From contig OZ242214.1 of NCBI GenBank assembly GCA_965206595.1, positions 3,744,001 through 3,808,000 of the forward strand: a stretch of DNA of 64,000 nt. Direction: 5' to 3'. The stretch comes from Candidatus Latescibacterota bacterium (GTDB lineage: Bacteria; Latescibacterota; UBA2968; UBA8231). Under the pieces are notes generated by a model. The model saw nothing but the letters and a program-made list of their open reading frames with translations, searched no databases and was not told the DNA's origin. Made by a program: the position numbers and the translations under genes. This document shows, piece after piece, positions 1 to 64,000 of the stretch; position 1 is the first letter of the stretch; every line of letters starts with the position of its first letter.

Positions 1-2737
1 AGAGAGGGACGACCGTGTGGGTGTGGTCCAACGCCCGCTTTCCCAGCTGCCGGGTCCGCTTCAACCAGAGTCCTTTCAGGGCCGGCTGCAGCGTCAGATT
101 CCCCCAGCGCCACGTGTAGTCGGCCTGCTGCACCCACGCGAGGGAACGGATCCGGTCCCTGACTTGCTCCGAACCGTCCCCTAGCCGACCCCCGTACTGC
201 CGGTTGTGTTCCAGTTTCATCCGGGTGACGATCCGCCAGCCGGGAAGCCACCTCAGGGTGCCCGATATGTACAACCGGTTCGCCAGGCTGTTGCGATAGT
301 GCAACGGATCGAAGGTGAACGTCGGAAAATACGCGAATCGCCCCTCATCGTTCCTGAGGAATCTCTGGTCTACGTTCGCGGCCGCCGCCGTCCAGCTGAA
401 CACGTCATTCGGAACATCGTCCCACACCCGCTTCAGCTCGTTCTCGATCAGCCATTCCCCCACCTCGGGACGCTCGCCGCTGTAGTGCAGCCGGAGGTAG
501 CCCTGGTCGTTGCGGCCTCCGCCGGCAATCTGATGAGATTTCAGCCAGCCCGCCGTCGCCTCTGCGCCTGTCCATGGCTTCCAGCGGACATAACCATGCC
601 CCCCCCGCAGATCCCGGTCATACGGAAAGTCTTCCTTGCGGTCGTCCTCGCGCTCGTCCACGACATCGTTGTTGTTGAAATCCAGACCGTACACGTATTC
701 ATCCGGATCCACCTGGTAGAGCAGGAAAGGCTCCAGATAATCCGGCAGCCCGTTCAGGTTGCGGTTGGTATCCGGGATACCGTCGTTGTCCGCATCCTGT
801 CCGGGGAACACGGCCAGATCACGGGGGGCCGCGCCGCGGACCTTGAGCTCCGGGTTGGCGTCCCCATCATCGTTGTCCTCGACAAGAGAGAAGAAGGTCG
901 TCCTGTTCCTCACGTAGGGCTGGCCTCCTCCAAGCCCCCCGACATCACCAGGCCGCTTCATCATTCGCTCGTTGAACCTGGGCCCGATGGAAAACAGCTC
1001 TGCCCCGAAACCGTAGCGCGCCCTCTCCCGCTCGAGTTGAACGTACGCGGCCCGATCCCGAGCGTCGTGGCGCTCGCCGTTGCCCTCGTAGAGGGGAGGG
1101 TCCGGGTCGGTGCTCCCCGGGATGGAAGGCAGCTCCTGCCCGGGCACCCCGTCCCGGTAGCGGCTGTATCTGATGCTCTCGGCAAACTCCCCACGCATCC
1201 GCAGACCTGCGAGGTCCAGGGCCATGTTCGCGCCCCACACCGATTGCCCGGTCTCATTGCCGATCGAAATCCGTATCCGCTCGACATTCGACAGATCCTG
1301 CACATTCCCCTCTGCACGACGCACCGTCTTGTAGAACGGCGCCTCGTAGCGATCATCATGCGGAGTGCCTTCCCTCGCATTCACCACACCGATGTCGGCG
1401 ACCTCGATCCGGTAGTCATTACCCAGGGACGCCTCCACCTCCACCGAGCGCACGTGGGTCAACCCCTCCAGATTGAAGTAGTACACCAGGGCTTCGGTCC
1501 CGTCCGCGCGCTGAACCTGCCTCGGGTCTTCCCAGCCTATGAACCTCACCAGCCGATCTACGTCGGCGGACTCGGCCACCTCATCATCATTATCCGGGTC
1601 GTCGTCCGCAAGATTCTCCGCGTGATCCTTCCGAAACAGGTAGTCGGCATACAGCGGTTTTTCCATCTCGAAATAGGGATTGTTCGGGTTGCTCCCTGCG
1701 GTGGGATCGTAGTAGAAGCTGGGCCGGAAAGTCCCCTGGAGCGTCGTCGTCCCGACCACCGTGAACCTGTTATCCAGGTCCCGACGTATCACGTCCGGCG
1801 CTAGGTCCGGGCGCGGTTGACCATTGACCACCAACTGCACCCCGTACACGACGGGACCACCTCGTCCATCGCTCGGCGAATCGTCCGAGATCCGCACCGC
1901 AATGAGGGCCGGGATCGGCTGCGTGGCGTGCAGATCTCCCTTCAAGGCGGTCATCGGCGTGCGTACATCGAAGAAGTGCAGGTTGGCAAAGGTGGCGCCC
2001 AACCGCAACGGCCCCGTCTCGCGATCATAGTGTCCGGCCAGGATAATCGCCGAATCGTCGCCACCTCCATGTAATCCTCTTCCGTCCGAATAGCCCAAAT
2101 ACTGATAGGAGGCTACCAGGCTCAGGGCATCGCCGAAGGGGGTCAGAATGTCTCCCCGGGCGCCCTGTAGCGACACTCGATTCAGCGTCAGCGGCGTGAA
2201 CCGCGTGATGATCCCATGGGTCCAGAACCCACGAGTACCAGCCTGGGAAAAGATCAGATTGCTCGCCCATCCCGAGTAAGTCTGCCCGCCCATGGACAAG
2301 ACCCCGTGAAAGTTGGCGAGATTGGATTGAATACGACTGCTTCCACTGCGGATGTCGCCCGTCCTGGATTGTTCCGCGTTCCAGGTGGCCACTTGCCGAC
2401 CGCTGATCAGGAAGTTGCCGAGCGGATCGTAGATGTTGGACCACGGCGGCACACCCGACAGCGATTCGTAGTTGCGATACCCCGTGAAGGCGTAGTTCCG
2501 ATACACCTCCCCCGGGTCCCCCAGGAACATCCGATCCGGCACGACCGAGGGCACTTTCGGCGTCTCCTTCCACCGACGCTCCACCGTCCACAGCTCCTCC
2601 TCCTGGGCCTCAACCCACCTCGCTTCCCCCCCTATGGCAACCGTCATCGCCACCAGATAGAGGGCGGCAGAAACACGCCTTCTTCGATAGCCGTACCGGC
2701 TCCCTGCCTCCTCCGTTCTTTTGCCTTTACGCACCAT
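1..2737 (-). CDS. Secreted/outer-membrane protein, paralog 4 of unnamed Asp-rich beta-barrel-like family (3' end runs off window)
   Basis: Missing from the ORF track because it has no stop in the window. Manual translation from ATG 2737: MVRKGKR...ALYLVAMTVAIGGEARWVEAQEEELW...YRNYAFTGYRNYES...YDPLGNFL...VEDNDDGDANPE...VFPGQDADNDGIPDTNRNLNGLPDYLEPFLLYQVDPDEYVYGLDFNNNDVVDEREDD..FPYDRD, matching motifs in the neighbouring paralogs. Confidence 0.85.
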   Translation of the reverse strand, partial: MVRKGKRTEEAGSRYGYRRRRVSAALYLVAMTVAIGGEARWVEAQEEELWTVERRWKETPKVPSVVPDRMFLGDPGEVYRNYAFTGYRNYESLSGVPPWSNIYDPLGNFLISGRQVATWNAEQSRTGDIRSGSSRIQSNLANFHGVLSMGGQTYSGWASNLIFSQAGTRGFWTHGIITRFTPLTLNRVSLQGARGDILTPFGDALSLVASYQYLGYSDGRGLHGGGDDSAIILAGHYDRETGPLRLGATFANLHFFDVRTPMTALKGDLHATQPIPALIAVRISDDSPSDGRGGPVVYGVQLVVNGQPRPDLAPDVIRRDLDNRFTVVGTTTLQGTFRPSFYYDPTAGSNPNNPYFEMEKPLYADYLFRKDHAENLADDDPDNDDEVAESADVDRLVRFIGWEDPRQVQRADGTEALVYYFNLEGLTHVRSVEVEASLGNDYRIEVADIGVVNAREGTPHDDRYEAPFYKTVRRAEGNVQDLSNVERIRISIGNETGQSVWGANMALDLAGLRMRGEFAESIRYSRYRDGVPGQELPSIPGSTDPDPPLYEGNGERHDARDRAAYVQLERERARYGFGAELFSIGPRFNERMMKRPGDVGGLGGGQPYVRNRTTFFSLVEDNDDGDANPELKVRGAAPRDLAVFPGQDADNDGIPDTNRNLNGLPDYLEPFLLYQVDPDEYVYGLDFNNNDVVDEREDDRKEDFPYDRDLRGGHGYVRWKPWTGAEATAGWLKSHQIAGGGRNDQGYLRLHYSGERPEVGEWLIENELKRVWDDVPNDVFSWTAAAANVDQRFLRNDEGRFAYFPTFTFDPLHYRNSLANRLYISGTLRWLPGWRIVTRMKLEHNRQYGGRLGDGSEQVRDRIRSLAWVQQADYTWRWGNLTLQPALKGLWLKRTRQLGKRALDHTHTVVPL

Positions 2738-2752
2738 GCAGTGTATCCCGGC

Positions 2753-5638
2753 CTATAGAGATCGCGACACCGCGGTCTTCCGCCCTTCCGAGGCCCTCAG
2801 CCCTACAACCATGCGGACGAAGAAGTGTGAGTAGTCTATGTCCTCGATCCCGCGACTGCGATCGTCCATCCGGCGCCGCTTGAGCTGATAGCCGGCGTTG
2901 AAGCTCATTTCGTATCCGCTGTACGACGAGGTGTTGGTCACCATCGCCAGATAGTCCTGCGATTCGTAGTCAGCCGAATCGTTCAAAATGTCCCGATAGC
3001 GACCCGGCGCCTGCACCCCGAGCTTCACCACCGTATTGGGACTCAGCCTGAAGTCCAGCCGCAGAATGGGATAGTAGTGCACCTCGTGAGCCGGCAGCAC
3101 CACCGCTTTCCGATCCGTCGTCCTCCGGGCCATGTACTTCAGCTGGGGCCGGACCGTCCAGTTCCCCCGGGTCCACACGTAATCCGCCGCGATCACCGAG
3201 GTCCAGTCCTGGATCCGGTTGGCCTTCTGGACCGACGTTTGCCGCTGGAAATTCAGATTCAGTTTCGCATTCGCGCGCACGCTGAATCCCGGAAACCACT
3301 TCAGGCGGCCCTCCACAAACGTCGTATTCACCACGCTGTTGCGCATGCGCAGGGGCCGGTCCTGATACCACGTGATACCGATGCCGATCAGATCATCGGG
3401 GTTCACCCCGCGAGTGCCCACCGGAGTGATCGGTCCCAACGGCCCGAAGGTGTCGTCATGGGAAAATCGATACAGTTCGTCGGGGATGGTGTCCTTGACC
3501 CTCTTCAGAAAGTTGACCGCCTGGATCCTGCCCAACGACGGCTCGTCCCTGGTGTACTCCGCCTTGCCATACCTCATCCAGTTGCGCCCCCCGCCCAGGA
3601 CCTGACGCAGGTCGAGCATGCCCAGCCTCAACTGCAGCCCGTTGTCCCAACGCCCCCCGCTGAACAGGTGAAAACCTTCCGAATCCCTGTCGTAGGGGTA
3701 GTCGGGCTTGTCGTCGTCCTCGCGGCGGTCGATCACCCCGTTGTTGTTCATGTCGTCCCCGTAAACGAAATCGTCGGGATCGACATAGTAGAGCAGAAAG
3801 GGCTCCAGATAGTCCGGCAGACTGTTGTTGTTCTGGTTGATGTCCGGACGGCCGTCCAGATCTCCATCCAGTCCGGGAAATACGCCGTCGCGGTCGGCGA
3901 ACGCCGGCAGGAAGTGGTTCTCCGGGAAGACATCGCGATCGTCGTTGTCGTCCACCAGATCCAATTCCATGGTGTTGTTGCGCGTCTCGTCGACCGTCCC
4001 GCCCAGATCGGTGAAAAAGGGCACGCCGCCGTAAAGCGCCAGACTCCCATCTTGAATGGAGAGCGTCGTCGTGTAGTGCGGGGAGATACTGAACAGCTCT
4101 CCTCCCAGAAAACCCGGCCCTACGTCCTTTTTCACGTTGACGTAATACGCTTCCGCCCGGCGCTGGTGGTAGCGCCCCCCCAGGTCGGAATACTGTCTGA
4201 AGTCCCAGTTCAGGTCATACTCGGCGCTCAACTGAAAACCCAGCACCGCCGTCGAAAGGGTTACCCCACCGACGGTGACCCCCGTCTGCCGACCGTAGTC
4301 GAACCCCACCCAACCCAGATTGCTCAGGTCCGTCACGCGCCCTTGGGATCCGGCAACCCGGTAGAAATACGTCGCCCGGTTTCGATCCTGAGGCCGGTTC
4401 GACTCCTTGCTCACGAGACCAGCCACAAACACCTCCGACACGCTGATCTCGTAGTCGTTGGCCACCAGCGCCTCGAAACGAACCTCCCGCGCCCCCGCCT
4501 CGGGCATGGCGAACCAATACAACAAATACTCCGTGCCGCTGGCCTCCAGCCCATCCGCCCCCGCCGTCTCCGTGGGCAGAAAAGGCTCCGGCGCTGCCGC
4601 GCTCTTGATGAACTCCACATACGGAGGAATCGTACGGCCGCGCGGGAAGAGCCGGTCGTTGTTGGCGTTGGCCCCCAGGTTGCTCTGCTCGAGCACCTCC
4701 GTATCGTGACGCGTGATCACAGGACGAAGGTCGTCCCTCGCTGCGCCGTTGATAAACAGGCGCACATCGAACACACGCGCCCCTTGCCCATCCCGCTCCG
4801 TCTCATCCGCTATCTTGACCACCAGGTATTCGATGAACGACGGCCGCCGCGCTACCCCGATCCCTCCCGGATCGTGAACCGGAAGGGTGCCCTTCAAGCT
4901 GTTCTGGGCCAGCCCAACCTGGGTGTCCACCCGAAACTGATTCAGATACGAAACCCCCACATCGAACATCCCTACACGGGTCTGGCCGTGGCCACCCAGC
5001 AGAAACGCCGCCAACAAGCTTCGGGACAGACCCCGAACCTCCTCCACCCTCTGATCGTAACCGACGTTGTCTTCGTACGAAAAGATGGCCTCCAGCTCGT
5101 AGATGGGCCGGTCCAGACGCGAGGTCACCAGGGTTAAGCCGTGGCGCCCGAAATCCCAATCCCAGCGAATCCCGTTCAAAGCTGCCATGTCCATCGCCAA
5201 TGAAGAAAAACGCGTGCGAATCCGATCCCCTATGATGAGCCGCTGGTTGGCGCCGACGTAGGTGTCCTTGGCCAGAACCAGTCGGGCCAGGAATTCGTGA
5301 TAAAGCAGACTCTTTTTGAGTCGGCTGCCCGGATCACGGGCTTCCGTCGTCGGATCGTCGAACACCGGATGAGACTCGGACAGCCGGTAGAGCTCCACCC
5401 CGTCCATGAGCAGGTTGCCGAAATCATCGAAAACCAGCGTCGTCGTGCGATCGAACTCCTGGCGCCCCGTCCTGCGATAGCCCTGTAGCCCGTAATTCTC
5501 ATACTCCGGCACCGGTCGGGACAGAAGAGAGCGGCGCGATACCAGCTGAGCCCCACCCTCACTCGGCCACAGGAGGACCACGCTCAGCACCAGAGACACA
5601 GGGTCTGGTCTTTTTCCTTTAAGCACGATACAGCGCAT
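2753..5638 (-). CDS. Secreted/outer-membrane protein, paralog 3 (961 aa)
   Basis: Long ORF, signal peptide ending EGGA-Q, DxDxDG-type Asp-rich block, amphipathic beta-strand C-terminal region (HFFVRMVVGL). Confidence 0.85.
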   Translation of the reverse strand: MRCIVLKGKRPDPVSLVLSVVLLWPSEGGAQLVSRRSLLSRPVPEYENYGLQGYRRTGRQEFDRTTTLVFDDFGNLLMDGVELYRLSESHPVFDDPTTEARDPGSRLKKSLLYHEFLARLVLAKDTYVGANQRLIIGDRIRTRFSSLAMDMAALNGIRWDWDFGRHGLTLVTSRLDRPIYELEAIFSYEDNVGYDQRVEEVRGLSRSLLAAFLLGGHGQTRVGMFDVGVSYLNQFRVDTQVGLAQNSLKGTLPVHDPGGIGVARRPSFIEYLVVKIADETERDGQGARVFDVRLFINGAARDDLRPVITRHDTEVLEQSNLGANANNDRLFPRGRTIPPYVEFIKSAAAPEPFLPTETAGADGLEASGTEYLLYWFAMPEAGAREVRFEALVANDYEISVSEVFVAGLVSKESNRPQDRNRATYFYRVAGSQGRVTDLSNLGWVGFDYGRQTGVTVGGVTLSTAVLGFQLSAEYDLNWDFRQYSDLGGRYHQRRAEAYYVNVKKDVGPGFLGGELFSISPHYTTTLSIQDGSLALYGGVPFFTDLGGTVDETRNNTMELDLVDDNDDRDVFPENHFLPAFADRDGVFPGLDGDLDGRPDINQNNNSLPDYLEPFLLYYVDPDDFVYGDDMNNNGVIDRREDDDKPDYPYDRDSEGFHLFSGGRWDNGLQLRLGMLDLRQVLGGGRNWMRYGKAEYTRDEPSLGRIQAVNFLKRVKDTIPDELYRFSHDDTFGPLGPITPVGTRGVNPDDLIGIGITWYQDRPLRMRNSVVNTTFVEGRLKWFPGFSVRANAKLNLNFQRQTSVQKANRIQDWTSVIAADYVWTRGNWTVRPQLKYMARRTTDRKAVVLPAHEVHYYPILRLDFRLSPNTVVKLGVQAPGRYRDILNDSADYESQDYLAMVTNTSSYSGYEMSFNAGYQLKRRRMDDRSRGIEDIDYSHFFVRMVVGLRASEGRKTAVSRSL

Positions 5639-8502
5639 CCTGAATCGTCATCACCTGGGTCACGTCCCTGCGTTCCGTGCAACCGCGGTCTTCCGCCCTT
5701 CCGAGGCCCTCAGCCCTACAACCATGCGGACGAAGAAGTGTGAGTAGTCTATGTCCTCGATCCCGCGACTGCGATCGTCCATCCGGCGCCGCTTGAGCTG
5801 ATAGCCGGCGTTGAAGCTCATTTCGTATCCGCTGTACGACGAGGTGTTGGTCACCATCGCCAGATAGTCCTGCGATTCGTAGTCAGCCGAATCGTTCAAA
5901 ATGTCCCGATAGCGACCCGGCGCCTGCACCCCGAGCTTCACCACCGTATTGGGACTCAGCCTGAAGTCCAGCCGCAGAATGGGATAGTAGTGCACCTCGT
6001 GAGCCGGCAGCACCACCGCTTTCCGATCCGTCGTCCTCCGGGCCATGTACTTCAGCTGGGGCCGGACCGTCCAGTTCCCCCGGGTCCACACGTAATCCGC
6101 CGCGATCACCGAGGTCCAGTCCTGGATCCGGTTGGCCTTCTGGACCGACGTTTGCCGCTGGAAATTCAGATTCAGTTTCGCATTCGCGCGCACGCTGAAT
6201 CCCGGAAACCACTTCAGGCGGCCCTCCACAAACGTCGTATTCACCACGCTGTTGCGCATGCGCAGGGGCCGGTCCTGATACCACGTGATACCGATGCCGA
6301 TCAGATCATCGGGGTTCACCCCGCGAGTGCCCACCGGAGTGATCGGTCCCAACGGCCCGAAGGTGTCGTCATGGGAAAATCGATACAGTTCGTCGGGGAT
6401 GGTGTCCTTGACCCTCTTCAGAAAGTTGACCGCCTGGATCCTGCCCAACGACGGCTCGTCCCTGGTGTACTCCGCCTTGCCATACCTCATCCAGTTGCGC
6501 CCCCCGCCCAGGACCTGACGCAGGTCGAGCATGCCCAGCCTCAACTGCAGCCCGTTGTCCCAACGCCCCCCGCTGAACAGGTGAAAACCTTCCGAATCCC
6601 TGTCGTAGGGGTAGTCGGGCTTGTCGTCGTCCTCGCGGCGGTCGATCACCCCGTTGTTGTTCATGTCGTCCCCGTAAACGAAATCGTCGGGATCGACATA
6701 GTAGAGCAGAAAGGGCTCCAGATAGTCCGGCAGACTGTTGTTGTTCTGGTTGATGTCCGGACGGCCGTCCAGATCTCCATCCAGTCCGGGAAATACGCCG
6801 TCGCGGTCGGCGAACGCCGGCAGGAAGTGGTTCTCCGGGAAGACATCGCGATCGTCGTTGTCGTCCACCAGATCCAATTCCATGGTGTTGTTGCGCGTCT
6901 CGTCGACCGTCCCGCCCAGATCGGTGAAAAAGGGCACGCCGCCGTAAAGCGCCAGACTCCCATCTTGAATGGAGAGCGTCGTCGTGTAGTGCGGGGAGAT
7001 ACTGAACAGCTCTCCTCCCAGAAAACCCGGCCCTACGTCCTTTTTCACGTTGACGTAATACGCTTCCGCCCGGCGCTGGTGGTAGCGCCCCCCCAGGTCG
7101 GAATACTGTCTGAAGTCCCAGTTCAGGTCATACTCGGCGCTCAACTGAAAACCCAGCACCGCCGTCGAAAGGGTTACCCCACCGACGGTGACCCCCGTCT
7201 GCCGACCGTAGTCGAACCCCACCCAACCCAGATTGCTCAGGTCCGTCACGCGCCCTTGGGATCCGGCAACCCGGTAGAAATACGTCGCCCGGTTTCGATC
7301 CTGAGGCCGGTTCGACTCCTTGCTCACGAGACCAGCCACAAACACCTCCGACACGCTGATCTCGTAGTCGTTGGCCACCAGCGCCTCGAAACGAACCTCC
7401 CGCGCCCCCGCCTCGGGCATGGCGAACCAATACAACAAATACTCCGTGCCGCTGGCCTCCAGCCCATCCGCCCCCGCCGTCTCCGTGGGCAGAAAAGGCT
7501 CCGGCGCTGCCGCGCTCTTGATGAACTCCACATACGGAGGAATCGTACGGCCGCGCGGGAAGAGCCGGTCGTTGTTGGCGTTGGCCCCCAGGTTGCTCTG
7601 CTCGAGCACCTCCGTATCGTGACGCGTGATCACAGGACGAAGGTCGTCCCTCGCTGCGCCGTTGATAAACAGGCGCACATCGAACACACGCGCCCCTTGC
7701 CCATCCCGCTCCGTCTCATCCGCTATCTTGACCACCAGGTATTCGATGAACGACGGCCGCCGCGCTACCCCGATCCCTCCCGGATCGTGAACCGGAAGGG
7801 TGCCCTTCAAGCTGTTCTGGGCCAGCCCAACCTGGGTGTCCACCCGAAACTGATTCAGATACGAAACCCCCACATCGAACATCCCTACACGGGTCTGGCC
7901 GTGGCCACCCAGCAGAAACGCCGCCAACAAGCTTCGGGACAGACCCCGAACCTCCTCCACCCTTGAATCGTAATGGACGTTGTCTTCGTACGAAAAGATG
8001 GCCTCCAGCTCGTAGATGGGCCGGTCCAGACGCGAGGTCACCAGGGTTAAGCCGTGGCGCCCGAAATCCCAATCCCAGCGAATCCCGTTCAAAGCTGCCA
8101 TGTCCATCGCCAATGAAGAAAAACGCGTGCGAATCCGATCCCCTATGATGAGCCGCTGGTTGGCGCCGACGTAGGTGTCCTTGGCCAGAACCAGTCGGGC
8201 CAGGAATTCGTGATAAAGCAGACTCTTTTTGAGTCGGCTGCCCGGATCACGGGCTTCCGTCGTCGGATCGTCGAACACCGGATGAGACTCGGACAGCCGG
8301 TAGAGCTCCACCCCGTCCATGAGCAGGTTGCCGAAATCATCGAAAACCAGCGTCGTCGTGCGATCGAACTCCTGGCGCCCCGTCCTGCGATAGCCCTGTA
8401 GCCCGTAATTCTCATACTCCGGCACCGGTCGGGACAGAAGAGAGCGGCGCGATACCAGCTGAGCCCCACCCTCACTCGGCCACAGGAGGACCACGCTCAG
8501 CA
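2769..8502. repeat. Tandem direct repeat 2769-5589 / 5682-8502 (2821 bp, offset 2913)
   Basis: Direct comparison. Shadow ORFs in other frames are also identical between copies. The only mismatches seen are 5051-5053/7964-7966 and 5061-5062/7974-7975. Confidence 0.95.
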
Positions 8503-8563
8503 ACCACACACTGAACAATAACCCCCTGCGTATAGACACATTCCTATGCGTCACTGCCCACAA
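5660..8563 (-). CDS. Secreted/outer-membrane protein, paralog 2 (967 aa), near-identical to 2753-5638
   Basis: Translation identical to paralog 3 except the signal peptide, the last few residues and GYDQ vs HYDS. Confidence 0.85.
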   Translation of the reverse strand: MWAVTHRNVSIRRGLLFSVWLLSVVLLWPSEGGAQLVSRRSLLSRPVPEYENYGLQGYRRTGRQEFDRTTTLVFDDFGNLLMDGVELYRLSESHPVFDDPTTEARDPGSRLKKSLLYHEFLARLVLAKDTYVGANQRLIIGDRIRTRFSSLAMDMAALNGIRWDWDFGRHGLTLVTSRLDRPIYELEAIFSYEDNVHYDSRVEEVRGLSRSLLAAFLLGGHGQTRVGMFDVGVSYLNQFRVDTQVGLAQNSLKGTLPVHDPGGIGVARRPSFIEYLVVKIADETERDGQGARVFDVRLFINGAARDDLRPVITRHDTEVLEQSNLGANANNDRLFPRGRTIPPYVEFIKSAAAPEPFLPTETAGADGLEASGTEYLLYWFAMPEAGAREVRFEALVANDYEISVSEVFVAGLVSKESNRPQDRNRATYFYRVAGSQGRVTDLSNLGWVGFDYGRQTGVTVGGVTLSTAVLGFQLSAEYDLNWDFRQYSDLGGRYHQRRAEAYYVNVKKDVGPGFLGGELFSISPHYTTTLSIQDGSLALYGGVPFFTDLGGTVDETRNNTMELDLVDDNDDRDVFPENHFLPAFADRDGVFPGLDGDLDGRPDINQNNNSLPDYLEPFLLYYVDPDDFVYGDDMNNNGVIDRREDDDKPDYPYDRDSEGFHLFSGGRWDNGLQLRLGMLDLRQVLGGGRNWMRYGKAEYTRDEPSLGRIQAVNFLKRVKDTIPDELYRFSHDDTFGPLGPITPVGTRGVNPDDLIGIGITWYQDRPLRMRNSVVNTTFVEGRLKWFPGFSVRANAKLNLNFQRQTSVQKANRIQDWTSVIAADYVWTRGNWTVRPQLKYMARRTTDRKAVVLPAHEVHYYPILRLDFRLSPNTVVKLGVQAPGRYRDILNDSADYESQDYLAMVTNTSSYSGYEMSFNAGYQLKRRRMDDRSRGIEDIDYSHFFVRMVVGLRASEGRKTAVARNAGT

Positions 8564-8606
8564 CTCCCATGGTGCCGTTTGCGCCCAGGCATAAACGGCA
8601 CAGCCA

Positions 8607-11339
8607 CTATTCGAAGTACAGCTGCAGGAACACTTCTTTCGATGACGCGGATCGACGGCTGAGAGCGCTCCGGGCGTCTATGCTTTGGCGACGGAACCCG
8701 AGGTTGAGACGCACGTCATATCCGGAGTAATTCCCGCGATTCTGAAACAAGAACACCTGACTCATCGCATCGTGCTCGACGAAGGGCCAGGCGACATTCC
8801 GAAACCGCTCCTTCAGCATCGGAAAGCCCTGGATTCCCACTCGCAATACATTGCCCCAGGTCACTGCGTAATCCATCCGGAGGATGGGTATCACATGGCG
8901 CGTGTGCAGGAGTGGATGCCGTCCCGAAGACGGTACCTTTCTGTGCTCGGTCAGAAACTTGAACATGGGCATGACCGTGAGCTGCCCGAGCTTCCACTCG
9001 TAGTCAGCTCGCGCTACAAACGCTCGCCAACGATCCCGACTCTTCTCCTGAACCGACCCGTCGTCGAACTCCGTGCGCCGACGGTCATTGACTTCATAAC
9101 GCAGCTTGGACGACACATTCAGATGGGGGATACCCGTGAACCTCGTCTCCACGAACACCAGGTTGACCAGGCTGTTGCGCATGGGCAGCGTATCCGGCTG
9201 GATTGCGCCCTCCGCGTCGAAGCCAGCAAACTGCAGGTCCCCTCCCCGGATGTCCGCCGGTATGTCGTCGTTCACCCGTTTGACCCTGTAATACACATCG
9301 ATCCTACCCATCCCCTCGCGTCCAACCCCATAGTGCAGCTTCGAATACAGCACCCTGTTGCGCCCCCCACCCGTGGTGCTCCTGAGGCGATACCAGCCGA
9401 CCGAATTCTGTAGCGTGGGAGTCAGGTCGAGCCGGGCGAACAGATGCCGTCCGCGCCGATCCAGATCGTACGGGTAGTCGGGACGGTTGTCGTCCTGTCG
9501 GACATCCACTGTCCCGTTGTTGTCGAAGTCGTCGCCGTACGTGTATCCATCCGGATCCACATAGTACATCAGGAACGGCTCCCGGTAGTCCGGAATCTGG
9601 TTGTCGTTGACGTTCGTATCGATAATTCCATCGCCATCCTCGTCCAGCCCGGGAAAAATCCCGTCCCCGTCGCGCGGATCCCGGCTGTTCGGCCATTCGT
9701 CATCGTCCGGCCATTCATCCTGGTCATCGTTGTCCTCGACCAGATGGTAGAGCTTCGCGACCGCGTTGGGCGATCCCGGATCCACAGCCTCCAACGAGGT
9801 CCTGTAGGTCGAAGGGAGATCGAACAGCTCAGCACCTACATGGGCCCGAAAGAAACGGCGTGAAGCGTTGACGAAGTAGGCTTGCGTGCTCTGCTTGTGC
9901 CACGCCCCCGAGATGCCGGGATAGGTATAGTACCCCACGTTGTTCACGACCTCCCCACGAATCACGGCGCCGAGAATATCGAGTTCAGCGTCTGTCCCAT
10001 ACGTCGCCAGGCCCGTGGGAAACCCGTAATCGAAGGATACCCAGCCCAGATTGGAACGGTCGCGCACGTTGCCCACCGCACGTCGGACATTGTGCCAATC
10101 CGCCCAGTACCCCACGCGCGTAGCCACATCGATCGAGTAGTCGTTTGCTACCAGAGCCCGGAATTGAACCGAACGTGCCTGCGGGGGTATCTGATATTTG
10201 AACAGGATTACATCGGTGCCGCTGGCCTCCAGGGGCTGTCCCCCGGTCAGCGCTACCGGCTGGGGAGGGGGGCCGTGGCGTGGATTCCCCGTCCTGTCGT
10301 CGGCCCCCCTCTGTCTCAGAATCGCTTCCAGACGCGAAAGAGGACCTATGTCAGTGTTGTGGCTGAGCGCCTCAGGCAGCCATGGCCCGTCGGCACGCAC
10401 GTAGGACAGTAATTGAGTCCGAAGCGGCAATTTTTCTATGACGAGCGGACTCGCCTTGGTATACGAATGGATTTGTGGTATCAACACCGCCTCGGGCTGG
10501 AGGTTCGCGCGCACCCCGTCGATGTAAACCTCCAATGCGTGGACTTGTGCACCAGACCCATCCCCCGGACTGTCATCACTGAAGATCACATACAGCTCCT
10601 CTAACGGACCTCCCCCACCCAAATCAACAGGAACCACCCCGCGCTGAATACGCCCCCCCTTGCGCCGAGTAGCATCACTGCGGAAGGTGGTCACGTAAGA
10701 AAGCCCCATCGTCAGGAGATCTCCGACGGTGTTTTCCCACCGACCCCCGAACAGATAGGTCGAATGCCGATCCGCACCCACATCCTCGGTACGTGGGGCG
10801 GGGTTGGAGATCCTGGACCCCAGAACGGTGAAGCGGTTGCGCCGGGTGGCCCCATCCCACCGAATCCCGCTGAACCGCGCCCGGCTGAACGTCAGCGAGG
10901 TGAACTTGGTGCGTATCGCATGCCCGATGAGGACGCGATTGGACCACCCGCCGAAGTCATCCCTGGCGATCATCAAGTTCTGGAAAATGCTGTTTGACAG
11001 ATCGCTCTCGAAGAGAAGACTCCCCCGGCTCGGCGCGATGCCGCGGAACTCCTGCAGGCGAAACAGGTCCAGGCCATCCGCAAGGTAATTGCCGAACGGA
11101 TCGTACTGTCTACGCTCCAGCTCCAGCGTAAAGCCATCGACTGGAGCGGTGTCCCTGGTCCCGCCGCCTCCCGTTCCCAGAATCGGCTGCAGCGCATCCC
11201 GATACCCGATCGATCCGTAGTTCTCGTACGCCTCCCCCCACAGGGGGTAGTAGTCCCTGGAGATGAACTGCCCCGAAGCCCCCGAGGCGAGGACGAACAG
11301 GACCCATGGCACCATGATGGAGAGCCTTCGAAAACGCAC
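8607..11339 (-). CDS. Secreted/outer-membrane protein, paralog 1 (~910 aa)
   Basis: Likely GTG start at 11339 after GGGAG. Signal peptide MRFRRLSIMVPWVLFVLASGASG-Q, the same YENYG/DPFGN/ALVANDY/SNLGWVxFDYG/Asp-rich motifs, and C-terminus EVFLQLYFE resembling a beta-signal. Confidence 0.85.
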   Translation of the reverse strand: MRFRRLSIMVPWVLFVLASGASGQFISRDYYPLWGEAYENYGSIGYRDALQPILGTGGGGTRDTAPVDGFTLELERRQYDPFGNYLADGLDLFRLQEFRGIAPSRGSLLFESDLSNSIFQNLMIARDDFGGWSNRVLIGHAIRTKFTSLTFSRARFSGIRWDGATRRNRFTVLGSRISNPAPRTEDVGADRHSTYLFGGRWENTVGDLLTMGLSYVTTFRSDATRRKGGRIQRGVVPVDLGGGGPLEELYVIFSDDSPGDGSGAQVHALEVYIDGVRANLQPEAVLIPQIHSYTKASPLVIEKLPLRTQLLSYVRADGPWLPEALSHNTDIGPLSRLEAILRQRGADDRTGNPRHGPPPQPVALTGGQPLEASGTDVILFKYQIPPQARSVQFRALVANDYSIDVATRVGYWADWHNVRRAVGNVRDRSNLGWVSFDYGFPTGLATYGTDAELDILGAVIRGEVVNNVGYYTYPGISGAWHKQSTQAYFVNASRRFFRAHVGAELFDLPSTYRTSLEAVDPGSPNAVAKLYHLVEDNDDQDEWPDDDEWPNSRDPRDGDGIFPGLDEDGDGIIDTNVNDNQIPDYREPFLMYYVDPDGYTYGDDFDNNGTVDVRQDDNRPDYPYDLDRRGRHLFARLDLTPTLQNSVGWYRLRSTTGGGRNRVLYSKLHYGVGREGMGRIDVYYRVKRVNDDIPADIRGGDLQFAGFDAEGAIQPDTLPMRNSLVNLVFVETRFTGIPHLNVSSKLRYEVNDRRRTEFDDGSVQEKSRDRWRAFVARADYEWKLGQLTVMPMFKFLTEHRKVPSSGRHPLLHTRHVIPILRMDYAVTWGNVLRVGIQGFPMLKERFRNVAWPFVEHDAMSQVFLFQNRGNYSGYDVRLNLGFRRQSIDARSALSRRSASSKEVFLQLYFE

Positions 11340-11629
11340 GGATGCTCCCTGGGTCAGAGGTCCACAAGAATGAATTGAGGAGCGAAATACCATACGGCCC
11401 TTGAGGAATTCGCGGTCACTCCTGACTCCCCGGTGAGGGCGCCTGGGGAGCGAACAGTCAACTGCAGGGGACGAATGCTGTCCGGGGCAAATGAGTTTCC
11501 ATGGCAAGAGGGTCGATGAGCCGGGATGGATCGGCGCTCGTGCAGAAACGGGAATTAAGCCAGGCAGCACTTGATCCATCCCTCGAGATTACGTGCAAAG
11601 CGCGGGCCGCCCCCACGGCCGGAAGAAGC

Positions 11630-13699
11630 TTAGTACACGAGGCCTACGGTGCCGACGCGTCGCTCATCCCCTTCATCCGCTTCCACCAGCAACTCATACA
11701 GATAAATCCCCGGAGGCACGACGTTTCCGTGGGAATCTGTTCCATCCCAGCGACCCGGCGGGGACTGCGAACCGCCGTCATACCGTCGCGCAGACAGTGG
11801 ACCGGCGTGCAACTCCCGGACAAGCGATCCGTCCAAAGAGAAAACCCGAACCGATACGGGGGCACCTTCCGCCTTGGCCAGCGTGAAAACGATGGTAGCC
11901 TGGTCGTTCCTGCCATCCCCGTTCGGCGTGAAAATGGCGGGCTGTGCCTGCGCGTCTATTAACACTTGACCCAACACTTGAGGGGCGGAAACCAACCATC
12001 CTCCCTCCTGCACATCTTCGACCACGTTCTGCGGATTTTCCGAATCCAGCGCGAGCAGCTGGGCGCTCCAGGAGTGAGCAATCGTGTAAATCGCGGCCCT
12101 CATATGAATCGACAACTGCACATCCTCGTTCAATGGAGGATCGAAAGGGATCTCCAACCCCCTGTCGGTCATTCCGGCGCCAACCACCTCACTGCCAGTG
12201 CCTTCCAGCCCGTCGACGGGTGAAACGGGGTCGAGCGTCACCGGTCCCGGAACCGCGATGATCAGCCGCTCAACACCACTGTTCTGCCCGGAAATCTCCA
12301 AATCAAGATCGTACGTGAAGGTCGTATCCCTCCCCATCTCCACACTCAGCGGCGAAATCCGCCCCGAGGCTGATCCGGCGGGCACGTCATCCACAGAGGA
12401 TTCCACCGTGATACTCCGAAACCGGGGGGTCACGCCCTCCACGCTCGTCGACAGTCGTACCCGGTATTGGAACTGGCCCGCGGGCTCGGGCGCCTCGACG
12501 AAGGTATTGCTGTCCTCGTACGCGTATTCCCTCGTCCACGCACTCCACTCGCCGTCTACCATCGTCCTGAATTGGAGAGCTATCGAGGTACCGACGGGCA
12601 CGTCCGCCTCCCAGGTGATCCTGCCGATGTTCTTCGCCCCCTGTTCGCCGAGATCCAGGGGCTCGGATTGGAACGTCCCGACGGCACTGTAGGCCTCACC
12701 ATACACCTCGATCTCGGCCACATCCGGCGAACTGACCCCGTCAATCTCGGCGACTACAATCCGTATGTATCGTGCCAGGGCGGGCTCGAAACGGACCGAG
12801 GTCTCCTCGTACTCGGTGATCCCGTGCAGAACCGCGACTTCCGACCAGCGAAACTGGTCTTCGCTCACCTGAACCGAATACCCCTTCAGGGAATTGATGA
12901 AATAGCTACCCGACCTGCCTGAGGGTGCCTTGGTTATCACCCGGACCCCGCTCACCCTGCGAACCTCCCGCAGGTCCATGCTCACATGCTTGTTCAGGGC
13001 ATTCGCACCGGGTGTCCACGAACTGGTCAGCACCCCATCGTTGGCTTCCAGGACGCTGGAGGGCTGCCCCAAAGCCAGATTCCGACCATCAATCGAGCTC
13101 AGCGCAATCCCCCCTTCCGCAGTTCCGATGTCCACGTCTCCAGGATAACCCGCCACAGGCACAACCGATGGATTCGTACGCCCCGCTATCTGCGTCGGAT
13201 CCAGGGTGCCGGACTGAACCAGCGGGGCCTTGCTCCAGTCCACCTCAGCCAGGTCCGGATCCTCGCTGGACCATCGCCATGCCCCCTCCCGTTCCTCCCG
13301 ATTCCCCAACTTCGTGCCCGTGTGCTGCACACCGGTCTCCAGCTCCACCAGCAGCCCGCTCCCGTTCCCATTCCCCTCACTGGTCACTCGCACTAGTATT
13401 TCATTGGTGCCCCGGTCGACCGATATCTGATAGGTCTCCATCGTCGTCCAGTCGTCGTCGGACCCGATAGTCGTACCATTGAGCCACAGCTCGTACCGAT
13501 CCACCGCGGTCAGCCGTATCGCCCCATCACCCGCTACATCGGCTTCGAACTCGCTATAGTACCATGCCGTATTGTCCCAGGAGGCCTCCCGGCACACCCC
13601 CGAATCGCACTCCATCTCCGACGCGACATGCGCCGGTACGGTGAGAAGGAAAACCGATAGACTCAGGTTCCTGAGCTGCTCGTGGCTGCGCTTCATCAT
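11630..13699 (-). CDS. Secreted protein with F5/8-type (discoidin-like) domain and C-terminal FlgD-Ig/CHU_C-like domain
   Basis: Signal peptide; NLALGQP...YSVQVSED..RW...ARYIRI...EIEVY discoidin pattern; C-terminal FTPNGDGRND...WDGTDSHGNVVPPGIYLY. Confidence 0.8.
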   Translation of the reverse strand: MMKRSHEQLRNLSLSVFLLTVPAHVASEMECDSGVCREASWDNTAWYYSEFEADVAGDGAIRLTAVDRYELWLNGTTIGSDDDWTTMETYQISVDRGTNEILVRVTSEGNGNGSGLLVELETGVQHTGTKLGNREEREGAWRWSSEDPDLAEVDWSKAPLVQSGTLDPTQIAGRTNPSVVPVAGYPGDVDIGTAEGGIALSSIDGRNLALGQPSSVLEANDGVLTSSWTPGANALNKHVSMDLREVRRVSGVRVITKAPSGRSGSYFINSLKGYSVQVSEDQFRWSEVAVLHGITEYEETSVRFEPALARYIRIVVAEIDGVSSPDVAEIEVYGEAYSAVGTFQSEPLDLGEQGAKNIGRITWEADVPVGTSIALQFRTMVDGEWSAWTREYAYEDSNTFVEAPEPAGQFQYRVRLSTSVEGVTPRFRSITVESSVDDVPAGSASGRISPLSVEMGRDTTFTYDLDLEISGQNSGVERLIIAVPGPVTLDPVSPVDGLEGTGSEVVGAGMTDRGLEIPFDPPLNEDVQLSIHMRAAIYTIAHSWSAQLLALDSENPQNVVEDVQEGGWLVSAPQVLGQVLIDAQAQPAIFTPNGDGRNDQATIVFTLAKAEGAPVSVRVFSLDGSLVRELHAGPLSARRYDGGSQSPPGRWDGTDSHGNVVPPGIYLYELLVEADEGDERRVGTVGLVY

Positions 13700-13736
13700 T
13701 CGGACCGCCTCGAAATCACCCAAAAAATCCCCTTGG

Positions 13737-13779
13737 AAAAAAGAGGAGGTGGAGGAAGGACATGGCCCTCCTCCACCTC
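13737..13779 (-). terminator. Rho-independent terminator after the 666-aa gene
   Basis: 11-bp inverted repeat GAGGTGGAGGA (13746-13756) / TCCTCCACCTC (13769-13779), followed on the minus strand by CTCTTTTTT. Confidence 0.75.
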
Positions 13780-13802
13780 GGTTACACGATCGGCGACTCT
13801 CT

Positions 13803-15803
13803 TTACTTGAGCAGGGTCATCTTCTTGGCCTGCTCGTGGTCCCCGACCTTCAAACGGTAGAAATAGATGCCGCCGCCAACGGCCTTTCCGCCGTCGTCGT
13901 TCCCGTTCCAACTGGTGCGATAGGACCCCGCCGACATGAACTGGTTAACCAGCGTGGACACTATCTGGCCCTGGCTGTTGAGTATCATCAACTTGGCATG
14001 GCCATCGGTGGGAATGGCGAACTCGATCGTCGTCTGCGCATTGAATGGGTTGGGGTACGCATCGCCCAGGTCAACCGCGTCCGGCGTTGCAGCGGACGTT
14101 TCCACGACCGCGGTCTCGACATCACCGATCAGAGCCTGCTCGATCCGGAAGGGCCAATGAGCGACCTGATAACCACCGAACTCGTCGTTCCAACCTGTCG
14201 CCCCTTCCTCCGCGGGCTTCTCGGCGGTCAGGATATAGAGTCCGTCCCAGTCAGACTGCTCGTGGATCATGTTCGTCCCCGAACCAGTCGCCTCGTGATT
14301 ACTGAGCGGAATATTGGGGCCCTGGGCGTGGAAGATCCCGGCGCCATCGGGGCCGTAGACCGCTCCGTAGGCCGGCTGGCGGGACATGTCTCCCTTCGAG
14401 CCCTCAGTCATGAAGACGAATCCCGGGATTGCCCCACCAGAGATGGAGACCGAATGGGACTCACCATCCGTCACAGGCTCAACACCCAGCGCCTGGGCTT
14501 CGCCAGCCCAGATGTTGTCATTGAAGCCGTCCCCAGTGTGGTTCTGGTAAATGAGGTCGCCGTCCCAGTCGACTTTGATCGGAACCCAAGGGATCGAACT
14601 TGGACCCCAACCGCCAGCGGACATGACGAACCCTTCATCGTCGATCGATATGCAGTTGATCATGCTCGCCGCGAGAGCCGTTTCGGTAACTTCCGGGTCG
14701 TGGCCGAATTGCTCCCACACCATGTAATCGGAGACGTCGATGATGTCGGTGACTTCGCCCGAGCTGGAATCCAGCTGGTAGATACCGGCGGACGGGGGAT
14801 CGTTGAACCACCCGTTGCCCATGTACAGGAAACCCTCGTAGTACTGCAGGGAGAAGAAGAAAGTGCCGTCATCGCCCTGGGCGATATTCTCCCCTGTTTG
14901 CCAGCTATTCGGTGGTTCCCCGAAGCCGGCCATGGGCTCGGAGGTCTGCGAATCCCAGTCTACGGTAACGCCGATGACGCCTACGCCGGCATAGCCGTAC
15001 ATCCAGTTCCTGGAGAAATCTTCAGGATCGATGGCCACGCCATGTGCCTGGCCACTCAGGATCTGTACCGGATCCCCGTCGTCGTTGGTCAAGCCGTAAT
15101 CCGGCAATTCGGTTGTGTATGCGGAGAGGATGTCGAAGGGATCGTCGGCATCCAGCCAGTTCCCCGGGGGGATCGGATACAGTGTGAAGCCGCCACCCAT
15201 ACCGCCGAGGAGGTGGCTTCTCGGCCCGCCCAGATCGTTATTGCAACATCCACCCAAACGGGCGGGGACCATGTGCATGTATCCCTGGCCCTGCATGACC
15301 TTCACCTCGGAGCTGCGCATCCGGAATCCGTAACCCGTGACGGCAACCCAGTTGGCGTCGGTGATGTTGTCGTAGCCCAGAACATAGAGGGTGTAGGTGC
15401 CAGGCTCGACGTCCTCTCCGGCCCAATCCGTGCCATCCCACAGGCAGGAATGCGATCCCACGTCAAACTGGCCGCACTCGACCACTTTCACCACGTTGGG
15501 GATCCCCTCCCTGCGAAGCAGCGCGTGGCCGCCATTCCATTCGGGTCTACCCGGGCCGCCGAAACCACCTGGAGTGGGCTGGTCCTTGGTGTAAATCGCC
15601 AGGTAGACCGTGGCTTGGGTACCCGACAGAGTAAAGGGAACCTCCGCGTTGCCGCTGAAATCGTAACTCACATTGCTCACTTCAATCCCGAGCATCGTGA
15701 GATCCTCGCTCCGCACGTACTCGTAGCCAGCGGTCCCCGCGTACGTCAGGGACGCACAGAGGGTGAGGATGACCACGGACATCAAAGTCAATTTGACTCT
15801 CAT
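13803..15803 (-). CDS. Acidic secreted protein with N-terminal FlgD-like and C-terminal T9SS-type-A/FlgD-Ig domains
   Basis: Signal peptide LTYA-G; WDGTDWAGEDVEPGTY near the N-terminus; AYPNPFNAQTTIEF...WNGNDDGGKAVGGGIYFYRL...KKMTLLK at the C-terminus. Confidence 0.85.
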   Translation of the reverse strand: MRVKLTLMSVVILTLCASLTYAGTAGYEYVRSEDLTMLGIEVSNVSYDFSGNAEVPFTLSGTQATVYLAIYTKDQPTPGGFGGPGRPEWNGGHALLRREGIPNVVKVVECGQFDVGSHSCLWDGTDWAGEDVEPGTYTLYVLGYDNITDANWVAVTGYGFRMRSSEVKVMQGQGYMHMVPARLGGCCNNDLGGPRSHLLGGMGGGFTLYPIPPGNWLDADDPFDILSAYTTELPDYGLTNDDGDPVQILSGQAHGVAIDPEDFSRNWMYGYAGVGVIGVTVDWDSQTSEPMAGFGEPPNSWQTGENIAQGDDGTFFFSLQYYEGFLYMGNGWFNDPPSAGIYQLDSSSGEVTDIIDVSDYMVWEQFGHDPEVTETALAASMINCISIDDEGFVMSAGGWGPSSIPWVPIKVDWDGDLIYQNHTGDGFNDNIWAGEAQALGVEPVTDGESHSVSISGGAIPGFVFMTEGSKGDMSRQPAYGAVYGPDGAGIFHAQGPNIPLSNHEATGSGTNMIHEQSDWDGLYILTAEKPAEEGATGWNDEFGGYQVAHWPFRIEQALIGDVETAVVETSAATPDAVDLGDAYPNPFNAQTTIEFAIPTDGHAKLMILNSQGQIVSTLVNQFMSAGSYRTSWNGNDDGGKAVGGGIYFYRLKVGDHEQAKKMTLLK

Positions 15804-15975
15804 CTCATGCTCCTTGGTTCTACCAGATGAATAGTAACGCCTCCACCGAACTGTGAATCCGGCAAAGACCGCTTGCTGCCTCCTCTACTGACTGAAGATT
15901 ACTTACCGGATCTCCTCCTTTCTGCTTCTTCCGGTAACCAATCGGTTTAAGTGACATCGTACTCGCCTGCTTGCC

Positions 15976-16533
15976 CTACGACGTTCCGGGCACTATCACA
16001 AAATCATAGCCTTTGACGGTGACATTCTTCACCTGCGAACTGACCGTCAAGCGATGGTACTCCTCGAAGGGATACCACTTCTTGACCCCGGTTTCGGGTA
16101 CCAGGACCGCCGGCTCCTCCTCTGGCGGCTCGACTCCGATAATCCTGAAGGCCTCTGTCTCGTCGAAAGGGTCCATCTTTTGGAAACCGTAGTTCACGTA
16201 AGCGCACAAACTGTCCTTGATGATCGCGAAAACCTTCACCCCCTTCAGATCGTTCCATTTGGCATTCCCGTACGGCTGATTCCCCAACTGCGGGCGATAG
16301 GCGTCAGGTTCCCCGAAGCGAGCGACCAGTTCCTCCACGCTGCTGCCGAGCACGAAGTGGACATCGAGGTAGGTCTCGCCTTCGGCATCCCTCGCCGCCT
16401 TGAAGGCTGCAATTTTCGCACCTTCGTCCTGTGCGACTTCCTCGCTCTCGGAACAAGAAACGAGTTGAATTCCGCAACAGCTTAATGCGAAAACACCTCG
16501 AATTAATGCGAAAACACCTTGAGTTCCAAGCAC
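15976..16533 (-). CDS. Hypothetical protein, probable lipoprotein
   Basis: 185-aa ORF co-oriented behind the exbD genes; hydrophobic N-terminus with LVSC lipobox-like motif; start uncertain. Confidence 0.6.
   Translation of the reverse strand: MLGTQGVFALIRGVFALSCCGIQLVSCSESEEVAQDEGAKIAAFKAARDAEGETYLDVHFVLGSSVEELVARFGEPDAYRPQLGNQPYGNAKWNDLKGVKVFAIIKDSLCAYVNYGFQKMDPFDETEAFRIIGVEPPEEEPAVLVPETGVKKWYPFEEYHRLTVSSQVKNVTVKGYDFVIVPGTS
16482..16519. repeat. Short tandem repeat TTAATGCGAAAACACCT x2 (period 21)
   Basis: 16482-16498 and 16503-16519; encodes GVFAL twice in the signal region. Confidence 0.85.
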
Positions 16534-16558
16534 TAATTTTCCCGAATACCCCTGCGGA

Positions 16559-16987
16559 TCAAGACGTTCCCAGCAGGGCCTCCGCTTTCTTTTCGGTAGC
16601 GAGCACGATCTTCTCGATCCCGATCCGCTTCGCCGTTTCCATCAGATCAAGGACCAGTCCGTGCCGGGTATCCTTGTCGGTGCGAATGATCAACGTCACC
16701 ACCCTCACCCCCTCCTTCTCCCGCGCCAGCACGCCCTCCAGGCTTTCCAGCGTCACGGGATGGCGGTTCACTTCCATCACTCCGGCGCGATCGATCGTGG
16801 CCACCAGCTTTTTTTCCTCGATCATCGCCGCCTCTTCCGCCTCTGGGAGCAACACCTTCAGACGGTAGGGCTCTTGGAACACCGTGGTCACCATGAAGAA
16901 AATCAGCAGCAGGAACACGCAATCGATCAACGGAGTCAACTCCATCTCCCCCGACTCGACACCGCCCTCCCGACGTTCCGGTCCCAT
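16559..16987 (-). CDS. exbD: Biopolymer transport protein ExbD/TolR
   Basis: ELTPLIDCVFLLLIFFMVTT TM motif with conserved Asp; IIRTDKDTRHG..LDLM periplasmic motif. Confidence 0.92.
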   Translation of the reverse strand: MGPERREGGVESGEMELTPLIDCVFLLLIFFMVTTVFQEPYRLKVLLPEAEEAAMIEEKKLVATIDRAGVMEVNRHPVTLESLEGVLAREKEGVRVVTLIIRTDKDTRHGLVLDLMETAKRIGIEKIVLATEKKAEALLGTS

Positions 16988-16989
16988 CT

Positions 16990-17403
16990 TCAGGATCCCT
17001 GCAACTTGGCGAAGGCGATCCCCTTCACACCCACCCCCCTCGCCGCATCCACAACCTCCACCACTCGAGATTGGGCGGCATCCCGGTCTCCCTGGATGAT
17101 CACGTTGTCGTTCCGATTCTCCACCATCGCTCGCTCTATCCGGGCCCGCAGCTGGCCAGGGAGTACTTCCTCACCGCCGATTTCGACGCGGCCGTCCCGT
17201 TCGACGATGATGTTGATATCCTTCTTTTCCTGCTGCTCAGTGGCTTGGGACGCCCTCGGCAAGTCGACATCCAGCCCCCGTGCATGTATGAAAACCGTGG
17301 TCACCATGAAGAAAATCAACAACAGAAAAACACAGTCGATCAGGGGGGTCAGATCCACCGTTTCTTCGGTGATGAAGCTCTGTTTCGCTCGGTGACGGGC
17401 CAT
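16990..17403 (-). CDS. exbD: Biopolymer transport protein ExbD/TolR
   Basis: VDLTPLIDCVFLLLIFFMVTT; VDLPRA; IIQGDRDA...VVEVVDAAR..GV. Confidence 0.92.
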   Translation of the reverse strand: MARHRAKQSFITEETVDLTPLIDCVFLLLIFFMVTTVFIHARGLDVDLPRASQATEQQEKKDINIIVERDGRVEIGGEEVLPGQLRARIERAMVENRNDNVIIQGDRDAAQSRVVEVVDAARGVGVKGIAFAKLQGS

Positions 17404-17640
17404 ACTCTCTTCGAGATCTCGACGATCTCACCCGTGTCGTGTCGACCTTGGGGGATGGTGGTTGTTTTTCGCATCCTCGCGGTGCCCGAGGTGGATCAGC
17501 AACGCGCCCGGAGCAAGGGGTCACTCCAATCGCCCGCTAATTCCACCATACGTACTGTACTCCATCCAATCTTGACATCCAAGGAAAAAAAACGGGGCAT
17601 CCATGGCGCCAAGCCGGCCGCAATGAGTACTATCGCCTCG

Positions 17641-20600
17641 ATGTCGTTCTCTGGATTTATACTCCGGCCGTTGCTGCGCTACTTGTCGCCGCTCCTGTAT
17701 GCCCTCGTGCTGGCGGTGCAGCCTGTCCACGCAAAGGTCGACTTTGCCTCGGTCCGGGACCTGGTTTCCGAGGAGCGCGTGACCGGGACTCTGGCGCACT
17801 TCGCCGGGCAGGAATCCCGTGTGGCGGGATATCCCGGTGCCGACGCGGCTGCCCGCTACATCCGGGAGACCTTCCGGGAGATCGGGCTGGCCGGAATCGA
17901 GGTCCACGAATACGACGTCTCCGTTCCGGTGGAGAAAACCCCCGGCAGCATCCGGGTCGCCGCAACGGGAGAGACCGCCCCGCTACACGGCCTGTGGCCC
18001 AACCTGGTCAAGACCTCCACCATGCCCGAGGGCGGGAGAATGGCGCGCCTTATCGACGGCCGCGACGGCTCCCATGCCCATCTCGACGGCAAGCAGGTCG
18101 AAGACGCGGTGGTGCTGATGGACTTCAACACCGGCGACGCCTGGCTCAAGTGCGCCTACCTGGGAGCCGCCGGAGTAATCTTCATCGAACCGGACTCCAC
18201 CGTGTACCTGGAGGGTGAGCGCAAGTTCCTGACGATGCCTCTCGACCTGCCGCGCTACTGGGTGCCCCGGGAAGAGGGATTCCTCCTGCGCGAGCGCATC
18301 GCCATGAGCCCCGCGGGCGAGGTCGAGGTGCACATCGAGTACCGCATGGAGTGGGAGCGGCGTCCGGCGTGGAACATCCTCGGGACCATCCCCGGGACCG
18401 GTTCGCAGCTCCGGGACGACGCCATCGTTCTCGAGTCGTACTACGACGCCATGTCCGTGGTGCCGGCGCTGGCGCCCGGCGCCGAACAGGCCGCCGGCAT
18501 AACTGCGCTGATTGAGCTGGCCCACTACTTCCGCCGGAACCCACCGAAGCGCACCCTGGTCTTCCTGGCGACCTCCGCCCATCATCTCGGCCTGCGCGGG
18601 ATCGACGATTTCATCCAGCGTTACCTGCGCCGCGAAGACCCGTTCGTCGACCGCATGCTGATCCGCCGCGTCGTAGAGGCGGCGCTGGCGCGGGACCTGA
18701 TCGAGCAGGACGGCGTAAAATACCGCCTCGGCAGCCGGGAATTTCTCGGCAAGGAGGGACTGGTGCGCCGCGTTTCCGATGGGGACTCCACCCTGGTCCG
18801 CGGCGTCGTTCTTGCCGCTATCGAGGAAGGGCTCATCGCCCGGACGCGCGGTCAGTTCGCCTATGACGGCCGCCGATTCCAAGGGGTGGACGCCCTGGTC
18901 GAAAAGCTGATGGACGACGGCGATCTGCTCCTAGCGCTCTACGGGGACTGGGTCGATCCCAAGGTCGGCTCGCTCTCCGTCAAGCTCTTCATCAGCCTCG
19001 ACCTGTCGACCCGGACCGACGAGCTGGGCGTCTGGAACAGCAACTCGGAGTTCTACTTCCAGCGCTACTTCGCCCCATTCGGCAAGAGGTTCATGGGATA
19101 CGCCCGCGAACTGGGCAGCGCCCTGGGGTACCGCCCCGAAGACGTGCTCGTTAACGGCATCAGCCCCGGAGGAGGGATGAGCTGGGATTCCTTCGTTCCC
19201 GGCGAGATCTCCGTAAATAGCGAGGTGGTTCTGGCCACCGGCACGCCGGCTCTGGCCTTCGTCACCGTCAACGATGCCCGCTTGGTCGTCGACACCCCCC
19301 TGGACCGCCTGCCGGGGGTCGACGTCGACAACCTCGCCCGGCAGATTCGCGCCCTGGCCGGAATGTTCCACATGGCCTTCGACGATGCGGACCTGTTCCC
19401 GGATTTCAGGATGCGGCTGAAGGATTCCCTGGGATCGCTCACGGCGCGGACCATGGTCTTCCCGAGGCACAGCCTCGTACCCGACCTGCCGCGCGCCGGG
19501 GCGGTCGGGGTAGTCCGCACCGGCAGGAAGAAATCGAGCAAGGGAGTGCGGGGCGAGTTCGTGGAGATCGTCGACGACGACGGCGCCTTCTACATCAACC
19601 GCGTCCGCATGGCGGAGCACGGGATCAGGCACCTGCAGATCGAGGGGTACTACACGGACCCGGCCACCGGACAGATCACCTACGCCCCGGACCGCGGCCA
19701 GCAGGGCGGCTCTTACTCCATGAGGGTCGCCATGGACTGGCGCGACAAGCACTGGCAGGTGGTGCTGTTCCCGTGCCGCGCCTACAACCTCTTCGACCTG
19801 GTCGATCCCCAGTACCTGACCAAGCTGTCCCGGATCGCCGTGTTCAGCGAGGCCAACACCGCACCCATGGAATACGGGTACACCCTCGGTGAAGGGCCGT
19901 CGGCCAGGGACGAGCCGGTGGGGGTGCTGTTCGCCCGCGACGGGGACCGCATCAAGCTCGGGCTGGGCGCCGACATCCTCGGGTTCCGCTACCTGCTGCT
20001 CAACTCGGCGGTCTCCGACGACACCGGCCTAGCGCTGGGCCGCGGCTACAGGATCGCCCCCGGAACCTCGTTCGCCCGCACTACCTATCTCGCGGCGCGC
20101 GACATGTGGAATCTCGACGAAGCGCGCATGCGCGAGCTCAGCGGTTTCGGCATCGAGAACCGCCGTCTCGGCAGCCTGCACCGGCAGGCGCGGGTCCACC
20201 TCGAAGCCGCCGGGCAAGCGATGGAGCAGCGCCGCTGGAGCGAGTTCGTGCGCCGCACCCGCGCCGCCATCGGGCTCGAGTCACGCGCCTATCCCGACGT
20301 CAAGGGGACGCAGAACGACGTGGTCCGCGGCATCGTCTTCTTCATGGCGCTGGTCATTCCGTGCGCCTTCTTCGCCGAGCGCCTGCTTATATCCGCGGCG
20401 ACGATCAGGAACCAGATCATCGGCTTCGCCGCGGTGTTCCTGGCGATCTGGGTCATCCTGTCCCTGGTCCACCCCGCGTTCCAACTCGGCAATCCCTTCG
20501 TCATCCTGTTGGCCTTCGTCATCCTGGCCCTGGCGGTGCTGGCCATCTCCATCATCAGCGGACGCTTCAACGAGCAGATGAAGAAGCTGCGCACCGAGGT

Positions 20601-22443
20601 TGCCGTCATTCACGATACCGACGTGAGCCGCTCGGGGGCCTCCCTGGCCGCCTTCCAGCTGGGAATCTCCAACATGAAGCGGCGTAAGCTGCGCACGGCG
20701 CTGACGTTCGTCACCCTGATGCTGTTGACCTTCACGGTGCTCTCGTTCACCTCGATCCAGACCTCTCTCGAGTTCTACGAGTTCCGGCGCGACAGCGAGG
20801 GCCTCTACCAGGGCATGCTGATCCGCAACAAGGCCTGGACCCCGCTGGAGGAGTCGGTCCTGGAGTACGCCGACAACGCCTTCGGCGGCATCGCCGCGGT
20901 GGCTCCGCGCAGCTGGTACGGCCACAAGGACAGGGTCCACATCAAGATGAAGCGCGGCGACAAATCGCATAACGCCCTCGGCGTCCTGGGCCTGACGCCT
21001 CAGGAAGCCGCGGTGAGCGGGCTGGACCGGGCGCTCGTCGCCGGCCGCTGGTTCCGCGAGGGGGATGAGGACGTCTGCATCCTTCCCGACGACATGATCG
21101 CCGCGGACAGGCTCGACGTCGACCTGGAGAAAGTGGCGGCGGGGACGGAATCCATCCGCGTTTTCGGCGAGATGTTGAAGGTGATCGGCGTGATCGACTC
21201 CAGGATGGTGGAGGATCTGAAGGACCTGGACGGCGAGATGCTGACCCCGGCGGACTTCGCCGGCACCAGCGGTCTGACGGTGATGGAGATGGCCGACGAG
21301 GAGCGGCGGGAGCGACAGGGCATGTCGGGGACCAACGTCTCCATCGAGCCGTTCTCCCATCTCGATGCAGCCAACGTGCTCTTCATCCCCTACCGCCTGC
21401 TGCGCAACGTCGGCAGCGGCAATCCGCTGCAGTCGGTGGCGGTACGCTTCGACGAGGGTGTGGACGAACGCGAGCATATCGAGAAACTGCTGTCGCGCCT
21501 GGCGTTGACGCTTTTCGCCGGCATCAGGGAGGAGGGGGACGAGCAGATCCAGGTGTCGGTCTACAGCTCGCTGGGCATGACCGGCTTGGCGGGGGTGGCC
21601 AACCTCTTCATCCCCATTCTCATCGCCTCGCTGATCGTGCTCAACACGATGATGGGCAGCGTCTACGAACGCTTCCGCGAGATCGGCATCTACTCTTCCG
21701 TAGGGCTGGCTCCCGGCCACATCGCCTGGCTGTTCATGGCCGAATCCTGCGTCCACTCCGTGCTCGGCGTGGTGGCGGGGTACCTCGCCGGCCAGACGAT
21801 CGCCGCACTGCTGGTGGCGTTCGACCTGCTGACCGGCTTCACGTTGAACTACTCGTCGCTGGCCGCGGTCTTCTCCTGCATTCTGGTTATGGCGGTGGTG
21901 CTGCTTTCCACCCTGTACCCGGCGCACAAGGCCTCGCAGATGGCGGTACCCGACGTCACCCGCAAGTGGCAGCTGCCGCCATCCGAGGGCGACAACTGGA
22001 ACTTCGAATTCCCCTTTACCGTAAGCGGCCACGAGGTTCTGGGGCTGTCGGTGTTTCTCGCCGGGTACTTCGACTCGTACAGCGAGGAATCGATCGGCAC
22101 GTTTTACACGGAAGGGGCCGCGCTGAACAGGATCGAGACGGAGCACGGCGAGGGCTACAGCATCTCCATGGTCATCGGGTTGGCACCCTTCGATCTCGGC
22201 GTGAGCCAGCACGTCGTGTTCCGGGCTGTGCCCGAGCCTGAGCACAACATCTACGCCATCACCCTCGCAATCCGCCGCATCAGCGGCGAGGACGCCTCCT
22301 GGCGCAGGGTCAACCAGCGCTTCATAAACGTCATCCGCAAACAGTTCCTCATCTGGCGCACCATAGATCTCGAGGCCAAGGCCGGCTACAGGGTGCAGGG
22401 CGAGGAGATCCTGTCCGGCACGCGGGCAGGGGCGAGGGCCTGA
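17641..22443 (+). CDS. M28-peptidase-like ectodomain fused to MacB/FtsX-like ABC permease (~1600 aa)
   Basis: SRVAGYPGADAAA, NILGTIPG, YYD...APGA..AAG, NMKRRKLRTALT, SVYERFREIGIYSSVGL, LSTLYPA..AS. Start placed near 17641 because the upstream ORF extension overlaps exbD. Confidence 0.85.
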   Translation: MSFSGFILRPLLRYLSPLLYALVLAVQPVHAKVDFASVRDLVSEERVTGTLAHFAGQESRVAGYPGADAAARYIRETFREIGLAGIEVHEYDVSVPVEKTPGSIRVAATGETAPLHGLWPNLVKTSTMPEGGRMARLIDGRDGSHAHLDGKQVEDAVVLMDFNTGDAWLKCAYLGAAGVIFIEPDSTVYLEGERKFLTMPLDLPRYWVPREEGFLLRERIAMSPAGEVEVHIEYRMEWERRPAWNILGTIPGTGSQLRDDAIVLESYYDAMSVVPALAPGAEQAAGITALIELAHYFRRNPPKRTLVFLATSAHHLGLRGIDDFIQRYLRREDPFVDRMLIRRVVEAALARDLIEQDGVKYRLGSREFLGKEGLVRRVSDGDSTLVRGVVLAAIEEGLIARTRGQFAYDGRRFQGVDALVEKLMDDGDLLLALYGDWVDPKVGSLSVKLFISLDLSTRTDELGVWNSNSEFYFQRYFAPFGKRFMGYARELGSALGYRPEDVLVNGISPGGGMSWDSFVPGEISVNSEVVLATGTPALAFVTVNDARLVVDTPLDRLPGVDVDNLARQIRALAGMFHMAFDDADLFPDFRMRLKDSLGSLTARTMVFPRHSLVPDLPRAGAVGVVRTGRKKSSKGVRGEFVEIVDDDGAFYINRVRMAEHGIRHLQIEGYYTDPATGQITYAPDRGQQGGSYSMRVAMDWRDKHWQVVLFPCRAYNLFDLVDPQYLTKLSRIAVFSEANTAPMEYGYTLGEGPSARDEPVGVLFARDGDRIKLGLGADILGFRYLLLNSAVSDDTGLALGRGYRIAPGTSFARTTYLAARDMWNLDEARMRELSGFGIENRRLGSLHRQARVHLEAAGQAMEQRRWSEFVRRTRAAIGLESRAYPDVKGTQNDVVRGIVFFMALVIPCAFFAERLLISAATIRNQIIGFAAVFLAIWVILSLVHPAFQLGNPFVILLAFVILALAVLAISIISGRFNEQMKKLRTEVAVIHDTDVSRSGASLAAFQLGISNMKRRKLRTALTFVTLMLLTFTVLSFTSIQTSLEFYEFRRDSEGLYQGMLIRNKAWTPLEESVLEYADNAFGGIAAVAPRSWYGHKDRVHIKMKRGDKSHNALGVLGLTPQEAAVSGLDRALVAGRWFREGDEDVCILPDDMIAADRLDVDLEKVAAGTESIRVFGEMLKVIGVIDSRMVEDLKDLDGEMLTPADFAGTSGLTVMEMADEERRERQGMSGTNVSIEPFSHLDAANVLFIPYRLLRNVGSGNPLQSVAVRFDEGVDEREHIEKLLSRLALTLFAGIREEGDEQIQVSVYSSLGMTGLAGVANLFIPILIASLIVLNTMMGSVYERFREIGIYSSVGLAPGHIAWLFMAESCVHSVLGVVAGYLAGQTIAALLVAFDLLTGFTLNYSSLAAVFSCILVMAVVLLSTLYPAHKASQMAVPDVTRKWQLPPSEGDNWNFEFPFTVSGHEVLGLSVFLAGYFDSYSEESIGTFYTEGAALNRIETEHGEGYSISMVIGLAPFDLGVSQHVVFRAVPEPEHNIYAITLAIRRISGEDASWRRVNQRFINVIRKQFLIWRTIDLEAKAGYRVQGEEILSGTRAGARA

Positions 22444-22482
22444 CAGGATGCCCCCCGGTTCTCATATCATGGGATACCCCCA

Positions 22483-25317
22483 ATGAAGTCGATAAGGAGG
22501 ATCATGGCTGGCAGACGGGGCCGCTGGACGCTGGCCGCGGCGCTGCTGGGCGCCGTAACGGCGGCGCTCACGCTGGCCACGGTGTACACCAACTGGCTGT
22601 GGTTCCAGAGCCTCGGCCTGGAGTCCGTCTACTGGCGCACGATGCGCGCGCGCCTTTTCGCGGGCGCCTTCTTCGGTCTCGTGGCGGCGCTGCTCATCGC
22701 CCCCAACCTCGCCCTTGCCCGGCGGTTCACGCGCCGGCTTCTCAACACGGGCTCGCCCTGGGGCCCCGAGGGAGGGCCGCTCGACCCGCTGCTGCGCTCC
22801 CGCTCCGCTTACCTGGTTGCCGGGGCGATACTGGTCTTGCTGATGGCGCGGATCGGCTCGGGCCAGTGGCTGCTGTGGCTGCGCTTTTTTCACGACCAGC
22901 CCTTCGGCCTCGTCGACCCGATCTTCGCGCGGGACATCGGCTTCTACGTCTTCGAGCTCCCCTTTCTGCGCTTCGTTTCCGGCTTCCTGCTCGGGGGCCT
23001 CATCCTGTCGCTGGTCGCCGTCTGCGTCGTCTACCTCTCCGGGGGCGGCATCCGCTTTCAGGAGAAAATCACCGTGCTGCCGCTACCCGGGGCGCATCTG
23101 TCGGTCCTGGCAGGCCTGTTCCTCCTCGTCATGGCCTGGGTGTACCGGCTCAAGATCTTCGGGCTGTTGTACTCCGACGACTGGGTGGCGTTCGGGGCCG
23201 GTTACGTCGACGCCAATGTCCAGGTTTGGATCTACCGGCTGCTCGTGCCGCTGTACCTCGCCGCCGGAGTGATGCTTTTCGTCGGGGCGAAACCCGGGAG
23301 CGGGCGCCGGCCCCTGCTCGCCGCCGTCGCCCTGGTGGTTGCCGCCATGCTCCTGGGCATCGTCCCGTCGTCGCTGGTTCAGTCTTTCGTGGTCGAGCCC
23401 AACGAGCTGGCGCGGGAAGCTCCCTACATCCGCCACAACCTGGATGCCACGCGGCGCGCCTTCGGCCTTGACCGGATCGAGGAGCAGACCTTCGCCGGGT
23501 CGGATGAGCTCACCGCGGCGGACATCCTCGCCAACCCCCTTACCATTCGCAACGTCCGCATGTGGGATGAGCGGCCGCTGGTTCAGACCTTCCAGCAGGT
23601 CCAGGAAATCCGCCCGTACTACCTCTTTTCCGGGGTGGACGTCGACCGCTACACGGTGGACGGAGTCTACCGCCAGGTCATGCTGTCGGCGCGCGAGATG
23701 GCCGCGGACAGGCTGCCTCCCCAGGCGCGCAGCTGGGTCAACGAGCGGCTGCAGTACACCCATGGCTACGGCATCGCCATGAGCCCGGTGAACCACGTCA
23801 CGCCCGACGGCCTGCCCGAGCTGCTGGTTCGCGACATCCCGCCGGTGTCCGCGGCCGGCCTGGAGATCGACCGCCCGGAGATCTACTACGGCGAGCTTAC
23901 CCGGTCGTACGTGGTGATAAACACCGGCGCCCGCGAGTTCGACTACCCCAAGGGTGCCGAGAACGTGTTCTCGACCTACGCCGGCAAGGGCGGTGCGCCC
24001 ATCGGCGGACTGTTCGGCCGCGCCGCCTTTGCGCTGCGGTTCACGGACCTCAACATGCTGCTCAGCAACTACGTCACCGACGAGAGCCGGGTGATGTTCC
24101 GCCGCCAGATCGCCGCCCGGGTGCGCGCCGTCGCCCCCTTCCTCCAGTACGACACGGACCCGTACATGGTCATCTCCGAAGGACGGCTCTACTGGATGTT
24201 GGACGCCTACACGACCACGGACATGTACCCCTACTCTTCGCGCGGCGGGCGGTCGCCCATCAACTACATACGCAATTCCGTGAAAGTGGCGGTCGATGCC
24301 TACAACGGCTCGCTCGACTTCTACAGAGTGGACCGGGAGGATCCGCTCATGGCGGCCTACGCCGAGATCTTCCCGGGGCTGTTCCAGCCGCTGGAGGCGA
24401 TGCCGCCCGATCTGCGCCGGCACCTGCGCTACCCGCGCGACATGTTCAAGTACCAGGCGATGATCTACCGCAGCTATCACATGCAGGACGTGCGGGTTTT
24501 CTACAACCAGGAAGATCTGTGGGCCATCCCCAACGAGATCTACCGCGACCGCCCGCAGCTGATGGAGCCGTACTACATCGTCGTCAAGCTGCCCGGCGAG
24601 GAGCGCGAGGAATTCATGCTCATGGTGCCCTTCACGCCGGCGCGGAAGGACAACATGATCGGCTGGCTGGCGGCGCGTTGCGACGCGGACAACTACGGCG
24701 GGCTGCTCGTCTACCGGCTCCCCAAGGATCGCATGATCTTCGGACCGATGCAGCTCGAGGCGCGCATCGACCAGCAGCCCGAGATCTCGAGCAAGCTCAC
24801 CCTCTGGGGACAGAAGGGATCCGAGGTGATCCGCGGCAACATGCTGGCGATTCCCATCGAGCAGTCGTTTCTGTACGTCGAGCCGGTATACCTGCAGGCC
24901 ACCCAGCAGCCGCAGAGCTCCCGCATGCCGGAACCGGGGACCGTCGGGATGGGACGGCCGGAAGCACCTGGGCGGCCGAGCTATCGCAGCACCGCGATTC
25001 CCGAGCTGAAGCAGGTGATCGTCGCCTTCGGCGGACAGGTGATCATGCGCGGCTCGTTCGAGGAGGCGCTTGCCGAGATCTTCGGCATGGTTTCAGAACC
25101 GGACGCCCCCGTGGAAGCGGAGGCCCCGCCGGCGGGAGGCGTCGCGGCCGCGGCATCGCTGCACACCGCGGCGCAAATGGTCTCGGAGGCGGATGCCCAC
25201 TTTCACGGCGCCCGGACAGCGCTGCAGGAATGGGACTGGACCCGGGCAGGGGAGGAGCTGGAGGCACTCGAGGCCACGCTGAACGAGCTGCGCGGCGAGC
25301 TGGAACGTCAACCCTAG
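22483..25317 (+). CDS. UPF0182 family membrane protein
   Basis: WLWFQSLG, FG..DPIFARDIGFYVFELP, GAGYVD, PNELARE.PYI..N..ATR.AFGL, YTHGYG, NYIRNSVK..VDAYNG, GS.VIRGNML motifs. Confidence 0.92.
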   Translation: MKSIRRIMAGRRGRWTLAAALLGAVTAALTLATVYTNWLWFQSLGLESVYWRTMRARLFAGAFFGLVAALLIAPNLALARRFTRRLLNTGSPWGPEGGPLDPLLRSRSAYLVAGAILVLLMARIGSGQWLLWLRFFHDQPFGLVDPIFARDIGFYVFELPFLRFVSGFLLGGLILSLVAVCVVYLSGGGIRFQEKITVLPLPGAHLSVLAGLFLLVMAWVYRLKIFGLLYSDDWVAFGAGYVDANVQVWIYRLLVPLYLAAGVMLFVGAKPGSGRRPLLAAVALVVAAMLLGIVPSSLVQSFVVEPNELAREAPYIRHNLDATRRAFGLDRIEEQTFAGSDELTAADILANPLTIRNVRMWDERPLVQTFQQVQEIRPYYLFSGVDVDRYTVDGVYRQVMLSAREMAADRLPPQARSWVNERLQYTHGYGIAMSPVNHVTPDGLPELLVRDIPPVSAAGLEIDRPEIYYGELTRSYVVINTGAREFDYPKGAENVFSTYAGKGGAPIGGLFGRAAFALRFTDLNMLLSNYVTDESRVMFRRQIAARVRAVAPFLQYDTDPYMVISEGRLYWMLDAYTTTDMYPYSSRGGRSPINYIRNSVKVAVDAYNGSLDFYRVDREDPLMAAYAEIFPGLFQPLEAMPPDLRRHLRYPRDMFKYQAMIYRSYHMQDVRVFYNQEDLWAIPNEIYRDRPQLMEPYYIVVKLPGEEREEFMLMVPFTPARKDNMIGWLAARCDADNYGGLLVYRLPKDRMIFGPMQLEARIDQQPEISSKLTLWGQKGSEVIRGNMLAIPIEQSFLYVEPVYLQATQQPQSSRMPEPGTVGMGRPEAPGRPSYRSTAIPELKQVIVAFGGQVIMRGSFEEALAEIFGMVSEPDAPVEAEAPPAGGVAAAASLHTAAQMVSEADAHFHGARTALQEWDWTRAGEELEALEATLNELRGELERQP

Positions 25318-25590
25318 TTGCCGGGCATTTCGTATGGGCGGTGGCCTGCCCTTGCGACCGGGCGCTGCGTTTCGCTTACTCGCCCTCGTCCATCCCAGTC
25401 AGCCCGTTGAATAGGCTCATCTCCATTCGGCGGCGGCCGCTGGAGAAACCTTCTTTTTCCACGGGCTGCCGCATTGCGAGCGGGGCGCCTCGGCGTCCCA
25501 ATTTTGTCAATCTATCTCTGCGGCGGGTCACTAGTTGCCCAGCATTCCGCAAGGGGGTATAACCGCAAACTCGAAAGGAATTGAAATCCC

Positions 25591-26382
25591 ATGCTCAAGA
25601 TTGGCTGCAACCACCTGAGTCTCAAGGACACCGACATCGAGGCATTCATCGAGACCGCTCGCGATCTGAGATTGGATTGCGTCGACTTCCATCAGCGATC
25701 CTTCGCTTCGACGGACCCTGACTACCTCCGCGGCATCAAGCTGCTCTGCCTCAGGTACGGACTGCCGATAGGGTACATCGGTGTCAGCGGTCTCCCCCTG
25801 GGGACGGATGAGGAACGGCGGGGATTCGTGGCCCAGTGCCGGAGCGCGACCGACCTGGCGGCCTTCCTCGGATCCCCGATCATCCGCGTGTTCTGCAAGG
25901 CCGAGCCGGAAAAGGGGGCCGATGGCGAAGATCCCTGGCCGGCGATGATCGGCGGCTACCAGGAGATCGCCGACTACGCCTCTGCCAAGGGAATAGCCGT
26001 GGGGCTGCAGAACCATCCATCGACGAGCGATGTCATGCTGCGCATCTGGCGCGAGACCGACCGCGGGAACTTCACCTTCATAATGGATACCGGCCAATGG
26101 ATCGGGTCGCCCGGCTCGTACCCGCGCGGGGAAGCTCCGAAGGTCGACTTCTATCGATTCATGGAGGAGATCGCACCGCATGCCATGTACGTGCGCACGA
26201 AGTTCTACAGGATCGAGACGGGTCGGGACGAGTGGCTCGACTACGAGCGCATCGTACCGATACTGAAAAAGGTCGACTACAACGGCTGCATATCCATCGT
26301 CTACGAAGGGGAAGCGGAAGACCGGGTCGAGCAGGTGCGCAAGGCCGCGGTCTGTCTGCGCGAACTCCTTGCGGGTTACTGA
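25591..26382 (+). CDS. Sugar phosphate isomerase/epimerase (TIM barrel, AP-endonuclease-2 family)
   Basis: LGSPIIRVF, GLQNH, MDTGQW, YNGCISIVYEG. Confidence 0.8.
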   Translation: MLKIGCNHLSLKDTDIEAFIETARDLRLDCVDFHQRSFASTDPDYLRGIKLLCLRYGLPIGYIGVSGLPLGTDEERRGFVAQCRSATDLAAFLGSPIIRVFCKAEPEKGADGEDPWPAMIGGYQEIADYASAKGIAVGLQNHPSTSDVMLRIWRETDRGNFTFIMDTGQWIGSPGSYPRGEAPKVDFYRFMEEIAPHAMYVRTKFYRIETGRDEWLDYERIVPILKKVDYNGCISIVYEGEAEDRVEQVRKAAVCLRELLAGY

Positions 26383-26448
26383 ACGGACACCCGTGAGTAA
26401 CGGGCGCAGTTTCCGTCTGAGGCTTTTGTCCGGAAAGGAGCACAGATC

Positions 26449-28023
26449 GTGAGGGTCAGGCCATGGGAGGTTCCCGTCGGCGAGCGCCAGCTCTTTCTCG
26501 ATCTCCAGGGCGTATCCAGCCACGAGAACCTCAACCACACGCTCCACCAGCCGCAGAAGAAGGGCCCCGTCATCGAACCCGAAGGGGCGGGCAGCGTGCA
26601 GACTCGATGCGCCCCGTCATGGGTCCCGGAAGACCGGTGCTACAAAATCTGGCTCGCCGAAAAAGACGGTATCTCCCTCGCCGAAAGTCAGGATGGCCTC
26701 AACTGGGTCAGGCCCGTCCTGCGATGCCGCGAATACGGCGGGTCCCTGGAAAACAGCCTGCTCTCCCCTCTGTGTGGAGAGCAGGTGATCTACGACCCGC
26801 ACGACCCCGACCCCTCCCGCCGCTACAAGAGCATGAAGCTGCGCGGTGTCAGTGAACGCATGGTGAGTCCCACCGGCGCGCACTGGCGTTTGACGGAGAA
26901 TCCGTGGCGACTCGCCTATCCGGACCGGCATGTATTGAACGACCCCTCGGAGTACCAGTTGAGCTGGGTGATCCAGGTCGAGGAGCATCCCGATGCCGAA
27001 CCAGAAGAGCGCTTTTCCGGCAGAGGGAGATTTCAGACCCACGACCTGACGGTCAGTGCGGACGGCATTCACTGGCGCAAGCTGGATTGCCGCAGCCTGC
27101 CTTCCGGCGATGAGGCAAACCTCAGTCACGACGGGATCACGGGGACCTACCTCGCTACGCTGAAGGAAGGCGAGATGGGTCCGTACGGACGCTCAGTCGC
27201 CCTGGCCACCAGCTCCGACTTCGAGCATTGGAATGGCCCCAGCCTCGTCTTCCACGCGGACCGGGAGGACCAGCAACTCGCCCGGCAGGTGATCGCCGAA
27301 CGCCTGGCCAACCCGAGGCTGCAACAGCCGCAGCACAACGTGCCTGCCGAATACATGGTGGATGTCTACAACATGGGGGTCAGTCGCTACGAGGGTCTCT
27401 ATGTCGGCATGGCCGCTTTCTTCTACCACACGGCAAACGTCAATGAGAACTCGGACGGTTTCCATCACGTCCAGCTCGTCTGCAGCCGGGATTTGCTCAG
27501 CTGGACACGGCTGGGCGATCGCAGTCCATTCATCGGTCCCTCGGAAGTGGGCTCGGGTGCCTGCGACCTGACCCAGATCATGCCGCCCTCGAGACCTGTC
27601 CTCATCGAGGGCGAGCTCTGGTTCTACTACATGGGAGCCAAGTATCGCAGCGCTCCTCCCGATGCAGATGAGAGGAGCGGCGCCATCCATCTGGCGACGA
27701 TGCGGCGAGACGGATTCATGTCGCTGGATGCCGGTGCCCGAGAGGGCGTCGTGACCACCGACCGCTTCGCTCTCGACAGTCCTTGGATCTGGGTCAATGT
27801 CGATGCCGGCCACGGCTCACTCATGGTCGAGGTCGTAGACGGCGGCTCGGTGGTGGCGCGGTCGAAGGAGGTGAGAGGAGACCAACTGCGTTTTCCCCTG
27901 CAATGGGAATCCGGCGACCTGCGGGCTCATGTGCATCGCTTCATACAGCTGCGGTTCAGGATGCACAATGCCGCACTCTATTCGTATTGGCTCGACTCGG
28001 CAGCAGAAGATCCTCCGCGGTGA
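26449..28023 (+). CDS. Beta-propeller glycoside-hydrolase-like protein (GH32/43-like fold), paralog A
   Basis: RQLFLD, AESQDGLNWVRP, DPSRRYK, YEGLYVG, ELWFYY.G, RRDGFMSL, LRF.M.NA.LYSYW. Confidence 0.75.
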   Translation: MRVRPWEVPVGERQLFLDLQGVSSHENLNHTLHQPQKKGPVIEPEGAGSVQTRCAPSWVPEDRCYKIWLAEKDGISLAESQDGLNWVRPVLRCREYGGSLENSLLSPLCGEQVIYDPHDPDPSRRYKSMKLRGVSERMVSPTGAHWRLTENPWRLAYPDRHVLNDPSEYQLSWVIQVEEHPDAEPEERFSGRGRFQTHDLTVSADGIHWRKLDCRSLPSGDEANLSHDGITGTYLATLKEGEMGPYGRSVALATSSDFEHWNGPSLVFHADREDQQLARQVIAERLANPRLQQPQHNVPAEYMVDVYNMGVSRYEGLYVGMAAFFYHTANVNENSDGFHHVQLVCSRDLLSWTRLGDRSPFIGPSEVGSGACDLTQIMPPSRPVLIEGELWFYYMGAKYRSAPPDADERSGAIHLATMRRDGFMSLDAGAREGVVTTDRFALDSPWIWVNVDAGHGSLMVEVVDGGSVVARSKEVRGDQLRFPLQWESGDLRAHVHRFIQLRFRMHNAALYSYWLDSAAEDPPR

Positions 28024-28073
28024 CGCCGCGCCGGAAGAAGAGTACAGGAGGTCTCGATGAGAGTTTGTGCAGC

Positions 28074-28325
28074 ATGAGGGACTGGAGTTGCACGGACCTG
28101 GAGCTGCTCGAGGTTCCGGCGGTCCGAATCTGCAGCAACATCTTCGCGCACAACTGCTGCTACAGCGCCGAAAGTCCTTTCAGGGATGTGCCCGAGTTCC
28201 AGCCGGGAATATCGCTCGATGGTATGCGGCGTGTGTTCGACTCCATGCGGGAGGATAATCGGATTCCGCCGTCGCAGCCTGAAGGCTGGGAGGACAGGAT
28301 CATGGAGCGAGTGGAATGCCGATGA
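28074..28325 (+). pseudogene. Possible C-terminal remnant of an NAD-dependent epimerase/dehydratase
   Basis: ICSNIFAHNCCYSAE..FRDVPEFQPGISLDGMRRV...WEDRI resembles epimerase C-termini; no N-terminal Rossmann part. Confidence 0.35.
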
Positions 28326-29770
28326 CCGGATCGAACGATTCAGAGCCTCTGGAGCTGGGATCTCGCAAGCAGTTGCTGTTCGATCCCCTGTTCCTGGCGG
28401 AATCCAAGGGGGTCGCCGTGGCCGTGGAGACACCCTTTCAGGACCCCACACCGGTCCTCACCGCGGACAGGCCCTGGGAAGACAGGGGCATCGGCTCCTT
28501 CAACACCGTGATGCTCGAAAACGGCGCCTTCCGCATGTGGTACGACGCCATGGCTGTCGGGGAGGACGGCAACAGCCACCGCGCCCTGTGCCACGCCGAA
28601 TCGGAGGATGGAATCCACTGGGACAAGCGGGAGACCGGCCTGATCGGGTTCCGCGGATCCAGAAGGAACAACATCGTCGCCCCTTCGCGCATGGCCGGGG
28701 CCACCGTCTTCCGGGACGACCAGGCCCCGACCGCCGAACGCTACAAGCTGTGGACCAAGTACTACGCGAGCGAAGAAGACGGGAAGCAGGGAATCCGCAC
28801 CGGCCTGTGGGGCATGGTCTCCCCTGACGGATTCCGGTGGAAGCGCGCCGACCAAGGTTATCCGTTGTGGAGGGGAAACGCCGCCGACACCCAGAGCTTC
28901 TGTTTCCGCGACGAAGACCTGGGGAAGTACGTCGGCTTCGTGCGCATCAAGAAACGCCCGGAGGGCAGACAGCGAACCTGCTCGGCGGGGATCATGTTTT
29001 CGGACGACTTCCGCACCTGGACGATGGCCAGGGAGATATTCAAGGCCGACGGGTGCGATGAGGCCAGCCCGGTGGCCGGCGGCACCCCGGGCTGGCGTCC
29101 GACCGTCGACTTCTACACTCCCGGCGGCATGAAGGTGCCCGGCGTCCCCAACGCCTACATCCTGCTGCCCACCGCCTACCACCACTGGCAGGAGGACGCC
29201 TTCCCCTCGACGATCGACGTGCGGCTGGCCACCAGCCGGGACGGGATCACCTGGTGGCAGCATCCCGACCGCGAACCCTTCCTCCGCCTCGGACCCGACG
29301 GATCCGCTTCCGCCGGCATGATCTTCGCCAACCCCTGGCCCATACCGGTCGCGGACGAGCTGTGGATCTACTATGGGGGAGTCGGCCGCGATCACAGGGA
29401 AGAGGTCCGCGACCCGTCGCTGTCAGGGGTCTTCCGGGCGCGGATACGGCGGGACGGGTTCGTGTCGGTCCGCGGCGGCTATGGCGGCGGGGAGTTCACC
29501 ACCCCTGCCGTGACCTTTTCCGGGGGGCGCCTGGAAGTCAACATGGACGGCAGCGCGGGCGGCTGGCTGCAGGTCGAGATACAGTCTGAAGATGGACGAC
29601 CGCTCCCGTCTCACCGACTCGACCGATGCGACACGATCCGCGGAAACTCGGTGGGGAAGGCGATCACCTGGAGCGGTTCGCCCGATCTCCCGGGGTTGAG
29701 GAACAGACCCGTGAGGCTGCGCTTCGTCATGCGCTCGATGAAGCTGTTTGCGTTTCAGTTTCCGCAATGA
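28316..29770 (+). CDS. Beta-propeller glycoside-hydrolase-like protein, paralog B
   Basis: KQLLFD, RPWE, FRMWY, HAESEDGIHW, ERYKLW, SRDGITW, ELWIYY, RRDGFVS, VRLRF.MR..KLFAFQF. Confidence 0.8.
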   Translation: MPMTGSNDSEPLELGSRKQLLFDPLFLAESKGVAVAVETPFQDPTPVLTADRPWEDRGIGSFNTVMLENGAFRMWYDAMAVGEDGNSHRALCHAESEDGIHWDKRETGLIGFRGSRRNNIVAPSRMAGATVFRDDQAPTAERYKLWTKYYASEEDGKQGIRTGLWGMVSPDGFRWKRADQGYPLWRGNAADTQSFCFRDEDLGKYVGFVRIKKRPEGRQRTCSAGIMFSDDFRTWTMAREIFKADGCDEASPVAGGTPGWRPTVDFYTPGGMKVPGVPNAYILLPTAYHHWQEDAFPSTIDVRLATSRDGITWWQHPDREPFLRLGPDGSASAGMIFANPWPIPVADELWIYYGGVGRDHREEVRDPSLSGVFRARIRRDGFVSVRGGYGGGEFTTPAVTFSGGRLEVNMDGSAGGWLQVEIQSEDGRPLPSHRLDRCDTIRGNSVGKAITWSGSPDLPGLRNRPVRLRFVMRSMKLFAFQFPQ

Positions 29771-29899
29771 TCCGGGCTGAGGCCGCTCTCCGATGAGGTC
29801 TGATCGGGAACCGCAGCGACCGGGGAGGACGGCTTCAGGCCGGGTTGGCAACAGATGTCCCGTCAGCGCGTAACAACCTCATTTCGGATTCGCTTCGCT

Positions 29900-30792
29900 T
29901 CACTCGGCCAACGACGCCTTGATCCGGGCCCACGGGCTCGCTCTCACAACGCTTTCATCCTGGATTCCCACCAGCAGTCCGTCGACGAAAATATCCGCAT
30001 TCCAAAGTGACTCGACCAACCCCGGCTCCTCGAACGGCAGGGCGTAGTGCGCGTCTCCACTATTTCCGGCGGCATCCTGATCTATCACCGTCAAATGGAA
30101 TCCGAGAACTGCCCCGGGAACCAGTTCGAACGCGGCACTTGCCTGTTGGTCCTCGTAGTCGAAGGGTGCGAACGGAGTCAGGTAAAATTCCGTCACCCAG
30201 AAAAAAGGATTCTCGCCCTGCACACTCCCTCCCCGTCTCCAAACGGAGGACGAACCGGCCAACCGCGGCTGTAGATGGGAACTATTTCAAGGTTCCCGTT
30301 CCCGGACGCTTCGGGCAAGGCGGTGTACCATTGCACATTTGAAGCTTGAAGAACCCTCTCGGCATCAGCTCCCGGATCAGGGACCCAGGACCAGGGTCCA
30401 CCGCTGTGGTCGGCATCGATCCTGAGCCACAAACAATCTCCGTATCGCTCGTTTTCGTTAAAGTAGACATCATCTGCCACTATTGCGGCAACATAGATCC
30501 GACTGGGTGACGGCACCCAACCAAGCCAGATCCTGAAATCCAGGTCTGCCGGATCACGCTCAGTGATATCGGATGCGCCGGGGATCAGTCCGAAATCCAC
30601 CAAGGTCAACGAGGGTTCTAATTCCATCCACTCATCCACCGATCCGTCCCTGATATCGATCCGTTCGACCATCTCGTCGCTCAACTGGTAAATGGGATAG
30701 GCGCGATCCCCGACATGGCCCTGAGCCGGCTGCGGTGGGACGTGCACAACAAGAGCGAAGAGGACAAGGACTGTGAGCGATCCGGGTGCCAT
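29900..30792 (-). pseudogene. Frameshifted secreted sugar-binding (CBM9/DOMON-like) protein with C-terminal WARIK motif
   Basis: ORFs 30193-30792 and 29900-30262 join as PPFGDG-G-GSVQGENP if one G is added to the G4 run at 30231-30234; signal peptide, DGSVDEW, IWLGW, C-terminal VRASPWARIKASLAE. Confidence 0.7.
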
Positions 30793-30952
30793 GTTGAATC
30801 ACCTCCTGAAAGAACAGGTGAGCGGTAACTCGTCCCCTGCAACTTCGTCCCCTGTTGCATATGGCGGGCAAGGGGGCGAGTGTTCAAAGTTACCTCTGTC
30901 GTGGTCTCCCTCGATGGCAAGTGAACCGACCCCGAGATAGCGGTGCTGAATA

Positions 30953-33900
30953 ATGAACCCCGATCGGAAACTGCATTTGGAACGTTCCGAAGAAAAGCCA
31001 GCTCGGCTCCTTTCGAAAAAGGAGCTGGCGCGCCTGTTCCGCCGGCCCCCGCGCGAGTACGGCCCCATCGACTGCTGGTGGTGGGAAGCCGGCCGTCTCA
31101 ACAAGGAGAGGATGCGGTGGCAGCTCGAAGAGATGAACGAGAAAGGGATCGCGGGAACCTGGTTCTACCCCAGGTTCACCTTAGGGGAGCCGCTCGCGTC
31201 CGATCCCCCTTACTGGACGGAGGAATGGTGGGACTTCGTTCGGTTCTCCATGGAAGAGCACCGGCGGCTCGGAATGGTCGCCTGGCTCAACGACTGGACG
31301 GCGCGCCAGTTCTTCCAGGACCGGCTGCGCGCCGAACGCGCGGAGAATCCCTCCCTGGGCGGGCGCCGTCTCGCTCTACACGCAGTGGAATCGGCGGCTC
31401 ACGGCTGGATCGAGATCGTTGTTCCCCCCGGGGAAGAGGTGCTCGACGCGGCCGCATACAGGATGGCCGGCGGGAGGCTGGATTACGCCTCCCGGGAAAA
31501 CCTGGGTGATGCCATCGAGGACCACAGGCTCACGTGGAAGGCAGAGGAAGCGGGGTGGCTCCTGGCGGTGGTCACCGCGCAGCTCCACGATCTCGACTAT
31601 CTCCATCCCTTCGCGGCCGATCGCTGGCTGGAACTCCTCGCCGGTACTTGCGAGGAGAAGCTGGGGGAGTTCGTCGGCACGACCCTGAAGGCCTGCGGAA
31701 CCGACGAGATGTTCGTCCTCAACGGGAACCTGTTGTACGCCCCGTCCCTGTCCGATCGGTTCTTGGCGGAAAAGGGGTACGATCCCGCCCCCTTCCTGGT
31801 TGGACTGTTCCGCGATATCGGTAAGATGACGGACAAGATTCGCTGCGACTACCACGACGTCATGGCCGCCATGGTAGAGGAAAACCTGTATGCGCGTCTC
31901 TCCCGGGGGCTGAAGGAACGGGGAATGCTCTATGCCGAGTTCTGCCCGAACGGGAAGAGCGAGGACATGCTGGCCCAGACCTACCACTACGGCGACTTCT
32001 TCCGCTACATGTCCCACTACACGATACCGGGCAGCGAAGAAAACTCCCGCCGGTCACGGACCTTCCAGGCAAAGATGGCCAGCTCCATCGCGGACCTGTA
32101 CGGAAGGGATCGGGTCGGGGTGTGCGCCTACTGGGGCTCGGGATGGGGGCATACTACCGAGGAGAACCTGGCCTGGACCCATGAGAACTACGCCCTCGGC
32201 GTCAACCTGTACAACAGCCACGGCGCCCTCTACAGCACCATGGGTGGATGGTACGAGTGGGTTCCCCCGGCAATCCACTTCCGGCAACCCTGCTGGCAAT
32301 ACTGGAAGCACTTCAGCGACTACGTCACGAGGCTGAGCTTCATCCTGAGTCAGGGGATCCCCCGGGCGGACGTTGCCCTGCTCTATCCCCTCACCACGGT
32401 CCACGCCCACTGGCCGGGGGGCCCTCCCTCCGTCGAGGGGACCCGGCGGAAGTTCGTCGACCCGGGGGCCTTCGGCGACGCCGCCCACGAGACTGCGAGA
32501 GCGACCTACGAGGTGGCCAAACGCATCTACAGGAGCGGCATCGACCTCGACTTCATCGACGATCGCTCCCTTTGCCGCGGCGATGTGGCCAAAGGAGAGC
32601 TGATGGTGGCAGGCATGGCGTTCCGCGCCGTGGTCCTGCCGCCGATGACGACGATTCGGACGGAGACCCTCGAGCGCATCGGGGCGTTCCACGACAGCGG
32701 CGGGGTCGTGGTTGCCTTCGGACGCCTGCCCCATGCCTCGCCGGAACGTGGACGGGACGACCCGAACATCCGGGCTTTGCTCGAGAGGATCTTCGGCGTG
32801 AAATCGAGCGACGGAATCGACGGCGCGGTGCGGCGGGAGAACGACGAAGGTGGAAAGGCCTTCTTCCTGCCGGATGGAGACGCGTCGATTGCGGAAATCC
32901 TGTCCGCTGCCATCGTGCAGGACGTGGCGGCCTCGGAGAAGGAGGTCTTCCATACGCATCGGAAAATCGGGGATCTCGAGGTCTACTTCCTGTTCAACGC
33001 CAGGGCGGAGAAGAGGGACGTCTCCGTGCATCTGAGAGCGTTCGGCGAGCCGGAAATCTGGGATGCCTTCACGGGAGAAACCGCACCCCACCACCGTTTC
33101 GAGATCCGGGACGACGGCACGCGGGTGCGCCTGGAGATGGATCCCCGCGGGGGGACGCTGCTGGTCCTCTCCCCGCCCCGTGGAAGGCCGCAGGTTCTCG
33201 AGGACGACCTGACCATGATGACCTCGGTGGAATCCAGCGGGAAGAGCCTTCAGGTTCGCGGGTTCTGCGCAGCCGGGGGGAAGAAGAAGGTGCGCCTCCT
33301 CCACGAAGGGGAGGGCCGGCTTGCGCATGCGGAAGTCGACGAACCGGAAGCTCCGATATCCCTCGACGGACCGTGGACCATCCGCCTGGAGCCCACCATG
33401 GACAACCGCTGGGGCGACTTCCGGTATCCACCCTCCGCGGAGTGGATCGGCGCCGAAGCCCGGCGGTTTCGGTACATGGAAGAAGAGGAACGGGCAGGCA
33501 CCGGGCAGGGATGGCACGAAGCGGATTTCGACGATTCCCGGTGGGAGCGGGTCACCTGTTCGTACGGCCCGTACTGGTGGACGATCGGTCCCTTCGACGG
33601 GGGAGAACCGCAGGGGATGTTCGACAAGGGGCGAGCCGGAAAAATCGGGACGGACGAACCATGCGAAGTGGAGGGAATGACCTTCCGCTGGCGGAAGTAC
33701 AGCTTCTCCCGGCAGTTCGGCCACGAGGGAAAAGAAGCGCACAACGGCTTCGGGGGAGGCCTGCGCGGCGTCTCGGAGAGGTTCCTCGTGTTCGATACCG
33801 CCAGCGAGGACCGCGACGCCGCGCGCTACCTCTTCACCAGCGTCCACTCCCCCCGCGAAGAGGAGTACATCCTCAACTTCGGGGGAACCGCGGAGTTCGC

Positions 33901-34777
33901 CAGGGAAGCCTGGATAAACGGCAAACCGGCTGTCTCGGTCTCCTCCCGGGAGGGGGATGCACAGGCGCCGGTTACCCTGAAAGAGGGGTGGAACTCCGTT
34001 CTGCTGAGACTGGTTCAGCCGAAGGGTGAGGGGCTGGCGACCTTCGCCGTGCTGCACAAGCCCGGGGACGCACCTCCGTGCGAACCCTGCGTACCTCTGC
34101 TACGGTGGTTCGCCAAACCGCAGGAGCTCCTCTTCGACATCACACCCCGAAAGGAGCGCCGCGTCGGGTGGTACCGATTCTCCGCGCCCCCGGGGCTCGA
34201 ATCCATGACCCTGAACCTGAAGGCGGAAGCGGTCACTGCATGGATCGATGGACAGCCTGTCGCCGTGGAGCAGGGCCGGATCGTCCTGGAAGCCCCGAGG
34301 GAAGGGACCTGCCGGATCGCCCTGAGAGTGGAGCAGGAGCCGGGGCGCTACGCCGGAGCCGCCTTCGAGTCGCCGGTTGCCTTTACGTGCGCGCAGGGAA
34401 GGATCCCCCTCGGAGACTGGTGCGGGCACGGGCTCGCGACCTATTCGGGAGGGGCCGTGTACGGCAAGGGGGTGATGCTGGAAAAGCCGCACCTGCGGGG
34501 GAAGGTCCTGCTCGATCTGGGGAGGGTGGCCACGACGGCGGAAGTGCACGTGAACGGGAAGCCGGCCGGAGTCAGAATGGCCAGGCCCTGGAGCTTCGAC
34601 GTCACCAGCCTGGTCGAGGAGGGAGAGAACCGGATCCAGGTGAAGGTGGTCAACACCCTGGCGAACCACATGAGCACCTACCCGACTCGGTACGTGTACG
34701 AAGGACAGGCGGTGTCCGGTCTTTTGGGGCCGGTGACGATTCAGTTCCTCGCGAAGGCCGTCCTCACTATTGAATAA
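30953..34777 (+). CDS. Large glycoside hydrolase, GH106/alpha-L-rhamnosidase-like, with C-terminal GH2-type sugar-binding domain
   Basis: FRRPPREYGPIDCWWW, GTDE, KMASSIADLYG, WEWVPP-like YEWVPP, ADVALLYP, LDLGRV...AEV.VNG, GENRI.VKVVNTLAN, SGLLGPV. Confidence 0.75.
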   Translation: MNPDRKLHLERSEEKPARLLSKKELARLFRRPPREYGPIDCWWWEAGRLNKERMRWQLEEMNEKGIAGTWFYPRFTLGEPLASDPPYWTEEWWDFVRFSMEEHRRLGMVAWLNDWTARQFFQDRLRAERAENPSLGGRRLALHAVESAAHGWIEIVVPPGEEVLDAAAYRMAGGRLDYASRENLGDAIEDHRLTWKAEEAGWLLAVVTAQLHDLDYLHPFAADRWLELLAGTCEEKLGEFVGTTLKACGTDEMFVLNGNLLYAPSLSDRFLAEKGYDPAPFLVGLFRDIGKMTDKIRCDYHDVMAAMVEENLYARLSRGLKERGMLYAEFCPNGKSEDMLAQTYHYGDFFRYMSHYTIPGSEENSRRSRTFQAKMASSIADLYGRDRVGVCAYWGSGWGHTTEENLAWTHENYALGVNLYNSHGALYSTMGGWYEWVPPAIHFRQPCWQYWKHFSDYVTRLSFILSQGIPRADVALLYPLTTVHAHWPGGPPSVEGTRRKFVDPGAFGDAAHETARATYEVAKRIYRSGIDLDFIDDRSLCRGDVAKGELMVAGMAFRAVVLPPMTTIRTETLERIGAFHDSGGVVVAFGRLPHASPERGRDDPNIRALLERIFGVKSSDGIDGAVRRENDEGGKAFFLPDGDASIAEILSAAIVQDVAASEKEVFHTHRKIGDLEVYFLFNARAEKRDVSVHLRAFGEPEIWDAFTGETAPHHRFEIRDDGTRVRLEMDPRGGTLLVLSPPRGRPQVLEDDLTMMTSVESSGKSLQVRGFCAAGGKKKVRLLHEGEGRLAHAEVDEPEAPISLDGPWTIRLEPTMDNRWGDFRYPPSAEWIGAEARRFRYMEEEERAGTGQGWHEADFDDSRWERVTCSYGPYWWTIGPFDGGEPQGMFDKGRAGKIGTDEPCEVEGMTFRWRKYSFSRQFGHEGKEAHNGFGGGLRGVSERFLVFDTASEDRDAARYLFTSVHSPREEEYILNFGGTAEFAREAWINGKPAVSVSSREGDAQAPVTLKEGWNSVLLRLVQPKGEGLATFAVLHKPGDAPPCEPCVPLLRWFAKPQELLFDITPRKERRVGWYRFSAPPGLESMTLNLKAEAVTAWIDGQPVAVEQGRIVLEAPREGTCRIALRVEQEPGRYAGAAFESPVAFTCAQGRIPLGDWCGHGLATYSGGAVYGKGVMLEKPHLRGKVLLDLGRVATTAEVHVNGKPAGVRMARPWSFDVTSLVEEGENRIQVKVVNTLANHMSTYPTRYVYEGQAVSGLLGPVTIQFLAKAVLTIE

Positions 34778-34818
34778 GGATAAGTCAGCCTGATTTCACC
34801 CAGCCGAAGGAGAAACCC

Positions 34819-35934
34819 GTGAAAATCACCGATGTGAAAGTCTTCGCAGTGGGGGAGTTCGTGTACGTCAAGATCGCCGCCGACGGGTTGCACGGCATCG
34901 GGGAAGCCTCGCTCAGCGGGAGGTCCCTGGCGGTGGTCGGCGCCCTGGAACACCTGAAGCCCGTGCTGGTGGGCCAGGACGCCACGCGGATCGAGCATAT
35001 CTGGCAGGACATCTTCCGGGGCACCTTCTGGCGCGGAGGCCCGGTGCTGCAATCGGCGTTGGCCGGCGTCGACATTGCCCTCTGGGACCTGGCCGGCAAG
35101 GCGCTGGGGGTCCCGACCTACCGGCTTCTGGGGGGAGCGTCGCGAGACAAGGTCCTCCTCTACCGGCACACCGGCGGCGGTCCTGCCGAGGAATTGGTTC
35201 GCAACGCCCGCAGACTTATCGGCGAAGGCTGGCGGGTTCTGCGGATTTCACCGATTCGCTGCGACGGCGCCTTCGATCCCAGGGAGGCGGTGCGGCGCGG
35301 TATCGAACATTTCGTTGCTCTTCGCGAGGCCATCGGCGACGAGGTGGAGATCATCCTCGAAGTGCACACGCGCCTCACGCCGCCGCGCGCCATCGAACTG
35401 TGCAACGGCATCGAGGCCTTTCACCCGTTCTACGTCGAGGACCCGATCCGCTCCGAGAACCCCGCCTCCTTCAGGACGCTGCGCGAACACACCAGCGTCC
35501 CCCTCGGCACCGGCGAGCAGCTGCCGACGAAATGGGCGTTCCGCGAGCTGATCGAGGAAGAGCTGGTCGACTACCTGAGGGTGGACATCTGCCACAGCGG
35601 CGGCATCACCGAAGGGAGGAAGATCGCGGCGATGGGGGAAGTGCATTATCAGGAGCTCGCCTGCCACTACACCTCGAGCCCGGTGAGCACCGCGGCCATG
35701 CTGCACCTGAACCTGTCCGTCCCCAACTGCGCGGTGCAGGAGTACTCGCCGCCCGCTCCCTGGATGAACGAGGTGATCGAGCACGATTTCCGCACCGAGG
35801 ACGGCTACCTGCTGCGGTCTGATGCTCCCGGGCTGGGGATCGATCTGAACGAGGAAGCGGCCGCGTCCTACCCTCACACCGGGAGCGAGCCGCCCCACCT
35901 GCGCCGGGAGGACGGCTCGGTGCAGGACTGGTAG
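34819..35934 (+). CDS. Enolase-superfamily (mandelate racemase) acid-sugar dehydratase, galactonate dehydratase-like
   Basis: IEHIWQ..RG.FWRGGPV..SA.AGVDIALWDL.GK.LG.P.Y.LLGG, EVH, EDP, TGE, GGITE. Confidence 0.85.
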   Translation: MKITDVKVFAVGEFVYVKIAADGLHGIGEASLSGRSLAVVGALEHLKPVLVGQDATRIEHIWQDIFRGTFWRGGPVLQSALAGVDIALWDLAGKALGVPTYRLLGGASRDKVLLYRHTGGGPAEELVRNARRLIGEGWRVLRISPIRCDGAFDPREAVRRGIEHFVALREAIGDEVEIILEVHTRLTPPRAIELCNGIEAFHPFYVEDPIRSENPASFRTLREHTSVPLGTGEQLPTKWAFRELIEEELVDYLRVDICHSGGITEGRKIAAMGEVHYQELACHYTSSPVSTAAMLHLNLSVPNCAVQEYSPPAPWMNEVIEHDFRTEDGYLLRSDAPGLGIDLNEEAAASYPHTGSEPPHLRREDGSVQDW

Positions 35935-36062
35935 TCCGGCTCAGGCGCCTTGCGCATAGGGTGCCCTGCCGGCCGGGTTTTCCACCATTTCCGGGACAGC
36001 ATACCAGGATCCGGCTGCGCCGGAGGCTCTCAGGGCGGCGCCCGCCGGACAAACCTTCCGCC

Positions 36063-36908
36063 TCAGGCGGCGAAGTTCTTCTCGTCGAAATACAGGTTGT
36101 CGTCGATCGGTTTGCCGCGGGCGACCCATACGTCGCGGAACAGGGTGCGGCGCTTGGGCGGCATCGCGGCCACGACTTCAGGCGGCACGCTGCTCCGGCC
36201 CCACCGGCAGTTCACCGTGTTGTAGAGGCTGAACAGGCACAACCGGTCCCGTTCCCTGTTGGTCCAGGTCGACCCGGAATGGCAAATGCCCTCGGTGAAG
36301 ACGACGACAGATCCCGGGGGGCAGGTGTAGGTCTCCCACAGGGGGCTGTCCCGGCCGCTGACCTCGTCCGGCAGCTCAAAGGCCGCCTTGTGGCTTCCCG
36401 AGATGAACAGGGTGACCCCGTCTCCAGGGCCCACCTCGTTCAGCTCCCACACCACGCGCGTGAGGCCCGCGTGGATCTTCCCCGGCACCATCTGGTAGAG
36501 GTGGGAATCTCCACAGAGGTTGAAGTATCCGCTCCCTCCGTGGGCGCCGAACTTGTCGTCGCCGAAGGGCCTCCGTTCGGTGCGGGTGCGCTCGAAGCGG
36601 AAGCCGTAGCAGTCCTCGCTGGCCAGCCCCTGATGCGACACGATCTCGTTCAAGATCCCGGCGAGGACGGGATGATCGAGAAGGACCTGCGAGGGCCCGC
36701 CCACGGAATTCCGCTCCTCCGGCGGCAGGGATTCCGGTTCGTCCAACAGCTTGTGCTGATGTTCGAGAACCGCTCCCAACTCGTCATGGCTCAAAAGCCC
36801 GGGAAGGCAGATCCACCCCTTGACGTCGAAGGTGTATCTCTGTCCCTCGGTCATGGGAACGATCGGCAGACCGTCTCCATTCGTCGTCGGCAACAGCTGG
36901 CTGTCCAT
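36063..36908 (-). CDS. PhyH-family Fe(II)/2-oxoglutarate oxygenase (HxG variant)
   Basis: QRYTFDVKGW, LLDHP, AHGG, VVWELNEV, GSHKA, GSVVVFTE..CH. Confidence 0.8.
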   Translation of the reverse strand: MDSQLLPTTNGDGLPIVPMTEGQRYTFDVKGWICLPGLLSHDELGAVLEHQHKLLDEPESLPPEERNSVGGPSQVLLDHPVLAGILNEIVSHQGLASEDCYGFRFERTRTERRPFGDDKFGAHGGSGYFNLCGDSHLYQMVPGKIHAGLTRVVWELNEVGPGDGVTLFISGSHKAAFELPDEVSGRDSPLWETYTCPPGSVVVFTEGICHSGSTWTNRERDRLCLFSLYNTVNCRWGRSSVPPEVVAAMPPKRRTLFRDVWVARGKPIDDNLYFDEKNFAA

Positions 36909-36939
36909 TCTCTTCCTTTCTCACATGTGAAGGCGGGGA

Positions 36940-37166
36940 TGTCGAATGCTCGTGCCGGAAACCCGGAGCCCGGAGCTTCCCTGGACAGGTAGCAAATTCG
37001 GGTAGCGCCTGTGGGGTGGGCGATACGGCCCGCCCTGGGGACGGCCGGCCGATTCGCGGCGGTGTCGAATGCTTCGTGCCGGAACCCGGCCCCCCGGGAG
37101 CTTCTCCGCCAGGCAGCAATCGCGGAGCAAGGGCTGGGGGACGGGATGCCCCGCCCTGAGGACGGC
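36940..37166. repeat. Imperfect tandem intergenic repeat, ~105 bp x2 (36940-37045, 37063-37166)
   Basis: Both units start TGTCGAATGCT(T)CGTGCCGGAA(A)CCCGG...GGAGCTT..CAGG.AGCAA and end CCCGCCCTG(G/A)GGACGGC. Confidence 0.8.
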
Positions 37167-37173
37167 AAGTAGA

Positions 37174-37977
37174 TTACAACCCCTGGATCCACGCCGCGTT
37201 CTGCGCCAGCTCCCGCACGTCCCCGGGCCGGTTTATCTCGTACATGAAAACCCCGTCATAGCCGACGCCGGCGAGCGCCCGGTTCACTTCCTTCCAGGCG
37301 ATGTTCCCGCGCCCAGGCAGCAGATGCTCATCCCGCTCGCCGTGGTTGTCGTGCAGGTGCAGTGTGATCAGATAGCGCCCGACGGCGCGCAGGGCCGCGG
37401 CTGGATCGCCGCTGAGGTTGCGGTGGCCGGTGTCGATCACGGCGCCCGCGTTCGGCGCACCGAGATCATCCAGCAAGGCGACGAGGCGTTGCGGATCGTG
37501 GGTGTACCCCCTGGGGCCGGTGTTTTCCAGGGCCAGCCGCACGCCGGCCGGCGCGGCGTACTCGGCGACCTCCCCGAGGTTCTGCAGGAAAACCGCGCGC
37601 TTCTCGAGGCCATGCGCTTCGTCCGGCTCGGGAATGGCGATGTCGTGGGTCACCAGGATGCAGCCCCCGAGGTCGGCGGCCAGGTCCACCGCCCGCTTGT
37701 GATCCACGAGCGCCTTGCGGCGCTGAGCCGGATCGAGACTCCCCAGATCGCAGGCCGGATCGCGGTGCTTCAGGTGGATGTGGATGGAGTTGAGGTGGAA
37801 CCCCATGCCGGGAAGTGCCTGTTGCAGGAAGGCGCGGAACCCGGAGTCGGCGAAGGCGAAGTTGGGGTGGTAGTCGCACAGTTCCAGCGACTCGATGCCC
37901 GCCTCGCTGAACTTCGCCAGTACCTCCCTGGTGAGGGGCTCGCTGCGAAACGGTATGGTCGAAGCGCCGAGTTTCAC
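37174..37977 (-). CDS. Sugar phosphate isomerase/epimerase (TIM barrel)
   Basis: LALEN, DTGH, HLHDNHGERDEHL.PG.G.I.W, GYDG.FMYE. Confidence 0.85.
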   Translation of the reverse strand: MKLGASTIPFRSEPLTREVLAKFSEAGIESLELCDYHPNFAFADSGFRAFLQQALPGMGFHLNSIHIHLKHRDPACDLGSLDPAQRRKALVDHKRAVDLAADLGGCILVTHDIAIPEPDEAHGLEKRAVFLQNLGEVAEYAAPAGVRLALENTGPRGYTHDPQRLVALLDDLGAPNAGAVIDTGHRNLSGDPAAALRAVGRYLITLHLHDNHGERDEHLLPGRGNIAWKEVNRALAGVGYDGVFMYEINRPGDVRELAQNAAWIQGL

Positions 37978-38164
37978 GGCTTTTCACCTTCTTCCTACAC
38001 GGAAGCCCCGGCGCTTCCGGTTGGCGCGCGGACGTGGGCGGGAATGCAACGATCCCGTCTGCCGTGCGGTGGACCGGGGAAGGCTGAATGGTATATCTTG
38101 GCGGCCCCTTCAGCAACCGCTCCATCCTTCGCGGATTCCTGATCCGGATGTCGAGGAAAAAGAG

Positions 38165-39712
38165 ATGGCCCTGATCGATATCGGCTCCACCAGGCAGCTC
38201 TTTGTCGACGATTACCTGATCGAAAGCATGACGAACACGCGGCAGATCATGAACCCTGCCGTGAAGGTGCCGCACAATCCCGTCATCCGGGCCGAGCGCC
38301 CCTGGGAAGGGACGCATGTCGCCCTGAAAAACGTCATCTACGACCGGCAGGACCGGATCTTCCGGATGTGGTATACACCGCATCGGTACATTGCCAGGCG
38401 CCAGGGGGATGAGATCGCAATAGCGGACGAGTACGAAGGGCCTCGACACGCCACCTGCCTGGCGACCTCGGAGGATGGGATCCACTGGGAGCGGCCGGAG
38501 CTGGGGCTGGTCGACTTCAACGGGTCGACACGGAACAACCTCCTGCCGCCGAAGAGCTGCATTCCCGAGCTCTTCCCCCCCGAATCGGGACCCGGGTTCT
38601 ATTTCTTCGAAGACCCCCATGAGAAGGACCCAGGCAAACGCTTCAAGGGATTGATCCGGACCTACGCTGCCTGGGCTGCCGATCCCGACAGACGGGAAGC
38701 GGGCTCCGGTGGCACGGACGCGGCAACGGCAGGGCAGAAGTTCCACCTCTACTTCTCGCCCGACGGATTCGAGTGGACTGCCTACGAGGACAACCCCGTC
38801 ATCGACTATTCGCCCAAGCCGGGCCGCTGGGGGCCGACCGATTTCATGGGCTGGGACCCGGTCCGCCAGGTGTACGCCGTCCACATGGAGAACAACCTGC
38901 ACTGGCGCGGTCCTCTCGGAAAAAGGGTGATCGGCCGGGCCGAAAGTCCCGACATGATCCATTGGAGCGAGGCGGAGACGATCCTCGTGCCCGGCAAGCG
39001 CGACACCCCGGACACGGAGTACTACGCGCTGCCGGTCACCGTGTACGAAGGGCTGTACGTGGGAGTGCTATGGAACTTCCGCACGACCAACCTCACCCAC
39101 CACCCCCAGATCGTCTTCAGCAGGAACGGCATCCACTACAACCGGGAATACCGGGAGCCATTCATCGCCCGCGGGCCCCGGGACCACTTCGACGCCAACT
39201 CCGTGTACGCGCGGGCCCCGATCGTCCATGGCGACCGCATCCTCGTCTACTACTACGGCACCAACAGCCGCTCGCCGGAACAGGCGTTCGACCTCGGCGA
39301 GAAGGCGACTACGGCCATCGGACTGGCGACGCTCCCCCTCGACGGGTTCGTTTCGCTGGACGGGGCCAAGGGCCCTCCCGACTACCGGCCGGCTCCTACC
39401 GACATCGAGCCGCACAGCCTGATGGCGACCCGTTCCTTCGGCTTTTCAGGGGAGCGGTTGTACCTGAACCTGCAAGCCCCCCCGCGCTTCAACAGCGCCG
39501 GGCAATGCGAGGTGCGGGTGGAGATCCTGACCGCCAACCACGAACGCATTCCCGGATTCACCGCCGCGGACGCCGATGCGCTGACGACCACCGGCACCGC
39601 CCACGCCGTCAGCTGGAACGGAAATTCGCAGGTCGGCCGGTTTCAGGGTCGGGCGATCCGGCTGCGGTTCTACTTCAGGAACACCAAGCTTTACTCGTTC
39701 CAGTTCCGCTAG
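38165..39712 (+). CDS. Beta-propeller glycoside-hydrolase-like protein, paralog C
   Basis: ATG 38165 after GAGG; MALIDIGSTRQLFVDDYLIE, ERPWEG, ATSEDGIHWERP, AESPDMIHWS, DGFVSL, LRFYFRNTKLYSFQF. Confidence 0.85.
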   Translation: MALIDIGSTRQLFVDDYLIESMTNTRQIMNPAVKVPHNPVIRAERPWEGTHVALKNVIYDRQDRIFRMWYTPHRYIARRQGDEIAIADEYEGPRHATCLATSEDGIHWERPELGLVDFNGSTRNNLLPPKSCIPELFPPESGPGFYFFEDPHEKDPGKRFKGLIRTYAAWAADPDRREAGSGGTDAATAGQKFHLYFSPDGFEWTAYEDNPVIDYSPKPGRWGPTDFMGWDPVRQVYAVHMENNLHWRGPLGKRVIGRAESPDMIHWSEAETILVPGKRDTPDTEYYALPVTVYEGLYVGVLWNFRTTNLTHHPQIVFSRNGIHYNREYREPFIARGPRDHFDANSVYARAPIVHGDRILVYYYGTNSRSPEQAFDLGEKATTAIGLATLPLDGFVSLDGAKGPPDYRPAPTDIEPHSLMATRSFGFSGERLYLNLQAPPRFNSAGQCEVRVEILTANHERIPGFTAADADALTTTGTAHAVSWNGNSQVGRFQGRAIRLRFYFRNTKLYSFQFR

Positions 39713-39788
39713 CGGATTGCCCGGGCATCCTTGCCACGAGCGTGCCGCCCACCACAACGCATGAGAGGATTGGCAGGAGATTGATCGC

Positions 39789-41774
39789 ATGACACAAAAT
39801 CGGATTGACGGATCAGGGGCAACGATGGCTGCGGCGGGTTCGTCCTCGGGGCCGGGCGCGGTTCCAGGGATGGTCGAGGTCACCGCGACCCGGGTATCGC
39901 CGCCCCCCGGGTGGGCGCTCCTCGAACGCCGGTTGATGAAGCTGATGGAGGATGCGGTCGAGCCGATGGTCGACAAGTACGCGGAAAAGGGGGGTGCGTT
40001 CTACTACGCCGACGACGTCGACGACCTCTACGAAAGGGTGTACAACTGGGGCCTGTTCTACGCCATGGGAGCGGACCGGAAGGTGCTCGACCTCGGATTG
40101 CAGCAGTGGCACGCAACCACGCGTTTCTTCGCCGACGACATCGTCAGCCGCGTCCATCCCCGCTTCCACCCCCAGATTCACAACGAGTATTACAACCTGG
40201 CTTCCGCCGGCGCCAACGAGTGGTACCACCAGGGCGAGGGCAACATGGCCTTCTACCATTTCGGCCTGGCCGATCCCACCATTTCGGAAAACCTGCGCCG
40301 CGCCAGGCGGTTCGCGGCGATGTTCATGGACGAGGATCCCGAGGCCCCCAACTACGATCCCCAACACAGGGTCTTCCGCAGCCCCATCCAGACCAGCGTC
40401 GGCCCCATGCGGCACGCGACCGTGGACAACGTGATTACGTGGCTGCAGGGAGGGGAAACCGGATACGAGAAGGGATACCGCCCCTACAAGGTGCGGGCCA
40501 CCCTCGATCCGGTGGTGACCGACCTCGAGGGGAACTGGTTCGAGAATCCCGCGCGCCGCGACGAGATCCTCAGGCTGTTCGACCACATCGTCCTCAATGG
40601 CGACGTCCCCCACAGCCTCGCCGCCACCGGCCTCATCACCAACGCCTTCCTCTACACCGGCGAGGAGAAGTACAGGCAGTGGGTGCTCGACTACACCGAG
40701 GGATGGATGGAGCGCATCGAGCGCAACGGCGGCATCCTCCCCGACAACGTCGGACCGACCGGCAGGATCGGCGAAAACCGCAACGGCCTGTGGTGGGGCG
40801 GGCTCTACGGCTGGAACACCTTCGTCGGCCACTACATCATGTTCAGCTCGCTCACCATCGCCGCCGAGTGCGCCCTCCTGCTCAGCGGCGACTTCGGCTA
40901 TCTCGAGCTGCTGCGCTCGCAGATCCGGCTGCTCGTGGACAACGCCATCTTTCGCGAGGACGGGCAGCTCCTGTTGCCGGCCCGCTACGGTGCGGACGGG
41001 TGGGAGTACGCGAGGGACAACTACGACTATGAGAAAGGCAGGTTCGTGCCCTACCGCATGCAGGAGCTGGCCCATCTCTACCACGCCTCGATGGCCCCGG
41101 AGGACTACGACCTGATCGCGAGGATCCGGGACACCGACAAAATGCGCGACTGGAACCACGTGCCCGTCCTCGGGGAGAAGAGCTACGCCGACACCGAGCT
41201 GGCCCGCTTCCAGTACTACGACGGCAAGAACCCGGACTGGCCCGAGAAGATCCTGAAGGCCGAGTATCAGAATGCCCTGAGCGACTTCGAGTCGATACGG
41301 AACGAAACCCGGGATTCCTTGGCCTTGATCGCCGACAACGCCTCTTCCCCCACGACGGTCTACACCAAGGGGTTGACGCAGGTGACGATGGGGGCGCCGC
41401 AATCGGTGTACACCGGAGGGCTGTTGCGCGCCACCGTCCGCTACTTCGATACGGACCGCACCCGGCCCGGACTGCCGCCCGACGTCGCCGCCCTCGTCGA
41501 CAGACTGGGAGCCGACAGCGCCGGCATTCAGCTCGTCAACCTGAATCCCGGCGAGAGGCGCAACCTGATCGTGCAGGCCGGGGCTTTCGCCGAGCACGAG
41601 TTCCTCGAATTGACCTGCGACGGTAAAACCGTCCCCGTGGAGTCGAAGTATTTTGCCGTGCAACTCCTTCCCGGCGCATCCGTCCGGCTCGACCTCGGCA
41701 TGCGACGCTTCGCCCACCGGCCGACCTATGCCTTCCCCTGGCACGGGGACTCGATCCCGGTGCCTTACCAGTAG
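39789..41774 (+). CDS. Conserved hypothetical protein, possibly helical-barrel (six-hairpin-like) enzyme
   Basis: 661-aa ORF with coding-like composition; DDLYE..YNW, EWYHQGEG, PDNVGPTG.IGE, WWGGLYGW; start may be further downstream. Confidence 0.75.
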   Translation: MTQNRIDGSGATMAAAGSSSGPGAVPGMVEVTATRVSPPPGWALLERRLMKLMEDAVEPMVDKYAEKGGAFYYADDVDDLYERVYNWGLFYAMGADRKVLDLGLQQWHATTRFFADDIVSRVHPRFHPQIHNEYYNLASAGANEWYHQGEGNMAFYHFGLADPTISENLRRARRFAAMFMDEDPEAPNYDPQHRVFRSPIQTSVGPMRHATVDNVITWLQGGETGYEKGYRPYKVRATLDPVVTDLEGNWFENPARRDEILRLFDHIVLNGDVPHSLAATGLITNAFLYTGEEKYRQWVLDYTEGWMERIERNGGILPDNVGPTGRIGENRNGLWWGGLYGWNTFVGHYIMFSSLTIAAECALLLSGDFGYLELLRSQIRLLVDNAIFREDGQLLLPARYGADGWEYARDNYDYEKGRFVPYRMQELAHLYHASMAPEDYDLIARIRDTDKMRDWNHVPVLGEKSYADTELARFQYYDGKNPDWPEKILKAEYQNALSDFESIRNETRDSLALIADNASSPTTVYTKGLTQVTMGAPQSVYTGGLLRATVRYFDTDRTRPGLPPDVAALVDRLGADSAGIQLVNLNPGERRNLIVQAGAFAEHEFLELTCDGKTVPVESKYFAVQLLPGASVRLDLGMRRFAHRPTYAFPWHGDSIPVPYQ

Positions 41775-41785
41775 AAAGGGATACG

Positions 41786-43015
41786 ATGAGCAACCTCGAG
41801 ATTCGCGATGTGCGCGCGATCATCACCCACCCACCCGGGGCGCGCACGCTCACGGTCGTCAAGGTGGAAACCAGCGAACCGGAGCTCTACGGAGTGGGGT
41901 GCGCCTCGTTCTGCACGCGGCCGACGGCCGTCGCCGCGGCGGTGGACGACTATCTGAAGCCCCTTCTGTCCGGCAAGAACCCCGCCGAGATCGAAGACAT
42001 ATGGCAGTCGTGCTACGCCTCGTCCTACTGGCGCAGCGGCCCCATCCTCAACAACGCCATCAGCGGCGTGGATCAGGCCCTGTGGGACATCAAGGGCAAG
42101 GTGGCGGGGATGCCGGTGTACGAGCTGTTCGGCGGCAAATCCAGGGAGGCCGCGGCGGTGTACGTGATCCCCCAGGGACGGGACCGCGCCCAGTACGAGG
42201 AGCACACCCGCGAGCTCCTGGAACGGGGCTTCCGCCACATCAAGATCGGGTGGGGAAGCGGGATGACGGAACGGGACAGGAGCTTCTACGGGCCGACGGT
42301 CATTACCGGCAAGGCCTCAATGGACGACGGGGACATCCTCGAGCCCTCGGCGGTCTGCCGCAATATCGTCGGGACTTTCGAACAGTTCCGCTCCACTTTC
42401 GGGCCGGAACCGGAGATCCTCTTCGACGTCAAGGCCGTGATGCCTCCCATCCAGGGTCTCGCCCTGGCCAAGGACGTCGAGCAGTACAAGCCCTATTTCA
42501 TGGAGGACATCTTCACCCCGGAGGACAACGACTACTTCCGCCTCGTGCGCGAGCAGACGAGCACGCCGATGGCGATGGGGGAGCTCTACAGCAATCCACA
42601 GGAGGTCGTCCCGGTTATCAAGGACCGGCTGATCGACTTCCTGCGGCTGCACGTCTCGGCGATCGGCGGGCTGACGCCGGCGCGCAAGCTGGCGGCCCTG
42701 TGCGAAGCCTTCAACGTCCGCACCGCCTGGCACGGCTCGGCCGACGTCTCCCCCGTCGGGCACGCCGCCAACCTGATGCTGGATCTGAACGTGTGGAATT
42801 TCGGCGTTCAGGAGGCATCCGTTTACCTGAACACCCACCCGACCTTGAAGGAGGTGTTCCCCGGCACGCCGGAACTGCGCGGCGGCTACATGTGGCCGAA
42901 CGAAAAAACCGGGATCGGGGTGGACATCGACGAACAGCTCGCCGCCCGCTTCCCGGCAAAAGACCCTGGTGTGCGCACCAATACAAGGCGCCCCGACGGC
43001 ACCCTGATACGGTAG
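41786..43015 (+). CDS. Enolase-superfamily dehydratase, RspA/ManD (mannonate dehydratase)-like
   Basis: VVKVETSEPELYGVGCASF..RP.AV, IEDIWQ..Y.SSYWR.GP, MGEL, IGGLTPARK, RTAWHG..DVSPVG.AA, NFGVQE, R.PDGT. Confidence 0.88.
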   Translation: MSNLEIRDVRAIITHPPGARTLTVVKVETSEPELYGVGCASFCTRPTAVAAAVDDYLKPLLSGKNPAEIEDIWQSCYASSYWRSGPILNNAISGVDQALWDIKGKVAGMPVYELFGGKSREAAAVYVIPQGRDRAQYEEHTRELLERGFRHIKIGWGSGMTERDRSFYGPTVITGKASMDDGDILEPSAVCRNIVGTFEQFRSTFGPEPEILFDVKAVMPPIQGLALAKDVEQYKPYFMEDIFTPEDNDYFRLVREQTSTPMAMGELYSNPQEVVPVIKDRLIDFLRLHVSAIGGLTPARKLAALCEAFNVRTAWHGSADVSPVGHAANLMLDLNVWNFGVQEASVYLNTHPTLKEVFPGTPELRGGYMWPNEKTGIGVDIDEQLAARFPAKDPGVRTNTRRPDGTLIR

Positions 43016-43084
43016 CTCCCGTTTTCCTCCACGCCCATCTGCCCAGCGAAGGTTGGAGATCCCAAACAGATCAGGAGCAAGAAC

Positions 43085-43900
43085 ATGCAGCCCGGTATCG
43101 ATCAACTCGTCGACGAACTCCAGATCAACGGCTTCGCAGTGTTGGAGGACCTCATACCCGTGGACACGATCGACCGGATCTACGCGCGCTCTAAGCCGAT
43201 GATGGACCGGGTCGAGGCATGGAACTCGACCGCGTTGAAGGGGGAGCGCTCAACGGGCCAGGGACGCGTGACGCAGAAGCAGCGGTTCAAGATCTACCCC
43301 CCGTTCGAGATGCCGTTCTGCGATCCCGTCATCACCGAGAACCCGCTGGTGCTCGAGCTCCTCGAACGCGTTTGGGGAACCGGCGACATCGAGTTCGAGG
43401 ACTATTCCTCGAACTGTCCTGCACCCGGCACCGAGTACCAGAACTGGCACCGCGACGGGATGCTGCTCGCCGCCAACCTCACCCTGCCGGTCTATCCCGC
43501 CCTCAGTCTGAACTTCCCCCTCGTCGACACGAACGAGGAGAACGGCAGCACCGAGCTCATCCCCTGTACGCATCACTGCTCCATTGCCCGGCTGCACCAC
43601 GTCCCCGGCTCGGAAAGGGCCCAGTCATTGAACGAGATCATCGGAAGGGGGCGCTATCCTTCGAAGATGCGCCTGAACCTCGAGCGCGGGAGCGCCTGGA
43701 TCTGCGATCCGCGGGTCATCCATCGCGGCACCCCGAACCGCTCGGATCACACGCGCATCATGCTCGGCATCGGCTACACCCAGTCGTGGTTCGGGGGGCG
43801 GGACCGCGACGCCGTGCCGGAACTGACCCGGGACCAGTTCAATCAGCTGTCAGACCGGGGGAAGCGCCTGCTGCGGAACTGCATCATCGTCGGCGCCTGA
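43085..43900 (+). CDS. PhyH-family dioxygenase (canonical HxD)
   Basis: YQNWHRD, NFPLVDT.EENGSTE.IP.TH, D.R..HRGTPN.S...R. Confidence 0.85.
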   Translation: MQPGIDQLVDELQINGFAVLEDLIPVDTIDRIYARSKPMMDRVEAWNSTALKGERSTGQGRVTQKQRFKIYPPFEMPFCDPVITENPLVLELLERVWGTGDIEFEDYSSNCPAPGTEYQNWHRDGMLLAANLTLPVYPALSLNFPLVDTNEENGSTELIPCTHHCSIARLHHVPGSERAQSLNEIIGRGRYPSKMRLNLERGSAWICDPRVIHRGTPNRSDHTRIMLGIGYTQSWFGGRDRDAVPELTRDQFNQLSDRGKRLLRNCIIVGA

Positions 43901-43941
43901 ACGCTCGGGACGATTTGAGGCTGCATCGGGTTGTGGCTCGT

Positions 43942-44526
43942 CTACTTTCGCATCGCATCCATGTCGACTCCAGCCCTAGCCAAGAGATCTTTCATAGCTT
44001 CGGCCCTAATGATATCACCGTTTCGAACATGGTCGGCGTACCGAGAATGCATATCATTAATGATAAAACGCTTATAGTATGTTCCAGCTGGCTTTGGTAA
44101 AACCAGCTTTGCTATCCGACCACCAAACCAAATCACAGCCACACACCCGAGAGCGGACAGCCATCCAAGGTGCCACCAAATAAGCCCGACAGCTACGCCA
44201 CAGCCAAGGTTTACGACTAGGGAAAATTTCGGTAGCCATGACGGGGTAATGGCTACCTGAAATCCCGTTGATGAACCCGTACCGACCAGCCCGGCGACGT
44301 TGTCAGATAGCAGCCCTTCGACCTCCAACGAGCGCATGGCGTCTAACCTCTCGCTTATCTCTCTGGTCATAGCAAGAGTCGCCGCCGTGAAGTCCGGATC
44401 AAAATCCGTCCATTTCTTTTCCAAGAAAAGCTCTCTGCCCATAGAAAGAGTCGCCCCCTGGAATTGCATTACGTAGGCAAATAGAACCGCCATAATCACA
44501 GCGAGAATCCACAAGATAACATCCAT
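43942..44526 (-). CDS. Hypothetical membrane protein (low-GC island)
   Basis: 194-aa ORF with GGAGG RBS and about three hydrophobic segments. Confidence 0.65.
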   Translation of the reverse strand: MDVILWILAVIMAVLFAYVMQFQGATLSMGRELFLEKKWTDFDPDFTAATLAMTREISERLDAMRSLEVEGLLSDNVAGLVGTGSSTGFQVAITPSWLPKFSLVVNLGCGVAVGLIWWHLGWLSALGCVAVIWFGGRIAKLVLPKPAGTYYKRFIINDMHSRYADHVRNGDIIRAEAMKDLLARAGVDMDAMRK

Positions 44527-44701
44527 TTAATCCCTCCAAAAAGCTTTAGTCATAGGACAAGCTGCCATCCGACCGATGCAAATAAATGGTAGACTTTCTG
44601 AGATTTTGCATTGTTCTTTTCCGTATTCCACATAATGGATGATGGTTAAAGTCCGGTTTTTCCAGGTCGATGTTGAACTTACAATTCCACCCGACGCTCT
44701 C

Positions 44702-45008
44702 TACCTGACCCGTCCATAGAAAGTTGAAATATCAAAGTAATAGCTCGTACCATCTTCGCATCCAATATAGTCCACTGTTTTTCCATCTATGCATAGTGGA
44801 GCGGTGTATGGCTCTTATCATCTCTCGCGTGGACATCGGCACCCTGATCCAGCAGGGATTTGGTCAGCACGGGCAAATTCAGGGCTGCTGTAACGTGAAG
44901 GCCAATCAGGTCATCAATTCCCATCTCTTTAACAAATTGATAACTCTCGTTCGCCAGGATTTCTCTCTCTGCCAGTAGTACCATATGCGCGTCCTCCTCT
45001 GTGTTCAT
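44702..45008 (-). pseudogene. Truncated ankyrin-repeat gene
   Basis: LHVTAA...LLDQGADVHARDDKSHTPLHYA then a stop at 44787; a protein-like tail (DGKTVDYIGCEDGTSYYFDISTFYGR) continues in another frame. Confidence 0.6.
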
Positions 45009-45236
45009 TCTGTTTTCCCTATACCTTTCTGGATCTCAGATTCCCCTGGAGAAACCCCTTTCTTCTCACCGCCCCCCAAAGGGCATGTGCCAGGTGCCCA
45101 TTTCAGTCACGCTTAGTCAGGTGACGGCGTAGCGGTCAGCGTAGAATCCCAATCCTATCGCATCCATAAACGCTGCTGCATATCACGGCCACTTTCATGC
45201 CGAAAGCTGCGCAGTTCCCTATAGTGCCTGCAGCCA

Positions 45237-45611
45237 TCATTTCCCTATTTCGGAAGGCCTTTTCGGACAAAATTGAATATCCGAATACCCCTCATTTCGT
45301 CTGTCCTTGAAGTAGCGCCAAACTGCCTTAGCCACACCGATGTTCAAATGTCCAGGATCTTGGGCAGCGGAGCCCCTTAAACTCAAGGGGATTCCTAGGG
45401 AATCCAGGAGTGTTCGAGGCAATGGAGGGCATTGCCACACGAATTTCCCATTTTTGTACAAGTAGACATCAAACCCCCTATTAGGGGTTTCCCACGAGTG
45501 ATGTACCCACGTCTTCTTGCCATTCGGTGTGGTTCCACCTAGCCATCCGGGCGTCTTGAACGTGATCATCGAGCATTCCTCCGTCTTCTCGGGTAAGGGG
45601 AACAGGGACAC
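45237..45611 (-). CDS. Hypothetical protein (low-GC island)
   Basis: 124-aa ORF, alternative ATG after GGAGG; no recognisable motif. Confidence 0.4.
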   Translation of the reverse strand: MSLFPLPEKTEECSMITFKTPGWLGGTTPNGKKTWVHHSWETPNRGFDVYLYKNGKFVWQCPPLPRTLLDSLGIPLSLRGSAAQDPGHLNIGVAKAVWRYFKDRRNEGYSDIQFCPKRPSEIGK

Positions 45612-45801
45612 GCGCCTTACCCGTTAAGGACCACGGCTCCCCACCATCATTTGAGCCCGACTTGGTAGCCCAGGTCGGGTTCGTATTTCCAAAGATACCA
45701 CTGTCTTCTTAAAAAGCAATCTACCTAGAAAAATGGTATAACTAGCTACGGTTCAGCTAGTTATACTTTGGTTTGAATACGGAATTCCGTATCATTTCAG
45801 G

Positions 45802-46275
45802 ATGGAATTCCTCCCCCGCCACAAGTGCGAAATGATCCTTTCCCCTGATGGTCGAAGTGGGCTCCATGCACTCGATCAGTCGCATTATCAACACGGTAAC
45901 GAAGCTGCTGATCGACGCAGGCGAAGCAGCCGCCAGCTATCACCGTCCGCAACGTCTCTGTCAAACGCGTCTAATGCGATGAGATTCGGACGGTTCTGCT
46001 TCGCGAAGAAGAAAACCCTTAGAGCGAGCGAAAAGACTCCTCAAGGGCGCCGGGGAACGTGTGGACTTGGACGGCCATCGACAGCGACACCAAGCTGATC
46101 CTCGCCTATGAGGTTGGCGACCGTTCAAGGGCCACGGCGCGGGAATTCAATCTGTGGCGACGGATCGCCAACCGGGGTGCAACTGACTACGGGCGGGTAT
46201 AGCGCTTATTTCGATTCCGTGGACATGGTTTTCGGGTTCGAGGTGGATTACGCGCAGCTGGTGAAGCTGTACTAA
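45802..46275 (+). mobile_element. Degenerate IS1-family DDE transposase remnant
   Basis: Fragments across frames: INTVTKLLIDAGEA, VRNV.VKRV*CDEI, NVWTWTAIDSDTKLILAYEVGDRSRATAREF, VQLTTGGYSAY, EVDYAQLVKLY*; several frameshifts and stops. Confidence 0.8.
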
Positions 46276-46459
46276 GAGACGTGGGAATTCGGAGAAACAA
46301 GAGGCGCATTTCCGCGCTACCCTTTAGTCAGTTGACGACGGCGTAGGTCCCCCCTTCAGCTATCTACTGCACGTCTGTGTAGCATACGAGATAACTCCCG
46401 CCTTTCCCGGTTGCCCGCGGTGTCACGCACCCCGGTTTCTCTGCCTGCACCACCAGGAC

Positions 46460-48049
46460 CTACAGCCTGTACGCGAACAGCTTCGCCTGAAACATCCTGA
46501 CGCGGATGGCCGCCATCTCGCCGACCGCGGAGATGTCGGCGTTTCCCCTCCAGGTGACGACCCGGTCCTCCTCGTCCCCGGTCAGAAGGTCGCACTCCCC
46601 GAAGGAGTAGCCCTGCAGCGGATTGGCATCCAGGCACGTCATCGTGGGAACGCGGGGCAGCAGCTCGACGCTGATCCAGCCTCCCGGGGCGCAGCGGTAG
46701 TTCAGGCGCAGCTCCCTCTCCAGCCGGAACACGGTGGGAATGGTGAAGCGTCCTTCCGATTCGGCTTCCACGGCGCACAGACGATGGGGCCGCCAGCGCG
46801 CCCAGCGGTTCTGGTTTGGCGCCAGCTGCGGAAAGATCGCGGCCTGGTGCTCCTCCTTTACGGTGTGAAGAGTGGAGCGTCCCTCGTAGGGCACCGCCCA
46901 GTTGCCGTCGGGGAGCTCCACCAGACCCTGGCGCCAGACGTGTATCTGGCCCTCTTCACCGCTTCTCCGCGGACCAAGGCCGGTTATCGGCCGGCGCTCG
47001 GGCCGGGTCCAGACCAGGCCGTCGCGGCTGAAGGCGATCTGCATGTCCACGTGGTCGGTAACCCCGTGGAACACCGGAAGGAACATGCCGTGAAGCTCCT
47101 GCCGCCCCGGGTACGGGAAGTAGCACGCCCCGTAGAAGGAAATGTCGAGAGGGTCCTGGGCGTCGGGATGGATCAGCAGCTTGGCCGCCGGCCAGTTGCG
47201 GAAGTCCTTGGTCCGCGCCAACCCGACGGCGCGGCGCACCACCTCGGTCTCCGGCATGCTCGTTCCCAGGCTCTGCGGCTCGACCGGGGCGCAGCCCTGC
47301 GGCTGGAGATAGGAGAAATAGGTCTGGTTGTGCTCGTCGTAACAGAGAGCCATGCCCCCGTTCACCGAATACGTGGCGAGGGGTTTTTCGATCTTCGTCC
47401 AGTTGAACCGGTCCGGAGAGATGTGTCCCTCCAGCGCCCCCTTGAGAACCACCTTGCGTCCGCTGTACGCCTCGCCCTCGTAATGTTCGGCGCGCCAGCA
47501 CCGGTCCGCCTCGTCACCGTCGACCTCCTCGCCGGTGTCGCGGTCGAGCCAGAATCCGGCGGCGCTCAGGGCTTTGTAGCGCTCGGCGGGCGGCGCCCCG
47601 GGGTCTTCGAGCATGCTGCCGGGTACCGGGGTCTTGAGGATGTTGTTCCCGGTGGACCCGTCGAACTCCGTCTGGTTCAGGACCGGCCGTTCCCAGCTGT
47701 AGCCGTCGTCGCTCACGGCGTAGCAGCTTCTGTCTCCGACGTTGTAGATCATGTGCAGCCGGCCATCCTCGTGCCAGAAATCGGAGGGGCCCATGTGGTC
47801 CTCCTGCTCCCATTCCTTCTCGCGCCTCAGAAACGGTTCCGACTTGTCCGCTTCCTCCACCCGCAGCTGCACGCCGACCGGACCGTCGAACATCTCGTAG
47901 CGCCCATCGCGGGTGATGCTCCTGTGGCCGGAGAAGATCTCCTGCAGGTCCACCATCGCCATCCAGGTACCGGGATTGAACCGCGGGCGCACCCAGTCTC
48001 CGGGAAAGTAGCTGCCTCGTTCCAGGATCTTCTGCCTCTGCTCGGTCAT
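46460..48049 (-). CDS. Beta-propeller glycoside-hydrolase-like protein, paralog D
   Basis: ATG 48049 after GGAGG; YAVSDDGYSWERP, ERYKA, RTKDFRNW, FSRDGLVWTRP, RVRMFQAKLFAY. Confidence 0.8.
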   Translation of the reverse strand: MTEQRQKILERGSYFPGDWVRPRFNPGTWMAMVDLQEIFSGHRSITRDGRYEMFDGPVGVQLRVEEADKSEPFLRREKEWEQEDHMGPSDFWHEDGRLHMIYNVGDRSCYAVSDDGYSWERPVLNQTEFDGSTGNNILKTPVPGSMLEDPGAPPAERYKALSAAGFWLDRDTGEEVDGDEADRCWRAEHYEGEAYSGRKVVLKGALEGHISPDRFNWTKIEKPLATYSVNGGMALCYDEHNQTYFSYLQPQGCAPVEPQSLGTSMPETEVVRRAVGLARTKDFRNWPAAKLLIHPDAQDPLDISFYGACYFPYPGRQELHGMFLPVFHGVTDHVDMQIAFSRDGLVWTRPERRPITGLGPRRSGEEGQIHVWRQGLVELPDGNWAVPYEGRSTLHTVKEEHQAAIFPQLAPNQNRWARWRPHRLCAVEAESEGRFTIPTVFRLERELRLNYRCAPGGWISVELLPRVPTMTCLDANPLQGYSFGECDLLTGDEEDRVVTWRGNADISAVGEMAAIRVRMFQAKLFAYRL

Positions 48050-48221
48050 TCTCGACCTCCAGGTGTTCGTATCGTGAAAGTGCGTCGATTCACCAGCTTT
48101 GCTCCCCGGGTGGAGAGCTCCGCTTTTCATCCCTCAGGCGGTATTTGGCAGCGACCCACCGCTGGTGCGGTACGGCGCCCCGGCCCGTCGTGGATGTATC
48201 CTCTTTCGACGGTCTTCAAGG

Positions 48222-49136
48222 CTACCCGGTCCCGCTGCCTTCGGGTTGCGCCATCTCGTCCTTGTGCGGCGCCCGGTGGGGTGCCGGCTCCTGTCCCGGC
48301 TTCGTCAGGGTCGCGCCGTCGTCCTCGACCAGGGGCCGGCTGTACGCATAGGCCGGCTCCAGAGCGGCGCGTTGTACATCCGTCAGTTCACCCACCCACG
48401 CGGGCAGTGCGGTCTCGACGTAGTCCTGGTGGTAATTGAGGTATTTGGGGCCGTAGCGGTAGAAGAGGGAGCGCCGGTTGTGCTCCGCGGTCCAGGGCAG
48501 GGCCCCGTGGATGGTGGCTTCCAGGAAGATCACCAGATCCCCCGCCTTGCCGCCGACGTTGCGCACCACTTCCCGGTCGGTGTTGTAGAGCAGGATCTCT
48601 TCCGGGCATTTGTAATTCGCCTTGTGGCTGCCCGGTATCACCGCCAGCCCACCGTCTCCGGGATTGATATCCGCCAGCTGGAACTGAAAAACCGCCAGGC
48701 CCGTGCGGATCTCGCCGTTGGCATAGTGGTAGAACTGGCCTCCGTCGAATATCCGGCTGGTTGCACCGTGCAGGCCGTGGCCACCGGTACCCTTCCTGGC
48801 GAAGCTGATGAACGGCAGGTGGTCCATTCGCCACCCGCGGCCGAAGAGGGTATTGAGATAGGGGATGAGCTTCGCATGGGCGACCAGATCGCGGAAAGGC
48901 CGGCACCATGGCTGCTCCCATGTAAGCATTCCCTCTGCCGTGCCTTTCCCCAACTCCCCATCCATGCCGCCGCCGTACTGGGTCCCCTCTGGAAAGAAAC
49001 CCTCCGCTTCCTCGTCGACGTTGGCCTCCACGGCCTCGTTGAGGTCCCGTACTTCTTCGGCAGTCAGAAAGGCTTCCACATGCAGAAACCCCTGCAAATC
49101 CAGGAGGAACTTCTCGCGTTCGTCCATTTCGATCAT
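48222..49136 (-). CDS. PhyH-family Fe(II)/2-oxoglutarate oxygenase (HxA variant)
   Basis: EKFLLDLQGF, LHGA, FQLADI.PGDGG..VIPGSHKANY, AGDL.IF.EA..HG.LPW....RR..FYRY. Confidence 0.85.
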   Translation of the reverse strand: MIEMDEREKFLLDLQGFLHVEAFLTAEEVRDLNEAVEANVDEEAEGFFPEGTQYGGGMDGELGKGTAEGMLTWEQPWCRPFRDLVAHAKLIPYLNTLFGRGWRMDHLPFISFARKGTGGHGLHGATSRIFDGGQFYHYANGEIRTGLAVFQFQLADINPGDGGLAVIPGSHKANYKCPEEILLYNTDREVVRNVGGKAGDLVIFLEATIHGALPWTAEHNRRSLFYRYGPKYLNYHQDYVETALPAWVGELTDVQRAALEPAYAYSRPLVEDDGATLTKPGQEPAPHRAPHKDEMAQPEGSGTG

Positions 49137-49206
49137 GGCAATCGACCCTATCGGACAGGGGGAAAGGCGACAGTCGGCGGCGTAAGGAGAGCTGACGCTT
49201 GCAATC

Positions 49207-49965
49207 CTATTCCACTACCGCTTCCCGCAGAGCTTCGATCTGGGAATCGCCGAGGCCGATGGCGCGGGCGTACTCTTCGACGCCGCCGTGTCGCTCATCG
49301 AGATCCCCCAGCACGCCCAGCATGATCCCGGGAGGGCAGGTCCGGGCCTGGTATTCCTGCCAGGTGATCTCCCTTGCGGAAATTTCCGGGTTGTCGTCCA
49401 GGTAGCGGGCAAGCAGGAACCGGCCGCTCAGGCTGTAGTCCCGGGCGATGACCTCGTAAGGTACTCCGGCTATTCCAAGGACCAGCGCCGCAATCATTCC
49501 CGTCCTGTCGGTTCCGGCCGAACAGTGGAAGAGGGCCGGCAACGAGTCGGGCAGGGCGAGGAGCGACAGGATCTCGCGCACCTGCGGACCGCGCCTGTCG
49601 AGGATGAGGGTGTACGCCCGGCGCTTGGTCTCGGCCACCCCCTCCGGCCGGGTAATGTCCGCCGCTTCCCGCCAGGGGTCGTCCCCGACCATGTTCTGAT
49701 GGTACCAGGTCACCCGGTCCGACCTCAGGAAGGGATGGCCCAGGGTCTGCAGCTCCACGCTCTTGCGCAGGTCGACGACCGTGCGAAGGCCGTAGTCGAG
49801 AAGGGCCTGCTGCGAGTCCGCATCGAGCCGGTGCAGGGAGTCGGCCCGCAGCAGCCTTCCCCAGCGGGTCCGCCTTCCGTCCCGCGTCTCGTAGCTCCCC
49901 AGATCCCGGATGTTGTAGCTCCCCGGGATGTTCAGTCGTCGTCTCGGATCGAGGCCGTCATCCAT
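49207..49965 (-). CDS. Tyrosine-protein phosphatase (MptpB/LipA-like)
   Basis: NIRDLG.Y, LRADSL, VDLR, P-loop HCSAGTDRTG, I..DY.LS. Confidence 0.88.
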   Translation of the reverse strand: MDDGLDPRRRLNIPGSYNIRDLGSYETRDGRRTRWGRLLRADSLHRLDADSQQALLDYGLRTVVDLRKSVELQTLGHPFLRSDRVTWYHQNMVGDDPWREAADITRPEGVAETKRRAYTLILDRRGPQVREILSLLALPDSLPALFHCSAGTDRTGMIAALVLGIAGVPYEVIARDYSLSGRFLLARYLDDNPEISAREITWQEYQARTCPPGIMLGVLGDLDERHGGVEEYARAIGLGDSQIEALREAVVE

Positions 49966-49998
49966 TGGGGCACCTGCCTCCATTAGTGCAAACGGGGG

Positions 49999-51360
49999 TC
50001 AATACTGGCTTTCCCTCGTCGTCAGCGGACACCACCTGAACATATCGAGGTATTCGATCAACGCATCGGTGGCTTCCTGCGTGCCTGCGCGCCTCAACAC
50101 CAGCACCGCCTTCGCCCGAACGTAGCGGTTCTCGTGGTGCAAATACCGGGGCATCCTCGGCACGACTTCGGCAGCCTGCGGACCCAGCTTCGCCAGGGCC
50201 AGCAGACAGTGGCGGACCACCCAATCATCGGGATCGTCGAGGGCGTCGACGAGAGACGGGATCGCCGCCGTCGCCGCGTCCCCGACATTGCCGAGCGCGT
50301 AGGCGGCCCTGATGCGGACCTGGTCGTCCTCGTCTTTCAGAGCAGCCTGCAGTGTTGCGACCGCCGGCGCCGCCGGCAGGCCCATGTCCCCCAGAACATC
50401 GACGGCCGCGGCCCTGGTCTCGGGGCGCTCCGCCCCGGCCGCTTCCTCGAGCGCCGACACCGCCGCCGGGCCGACTGCCGCCAGGCCGTAGCCGGCGTTT
50501 CGCCGCAAGTCCTCGTCGTCGGATGACAACCGCGCAATCAGCCCGGGCACCGCCGGCGCGCCCATGGCAGCGAGGGCATAGGCTGCCTGCAAGCAGGTAG
50601 TCTCATTTCCATCCGAGAGCCGCGCGGCCAGCTCACCGTCATCGCCGCCCTGCCCTCGAGCGCCGGCGCCGTTGCCTCCGGCGCTCCATTCCCACATCGC
50701 TTTCCACATGGGGTCGCGGCGATCGTCCGTTTCCGGCCAACGGAGATCGTCCGAATCCCAGGTCGGCGAATCGGGTTCCTCCATGCGCGCAAAGAGGAAC
50801 TTGAACATGAAACGCTGCCCATTGCCCGTTTTCTCCGACCTGCGATGCCACAGATCGTAGTGAACGATGGTTACGGTGCCGGCTGCCCCACAGAGGGGTA
50901 TCTCCTCTCCCACCTCGGAGTCCGGCTCGCGGTTGTAGTATTGCGAACCGGGAACCACCGTGGTCGGGCCCAGCTCGAGGGTGGTGTCCTGCGGATAGTA
51001 GAAGGCCATGCACCAGCGGGTGCGGTGATGACGCTGACTCCTGCCGTCCTTGTGCAGGGGCGACTGCGCTTCGGCGTGGACAGGACGGCGGTGACAGTAG
51101 CGGTTGGCGTTGAGATCGTATCCGGCCCCCAGTATGCTGCCGAGAGTGCCGCTAACCCTGGGATGGCTGAGGACCTGTTGCAGCTCCGGCACCACCGCAA
51201 GGATGTTGTTTCCCGGATTCCCCGCGATTTCCATCGCTTTCTCCGTGCGCTCGAAGACGGTCTCGTGAAAGTCGGCGGGCATGTCCGCCTCGAAGGTGAT
51301 GCAGCCTTTGCGGAGGAACTCCCGCATGCCATCGTCGCTCAACATTTCCCTGTTGGCCAT
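49999..51360 (-). CDS. PhyH-family dioxygenase fused to HEAT/PBS-lyase repeats
   Basis: LHKDG, FYYPQD..LE.GPT.VVPGS, HYDLWHR; C-terminal repeats AAYALG.VG..A..AIP.L..AL.D.D..V; alternative start 51417. Confidence 0.85.
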   Translation of the reverse strand: MANREMLSDDGMREFLRKGCITFEADMPADFHETVFERTEKAMEIAGNPGNNILAVVPELQQVLSHPRVSGTLGSILGAGYDLNANRYCHRRPVHAEAQSPLHKDGRSQRHHRTRWCMAFYYPQDTTLELGPTTVVPGSQYYNREPDSEVGEEIPLCGAAGTVTIVHYDLWHRRSEKTGNGQRFMFKFLFARMEEPDSPTWDSDDLRWPETDDRRDPMWKAMWEWSAGGNGAGARGQGGDDGELAARLSDGNETTCLQAAYALAAMGAPAVPGLIARLSSDDEDLRRNAGYGLAAVGPAAVSALEEAAGAERPETRAAAVDVLGDMGLPAAPAVATLQAALKDEDDQVRIRAAYALGNVGDAATAAIPSLVDALDDPDDWVVRHCLLALAKLGPQAAEVVPRMPRYLHHENRYVRAKAVLVLRRAGTQEATDALIEYLDMFRWCPLTTRESQY

Positions 51361-51478
51361 TTCAGCTGCTCCGTGCCTGACCCGGTAGCCGGGAACGGTT
51401 GTCGTAACGGCGGGCATGCGGCATGGCGACCTCCACCTGTTCGATGCGCGAATTGTTCGAGTATGCCCGAATGCTGTT

Positions 51479-51494
51479 GCAAAAACGTTTTTCT
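51479..51494. promoter_or_regulatory. Putative LacI-family operator
   Basis: Perfect 12-bp palindrome AAAAACGTTTTT (51481-51492) with central CG in a divergent intergenic region. Confidence 0.45.
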
Positions 51495-51624
51495 AACCAA
51501 ACTTTCGGCCGACACGCCTCAACAGCACGAGCGAGGCAGGGAATTTCCCCAAACACGACTTCCCGCTCAAGGAAATTCTCTCCCCCCTCCACTGGCAGCC
51601 ATACGAAACCGGGCAATCGCTCCC

Positions 51625-53592
51625 TTGTCTCAAGAAGAATCGGAACAGCCGGCCTCGGGAGTGACGCCGCGTTCGCTGGCGATCGGCGCCGGACTCAGCC
51701 TGGTGATCGGGCTGGGGGTGCCCTACGGCGCCCTGGTCATCATGGGCAGCCAGATGAGCTCGTTGAACGCTCCGGCCGCCTTCTTCCTGTTCTTTTTGTG
51801 GGTCGGCGTCGCCCAGGTGGTGCTGGGATTGATCCACCGCAGGCTCGCCCTTGGCCGGGGAGAGCTGCTGACCATCTACATCATGATGGTCGTCGCCACG
51901 GCGTTTTCGGGCGGCGAGCGCAACGGGTTCTGCCTGATGCTGCTGTCGTCGACCGCCGGTATCCGTTACCTCGCCACGCCGGAAAACAACTGGGGCGAGC
52001 GGGTTCACCCCTACGTCGCCGAGTGGATGGTCCCCCGGGACGAGTTGGGGATCCGCTGGTTTTTCGAGGGGATGCCCGAGGGGGAGTCCATCCCCTGGGA
52101 CATGTGGTTGCCGCCCCTGTTCTGGTGGCTGCTGTTCATGGTGGCGCTGTGGATGGTCAGCATCTGCACCATGGTGATTCTCCGCCGCCAGTGGGTCGAA
52201 CACGAGCACCTGATCTATCCCCTAACCAAGGTTCCCCTGGCGATGGTCGAACCGCCGCCGCAGGGTTCGCTGGTGGCGCCCTTTTTCCGGAAGGGTCTGA
52301 TGTGGGTCGGGTTGCTGATATCGTTCGGCCGCGAGAGCCTCAACGCGCTGAACCACTACTTCCCGTTCGTTCCCGTCATCCCGAGGTATTTCGGGGGAAT
52401 TCAATTACTGCGAGGAACTTCGCGCGCCTATTTCTCGCTGAACCTGATGATCCTGGGGTTCGCCTATTTCCTCAAGGCGGACGTCATGCTCGGGATGTGG
52501 GTGTTCCACCTGCTGCGGCGCCTGCAGGAAGGTGTGCTGCACATGACCGGCGCCGGCATCGGGGAATCGCTGTCCCGCTATGGCGGCGGCGGCGGGGTAA
52601 ACGGAATCCTCGCCCACCAGAGCATAGGGGCGATGATTGCGCTGGTGCTCTTCGGGCTGTGGATCGCACGGGAACATCTGCAGGCGGTTTTCCGCAAGGC
52701 GTTCCGCGGGGACGCGTCCGTCGACGATTCCGGTGAGATCCTGTCCTACCGCACCGCCGTGTGGGGGATGATCGTCGGCCTGGCCGTGATGATCCTGTGG
52801 CTGTGGCGCGCCGGACTTCCCCTGTGGGCGGGGCCGCTGTTCCTGTTCGGGGTGCTGGTGACCTTCGTCAGCCTGACGCGCATCATCGCCGAGGCCGGCC
52901 TGCCCATGGTGTTTCCCCGCAACATCCCCCTGGACTTCGTGGTCTCCGGGATCGGGGTGCGCTACCTGGGGCCTGCGGGGATGGCGGCGCTGGGTCCCAC
53001 GGTGATATGGACGGAATCGCTGGCGAGCACGATGATGGCGCACACCGCCACCGGGTTGAAGCTCAGCGGCGAGATCGCCCATCGGAAGCGCTGGCTGTTG
53101 CTGGCAATCGCCGTCGCCATCGCCGTCTCCGGGATCAGCACCTTCTGGACCTCGTTGGCGATTTCCTATGGCGAGGGGGGAATCAACGTCGCTCGCTTCG
53201 TGGAAGGGTTGCCGGACTTCACCTGGGAGTACGTGGGGCTGCGGGTCGACGAGAACGCGGGACCGAACTGGCTGGGTTGGCTCATCCGGCTGTCCGGGGC
53301 GGGGGTGATGGCGGGCCTTCTCTTTCTGAACCGCCGTTTCCTGTGGTGGCCGCTGCACCCTCTCGGGTTCGTCGTCAGCATGGACCGGGTGATGGACACC
53401 GCCTGGTTTCCGGTCTTTCTGGCCTGGCTGCTGAAGATCGTCCTCCTGAAGTATGGCGGCCTCAAGGCCTATCGGGCGCTGTGGCCCCTGTTCTACGGGT
53501 TGATCCTCGGCCAGTTCGTCGCCGGGGGATTCTGGCTGATCGTCGACTACTTCACGGGGACGACGGGCAATGGACTGGGTATGGCTTACTAG
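51625..53592 (+). CDS. DUF6785/DUF6784 family OPT-like polytopic membrane protein
   Basis: ELLTIYIM, IPW..W..PL..W, ILRRQWVE.E.L.YPL, RI.AEAG, WWPLHPLG, F.AWL.K..L.KYGG...YR...P.F.GLILG; start estimated (TTG 51625 or GTG 51661). Confidence 0.8.
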   Translation: MSQEESEQPASGVTPRSLAIGAGLSLVIGLGVPYGALVIMGSQMSSLNAPAAFFLFFLWVGVAQVVLGLIHRRLALGRGELLTIYIMMVVATAFSGGERNGFCLMLLSSTAGIRYLATPENNWGERVHPYVAEWMVPRDELGIRWFFEGMPEGESIPWDMWLPPLFWWLLFMVALWMVSICTMVILRRQWVEHEHLIYPLTKVPLAMVEPPPQGSLVAPFFRKGLMWVGLLISFGRESLNALNHYFPFVPVIPRYFGGIQLLRGTSRAYFSLNLMILGFAYFLKADVMLGMWVFHLLRRLQEGVLHMTGAGIGESLSRYGGGGGVNGILAHQSIGAMIALVLFGLWIAREHLQAVFRKAFRGDASVDDSGEILSYRTAVWGMIVGLAVMILWLWRAGLPLWAGPLFLFGVLVTFVSLTRIIAEAGLPMVFPRNIPLDFVVSGIGVRYLGPAGMAALGPTVIWTESLASTMMAHTATGLKLSGEIAHRKRWLLLAIAVAIAVSGISTFWTSLAISYGEGGINVARFVEGLPDFTWEYVGLRVDENAGPNWLGWLIRLSGAGVMAGLLFLNRRFLWWPLHPLGFVVSMDRVMDTAWFPVFLAWLLKIVLLKYGGLKAYRALWPLFYGLILGQFVAGGFWLIVDYFTGTTGNGLGMAY

Positions 53593-54881
53593 TGTCATGT
53601 CGTGTAATTAACTGTACAAACAATTGAAAGTGCCGTAGGTTTCCCTTATCCCCCTTCTGAAAGGAGAGACCTATGGTGACGGGGCGTCCATTAACGCCGT
53701 TAGAGCTGAGTCCGTCGGACCGGGAACGACTGGAATCGATGGCCAAATCACGAAGTCTTCCCCACGGATTGGTGCGGCGAGCCGAGATGGTGCTGCTGGC
53801 CGCCGATGGCTGGCCCAATGAAGCGGTCGCTTCCGCGGTGGGTGTGACGCGAGCTACGGTGGGCAAATGGCGCCGGCGTTTTCTCGACAACGGACTCAAT
53901 GGCTTGTATGATGAACTACGTTCAGGGGCGCCGCGATCGATCACGGACGAGCAGGTAGCCGAGGTGGTATACAAGACCCTGAAGACAAGCCCAAAGACGA
54001 AACACAGTGGTCGGTGCGCTCCATGGGCGAAGAAACCGGCCTGACCAAGGACGCGGTTCATCGCATTTGGCGCACGTATGGTTTGCAGCCCCATCGACAC
54101 AAGCGCTTCAAGCTTTGAAGACCAAGCCCAAAGACGAAACACAGTGGTCGGTGCGCTCCATGGGCGAAGAAACCGGCCTGACCAAGGACGCGGTTCATCG
54201 CATTTGGCGCACGTATGGTTTGCAGCCCCATCGACACAAGCGCGATCCTTTCTTTGTCGACAAAGTACGGGATATCGTCGGCTTGTACCTGAATCCCCCC
54301 GAGCACGCCCTGGTGCTGTGCGTGGACGAGAAGAGCCAGATCCAGGCGTTGGAACGAAGTCAGCCCATGCTGCCCCTGGGACTGGGATACGTGGAAGGGA
54401 TTACGCACGACTACAAGCGGCACGGCACCACCACCCTGTTTGCCGCCCTGGACATCGCCACCGGGGAAGTGATGACCCAGTGCAAGCCCCGTCATCGTCA
54501 CCAGGAGTTCCTCCAGTTCCTGCGCCACATCGAGGCCAACGTGCCCGCTGACCTCGATATTCATCTCGTCGTCGACAACTACGCCACGCATAAGCATGCC
54601 AAGGTCAAGCGATGGCTGGCACGGCGTCCCCGATTTCACCTTCACTACACTCCCACGTATGCTTCGTGGCTCAATCAGGTGGAGATCTGGTTCAATATCC
54701 TCACCCGCCAGGCGGTTCGGCGCGATTCGTTCCGCAAGGTGTCGGAGCTCATCGAGCGAATCGAACGCTACACGGCCAAATGGAACGCCAACGCACACCC
54801 TTTCGTCTGGACGGCTACGGCGGATTCCATCCTCGCCAAAATCAAGAGACTTTGTGAACGAATCTCTGCGACAGGACACTA
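53590..54881 (+). mobile_element. IS630-family insertion sequence (transposase disrupted by an internal duplication and frameshift)
   Basis: Ends CTAGTGTCATGTC...GACAGGACACTAG; HTH ORF 53673-54044; DDE motifs [43 protein letters not shown]. Confidence 0.93.
53980..54243. repeat. ~127-bp tandem duplication inside the IS630 transposase
   Basis: 53980-54106 and 54116-54243 are identical except for one C missing in the first copy. Confidence 0.9.
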
Positions 54882-55005
54882 GTTTCCGGCCAGCTCTTGA
54901 TCCGCGGAAGAGTGTCTTAGGTATTTGTTCTGTAGCAGACAAGGAGCGTGGAATTGCACCCACTTCCGAGAAAGACCTCCATGCGCACTCCCCTGATAAA
55001 CGCCG

Positions 55006-55755
55006 ATGGCTGACCCCCGCGTCGTCATGACCGGCGCCGCCGGCAACGTCGGCACCACCCTGTGGCGGGCCTGGGAGGAAGAAGACCGCTACGAACTCAC
55101 CCTGACCGATCGCCAACCGATCGAGGGGGCACGGTCGAGGACCGAGATCGGCGACGTCCGCGATCCCGGATTCATGCGCAGGATCTGCCGCGACCAGGAC
55201 GTACTCCTTCACCTGGCCTTTCTGAGGGACGGGAACGGACCCGACAGCGGCGCGTCGACCGATATCGGGCTGTCGCTGGCGCTGTGGGAGACCGCCCGCA
55301 ATTCCGGCATCGGCAGGATCGTGTTTGCCAGTACGAACAAGGTCACCAACTGCAACCGGAATGAAGGGGGCCTTTCGGCGTTGCAGACACCGGATCAGTT
55401 CAATCCCGACAGCTGGTACGGCGCCATGAAAGGGATGGCCGAGATCGGCGGCCGCATGATGGCGAATTCCGGTGACATGCGCTTTGTCGCCATCCGCATC
55501 GGCACCTACACGGGGGAAACCGAACCGGACACTCTGCGCGCCTGCGCCTACCTGCTGTCGCCGCGCGACTGCGTCCAGCTCTTCGGCCTCGCCGTGGACT
55601 ACAGGGGACCGGAGAAGTTCATCGTCACCTACGGAACCTCCGGCAACGCCTGGGGCCGTCACCGCGGCCCCCTCGACATCAGCCCGGCGGTCGAAATCCT
55701 CGGATACGAACCCAGGGACAACATGATGCAGTTCCGCAGCCGCTTCGAGAGCTGA
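55006..55755 (+). CDS. NAD-dependent epimerase/dehydratase, uronate-dehydrogenase-like
   Basis: VMTGAAGNVG, RIVFAST, PDSWYGAMK..AE, IRIG, LSPRD..QL. Confidence 0.85.
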   Translation: MADPRVVMTGAAGNVGTTLWRAWEEEDRYELTLTDRQPIEGARSRTEIGDVRDPGFMRRICRDQDVLLHLAFLRDGNGPDSGASTDIGLSLALWETARNSGIGRIVFASTNKVTNCNRNEGGLSALQTPDQFNPDSWYGAMKGMAEIGGRMMANSGDMRFVAIRIGTYTGETEPDTLRACAYLLSPRDCVQLFGLAVDYRGPEKFIVTYGTSGNAWGRHRGPLDISPAVEILGYEPRDNMMQFRSRFES

Positions 55756-55798
55756 CCGGCATGTCGCAACTGCGCCTGGCCCGCAGAATGGAGGAACC

Positions 55799-56623
55799 AT
55801 GATCATCGACGCCCACCTTCACGTCTGGAGCGACGACTTCGAAAGCTATCCCTTTGCCGAGGGGGTGGAGGAGAAGGAAGGAGCACCGGTGGAGCTGTTG
55901 AACGAGACCATGGACGAGGCGGGAGTGGACAAGGCCGTGATCGTCCAGCCGGTCTATTACCTCTACGACAACCGCTACTTGGCGGAGTGTCTGCGGCGTT
56001 TCCCGGGGAAGTTCGCCGCCATCGGTCTGGTCGACCGCCATGCCCCGGATGCGCCCGACCAGCTCCAGCACCTTGTCGAGGAGCACGGGTTCGGCGGCCT
56101 GCGCATTCACCTGTCCCGGCCCGACGATCCTGCGGAATGGGCCGCCCACCACCAGGACCGGACATGGCGGCGGGCGGAGGAGTTGGGGGCCTGCTTCATC
56201 GTCTACGGACCGGCCGCCCTTCTGCCGGCCGTCGAACCCATCATCGCCCGCTTCCCCGGAGTCAAGGTCGTTCTCGACCACATGGGCCGCGCTCCCACCG
56301 ACGAAGATCCACCCTACCCGCTCCTCGGCATCGTCCTGAACCTGGCCCGGTATCCCAACGTGTACGTCAAGTTCACCCCCCAGGGGCTCAGCCCGAAGCT
56401 GCCCTATCCCCACCGGGACACCTTCCCTACCTTCCGGCGAATCTACGATGCCTACGGTCCCGAGCGCCTGATGTGGGGGACCGACTTCCCGCACGTGCTG
56501 AAAACCCCGGGATATCCCCCCGCGCTGGAGCTGTTCCGGACCCACATGGATTTTTTCACCGAGGAGGACAGGGAGTGGCTGTTCTGCAAGACCGCCCTCA
56601 CCGTCTGGACCTTTGCAACCTGA
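55799..56623 (+). CDS. Amidohydrolase_2 family protein (sugar-lactonase-like)
   Basis: IIDAHLHVW, AVIVQP, DNRYL, VLDHMG, YPNVYVK, RLMWGTDFP. Confidence 0.88.
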   Translation: MIIDAHLHVWSDDFESYPFAEGVEEKEGAPVELLNETMDEAGVDKAVIVQPVYYLYDNRYLAECLRRFPGKFAAIGLVDRHAPDAPDQLQHLVEEHGFGGLRIHLSRPDDPAEWAAHHQDRTWRRAEELGACFIVYGPAALLPAVEPIIARFPGVKVVLDHMGRAPTDEDPPYPLLGIVLNLARYPNVYVKFTPQGLSPKLPYPHRDTFPTFRRIYDAYGPERLMWGTDFPHVLKTPGYPPALELFRTHMDFFTEEDREWLFCKTALTVWTFAT

Positions 56624-56793
56624 GGCTCGATCCGCACCGTCTGCCGGCACCCCGAACCATGGCTTCTCCGGGCACGGGGACGAGCCCCGTACCGTCCCTG
56701 ATAGTTTCCAGCTTCCGCTTTGCCCGGTTCCGACCCTCGTCATTCGCTGACTAAAAAACGATTCCCTGGAAATCGACAAGAACAGGAGAAACG

Positions 56794-58578
56794 ATGGACA
56801 TGACCGCGCATTCGAGTGCACAGGACGCTCCGACCGTTCTTCCCGACGGGACCCGGTTCCCGATCTGGGATGATGAGACGGACTACCGGAAAGCCTACTA
56901 CGTCGACCAGCAGCACCCCGGAGCCTCCGACGACAACCCGGGCACGGAAGAGGCGCCCTTTTTCACCATCCAGCGAGCCGCCGAGGCCGTCGGGCCGGCA
57001 GAGAAGGTGCTGATCAAGTCGGGGGTCTACCGCGAGTGGGTCCACCCGCTCCGCGGCGGCACGGGGACCGGGGGTATGGTCGGTTTCGAGGCGGCTCCCG
57101 GCGCCGAGGCCGTTATCCGCGGATCCCGGGTGCTGAGCGACCCGTGGACCAATCTGGAGGAGCCCCATTCGGTCAGCGTGTGGAGGACGGAGCTGCCCGA
57201 GTCCTTCTTCGCAGGGGATCATCCCTTTGCCGTGGTCAACACCACCGACGAGGACTTCGAGCTCATGCGCTGGGCGCGCGGGTCCAAGGGGATTGTCCCG
57301 CACAGTTTGCCCCGCGCCCTGGTCTTCCAGGACGGCCGGAGGCTGACCCAGCTGAGCGCGCTGGCGGACCTTGCCCGGGTGCCAGGGGCGTTCTGGATCG
57401 ACTCGGAGGACCGCAAGCTGTACCTGCATCCCTTCGACCGCCGCCACCCCGACGCCTGCGAAATCGAGGCCACCACCCAACAGTTTCTGTTCAACCCGAA
57501 GGTCAGGGGGCTGGGGTACATCCGCATCAGCGGGTTGACCTTCGAGCACGCCGGCAACGGCTTCATCCGCTCCGGAAACGGGGCGGTGGCGGCCTGGGGA
57601 GGCCACCACTGGATCATCGAGGACAACACCGTCCGTCACATCAATTCGGTGGGCATCGAGATCGGCGGCTTCACCGACGAGCGGGCCGAGGATGAAAACC
57701 GCGATAAACTGGATGAGACGACGGGCGGCCATCTGGTCAGGCGCAATCACGTGTACGACTGCGGCACGGGCGGCATTCAGGGAACCGTCGTTCCGAGAAG
57801 CCTGGTGGCCGGCAACCACATCCACGACTGCGGCTGGCAGGAGGTTCAGTCCTACCAGGAAACCGCAGGTATCAAGATCCTGCTCACCCTCGACACGGTG
57901 GTACAGTGCAATCACATCCACCACTGTTACGCCGCCCCGGGAATCTGGATGGATTTCGTCAACCGGAATTCCCGGGTGTGCCGCAACCTGCTGCACGACA
58001 TCGCGACCTTCAACGGGGCGATCTTCTTCGAGGCCTCCAACGTCCCCAACCTGATCGACCACAACGTCATCTACAACGTGAAGGCGGGCAGCGGCATTTA
58101 CCAGCGGGACTGCGACCAGCTTCTGATCGCCCACAACCTCGTACGGAACTGCGACCATGCCGGGATCCACATGCGCAAGACGCCGACAAGGGACCGCGTT
58201 GGCGTCTGCAAGGACAACCGCGTGATCAACAACATCCTCGCGAACTGTTCGCTGGCGTTCGACTACGAGGTCATGGAGAACGTCTCGGACAACAACATCC
58301 TCTCCGGGATGGGCGAGGGGTTCGGCCTGGAGGACTGGCAGGCATCCGGTCTCGACATTCACAGTCGAACCGCCCGACTCGAGATGGCGATCGATCCAGG
58401 GTACCAGCTTCTCACCTGGTCGTCGGCGACCGATGCGGTCCCGACTGTGCCGCGCGACGAGCTGTTGAATTGCGACTACTTCGGCGGTTCGTATCCCGGG
58501 GATGAAGTCCCGGTCGGTCCCTTTACCGAAGGCTTGAGCGCGGTGCCCCGCCGGCTGCGGCTGGCACCCGGCAGATGA
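56794..58578 (+). CDS. Right-handed parallel beta-helix protein (DUF1565-like N-terminus), putative glycoside hydrolase/lyase
   Basis: YYVD...GASDDNPGT...PF.TIQRAA...G.YRE; repeated N..HH/D..G.GI beta-helix rungs. Confidence 0.8.
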   Translation: MDMTAHSSAQDAPTVLPDGTRFPIWDDETDYRKAYYVDQQHPGASDDNPGTEEAPFFTIQRAAEAVGPAEKVLIKSGVYREWVHPLRGGTGTGGMVGFEAAPGAEAVIRGSRVLSDPWTNLEEPHSVSVWRTELPESFFAGDHPFAVVNTTDEDFELMRWARGSKGIVPHSLPRALVFQDGRRLTQLSALADLARVPGAFWIDSEDRKLYLHPFDRRHPDACEIEATTQQFLFNPKVRGLGYIRISGLTFEHAGNGFIRSGNGAVAAWGGHHWIIEDNTVRHINSVGIEIGGFTDERAEDENRDKLDETTGGHLVRRNHVYDCGTGGIQGTVVPRSLVAGNHIHDCGWQEVQSYQETAGIKILLTLDTVVQCNHIHHCYAAPGIWMDFVNRNSRVCRNLLHDIATFNGAIFFEASNVPNLIDHNVIYNVKAGSGIYQRDCDQLLIAHNLVRNCDHAGIHMRKTPTRDRVGVCKDNRVINNILANCSLAFDYEVMENVSDNNILSGMGEGFGLEDWQASGLDIHSRTARLEMAIDPGYQLLTWSSATDAVPTVPRDELLNCDYFGGSYPGDEVPVGPFTEGLSAVPRRLRLAPGR

Positions 58579-58597
58579 TCCGCAGGAGTCGAACGCA

Positions 58598-59296
58598 ATG
58601 CGCATTCTCGTAACCGGTGCCGCCGGCCAGGTCGGCGGCGCCGTGGCACGCGGCCTGCTGAAACGCCACCAGGTGCGCGGTCACGACCGCCGGCCCATGC
58701 CCGAGCTCGATGACACCGTCGTCAGCGACCTGAGCGATTTCGATGCCGTCCTCGAGGCCACCCGCGGCGTCGATGGGGTAGCCCACATCGGAGGCCTGCC
58801 GGGAGGCGACGAGTGGGAGGCCATCCACCAGAGCAACATAATCGGCACCTACAACGTGTTCGAAGCCTGCCGCCGCAACGGCGTCAGGCGCGTGGCCTTC
58901 GCGAGCCGCATCGGCGTGTATGGCGAGTTTCCGCGGGGGGTCACCCTTTCCGTGGACCTCGTACCCACCCCCGTCGGCTTCTACACCATTAGCAAGGTCT
59001 TCGGCGAATCGATCGCGTACTCCTATGCCAGCGAGCACGGCATGGGTTGCGTCTGCGTCCGCATCGGCAGCTTCACCCTGGAGCGCGACCAGCCGGAGTC
59101 CCCCCTCCATCTCAGCCACGGCGACTGCGTGCGGGTGTTCGAACAGGCGCTGGTGCACCCCGGGGTGACCTTCGCCGTCGTCTTCGGTGTATCCGACAGC
59201 AACTGGCCGCTCTACGATCTGGACCACGGCCGCCGGGTTATCGGATACCACCCGCAGGACCGGTCCTTCGTTCCGGAAGACAAGTGGCGGAAGTAG
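58598..59296 (+). CDS. NAD-dependent epimerase/dehydratase, uronate-dehydrogenase-like
   Basis: ILVTGAAGQVG, NIIGTYNVFEA, RVAFAS, Y..SKVFGE, VRIGS, LSHGD, IGY.PQD. Confidence 0.88.
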   Translation: MRILVTGAAGQVGGAVARGLLKRHQVRGHDRRPMPELDDTVVSDLSDFDAVLEATRGVDGVAHIGGLPGGDEWEAIHQSNIIGTYNVFEACRRNGVRRVAFASRIGVYGEFPRGVTLSVDLVPTPVGFYTISKVFGESIAYSYASEHGMGCVCVRIGSFTLERDQPESPLHLSHGDCVRVFEQALVHPGVTFAVVFGVSDSNWPLYDLDHGRRVIGYHPQDRSFVPEDKWRK

Positions 59297-59779
59297 ATCC
59301 GGCCAGGGTTTCCCGTTGCCGATCCAAGGGCCCGGGGTCGCTGAGCGCCTGACGGGTTGGCGGCGACCCGGCGCAGACTCAAGGGGACGGCAAGCTCTAC
59401 CCCGGCAGCGTCGGCGCAATGCTACCGCGGTTTCGGCGCGCAGCAGAATTTGGCGGCTCCGCGGCACTCGAACGGGAGCTTTGGAATCTCCTTTTTTTGC
59501 CTTACATTGGCTGCGTTTTCCCCGGGCGGCAGCTACCGCAAGGGTCGGACCCAGGCAGTTCGAATCTTTCAGGATCTCCCTTGTGTGATCGAGTCGCGAG
59601 AGTGGAATTCTCCATGGGTCTCCATGCGCTCCACCTGTGCGACCCCGGGTCCGAGAGCGGACCGGGGCATGGAACCGGAACTATAGGAACCGTAAGAAAC
59701 CAGCGGTTACCTTCGAGCAGCAGGAAGACGAAGAAAAAGAGATATAGCAAGAGGCCAATCCTGCGAAAGGAGCAATGCA

Positions 59780-60532
59780 ATGTTGGATATCGTCACGAGC
59801 GGTGGGCCGTTGATGGTACCTCTGATCGGGTGCGCTGTCTTGTCCCTCGCCCTGATTATCGAGCGCGTGGTGGTGTTCCGCCGACTTCCCGACCGCGACA
59901 GAGCCCGGGAAGAGCTGGAACGGGTGGAAAGCGCGCTGGTCGACAGAGGAGAGGAAGCAGTAGTCGAGGAATGCAACCAAGGGAAGGGTGTTCTCAACTA
60001 CATGTTTGCCTCTCTCCTGCAACGCTACGACGTCCTGATGATCGAGCAGCGGGAATTCCAGGGGACGCACGAGGAGATCATACGTCTGTCCGAGGCGGCG
60101 GGGGGCGCCCAGATAGGCCGCTTCCTGGTTATGGAGAACGCCTTGAAAGACCTGAAGGATGAACTGGTGATCCAGACGGAAGAGGCCTTGCGCGGATACC
60201 TCGGAAAGCATCTGCCCGTTTTACAAACGATCGGGACCATCAGTCCACTGCTGGGACTGCTGGGAACGATCATAGGTATGATCATCGCCTTCGAGTCCAT
60301 CGCGGTGTCCGGGACCGGAGATCCGAAGGTCGTAGCCGGTGGCATATCGCAGGCCCTTGGCACGACGGCGGGGGGGCTGATCATCGCCATCCCCACGATC
60401 GTGGCCTACCGTTATCTGGCGCGCAGGGCCGAGGTATGCAAGGAACGGGTGGAGGTATACGGACACGCGTTTTCAAACGCCTTGATCATGGCGGGAAAGC
60501 GGCGTGAAGAGGCGCAACAAGGGCAGGGTTAG
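59780..60532 (+). CDS. exbB: MotA/TolQ/ExbB proton-channel protein
   Basis: GGPLM.PL..C.V.SLA.IIER; ISPLLGLLGTI.GMI.AF; VAGGISQAL.TTA.GL.IAIP; AAGGAG RBS. Confidence 0.9.
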   Translation: MLDIVTSGGPLMVPLIGCAVLSLALIIERVVVFRRLPDRDRAREELERVESALVDRGEEAVVEECNQGKGVLNYMFASLLQRYDVLMIEQREFQGTHEEIIRLSEAAGGAQIGRFLVMENALKDLKDELVIQTEEALRGYLGKHLPVLQTIGTISPLLGLLGTIIGMIIAFESIAVSGTGDPKVVAGGISQALGTTAGGLIIAIPTIVAYRYLARRAEVCKERVEVYGHAFSNALIMAGKRREEAQQGQG

Positions 60533-60593
60533 CCAACCTGTTCTGGGCGGGCGAAGTTACGGGATGTTTCCGCCTGCCATCGCTGGTACCAAT

Positions 60594-60651
60594 GGCTGTA
60601 CCCCTGTTCTTGAAGCCCCCTCGGCTGTACCCCTGTTCTTGAAGCCCCCTC
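60594..60651. repeat. Exact 29-bp tandem repeat GGCTGTACCCCTGTTCTTGAAGCCCCCTC x2
   Basis: 60594-60622 and 60623-60651, no spacer. Confidence 0.9.
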
Positions 60652-60675
60652 GACAGACAAGAGTCAGCCCTCTCG

Positions 60676-62190
60676 ATGATCGACATCGGAACGACCAAGC
60701 AGCTCTTCTTCGACGACTACCTGATCGAAGCCCTGACCAAGGCCAGGCAGGGCATGAACCAGGCGGTCAAGGTGGACGACAACCCCATCCTGCGGCCGGA
60801 GCGACCCTGGGAGGGAAACCACGTGAGGCCCGAAAAAGTGGTTTTCGACCCCGGGGATCAGGTCTTCAGGATGTGGTACAACGCATCTACCACTTCGGTT
60901 CGGCTCGAAAACGGCAAGCCCGTTCCCGGCGGCGCTGCCGGTTTCGAGCTGGACACACAGGGGGGCGTGACCTGCCTGGCCATCTCCCGGGACGGCGTCC
61001 ACTGGGAGCGGCCCTCGCTCGGGCTCGTGGAGTTCGAGGGATCTAAGGACAACAACATCCTCCCCGTAAAAGGGAATCTGCCCACCCACCCGGATTTCAG
61101 AGACCCGCACGAGACGGACCCCGCAAAGCTGTACAAGGCCATGCGCCTGACCGGCGGCACACGGACGCGGGGCATGCAATACGACCTCTTCCATTCCCCG
61201 GACGGGTTCGAGTGGACTGCTTACGAGGGCAACCCCGTCATCGACACCGGACAGGAATTGGGACGCTGGTCGGGCCGCTTTCAGGGATGGGACCCCATAC
61301 GCGAAACCTACTACGTCACGATGGAGGCCGGTCACCACTGGCGGGGTCCCTACGGCAAGCGCCTGGTAGGCAAGGCGGAAAGCCCGGACATGATCCACTG
61401 GAGCGAGCCCGAGATCATCCTGGTACCGGACCGGGAGGACTTCCCCGACACCGAGTTCTACAGCATGCCGGTCCTGCCCTACGAGGGGATTTACGTCGGG
61501 TTGCTGTGGATCTTTCGCACCACCAACGTCACCCATCACCCGGAGCTCGTCTTCAGCCGGAACGGCTTTCACTGCCAGCGCAACTACCGGGAGCCGTTCA
61601 TTCCCCGCGGGTCCGCCCGGGCGGACTTCGACTCGAGCAGCGTCTACGCCCAGGACGTCATCGTCCACGGGGACCGCATACTCACCTACTACATCGGCAC
61701 GAACAGCCGCTCTCCCGAGATCGCATTGGAGCTCGGCGACAAGGCCGCGACCGGCATCGGCCTGGCAGTTTCGCGGCTCGACGGGTTCGTCTCCCTGGAC
61801 AGCGGCAAAGGCTGGATGGTTTCCGACCTGTCCGAGGACGAGCTCGCGAAGACCACCGGCGAGCGGGTGCTCTTCACGGAGCCGGAGTCGTTCGGCCAGA
61901 TGGTGACCCGCCCATTCCGCTTCTCCGGGTCGCGCCTGCGTGTGAACGCGAGCATGGCGCCGGTCGCCGCCGGCCCGGGTCCCGGCGAGGTGCGGGTGGA
62001 GATTCTGAGGCCGAACTTCAAGAAGCTGCCCGGGTTCACCTTCGACGACGCCGACCCGATGACCCGTTCCAGTCTGGACCATGCCGTTTCCTGGAACGGC
62101 AGTTCCGACCTGAGCGCGCTGGCCGGCCGCTCGATAAAGCTTCGCTTCTATTTCAAGAACGCCAAGCTCTACTCCTTCCAATTCAGATAG
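60676..62190 (+). CDS. Beta-propeller glycoside-hydrolase-like protein, paralog E (close to 38165-39712)
   Basis: IDIGTTKQLFFDDYLIE, ERPWEG, SPDGFEWTAYE.NPVID, AESPDMIHWSE, LRFYFKNAKLYSFQFR. Confidence 0.85.
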   Translation: MIDIGTTKQLFFDDYLIEALTKARQGMNQAVKVDDNPILRPERPWEGNHVRPEKVVFDPGDQVFRMWYNASTTSVRLENGKPVPGGAAGFELDTQGGVTCLAISRDGVHWERPSLGLVEFEGSKDNNILPVKGNLPTHPDFRDPHETDPAKLYKAMRLTGGTRTRGMQYDLFHSPDGFEWTAYEGNPVIDTGQELGRWSGRFQGWDPIRETYYVTMEAGHHWRGPYGKRLVGKAESPDMIHWSEPEIILVPDREDFPDTEFYSMPVLPYEGIYVGLLWIFRTTNVTHHPELVFSRNGFHCQRNYREPFIPRGSARADFDSSSVYAQDVIVHGDRILTYYIGTNSRSPEIALELGDKAATGIGLAVSRLDGFVSLDSGKGWMVSDLSEDELAKTTGERVLFTEPESFGQMVTRPFRFSGSRLRVNASMAPVAAGPGPGEVRVEILRPNFKKLPGFTFDDADPMTRSSLDHAVSWNGSSDLSALAGRSIKLRFYFKNAKLYSFQFR

Positions 62191-62297
62191 TCCCGGGCAG
62201 GAGGCCGCAACTGGGCCGTGTTCAACAGCGAGAAGATGGGAAGATTCAGAGCCCCCGCAGTAGATTGGCGCAACCGCGAAAAGAGCGGAGGAGCAGG

Positions 62298-63338
62298 ATG
62301 GACATTCTCGAACGCTACGTAGCCATCGACGACAAGTGCGCATGGCCGAACCTGACGCTCATGCCGGACGGCAGCATCGTGGCGACCATCTTCGGCGAGC
62401 CCTGCCACCAGCTGTGGGAAGGGTCGCCCGAATGCTGGATCAGCAGCGACGGAGGCAGGCTCTGGTCCTTCCTCAGCGTTCCGGTTCAGCACGAACGGGG
62501 CCGCACCCGAGGCGACCTGGCCGCGGGTCTGACCCACGACGGGGCCTTCGTGGTCCTGTGCAGCGGCCGCAGGTTCGCGCCGCCCCGGGGGGAGCTGCTC
62601 GAGCGGCCCAGAACCAGGGAGGAGACGGGAAACCAGGACGCGGTGGTCTGCCGTTCCACGGACGGGGGCCGAACTTGGAGCAGGGACGGGGCCATCCACT
62701 ATCCCCCGAACGTCGACAACGCCGTCCCGTTCGGAGACGTGGTGAAGCTTCCCGGGAATCGTCTGGCCGTTTCCTGCTATTCGGCCGAAGACGACCGCGC
62801 CGAGGACGAAAGCGGCGACAGCGCCTGGATCTACTTCAGCGACGATGACGGGCGAACCTGGGGGGATGCCCGGCTCATCGGCGCGGACAGGTACAACGAA
62901 ACCGACCTGCTGGTCCTGGGGGCGGGCAAGCTGCTCGCCGCCAGCCGCACGGCGAGAACAGCCGAGACCGAGATCTTTGCCTCCGGAGACGGAGGGCAAA
63001 CCTGGACCTGCCGCGGTGCGGTGACGCCCTCCAGGCATATGCCCGCCCATCTGCTGCAGCTCCAGGACCAATCGATCCTGCTCACCTACGGGGTGCGCCT
63101 GCGGGGCATGCTCGGAGTCTGCGCCATGATCAGTCGCGACGAAGGCGTCTCCTGGGACCATCCCCGGGTACTGTTCAATACCGATGTCTACCAGTCGGAT
63201 ACCAGTCCCATAGGGGTCGATGGCGGCTACCCCTCGAGCTTGCAGTTGGAAGACGGCACCATCCTCACCGCCTACTACTGCCAGCGCATTCCCATGCACC
63301 AGCGCTATCACATGGGTGTCGTTCTCTGGCGCGATTGA
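62298..63338 (+). CDS. Sialidase-like/BNR (Asp-box) repeat protein
   Basis: ATG 62298 after GGAGGAG; Asp boxes SSDGGRLW, STDGGRTW, SDDDGRTW, SGDGGQTW, SRDEGVSW; DGGYPSS.QL.DGTI.TAYY. Confidence 0.85.
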   Translation: MDILERYVAIDDKCAWPNLTLMPDGSIVATIFGEPCHQLWEGSPECWISSDGGRLWSFLSVPVQHERGRTRGDLAAGLTHDGAFVVLCSGRRFAPPRGELLERPRTREETGNQDAVVCRSTDGGRTWSRDGAIHYPPNVDNAVPFGDVVKLPGNRLAVSCYSAEDDRAEDESGDSAWIYFSDDDGRTWGDARLIGADRYNETDLLVLGAGKLLAASRTARTAETEIFASGDGGQTWTCRGAVTPSRHMPAHLLQLQDQSILLTYGVRLRGMLGVCAMISRDEGVSWDHPRVLFNTDVYQSDTSPIGVDGGYPSSLQLEDGTILTAYYCQRIPMHQRYHMGVVLWRD

Positions 63339-63475
63339 TCCTGGAAATCAGCGCCCCGGCGACCGGGACCATTTACGCCCCAGGCCGGGCCGTCGCGGGC
63401 AGGATTTCGATTGAAGCCTTGCTTCCCGCAGGGCTGCGACAGCATCTCGCAGCTTCACCGTGTGGAACCGCAGAC

Positions 63476-64000
63476 ATGACTGACGATCTCGATCCCAGGC
63501 GGCACCTGGAACTCGAAGGCACCGTCAACACGAGGGACATAGGCGGATACGCGACCCGGGACGGGCGGCGGACCCGCTGGGGCAGACTGCTGCGGTCCGA
63601 CTCCCTGCACCGGCTCTCACCACGGTCGCGGCAGGCCCTCCTCGATTTCGGTTTGCGTTCGGTTCTCGACCTGAGAAAGAGCCTGGAGATGCAGAAGAAC
63701 CGCAACGTCTTCTTCGGCTCAGACAAGGTGAAGTACTACCATCAGAACATGGTCGGAGATACCCTGATCCGGGAACGCGAAAGCATCCCGGAGTCTCTCG
63801 ATTACGTCGAGCACATGCGCTGGTCCTACTCGGTGGTTCTCGACCGGCGCAAGTCCCAGATACACGACACGCTCTGCCTTCTGGCGCAGTCGGAGACGCT
63901 TCCCGCCCTCGTCCACTGCGCCGGCGGCACCGAAAGGACGGGGCTCATCGTCGGCCTGGTCCTCGGGATCGCCGGAGTCCCCGATGAGACGATCGCCGAA
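63476..64000 (+). CDS. Tyrosine-protein phosphatase, paralog of 49207-49965 (truncated by window end)
   Basis: Manual translation MTDDLDPRRHLELEGTVNTRDIGGYATRDGRRTRWGRLLRSDSLHRL...HCAGGTERTG. Confidence 0.85.
   Translation, partial: MTDDLDPRRHLELEGTVNTRDIGGYATRDGRRTRWGRLLRSDSLHRLSPRSRQALLDFGLRSVLDLRKSLEMQKNRNVFFGSDKVKYYHQNMVGDTLIRERESIPESLDYVEHMRWSYSVVLDRRKSQIHDTLCLLAQSETLPALVHCAGGTERTGLIVGLVLGIAGVPDETIAE

Follow-up and report, generated by a model that had tools for sequence, protein, structure and literature searches.

A conserved gene cluster for predicted giant outer-membrane barrels, tail-bearing surface proteins and Tol/Ton-like partners in Latescibacterota

The window (the whole 64-kb stretch of Latescibacterota DNA analyzed here) carries in positions 1–17403 nine open reading frames (ORFs), all of them called on the minus strand, as the initial annotation had reported (Table 1). 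Judging by the 72 homologs and 426 representative clusters that searches retrieved, these are not chance reading frames. Both genes at the head of the row lie above the Pfam ExbD cut-off of 25.4 bits, which bears out their naming as an ExbD pair. All NCBIfam equivalog models stay under their cut-offs with the two proteins, TolR scoring highest (TIGR02801; 68.6 bits with a cut-off of 127.3 for gene 1, 55.5 bits for gene 2). The upstream neighbor of gene 1 is a divergent M28-FtsX gene. We found no ExbB/TolQ or TonB gene in the window, and a Pfam scan of the five minus-strand ORFs between 17521 and 22245 returned no match to MotA_ExbB.

The third gene codes for a small lipoprotein (L), in agreement with its earlier description. 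This protein has no Pfam or NCBIfam match and stays unassigned to a family. To place it and its neighbors in context we used a set of 64 related loci of about 20 kb each, mostly from Latescibacterota. By tblastn, a homolog of L is present in 22 of these loci, every time ahead of protein F or protein D. Terminator-like hairpins, called by a consensus scan only, separate L, F and D, so it is not certain that the row forms a single operon.

Table 1. Features of the gene row in positions 1–17403 of the window.
Feature	Position	Strand	Description
ExbD/TolR-family gene 1	16990..17403	-	137 aa; heads the row; Pfam ExbD 100.1 bits
ExbD/TolR-family gene 2	16559..16987	-	142 aa; Pfam ExbD 99.1 bits
Small lipoprotein L	15976..16533	-	185 aa; lipobox-like signal ending in Cys, read from the translation
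Terminator-like hairpin, L/F gap	15839..15869	-	14-pair stem, 5 G-C, T-rich tail
F protein	13803..15803	-	666 aa, predicted secreted; FlgD_ig 53.9 bits, TIGR04183 32.1 bits
Strong terminator-like hairpin, F/D gap	13746..13779	-	14-pair stem, 9 G-C, then T run
D protein	11630..13723	-	697 aa, predicted secreted; F5_F8_type_C 40.3 bits, CHU_C 25.6 bits
barA, class B1	8607..11579	-	ORF of 990 aa; groups with first-position barrels
barB, class B2	5660..8563	-	967 aa; modeled protein; weak SlpA_C match, 17.7 bits
barC, class B2, second copy	2753..5638	-	961 aa; near-identical to barB
barD, class B3	2..2737	-	912 aa present; closest row is the third barrel of the sister locus L001, 94% identity

Protein F begins with a FlgD-like Ig domain and ends in a tail resembling the T9SS type-A kind; the fold of its central domain is not recognized. 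The tail passes the TIGR04183 cut-off of 23 bits, consistent with the earlier call of a FlgD/T9SS-tail protein, and scores 24.4 bits on Pfam Por_Secre_tail (type A, PF18962), under the cut-off of 27. Matches to F occur in 46 of the 64 loci, and by our reading about 35 of these cover most of the protein. Its look-alikes in the Atlas (scores 0.85–0.90), which we treat as a lead only, bear such tails as well, and some of them have NHL propellers. In one locus (L052) the protein at the position of F is GHL10 glycosyl-hydrolase-like and carries the same tail.

Protein D has an ordinary signal peptide and is not of the lipoprotein type. Its order of domains starts with a jelly-roll, continues with discoidin and Ig-like domains, and closes with a C-terminal domain of the CHU_C/FlgD_ig kind. 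The discoidin part of its earlier description holds (Table 1). The tail falls just under the cut-off of 27 bits for the type-B model CHU_C (PF13585) and reaches 16 bits on TIGR04131, with a cut-off of 35. An AF2 model of D (pLDDT 88) is all beta, and Foldseek matches it to discoidin domains from galactose oxidase and neuropilin, to the N-domain of GH78 and to macroglobulin-like domains. We read D as a non-catalytic protein of a glycan-binding type, predicted to be secreted. At E ≤ 0.01, Pfam gives no SusD match for L, F and D. A homolog of D lies on the same strand upstream of the barrel gene in 60 of the 64 loci, and the remaining four begin at a contig edge with the barrel. The barrels thus have an invariant partner in D, and the expected linkage of the barrels to tail-bearing proteins is borne out. 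The ratio of D to barrel genes varies between loci (1:3, 2:2, 2:3 and 1:1).

The four large ORFs that follow D belong to a family without any NCBIfam match at E ≤ 0.01 and without any Pfam match over the gathering cut-off; its Atlas neighbors are likewise unnamed clusters. The initial annotation had rightly called the family unnamed, and it had suspected a barrel fold. As modeled by AF2 (pLDDT 82.3, pTM 0.84), barB contains approximately 26 long strands of 8 or more residues plus inserts, with only about 90 residues and no long helix ahead of the first long strand. Among the Foldseek matches listed at E ≤ 1e-3, all are membrane beta-barrels according to their descriptions. The top three matches to solved structures are chains of Deinococcus SlpA (8agd, 7zgx and 8ae1; E 3e-9 to 1.4e-8), which align with a probability of 1.00, yet with TM-scores of 0.16–0.19. 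The next matches listed are MtrB, LptD, ushers, TonB-dependent transporters (TBDTs) and porins; SprA is also among the structural matches, and the TBDTs are weak (E 4e-4 to 6e-4). No Pfam model other than SlpA_C (PF21620) gives a signal. SlpA_C reaches 15.4–17.7 bits in three of the four paralogs, with a cut-off of 35, has no match in barA, and matches weakly in 9 of 52 family members (best E 7.9e-7). The model and these scores support the reading of the paralogs as predicted outer-membrane barrels of an unnamed family, remotely related to SlpA, with roughly 26–30 strands each.

As first noted from the sequence, signatures of SusC-type transporters are missing from this family. Plug (PF07715) and TonB_dep_Rec (PF00593) match neither the four paralogs at E ≤ 0.01 nor the 52 family members, and no recognizable TonB box was found in the barrels. 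With Plug lacking and no such box recognized, an established way of Ton-type gating is not apparent. The barrels do contain a short conserved hydrophobic stretch immediately after the predicted signal cleavage site, which might bind a TonB_C-type domain. Their Pfam matches include neither SLH nor coiled coil, nor any peptidoglycan-binding domain of the OmpA-like type. The motifs pointed out in the four paralogs are indeed shared by all of them, and together with the acidic loop they recur in the family consensus (143 and 79 sequences) as YxNY, YDxxGNxL, IRTxFTPLTL, VANDY, SNxxxVxFxYG and an acidic D/N-rich segment. The barrels carry a beta-rich insert and an acidic insert that probably binds metal.

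The four paralogs of about 900–970 residues counted in the initial annotation are indeed four large ORFs, but they represent three classes, of which B2 is doubled and B3 is truncated at the end of the window. On a tree of 154 rows (FastTree only, with long-branch warnings) the position labels need 13 changes versus a shuffled mean of 73.4, and 0 of 200 label shuffles came as low as 13. The group that contains barA comprises 47 rows, and first-position barrels make up 46 of them (support 99). By this tree, B1, B2 and B3 are to be read as three old paralog classes that keep a fixed order in this lineage. Since homologs of 880–917 aa fully span residues 90–990 of the barA ORF, the true start probably lies near 11315, giving a protein of about 902 aa. 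Positions 2769–5589 and 5682–8502 differ by 5 mismatches in 2821 bases (99.8% identity, repeat unit 2913 bp), and barB and barC are a tandem duplicate. The sister locus (L001) holds one B2 gene, which aligns to both window copies. The barD ORF runs off the window, and its C-terminus is therefore missing. The three barrel classes probably act together; by analogy with the SlpA trimer, they could possibly form a hetero-oligomer.

The sister locus, which is 91.5–92.4% identical to the window in DNA, runs on after B3 with genes for a giant TPR protein (~1,100 aa), a DUF5683 protein, a small FN3-like lipoprotein (148 aa) and a DUF4159 protein. The window is thus cut in the middle of a cluster, and positions 1–17403 are the first part, at one end, of a conserved cluster of envelope genes that measures about 25–30 kb and occurs in Latescibacterota and related lineages of the FCB superphylum, mostly uncultured bacteria. 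The TPR giant is encoded in 46 of the 64 loci, DUF4159 in 49 and a tail lipoprotein in 45, and at least one of the three in 57. The TPR giant scores 180–306 bits on the YbgF model TIGR02795 in 3–7 stretches. The tail lipoprotein passes the cut-off of 40 bits for the AgmX/PglI C-terminal domain (NF033768; 62 and 56 bits in L002 and L051) and resembles the tails of GltG and GltJ, for which the equivalog models give 35 and 22 bits versus cut-offs of 650 and 450; no such GltG/AgmX-type protein was found in the stretch of the sister locus that the analysis covered. The DUF4159 protein has a single membrane helix at its N-terminus, in many cases with an SxxxH pattern, and after it a linker rich in Lys and Pro; it is predicted to be membrane-anchored with a TonB/TolA-like N-terminus. 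The ExbB-like genes of related loci score highest as TolQ. Pal and TolA were not recognized in the cluster, and TolB is represented by a weak propeller match. TolQ and TolR genes occur in the cluster of some lineages only, and the ExbD/TolR pair of the window belongs to this Tol/Ton-like module.

A recurrent linkage to exbBD, as the initial annotation had anticipated, exists in part: ExbB or ExbD is found in 16 of the 64 loci and ExbB/TolQ in 14, but only 11 have ExbD at a distance of up to about 10 kb, and ExbB is missing from the window. The candidate partners for energy coupling that do recur had been missed because the TPR, DUF4159 and tail-lipoprotein genes lie past the window edge. In 7 of the 64 loci, deep-branching ones among them, a small barrel of the PorV/PorP family is encoded directly after D and before the giant barrel (67–90 bits on PorV_fam, cut-off 90); no PorP/SprF/PorV-like gene lies between D and barA in the window. 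T9SS core genes (SprA/Sov, PorKLMN/GldKLMN, PorU) were seen neither in the 64-kb window nor in the ~20 kb loci. Some genomes contain several cassettes, for example L019, L041 and L047 on one chromosome and L015, L049 and L055 on a second one. Systems with specific substrates would be expected to show such multiplicity.

On balance, we favor the view that the cluster encodes a conserved, energy-coupled outer-membrane surface complex. Our main reading is narrower, namely that this complex is coupled to the proton-motive force and most likely serves glycan capture and uptake (probability about 0.45). In this mechanism the barrels would provide an outer-membrane platform and pore, D and F would bind polysaccharide at the cell surface, and the Tol/Ton-like module would relay inner-membrane proton-motive energy by way of the TPR scaffold to the outer-membrane complex, where it would power the uptake of large glycans. 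The link to glycans comes from the carbohydrate-binding type of the D domains and from the GHL10-like protein at the position of F in L052, and uptake of glycans in particular is a tentative assignment, in which we place less trust than in the surface complex or the main reading. Against the main reading stand the absence of Plug and of a recognizable TonB box, the small number of loci with ExbD near the cassette, the lack of ExbB in the window, the terminator-like hairpins between L, F and D, and the variation of neighboring catabolic genes from locus to locus. In addition, the GltG-type tail, PorV-like barrels and tail-bearing surface proteins also fit adhesion or gliding, and the components fit protein secretion as well. 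According to PMC9388160, the metal-binding insertions of SlpA sit in the barrel lumen, for which reason its authors doubt a role as a pore and favor a scaffold. This doubt may extend to the barrels described here.

An adhesion or gliding machine is an unlikely alternative, in our estimate. Here the barrels would anchor D and F as mobile or force-bearing adhesins, driven by a TolQ/TolR-type motor through the TonB_C-like protein and the TPR scaffolds, in the manner of the Agl-Glt complex of Myxococcus or SprB-SprF of Bacteroidota. The tail lipoprotein with its AgmX/PglI domain and its likeness to GltG/GltJ tails would suit such a machine, as would the tandem TolR-like genes. AglQ and AglS are likewise two TolR-like genes in tandem. 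The PorV/PorP-like barrels next to D add to this, as PMC9143113 describes PorP-like barrels as the binders of type-B tails and SprB as an adhesin. The GltG and GltJ models stay far under their cut-offs, however, further Glt or Gld components were not recognized, several cassettes per genome also speak against this function, and D, a short protein assembled from modules of the carbohydrate-binding type, is unlike a long repetitive adhesin. About equally unlikely is an export or anchoring apparatus in which the giant barrel would act as translocon or surface anchor for tail-bearing proteins, with the small beta-sandwich domains of D threaded one after another in usher fashion, or retained in the way that PorP retains type-B cargo. 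Such a function would account for the constant neighborhood of D and barrel, for T9SS-type tails on both D and F and for the PorV-family barrels of deep-branching loci, and ushers, SprA, LptD and MtrB, which match structurally, each accommodate a partner protein inside or on their barrel. It fits poorly with the inconstant ratio of D to barrels, the frequent absence of F and the T9SS core genes unseen in every locus of the set, and contact between D and barrel is an assumption.

We consider it improbable that the barrels are abundant SlpA-like organizers of the outer membrane which, together with Tol-Pal-like genes (TolQ/R, CpoB-like TPR, TolB-like propeller), would keep the membrane intact and transport nothing. 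SlpA is the top structural match and the source of the only Pfam match, its authors (PMC9388160) prefer a scaffold role, the TPR giant is made of YbgF/CpoB modules, and the ExbB-like genes and the window ExbD genes score best as TolQ and TolR. Nevertheless, the barrels lack SLH, coiled-coil and OmpA-like peptidoglycan-binding domains, several diverged cassettes per genome are unusual for a housekeeping scaffold, and a scaffold does not explain why a carbohydrate-binding-type protein always accompanies the barrels. To the original proposal in its literal form, that the ExbD pair directly energizes a SusCD-analogous transporter feeding the catabolic genes of the window, we give very little credence. 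The pair does head the row in the window and in the sister locus, and GH106-like, enolase-superfamily and BNR genes are found elsewhere in the window. In the strict sense the SusCD analogy is unsupported, with plug, TonB-dependent receptor barrel and SusD all absent; ExbB and TonB are missing from the window, and ExbD adjoins the cassette in few loci. Nor is there support for the feeding of these catabolic genes: flanking genes differ from locus to locus, and the divergent M28-FtsX gene and a UPF0182 gene stand between them and the cassette.

Our preferred reading of an energy-coupled surface complex can be set against several known systems. Comparable strand numbers connect the barrels with LptD-LptE, MtrB-MtrA and ushers, which rank high among the structural matches. 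A partner gene next to the barrel gene is also found in the Mtr and usher systems. There is no sequence relationship to these systems, and D and L lack features of haem-binding proteins, LptE and pilins. Tol-Pal and Agl-Glt resemble the cluster in the TolQ-like and two TolR-like genes, the CpoB/YbgF-type TPR modules, the AgmX/GltG-type TonB_C-like tail and the combination of outer-membrane barrels with lipoproteins; they differ in that Pal and TolA are not recognized here, TolB is a weak propeller match only and the GltG/GltJ models score far too low. Furthermore, the tail protein is a lipoprotein here, and the membrane-anchored transducer bears DUF4159.

The CHU_C-like tail of D and the PorV/PorP-family gene directly after D in 7 of 64 loci recall T9SS type-B cargo with its PorP/SprF anchors, the genes of which lie side by side in Flavobacterium according to PMC9143113. 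Unlike this pair, the window has no PorP/PorV-like gene, the tail of D stays under both curated cut-offs, T9SS core genes are unseen, and the giant barrels are about three times as large as the 14-strand, FadL-type PorP/PorV. With SusC/SusD and TBDTs the cluster shares a barrel gene beside genes for surface glycan-binding proteins, several cassettes per genome and, in a minority of loci, linked ExbB/ExbD-type genes. It differs from them in the absence of Plug, the 22-strand TonB_dep_Rec barrel and the SusD fold, in the ~26 or more long strands of the barrel, and in its partner D, which is predicted to be all-beta rather than helical as SusD/RagB, and is not a lipoprotein. The closest likeness is to SlpA of Deinococcus and Thermus, the best structural match, as a very large single-chain outer-membrane beta-barrel whose sequence contains acidic insertions that probably bind metal (for SlpA, PMC9388160). 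Unlike SlpA, the barrels have neither SLH domain nor coiled-coil stalk, SlpA_C stays under the Pfam cut-off and TM-scores are low. Instead of one homotrimer-forming gene there are three diverged paralogs side by side, always with the discoidin/tail protein and usually with Tol/Ton-like genes. As a whole, the cluster apparently represents an undescribed envelope system.

All nine genes that the initial annotation had placed in one row lie on the minus strand (see the table), and its description was largely right. One amendment concerns the four large paralogs, which represent three classes of predicted giant barrel: barA is B1, the near-identical barB and barC are B2, and barD is B3.

Genes of the cluster within the window and, with their frequency, genes that recur after the barrels in 64 related loci
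Gene	Position	Strand	Length (aa)	Loci	Assignment or remark
exbD1	16990-17403	-	137		ExbD/TolR family
exbD2	16559-16987	-	142		ExbD/TolR family
L	15976-16533	-	185		lipobox-like signal
F	13803-15803	-	666		FlgD-type tail
D	11630-13723	-	697		discoidin + tail
barA	8607-11579	-	990 (ORF)		start likely near 11315
barB	5660-8563	-	967
barC	2753-5638	-	961		near-identical to barB
barD	2-2737	-	912 (present)		ORF cut by window edge
TPR protein	after barrels		1,040-1,130	46/64	3-7 YbgF/CpoB modules (TIGR02795, 180-306 bits)
DUF5683 protein	after barrels			21/64	Pfam
Small FN3-like lipoprotein	after barrels			20/64	weak fn3 matches
DUF4159 protein	after barrels		~410	49/64	Pfam
Lipoprotein with TonB_C-like tail	after barrels			45/64	NF033768

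Pfam recognized both small proteins at the head of the row as ExbD (exbD1: 100.1 bits, exbD2: 99.1 bits), with TolR as their top, sub-threshold match in NCBIfam. The FlgD-tail protein F contains a FlgD_ig domain (Pfam, 53.9 bits) and a type-A T9SS sorting domain (NCBIfam, 32.1 bits vs a cut-off of 23). For its central part the Atlas gives only a lead (0.85-0.90), to tail-bearing proteins of which some have NHL propellers; a sequence search of solved structures returned nothing for F. The discoidin/tail protein D carries an F5/8 type C domain (Pfam, 40.3 bits) and a CHU_C tail that scores slightly below the Pfam cut-off (25.6 vs 27 bits). In the model of D (pLDDT 88), beta-sandwich domains follow one another and none is catalytic; structurally, D matches discoidin domains from galactose oxidase and neuropilin, the N-terminal domain of a GH78 rhamnosidase, and macroglobulin-like domains. 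For the lipoprotein L, we found no recognizable family in Pfam, NCBIfam or a sequence search of solved structures.

Strong terminator-like hairpins follow F (13746-13779) and L (15839-15869) on the minus strand. The nine genes may therefore form two or three transcripts, and because of these intervening hairpins we dropped the single-operon reading. Upstream of the ExbD pair we found no ExbB; a divergent gene begins there instead. This gene combines an M28 peptidase with an FtsX-like permease in one very long ORF (17071-22443, plus strand) with a true start probably near 17626, and the same M28 gene also lies upstream in the sister locus L001. The 64-kb window contains no Rfam families and no tRNAs. 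Between 44001 and 46000 the G+C content is 0.50 vs ~0.63 elsewhere in the window; this stretch holds short ORFs only, five of which were scanned and gave no Pfam match, and could be of foreign origin or non-coding. Catabolic-looking genes at 30953-43900 and 61212-63338 encode a GH106-like protein of 1274 aa, two members of the enolase superfamily, a PhyH dioxygenase and a protein with BNR repeats. Two Y_phosphatase3 genes are found at 49207-49983 and 63335-64000.

The barrel family is real: one search recovered 426 representative clusters at E <= 1e-3, and another 72 homologs, all of them unnamed or "hypothetical". None of the four large ORFs matches a Pfam or NCBIfam family above any cut-off. 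A weak SlpA_C signal appears in three of them (15-18 bits vs a Pfam cut-off of 35) and in 9 of the 52 family members scanned with Pfam (best E 7.9e-7). The AlphaFold2 model of barB, built from a 79-sequence alignment, reached a pLDDT of 82.3 and a pTM of 0.84. Counted from the secondary-structure string alone, this model contains ~26 strands of at least 8 residues, which are broken up by a beta-rich insert at residues ~243-445. An acidic segment (~565-655) is confidently modelled and contains the most conserved D/N-rich motifs of the family. Foldseek matches to solved structures listed at E <= 1e-3 are membrane beta-barrels by description: Deinococcus SlpA occupies the first three places (E 3e-9 to 1.4e-8), followed by MtrB, LptD, ushers, TonB-dependent transporters, porins and SprA. 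Since the TM-scores to solved barrels are low (~0.18), these matches support the barrel fold class and not a close family.

A search of the Protein Data Bank by sequence with a single barrel protein gave nothing meaningful (best E = 1), and the family profile reached E = 0.039 with an unrelated methylase segment that contains a VANDY-like word. A search for barrel proteins that are longer through fusion gave none, which is weak evidence. Neighbours in the Atlas are unnamed clusters from Latescibacterota and Gemmatimonadota; the nearest named cluster, DUF6029 (0.89), was dropped because it lacks Pfam support in the four window ORFs and the 52 family members scanned. SlpA is described in the available text of PMC9388160 as a homotrimer of 30-stranded barrels that contain metal-binding insertions in the lumen and come with an SLH domain and a coiled-coil stalk. 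Unlike SlpA, the window barrels have neither of the latter two, and for this reason, together with the scores below cut-off, we rejected true SlpA membership.

The two B2 genes lie in tandem as copies of a 2913-bp unit. Between 2769-5589 and 5682-8502 there are 5 differences in 2821 bases, and the divergence of barB and barC is confined to the first ~20 codons and the last few; identity to barB is 34% for barA and 31% for barD. The nearest locus, L001 (91.5-92.4% DNA identity to the window), has a single B2 that aligns to both window copies. This observation and the near-identity of the pair indicate that the extra copy is a recent duplication, a gene conversion or an assembly artefact. In a FastTree analysis of 154 barrels from the window and the 64 related loci, run without bootstrap and returned with long-branch warnings, barrels of the first, second and third position form largely separate groups. 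On this tree barA goes to position 1, barB and barC to position 2, and barD to position 3. The position labels require 13 changes vs a shuffled mean of 73.4, with 0 of 200 shuffles as low.

The 64 loci were kept from 595 confirmed matches to a 19-sequence alignment, searched in one genome per species. They are mostly labelled Latescibacterota; other labels are Gemmatimonadota, Handelsmanbacteria, Zixibacteria, KSB1, Zhuqueibacterota and Nitrospinota. A tblastn search placed a D homolog upstream of a barrel, with both on one strand, in 60 loci; in the four loci without D (L014, L035, L042, L054) the barrel lies at most 152 bases from the locus start. F-like matches are present in 46 loci (covering most of F in ~35) and L in 22. 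The commonest order is (L)-F-D-B-B-B, with three plus-strand barrels in 39 loci, one in 17, two in 7 and four in 1. ExbD was detected in only 11 loci and is thus not a constant neighbour, while ExbB-like genes, top-scoring as TolQ, occur in 14, and either ExbB or ExbD in 16. The emphasis of the initial annotation on ExbD is only partly right. The catabolic-looking genes of the window are not kept beside the cassette in other loci, which leaves the proposal that the system feeds them unsupported.

Flanking ORFs were scanned with Pfam and NCBIfam, followed by tblastn over all 64 loci. In L001, the genes that come after B3 encode a weakly matching TolB-like propeller, the TPR giant, a DUF5683 protein, a product of 148 aa and a DUF4159 protein. 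The window almost certainly ends in the middle of this same cluster, and the true unit is larger than the stretch originally annotated. Of the TPR, DUF4159 and tail-lipoprotein genes, 57 loci carry one or more, and the other seven are short contigs. The tail lipoprotein matches NF033768 (AgmX/PglI C-terminal domain) with 62 and 56 bits vs a cut-off of 40, matches GltG/GltJ tails as well, and gives a weak Pfam TonB_C signal in 10 of 29 cases. The DUF4159 protein (L001:21685-22878 and 46 other loci) starts with a single N-terminal membrane helix followed by a Lys/Pro-rich linker, and roughly half of these 47 proteins have an SxxxH pattern within the helix. This arrangement, also the layout of TonB and TolA N-termini, hints from sequence that DUF4159 is the head of an energy transducer.

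Deep-branching loci (L052, L056, L057, L060, L011, L025, L037) show the order D, PorV/PorP-family small barrel, giant barrel, TPR, TolQ-like, TolR-like, DUF4159. The small barrel scores 67-90 bits vs a PorV_fam cut-off of 90. In two of these loci, genes of defence/toxin-antitoxin type (Fic, HEPN, nucleotidyltransferase, HicA, AbiEi-like, DUF5131) are inserted so that they separate the PorV-like gene from the giant barrel (L056:2669-9564, L057:6316-9791). Variant cassettes were seen in L006-L009, L023 and L046, and in L012, L022 and L036. One type reads L-D-B-B-D-B-F, in which the third barrel has another D in front of it and the TPR, DUF4159 and tail-lipoprotein genes stand ahead of the whole cassette; the other has two D genes in tandem and a divergent TolQ/TolR/TolR unit upstream.

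The gene content, the predicted folds and a strong, phylum-spanning synteny are what stands. The idea of a candidate new envelope system holds up. We found no description of the cluster in the literature searched (subscription journals and preprint supplements were outside this scope). Its likeness to SusCD is only partial: we tested for a plug, a receptor barrel and SusD, found none, and rejected a strict SusCD or TonB-dependent transporter reading. In the most likely reading, the barrels would act as a platform in the outer membrane, perhaps as a joint B1-B2-B3 assembly comparable to the trimer of SlpA, with D and F on the cell surface binding polysaccharide. A Tol/Ton/Agl-like module would couple this complex to the inner-membrane proton-motive force; its parts would be TolQ/TolR, the DUF4159 protein as transducer, the CpoB-repeat protein as scaffold, and the tail lipoprotein of GltG type. 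A complex prediction of mature barA with the C-terminal domain of D (residues 588-697) scored 0.00 in two runs without controls and counts neither way.

As the function we favour glycan capture and uptake, because D is built from modules of the carbohydrate-binding kind, a GHL10-like hydrolase bearing the same tail takes the F position in one locus, genomes hold two or three diverged cassettes, and Latescibacterota are described as polymer degraders in the available text of PMC4454575. At the outer membrane, that text credits them with no more than non-specific porins and TonB-dependent receptors for iron and B12. Against uptake, the barrels have no plug and no TonB box that we could recognize, motor genes are often located elsewhere in the genome, and the inserts, like those of SlpA, may obstruct the lumen. 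These parts would also suit an adhesion or gliding machine, or a device for the export and anchoring of D and F. We also count against uptake that PorP-like barrels are known to bind type-B tail proteins, according to the available text of PMC9143113.

We tentatively propose, with a probability of about 0.3, that the cluster encodes an undescribed class of proton-motive-force-coupled outer-membrane machine of the FCB superphylum. Its base would be the hetero-oligomeric giant barrels B1-B2-B3 instead of a plugged 22-strand transporter, and its partner a tail-bearing glycan-binding protein. The Tol/Agl-like module would drive it through an inner-membrane transducer ending in a DUF4159 domain. 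Large polymers, such as intact glycans, would then cross the outer membrane by a route unlike those of SusCD, T9SS, Tol-Pal and Agl-Glt.

Bacteria of the Latescibacterota and related groups occur widely, are mostly uncultured and degrade complex organic matter. If the proposal is true, this conserved, multi-copy cluster of giant barrels, glycan-binding proteins and a Tol/Ton-like module would be a missing piece of surface polymer handling. Three families of unknown function (the barrel family, DUF4159 and DUF5683) would gain names and partners, and the known range of SlpA-type giant barrels would grow past the deep-branching phyla. The cluster would also lend itself to the study of how motors of the Tol/Ton/Agl type are rewired to serve new partners in the outer membrane. 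In the searched literature, DUF4159 appears in the Pfam database paper only, and we found no paper linking Latescibacter to type IX secretion or T9SS. The cluster is composed of known kinds of parts in a combination for which no description was found: it has parts typical of T9SS, of Tol-Pal and of Agl-Glt, yet it is recognizable as none of these systems.
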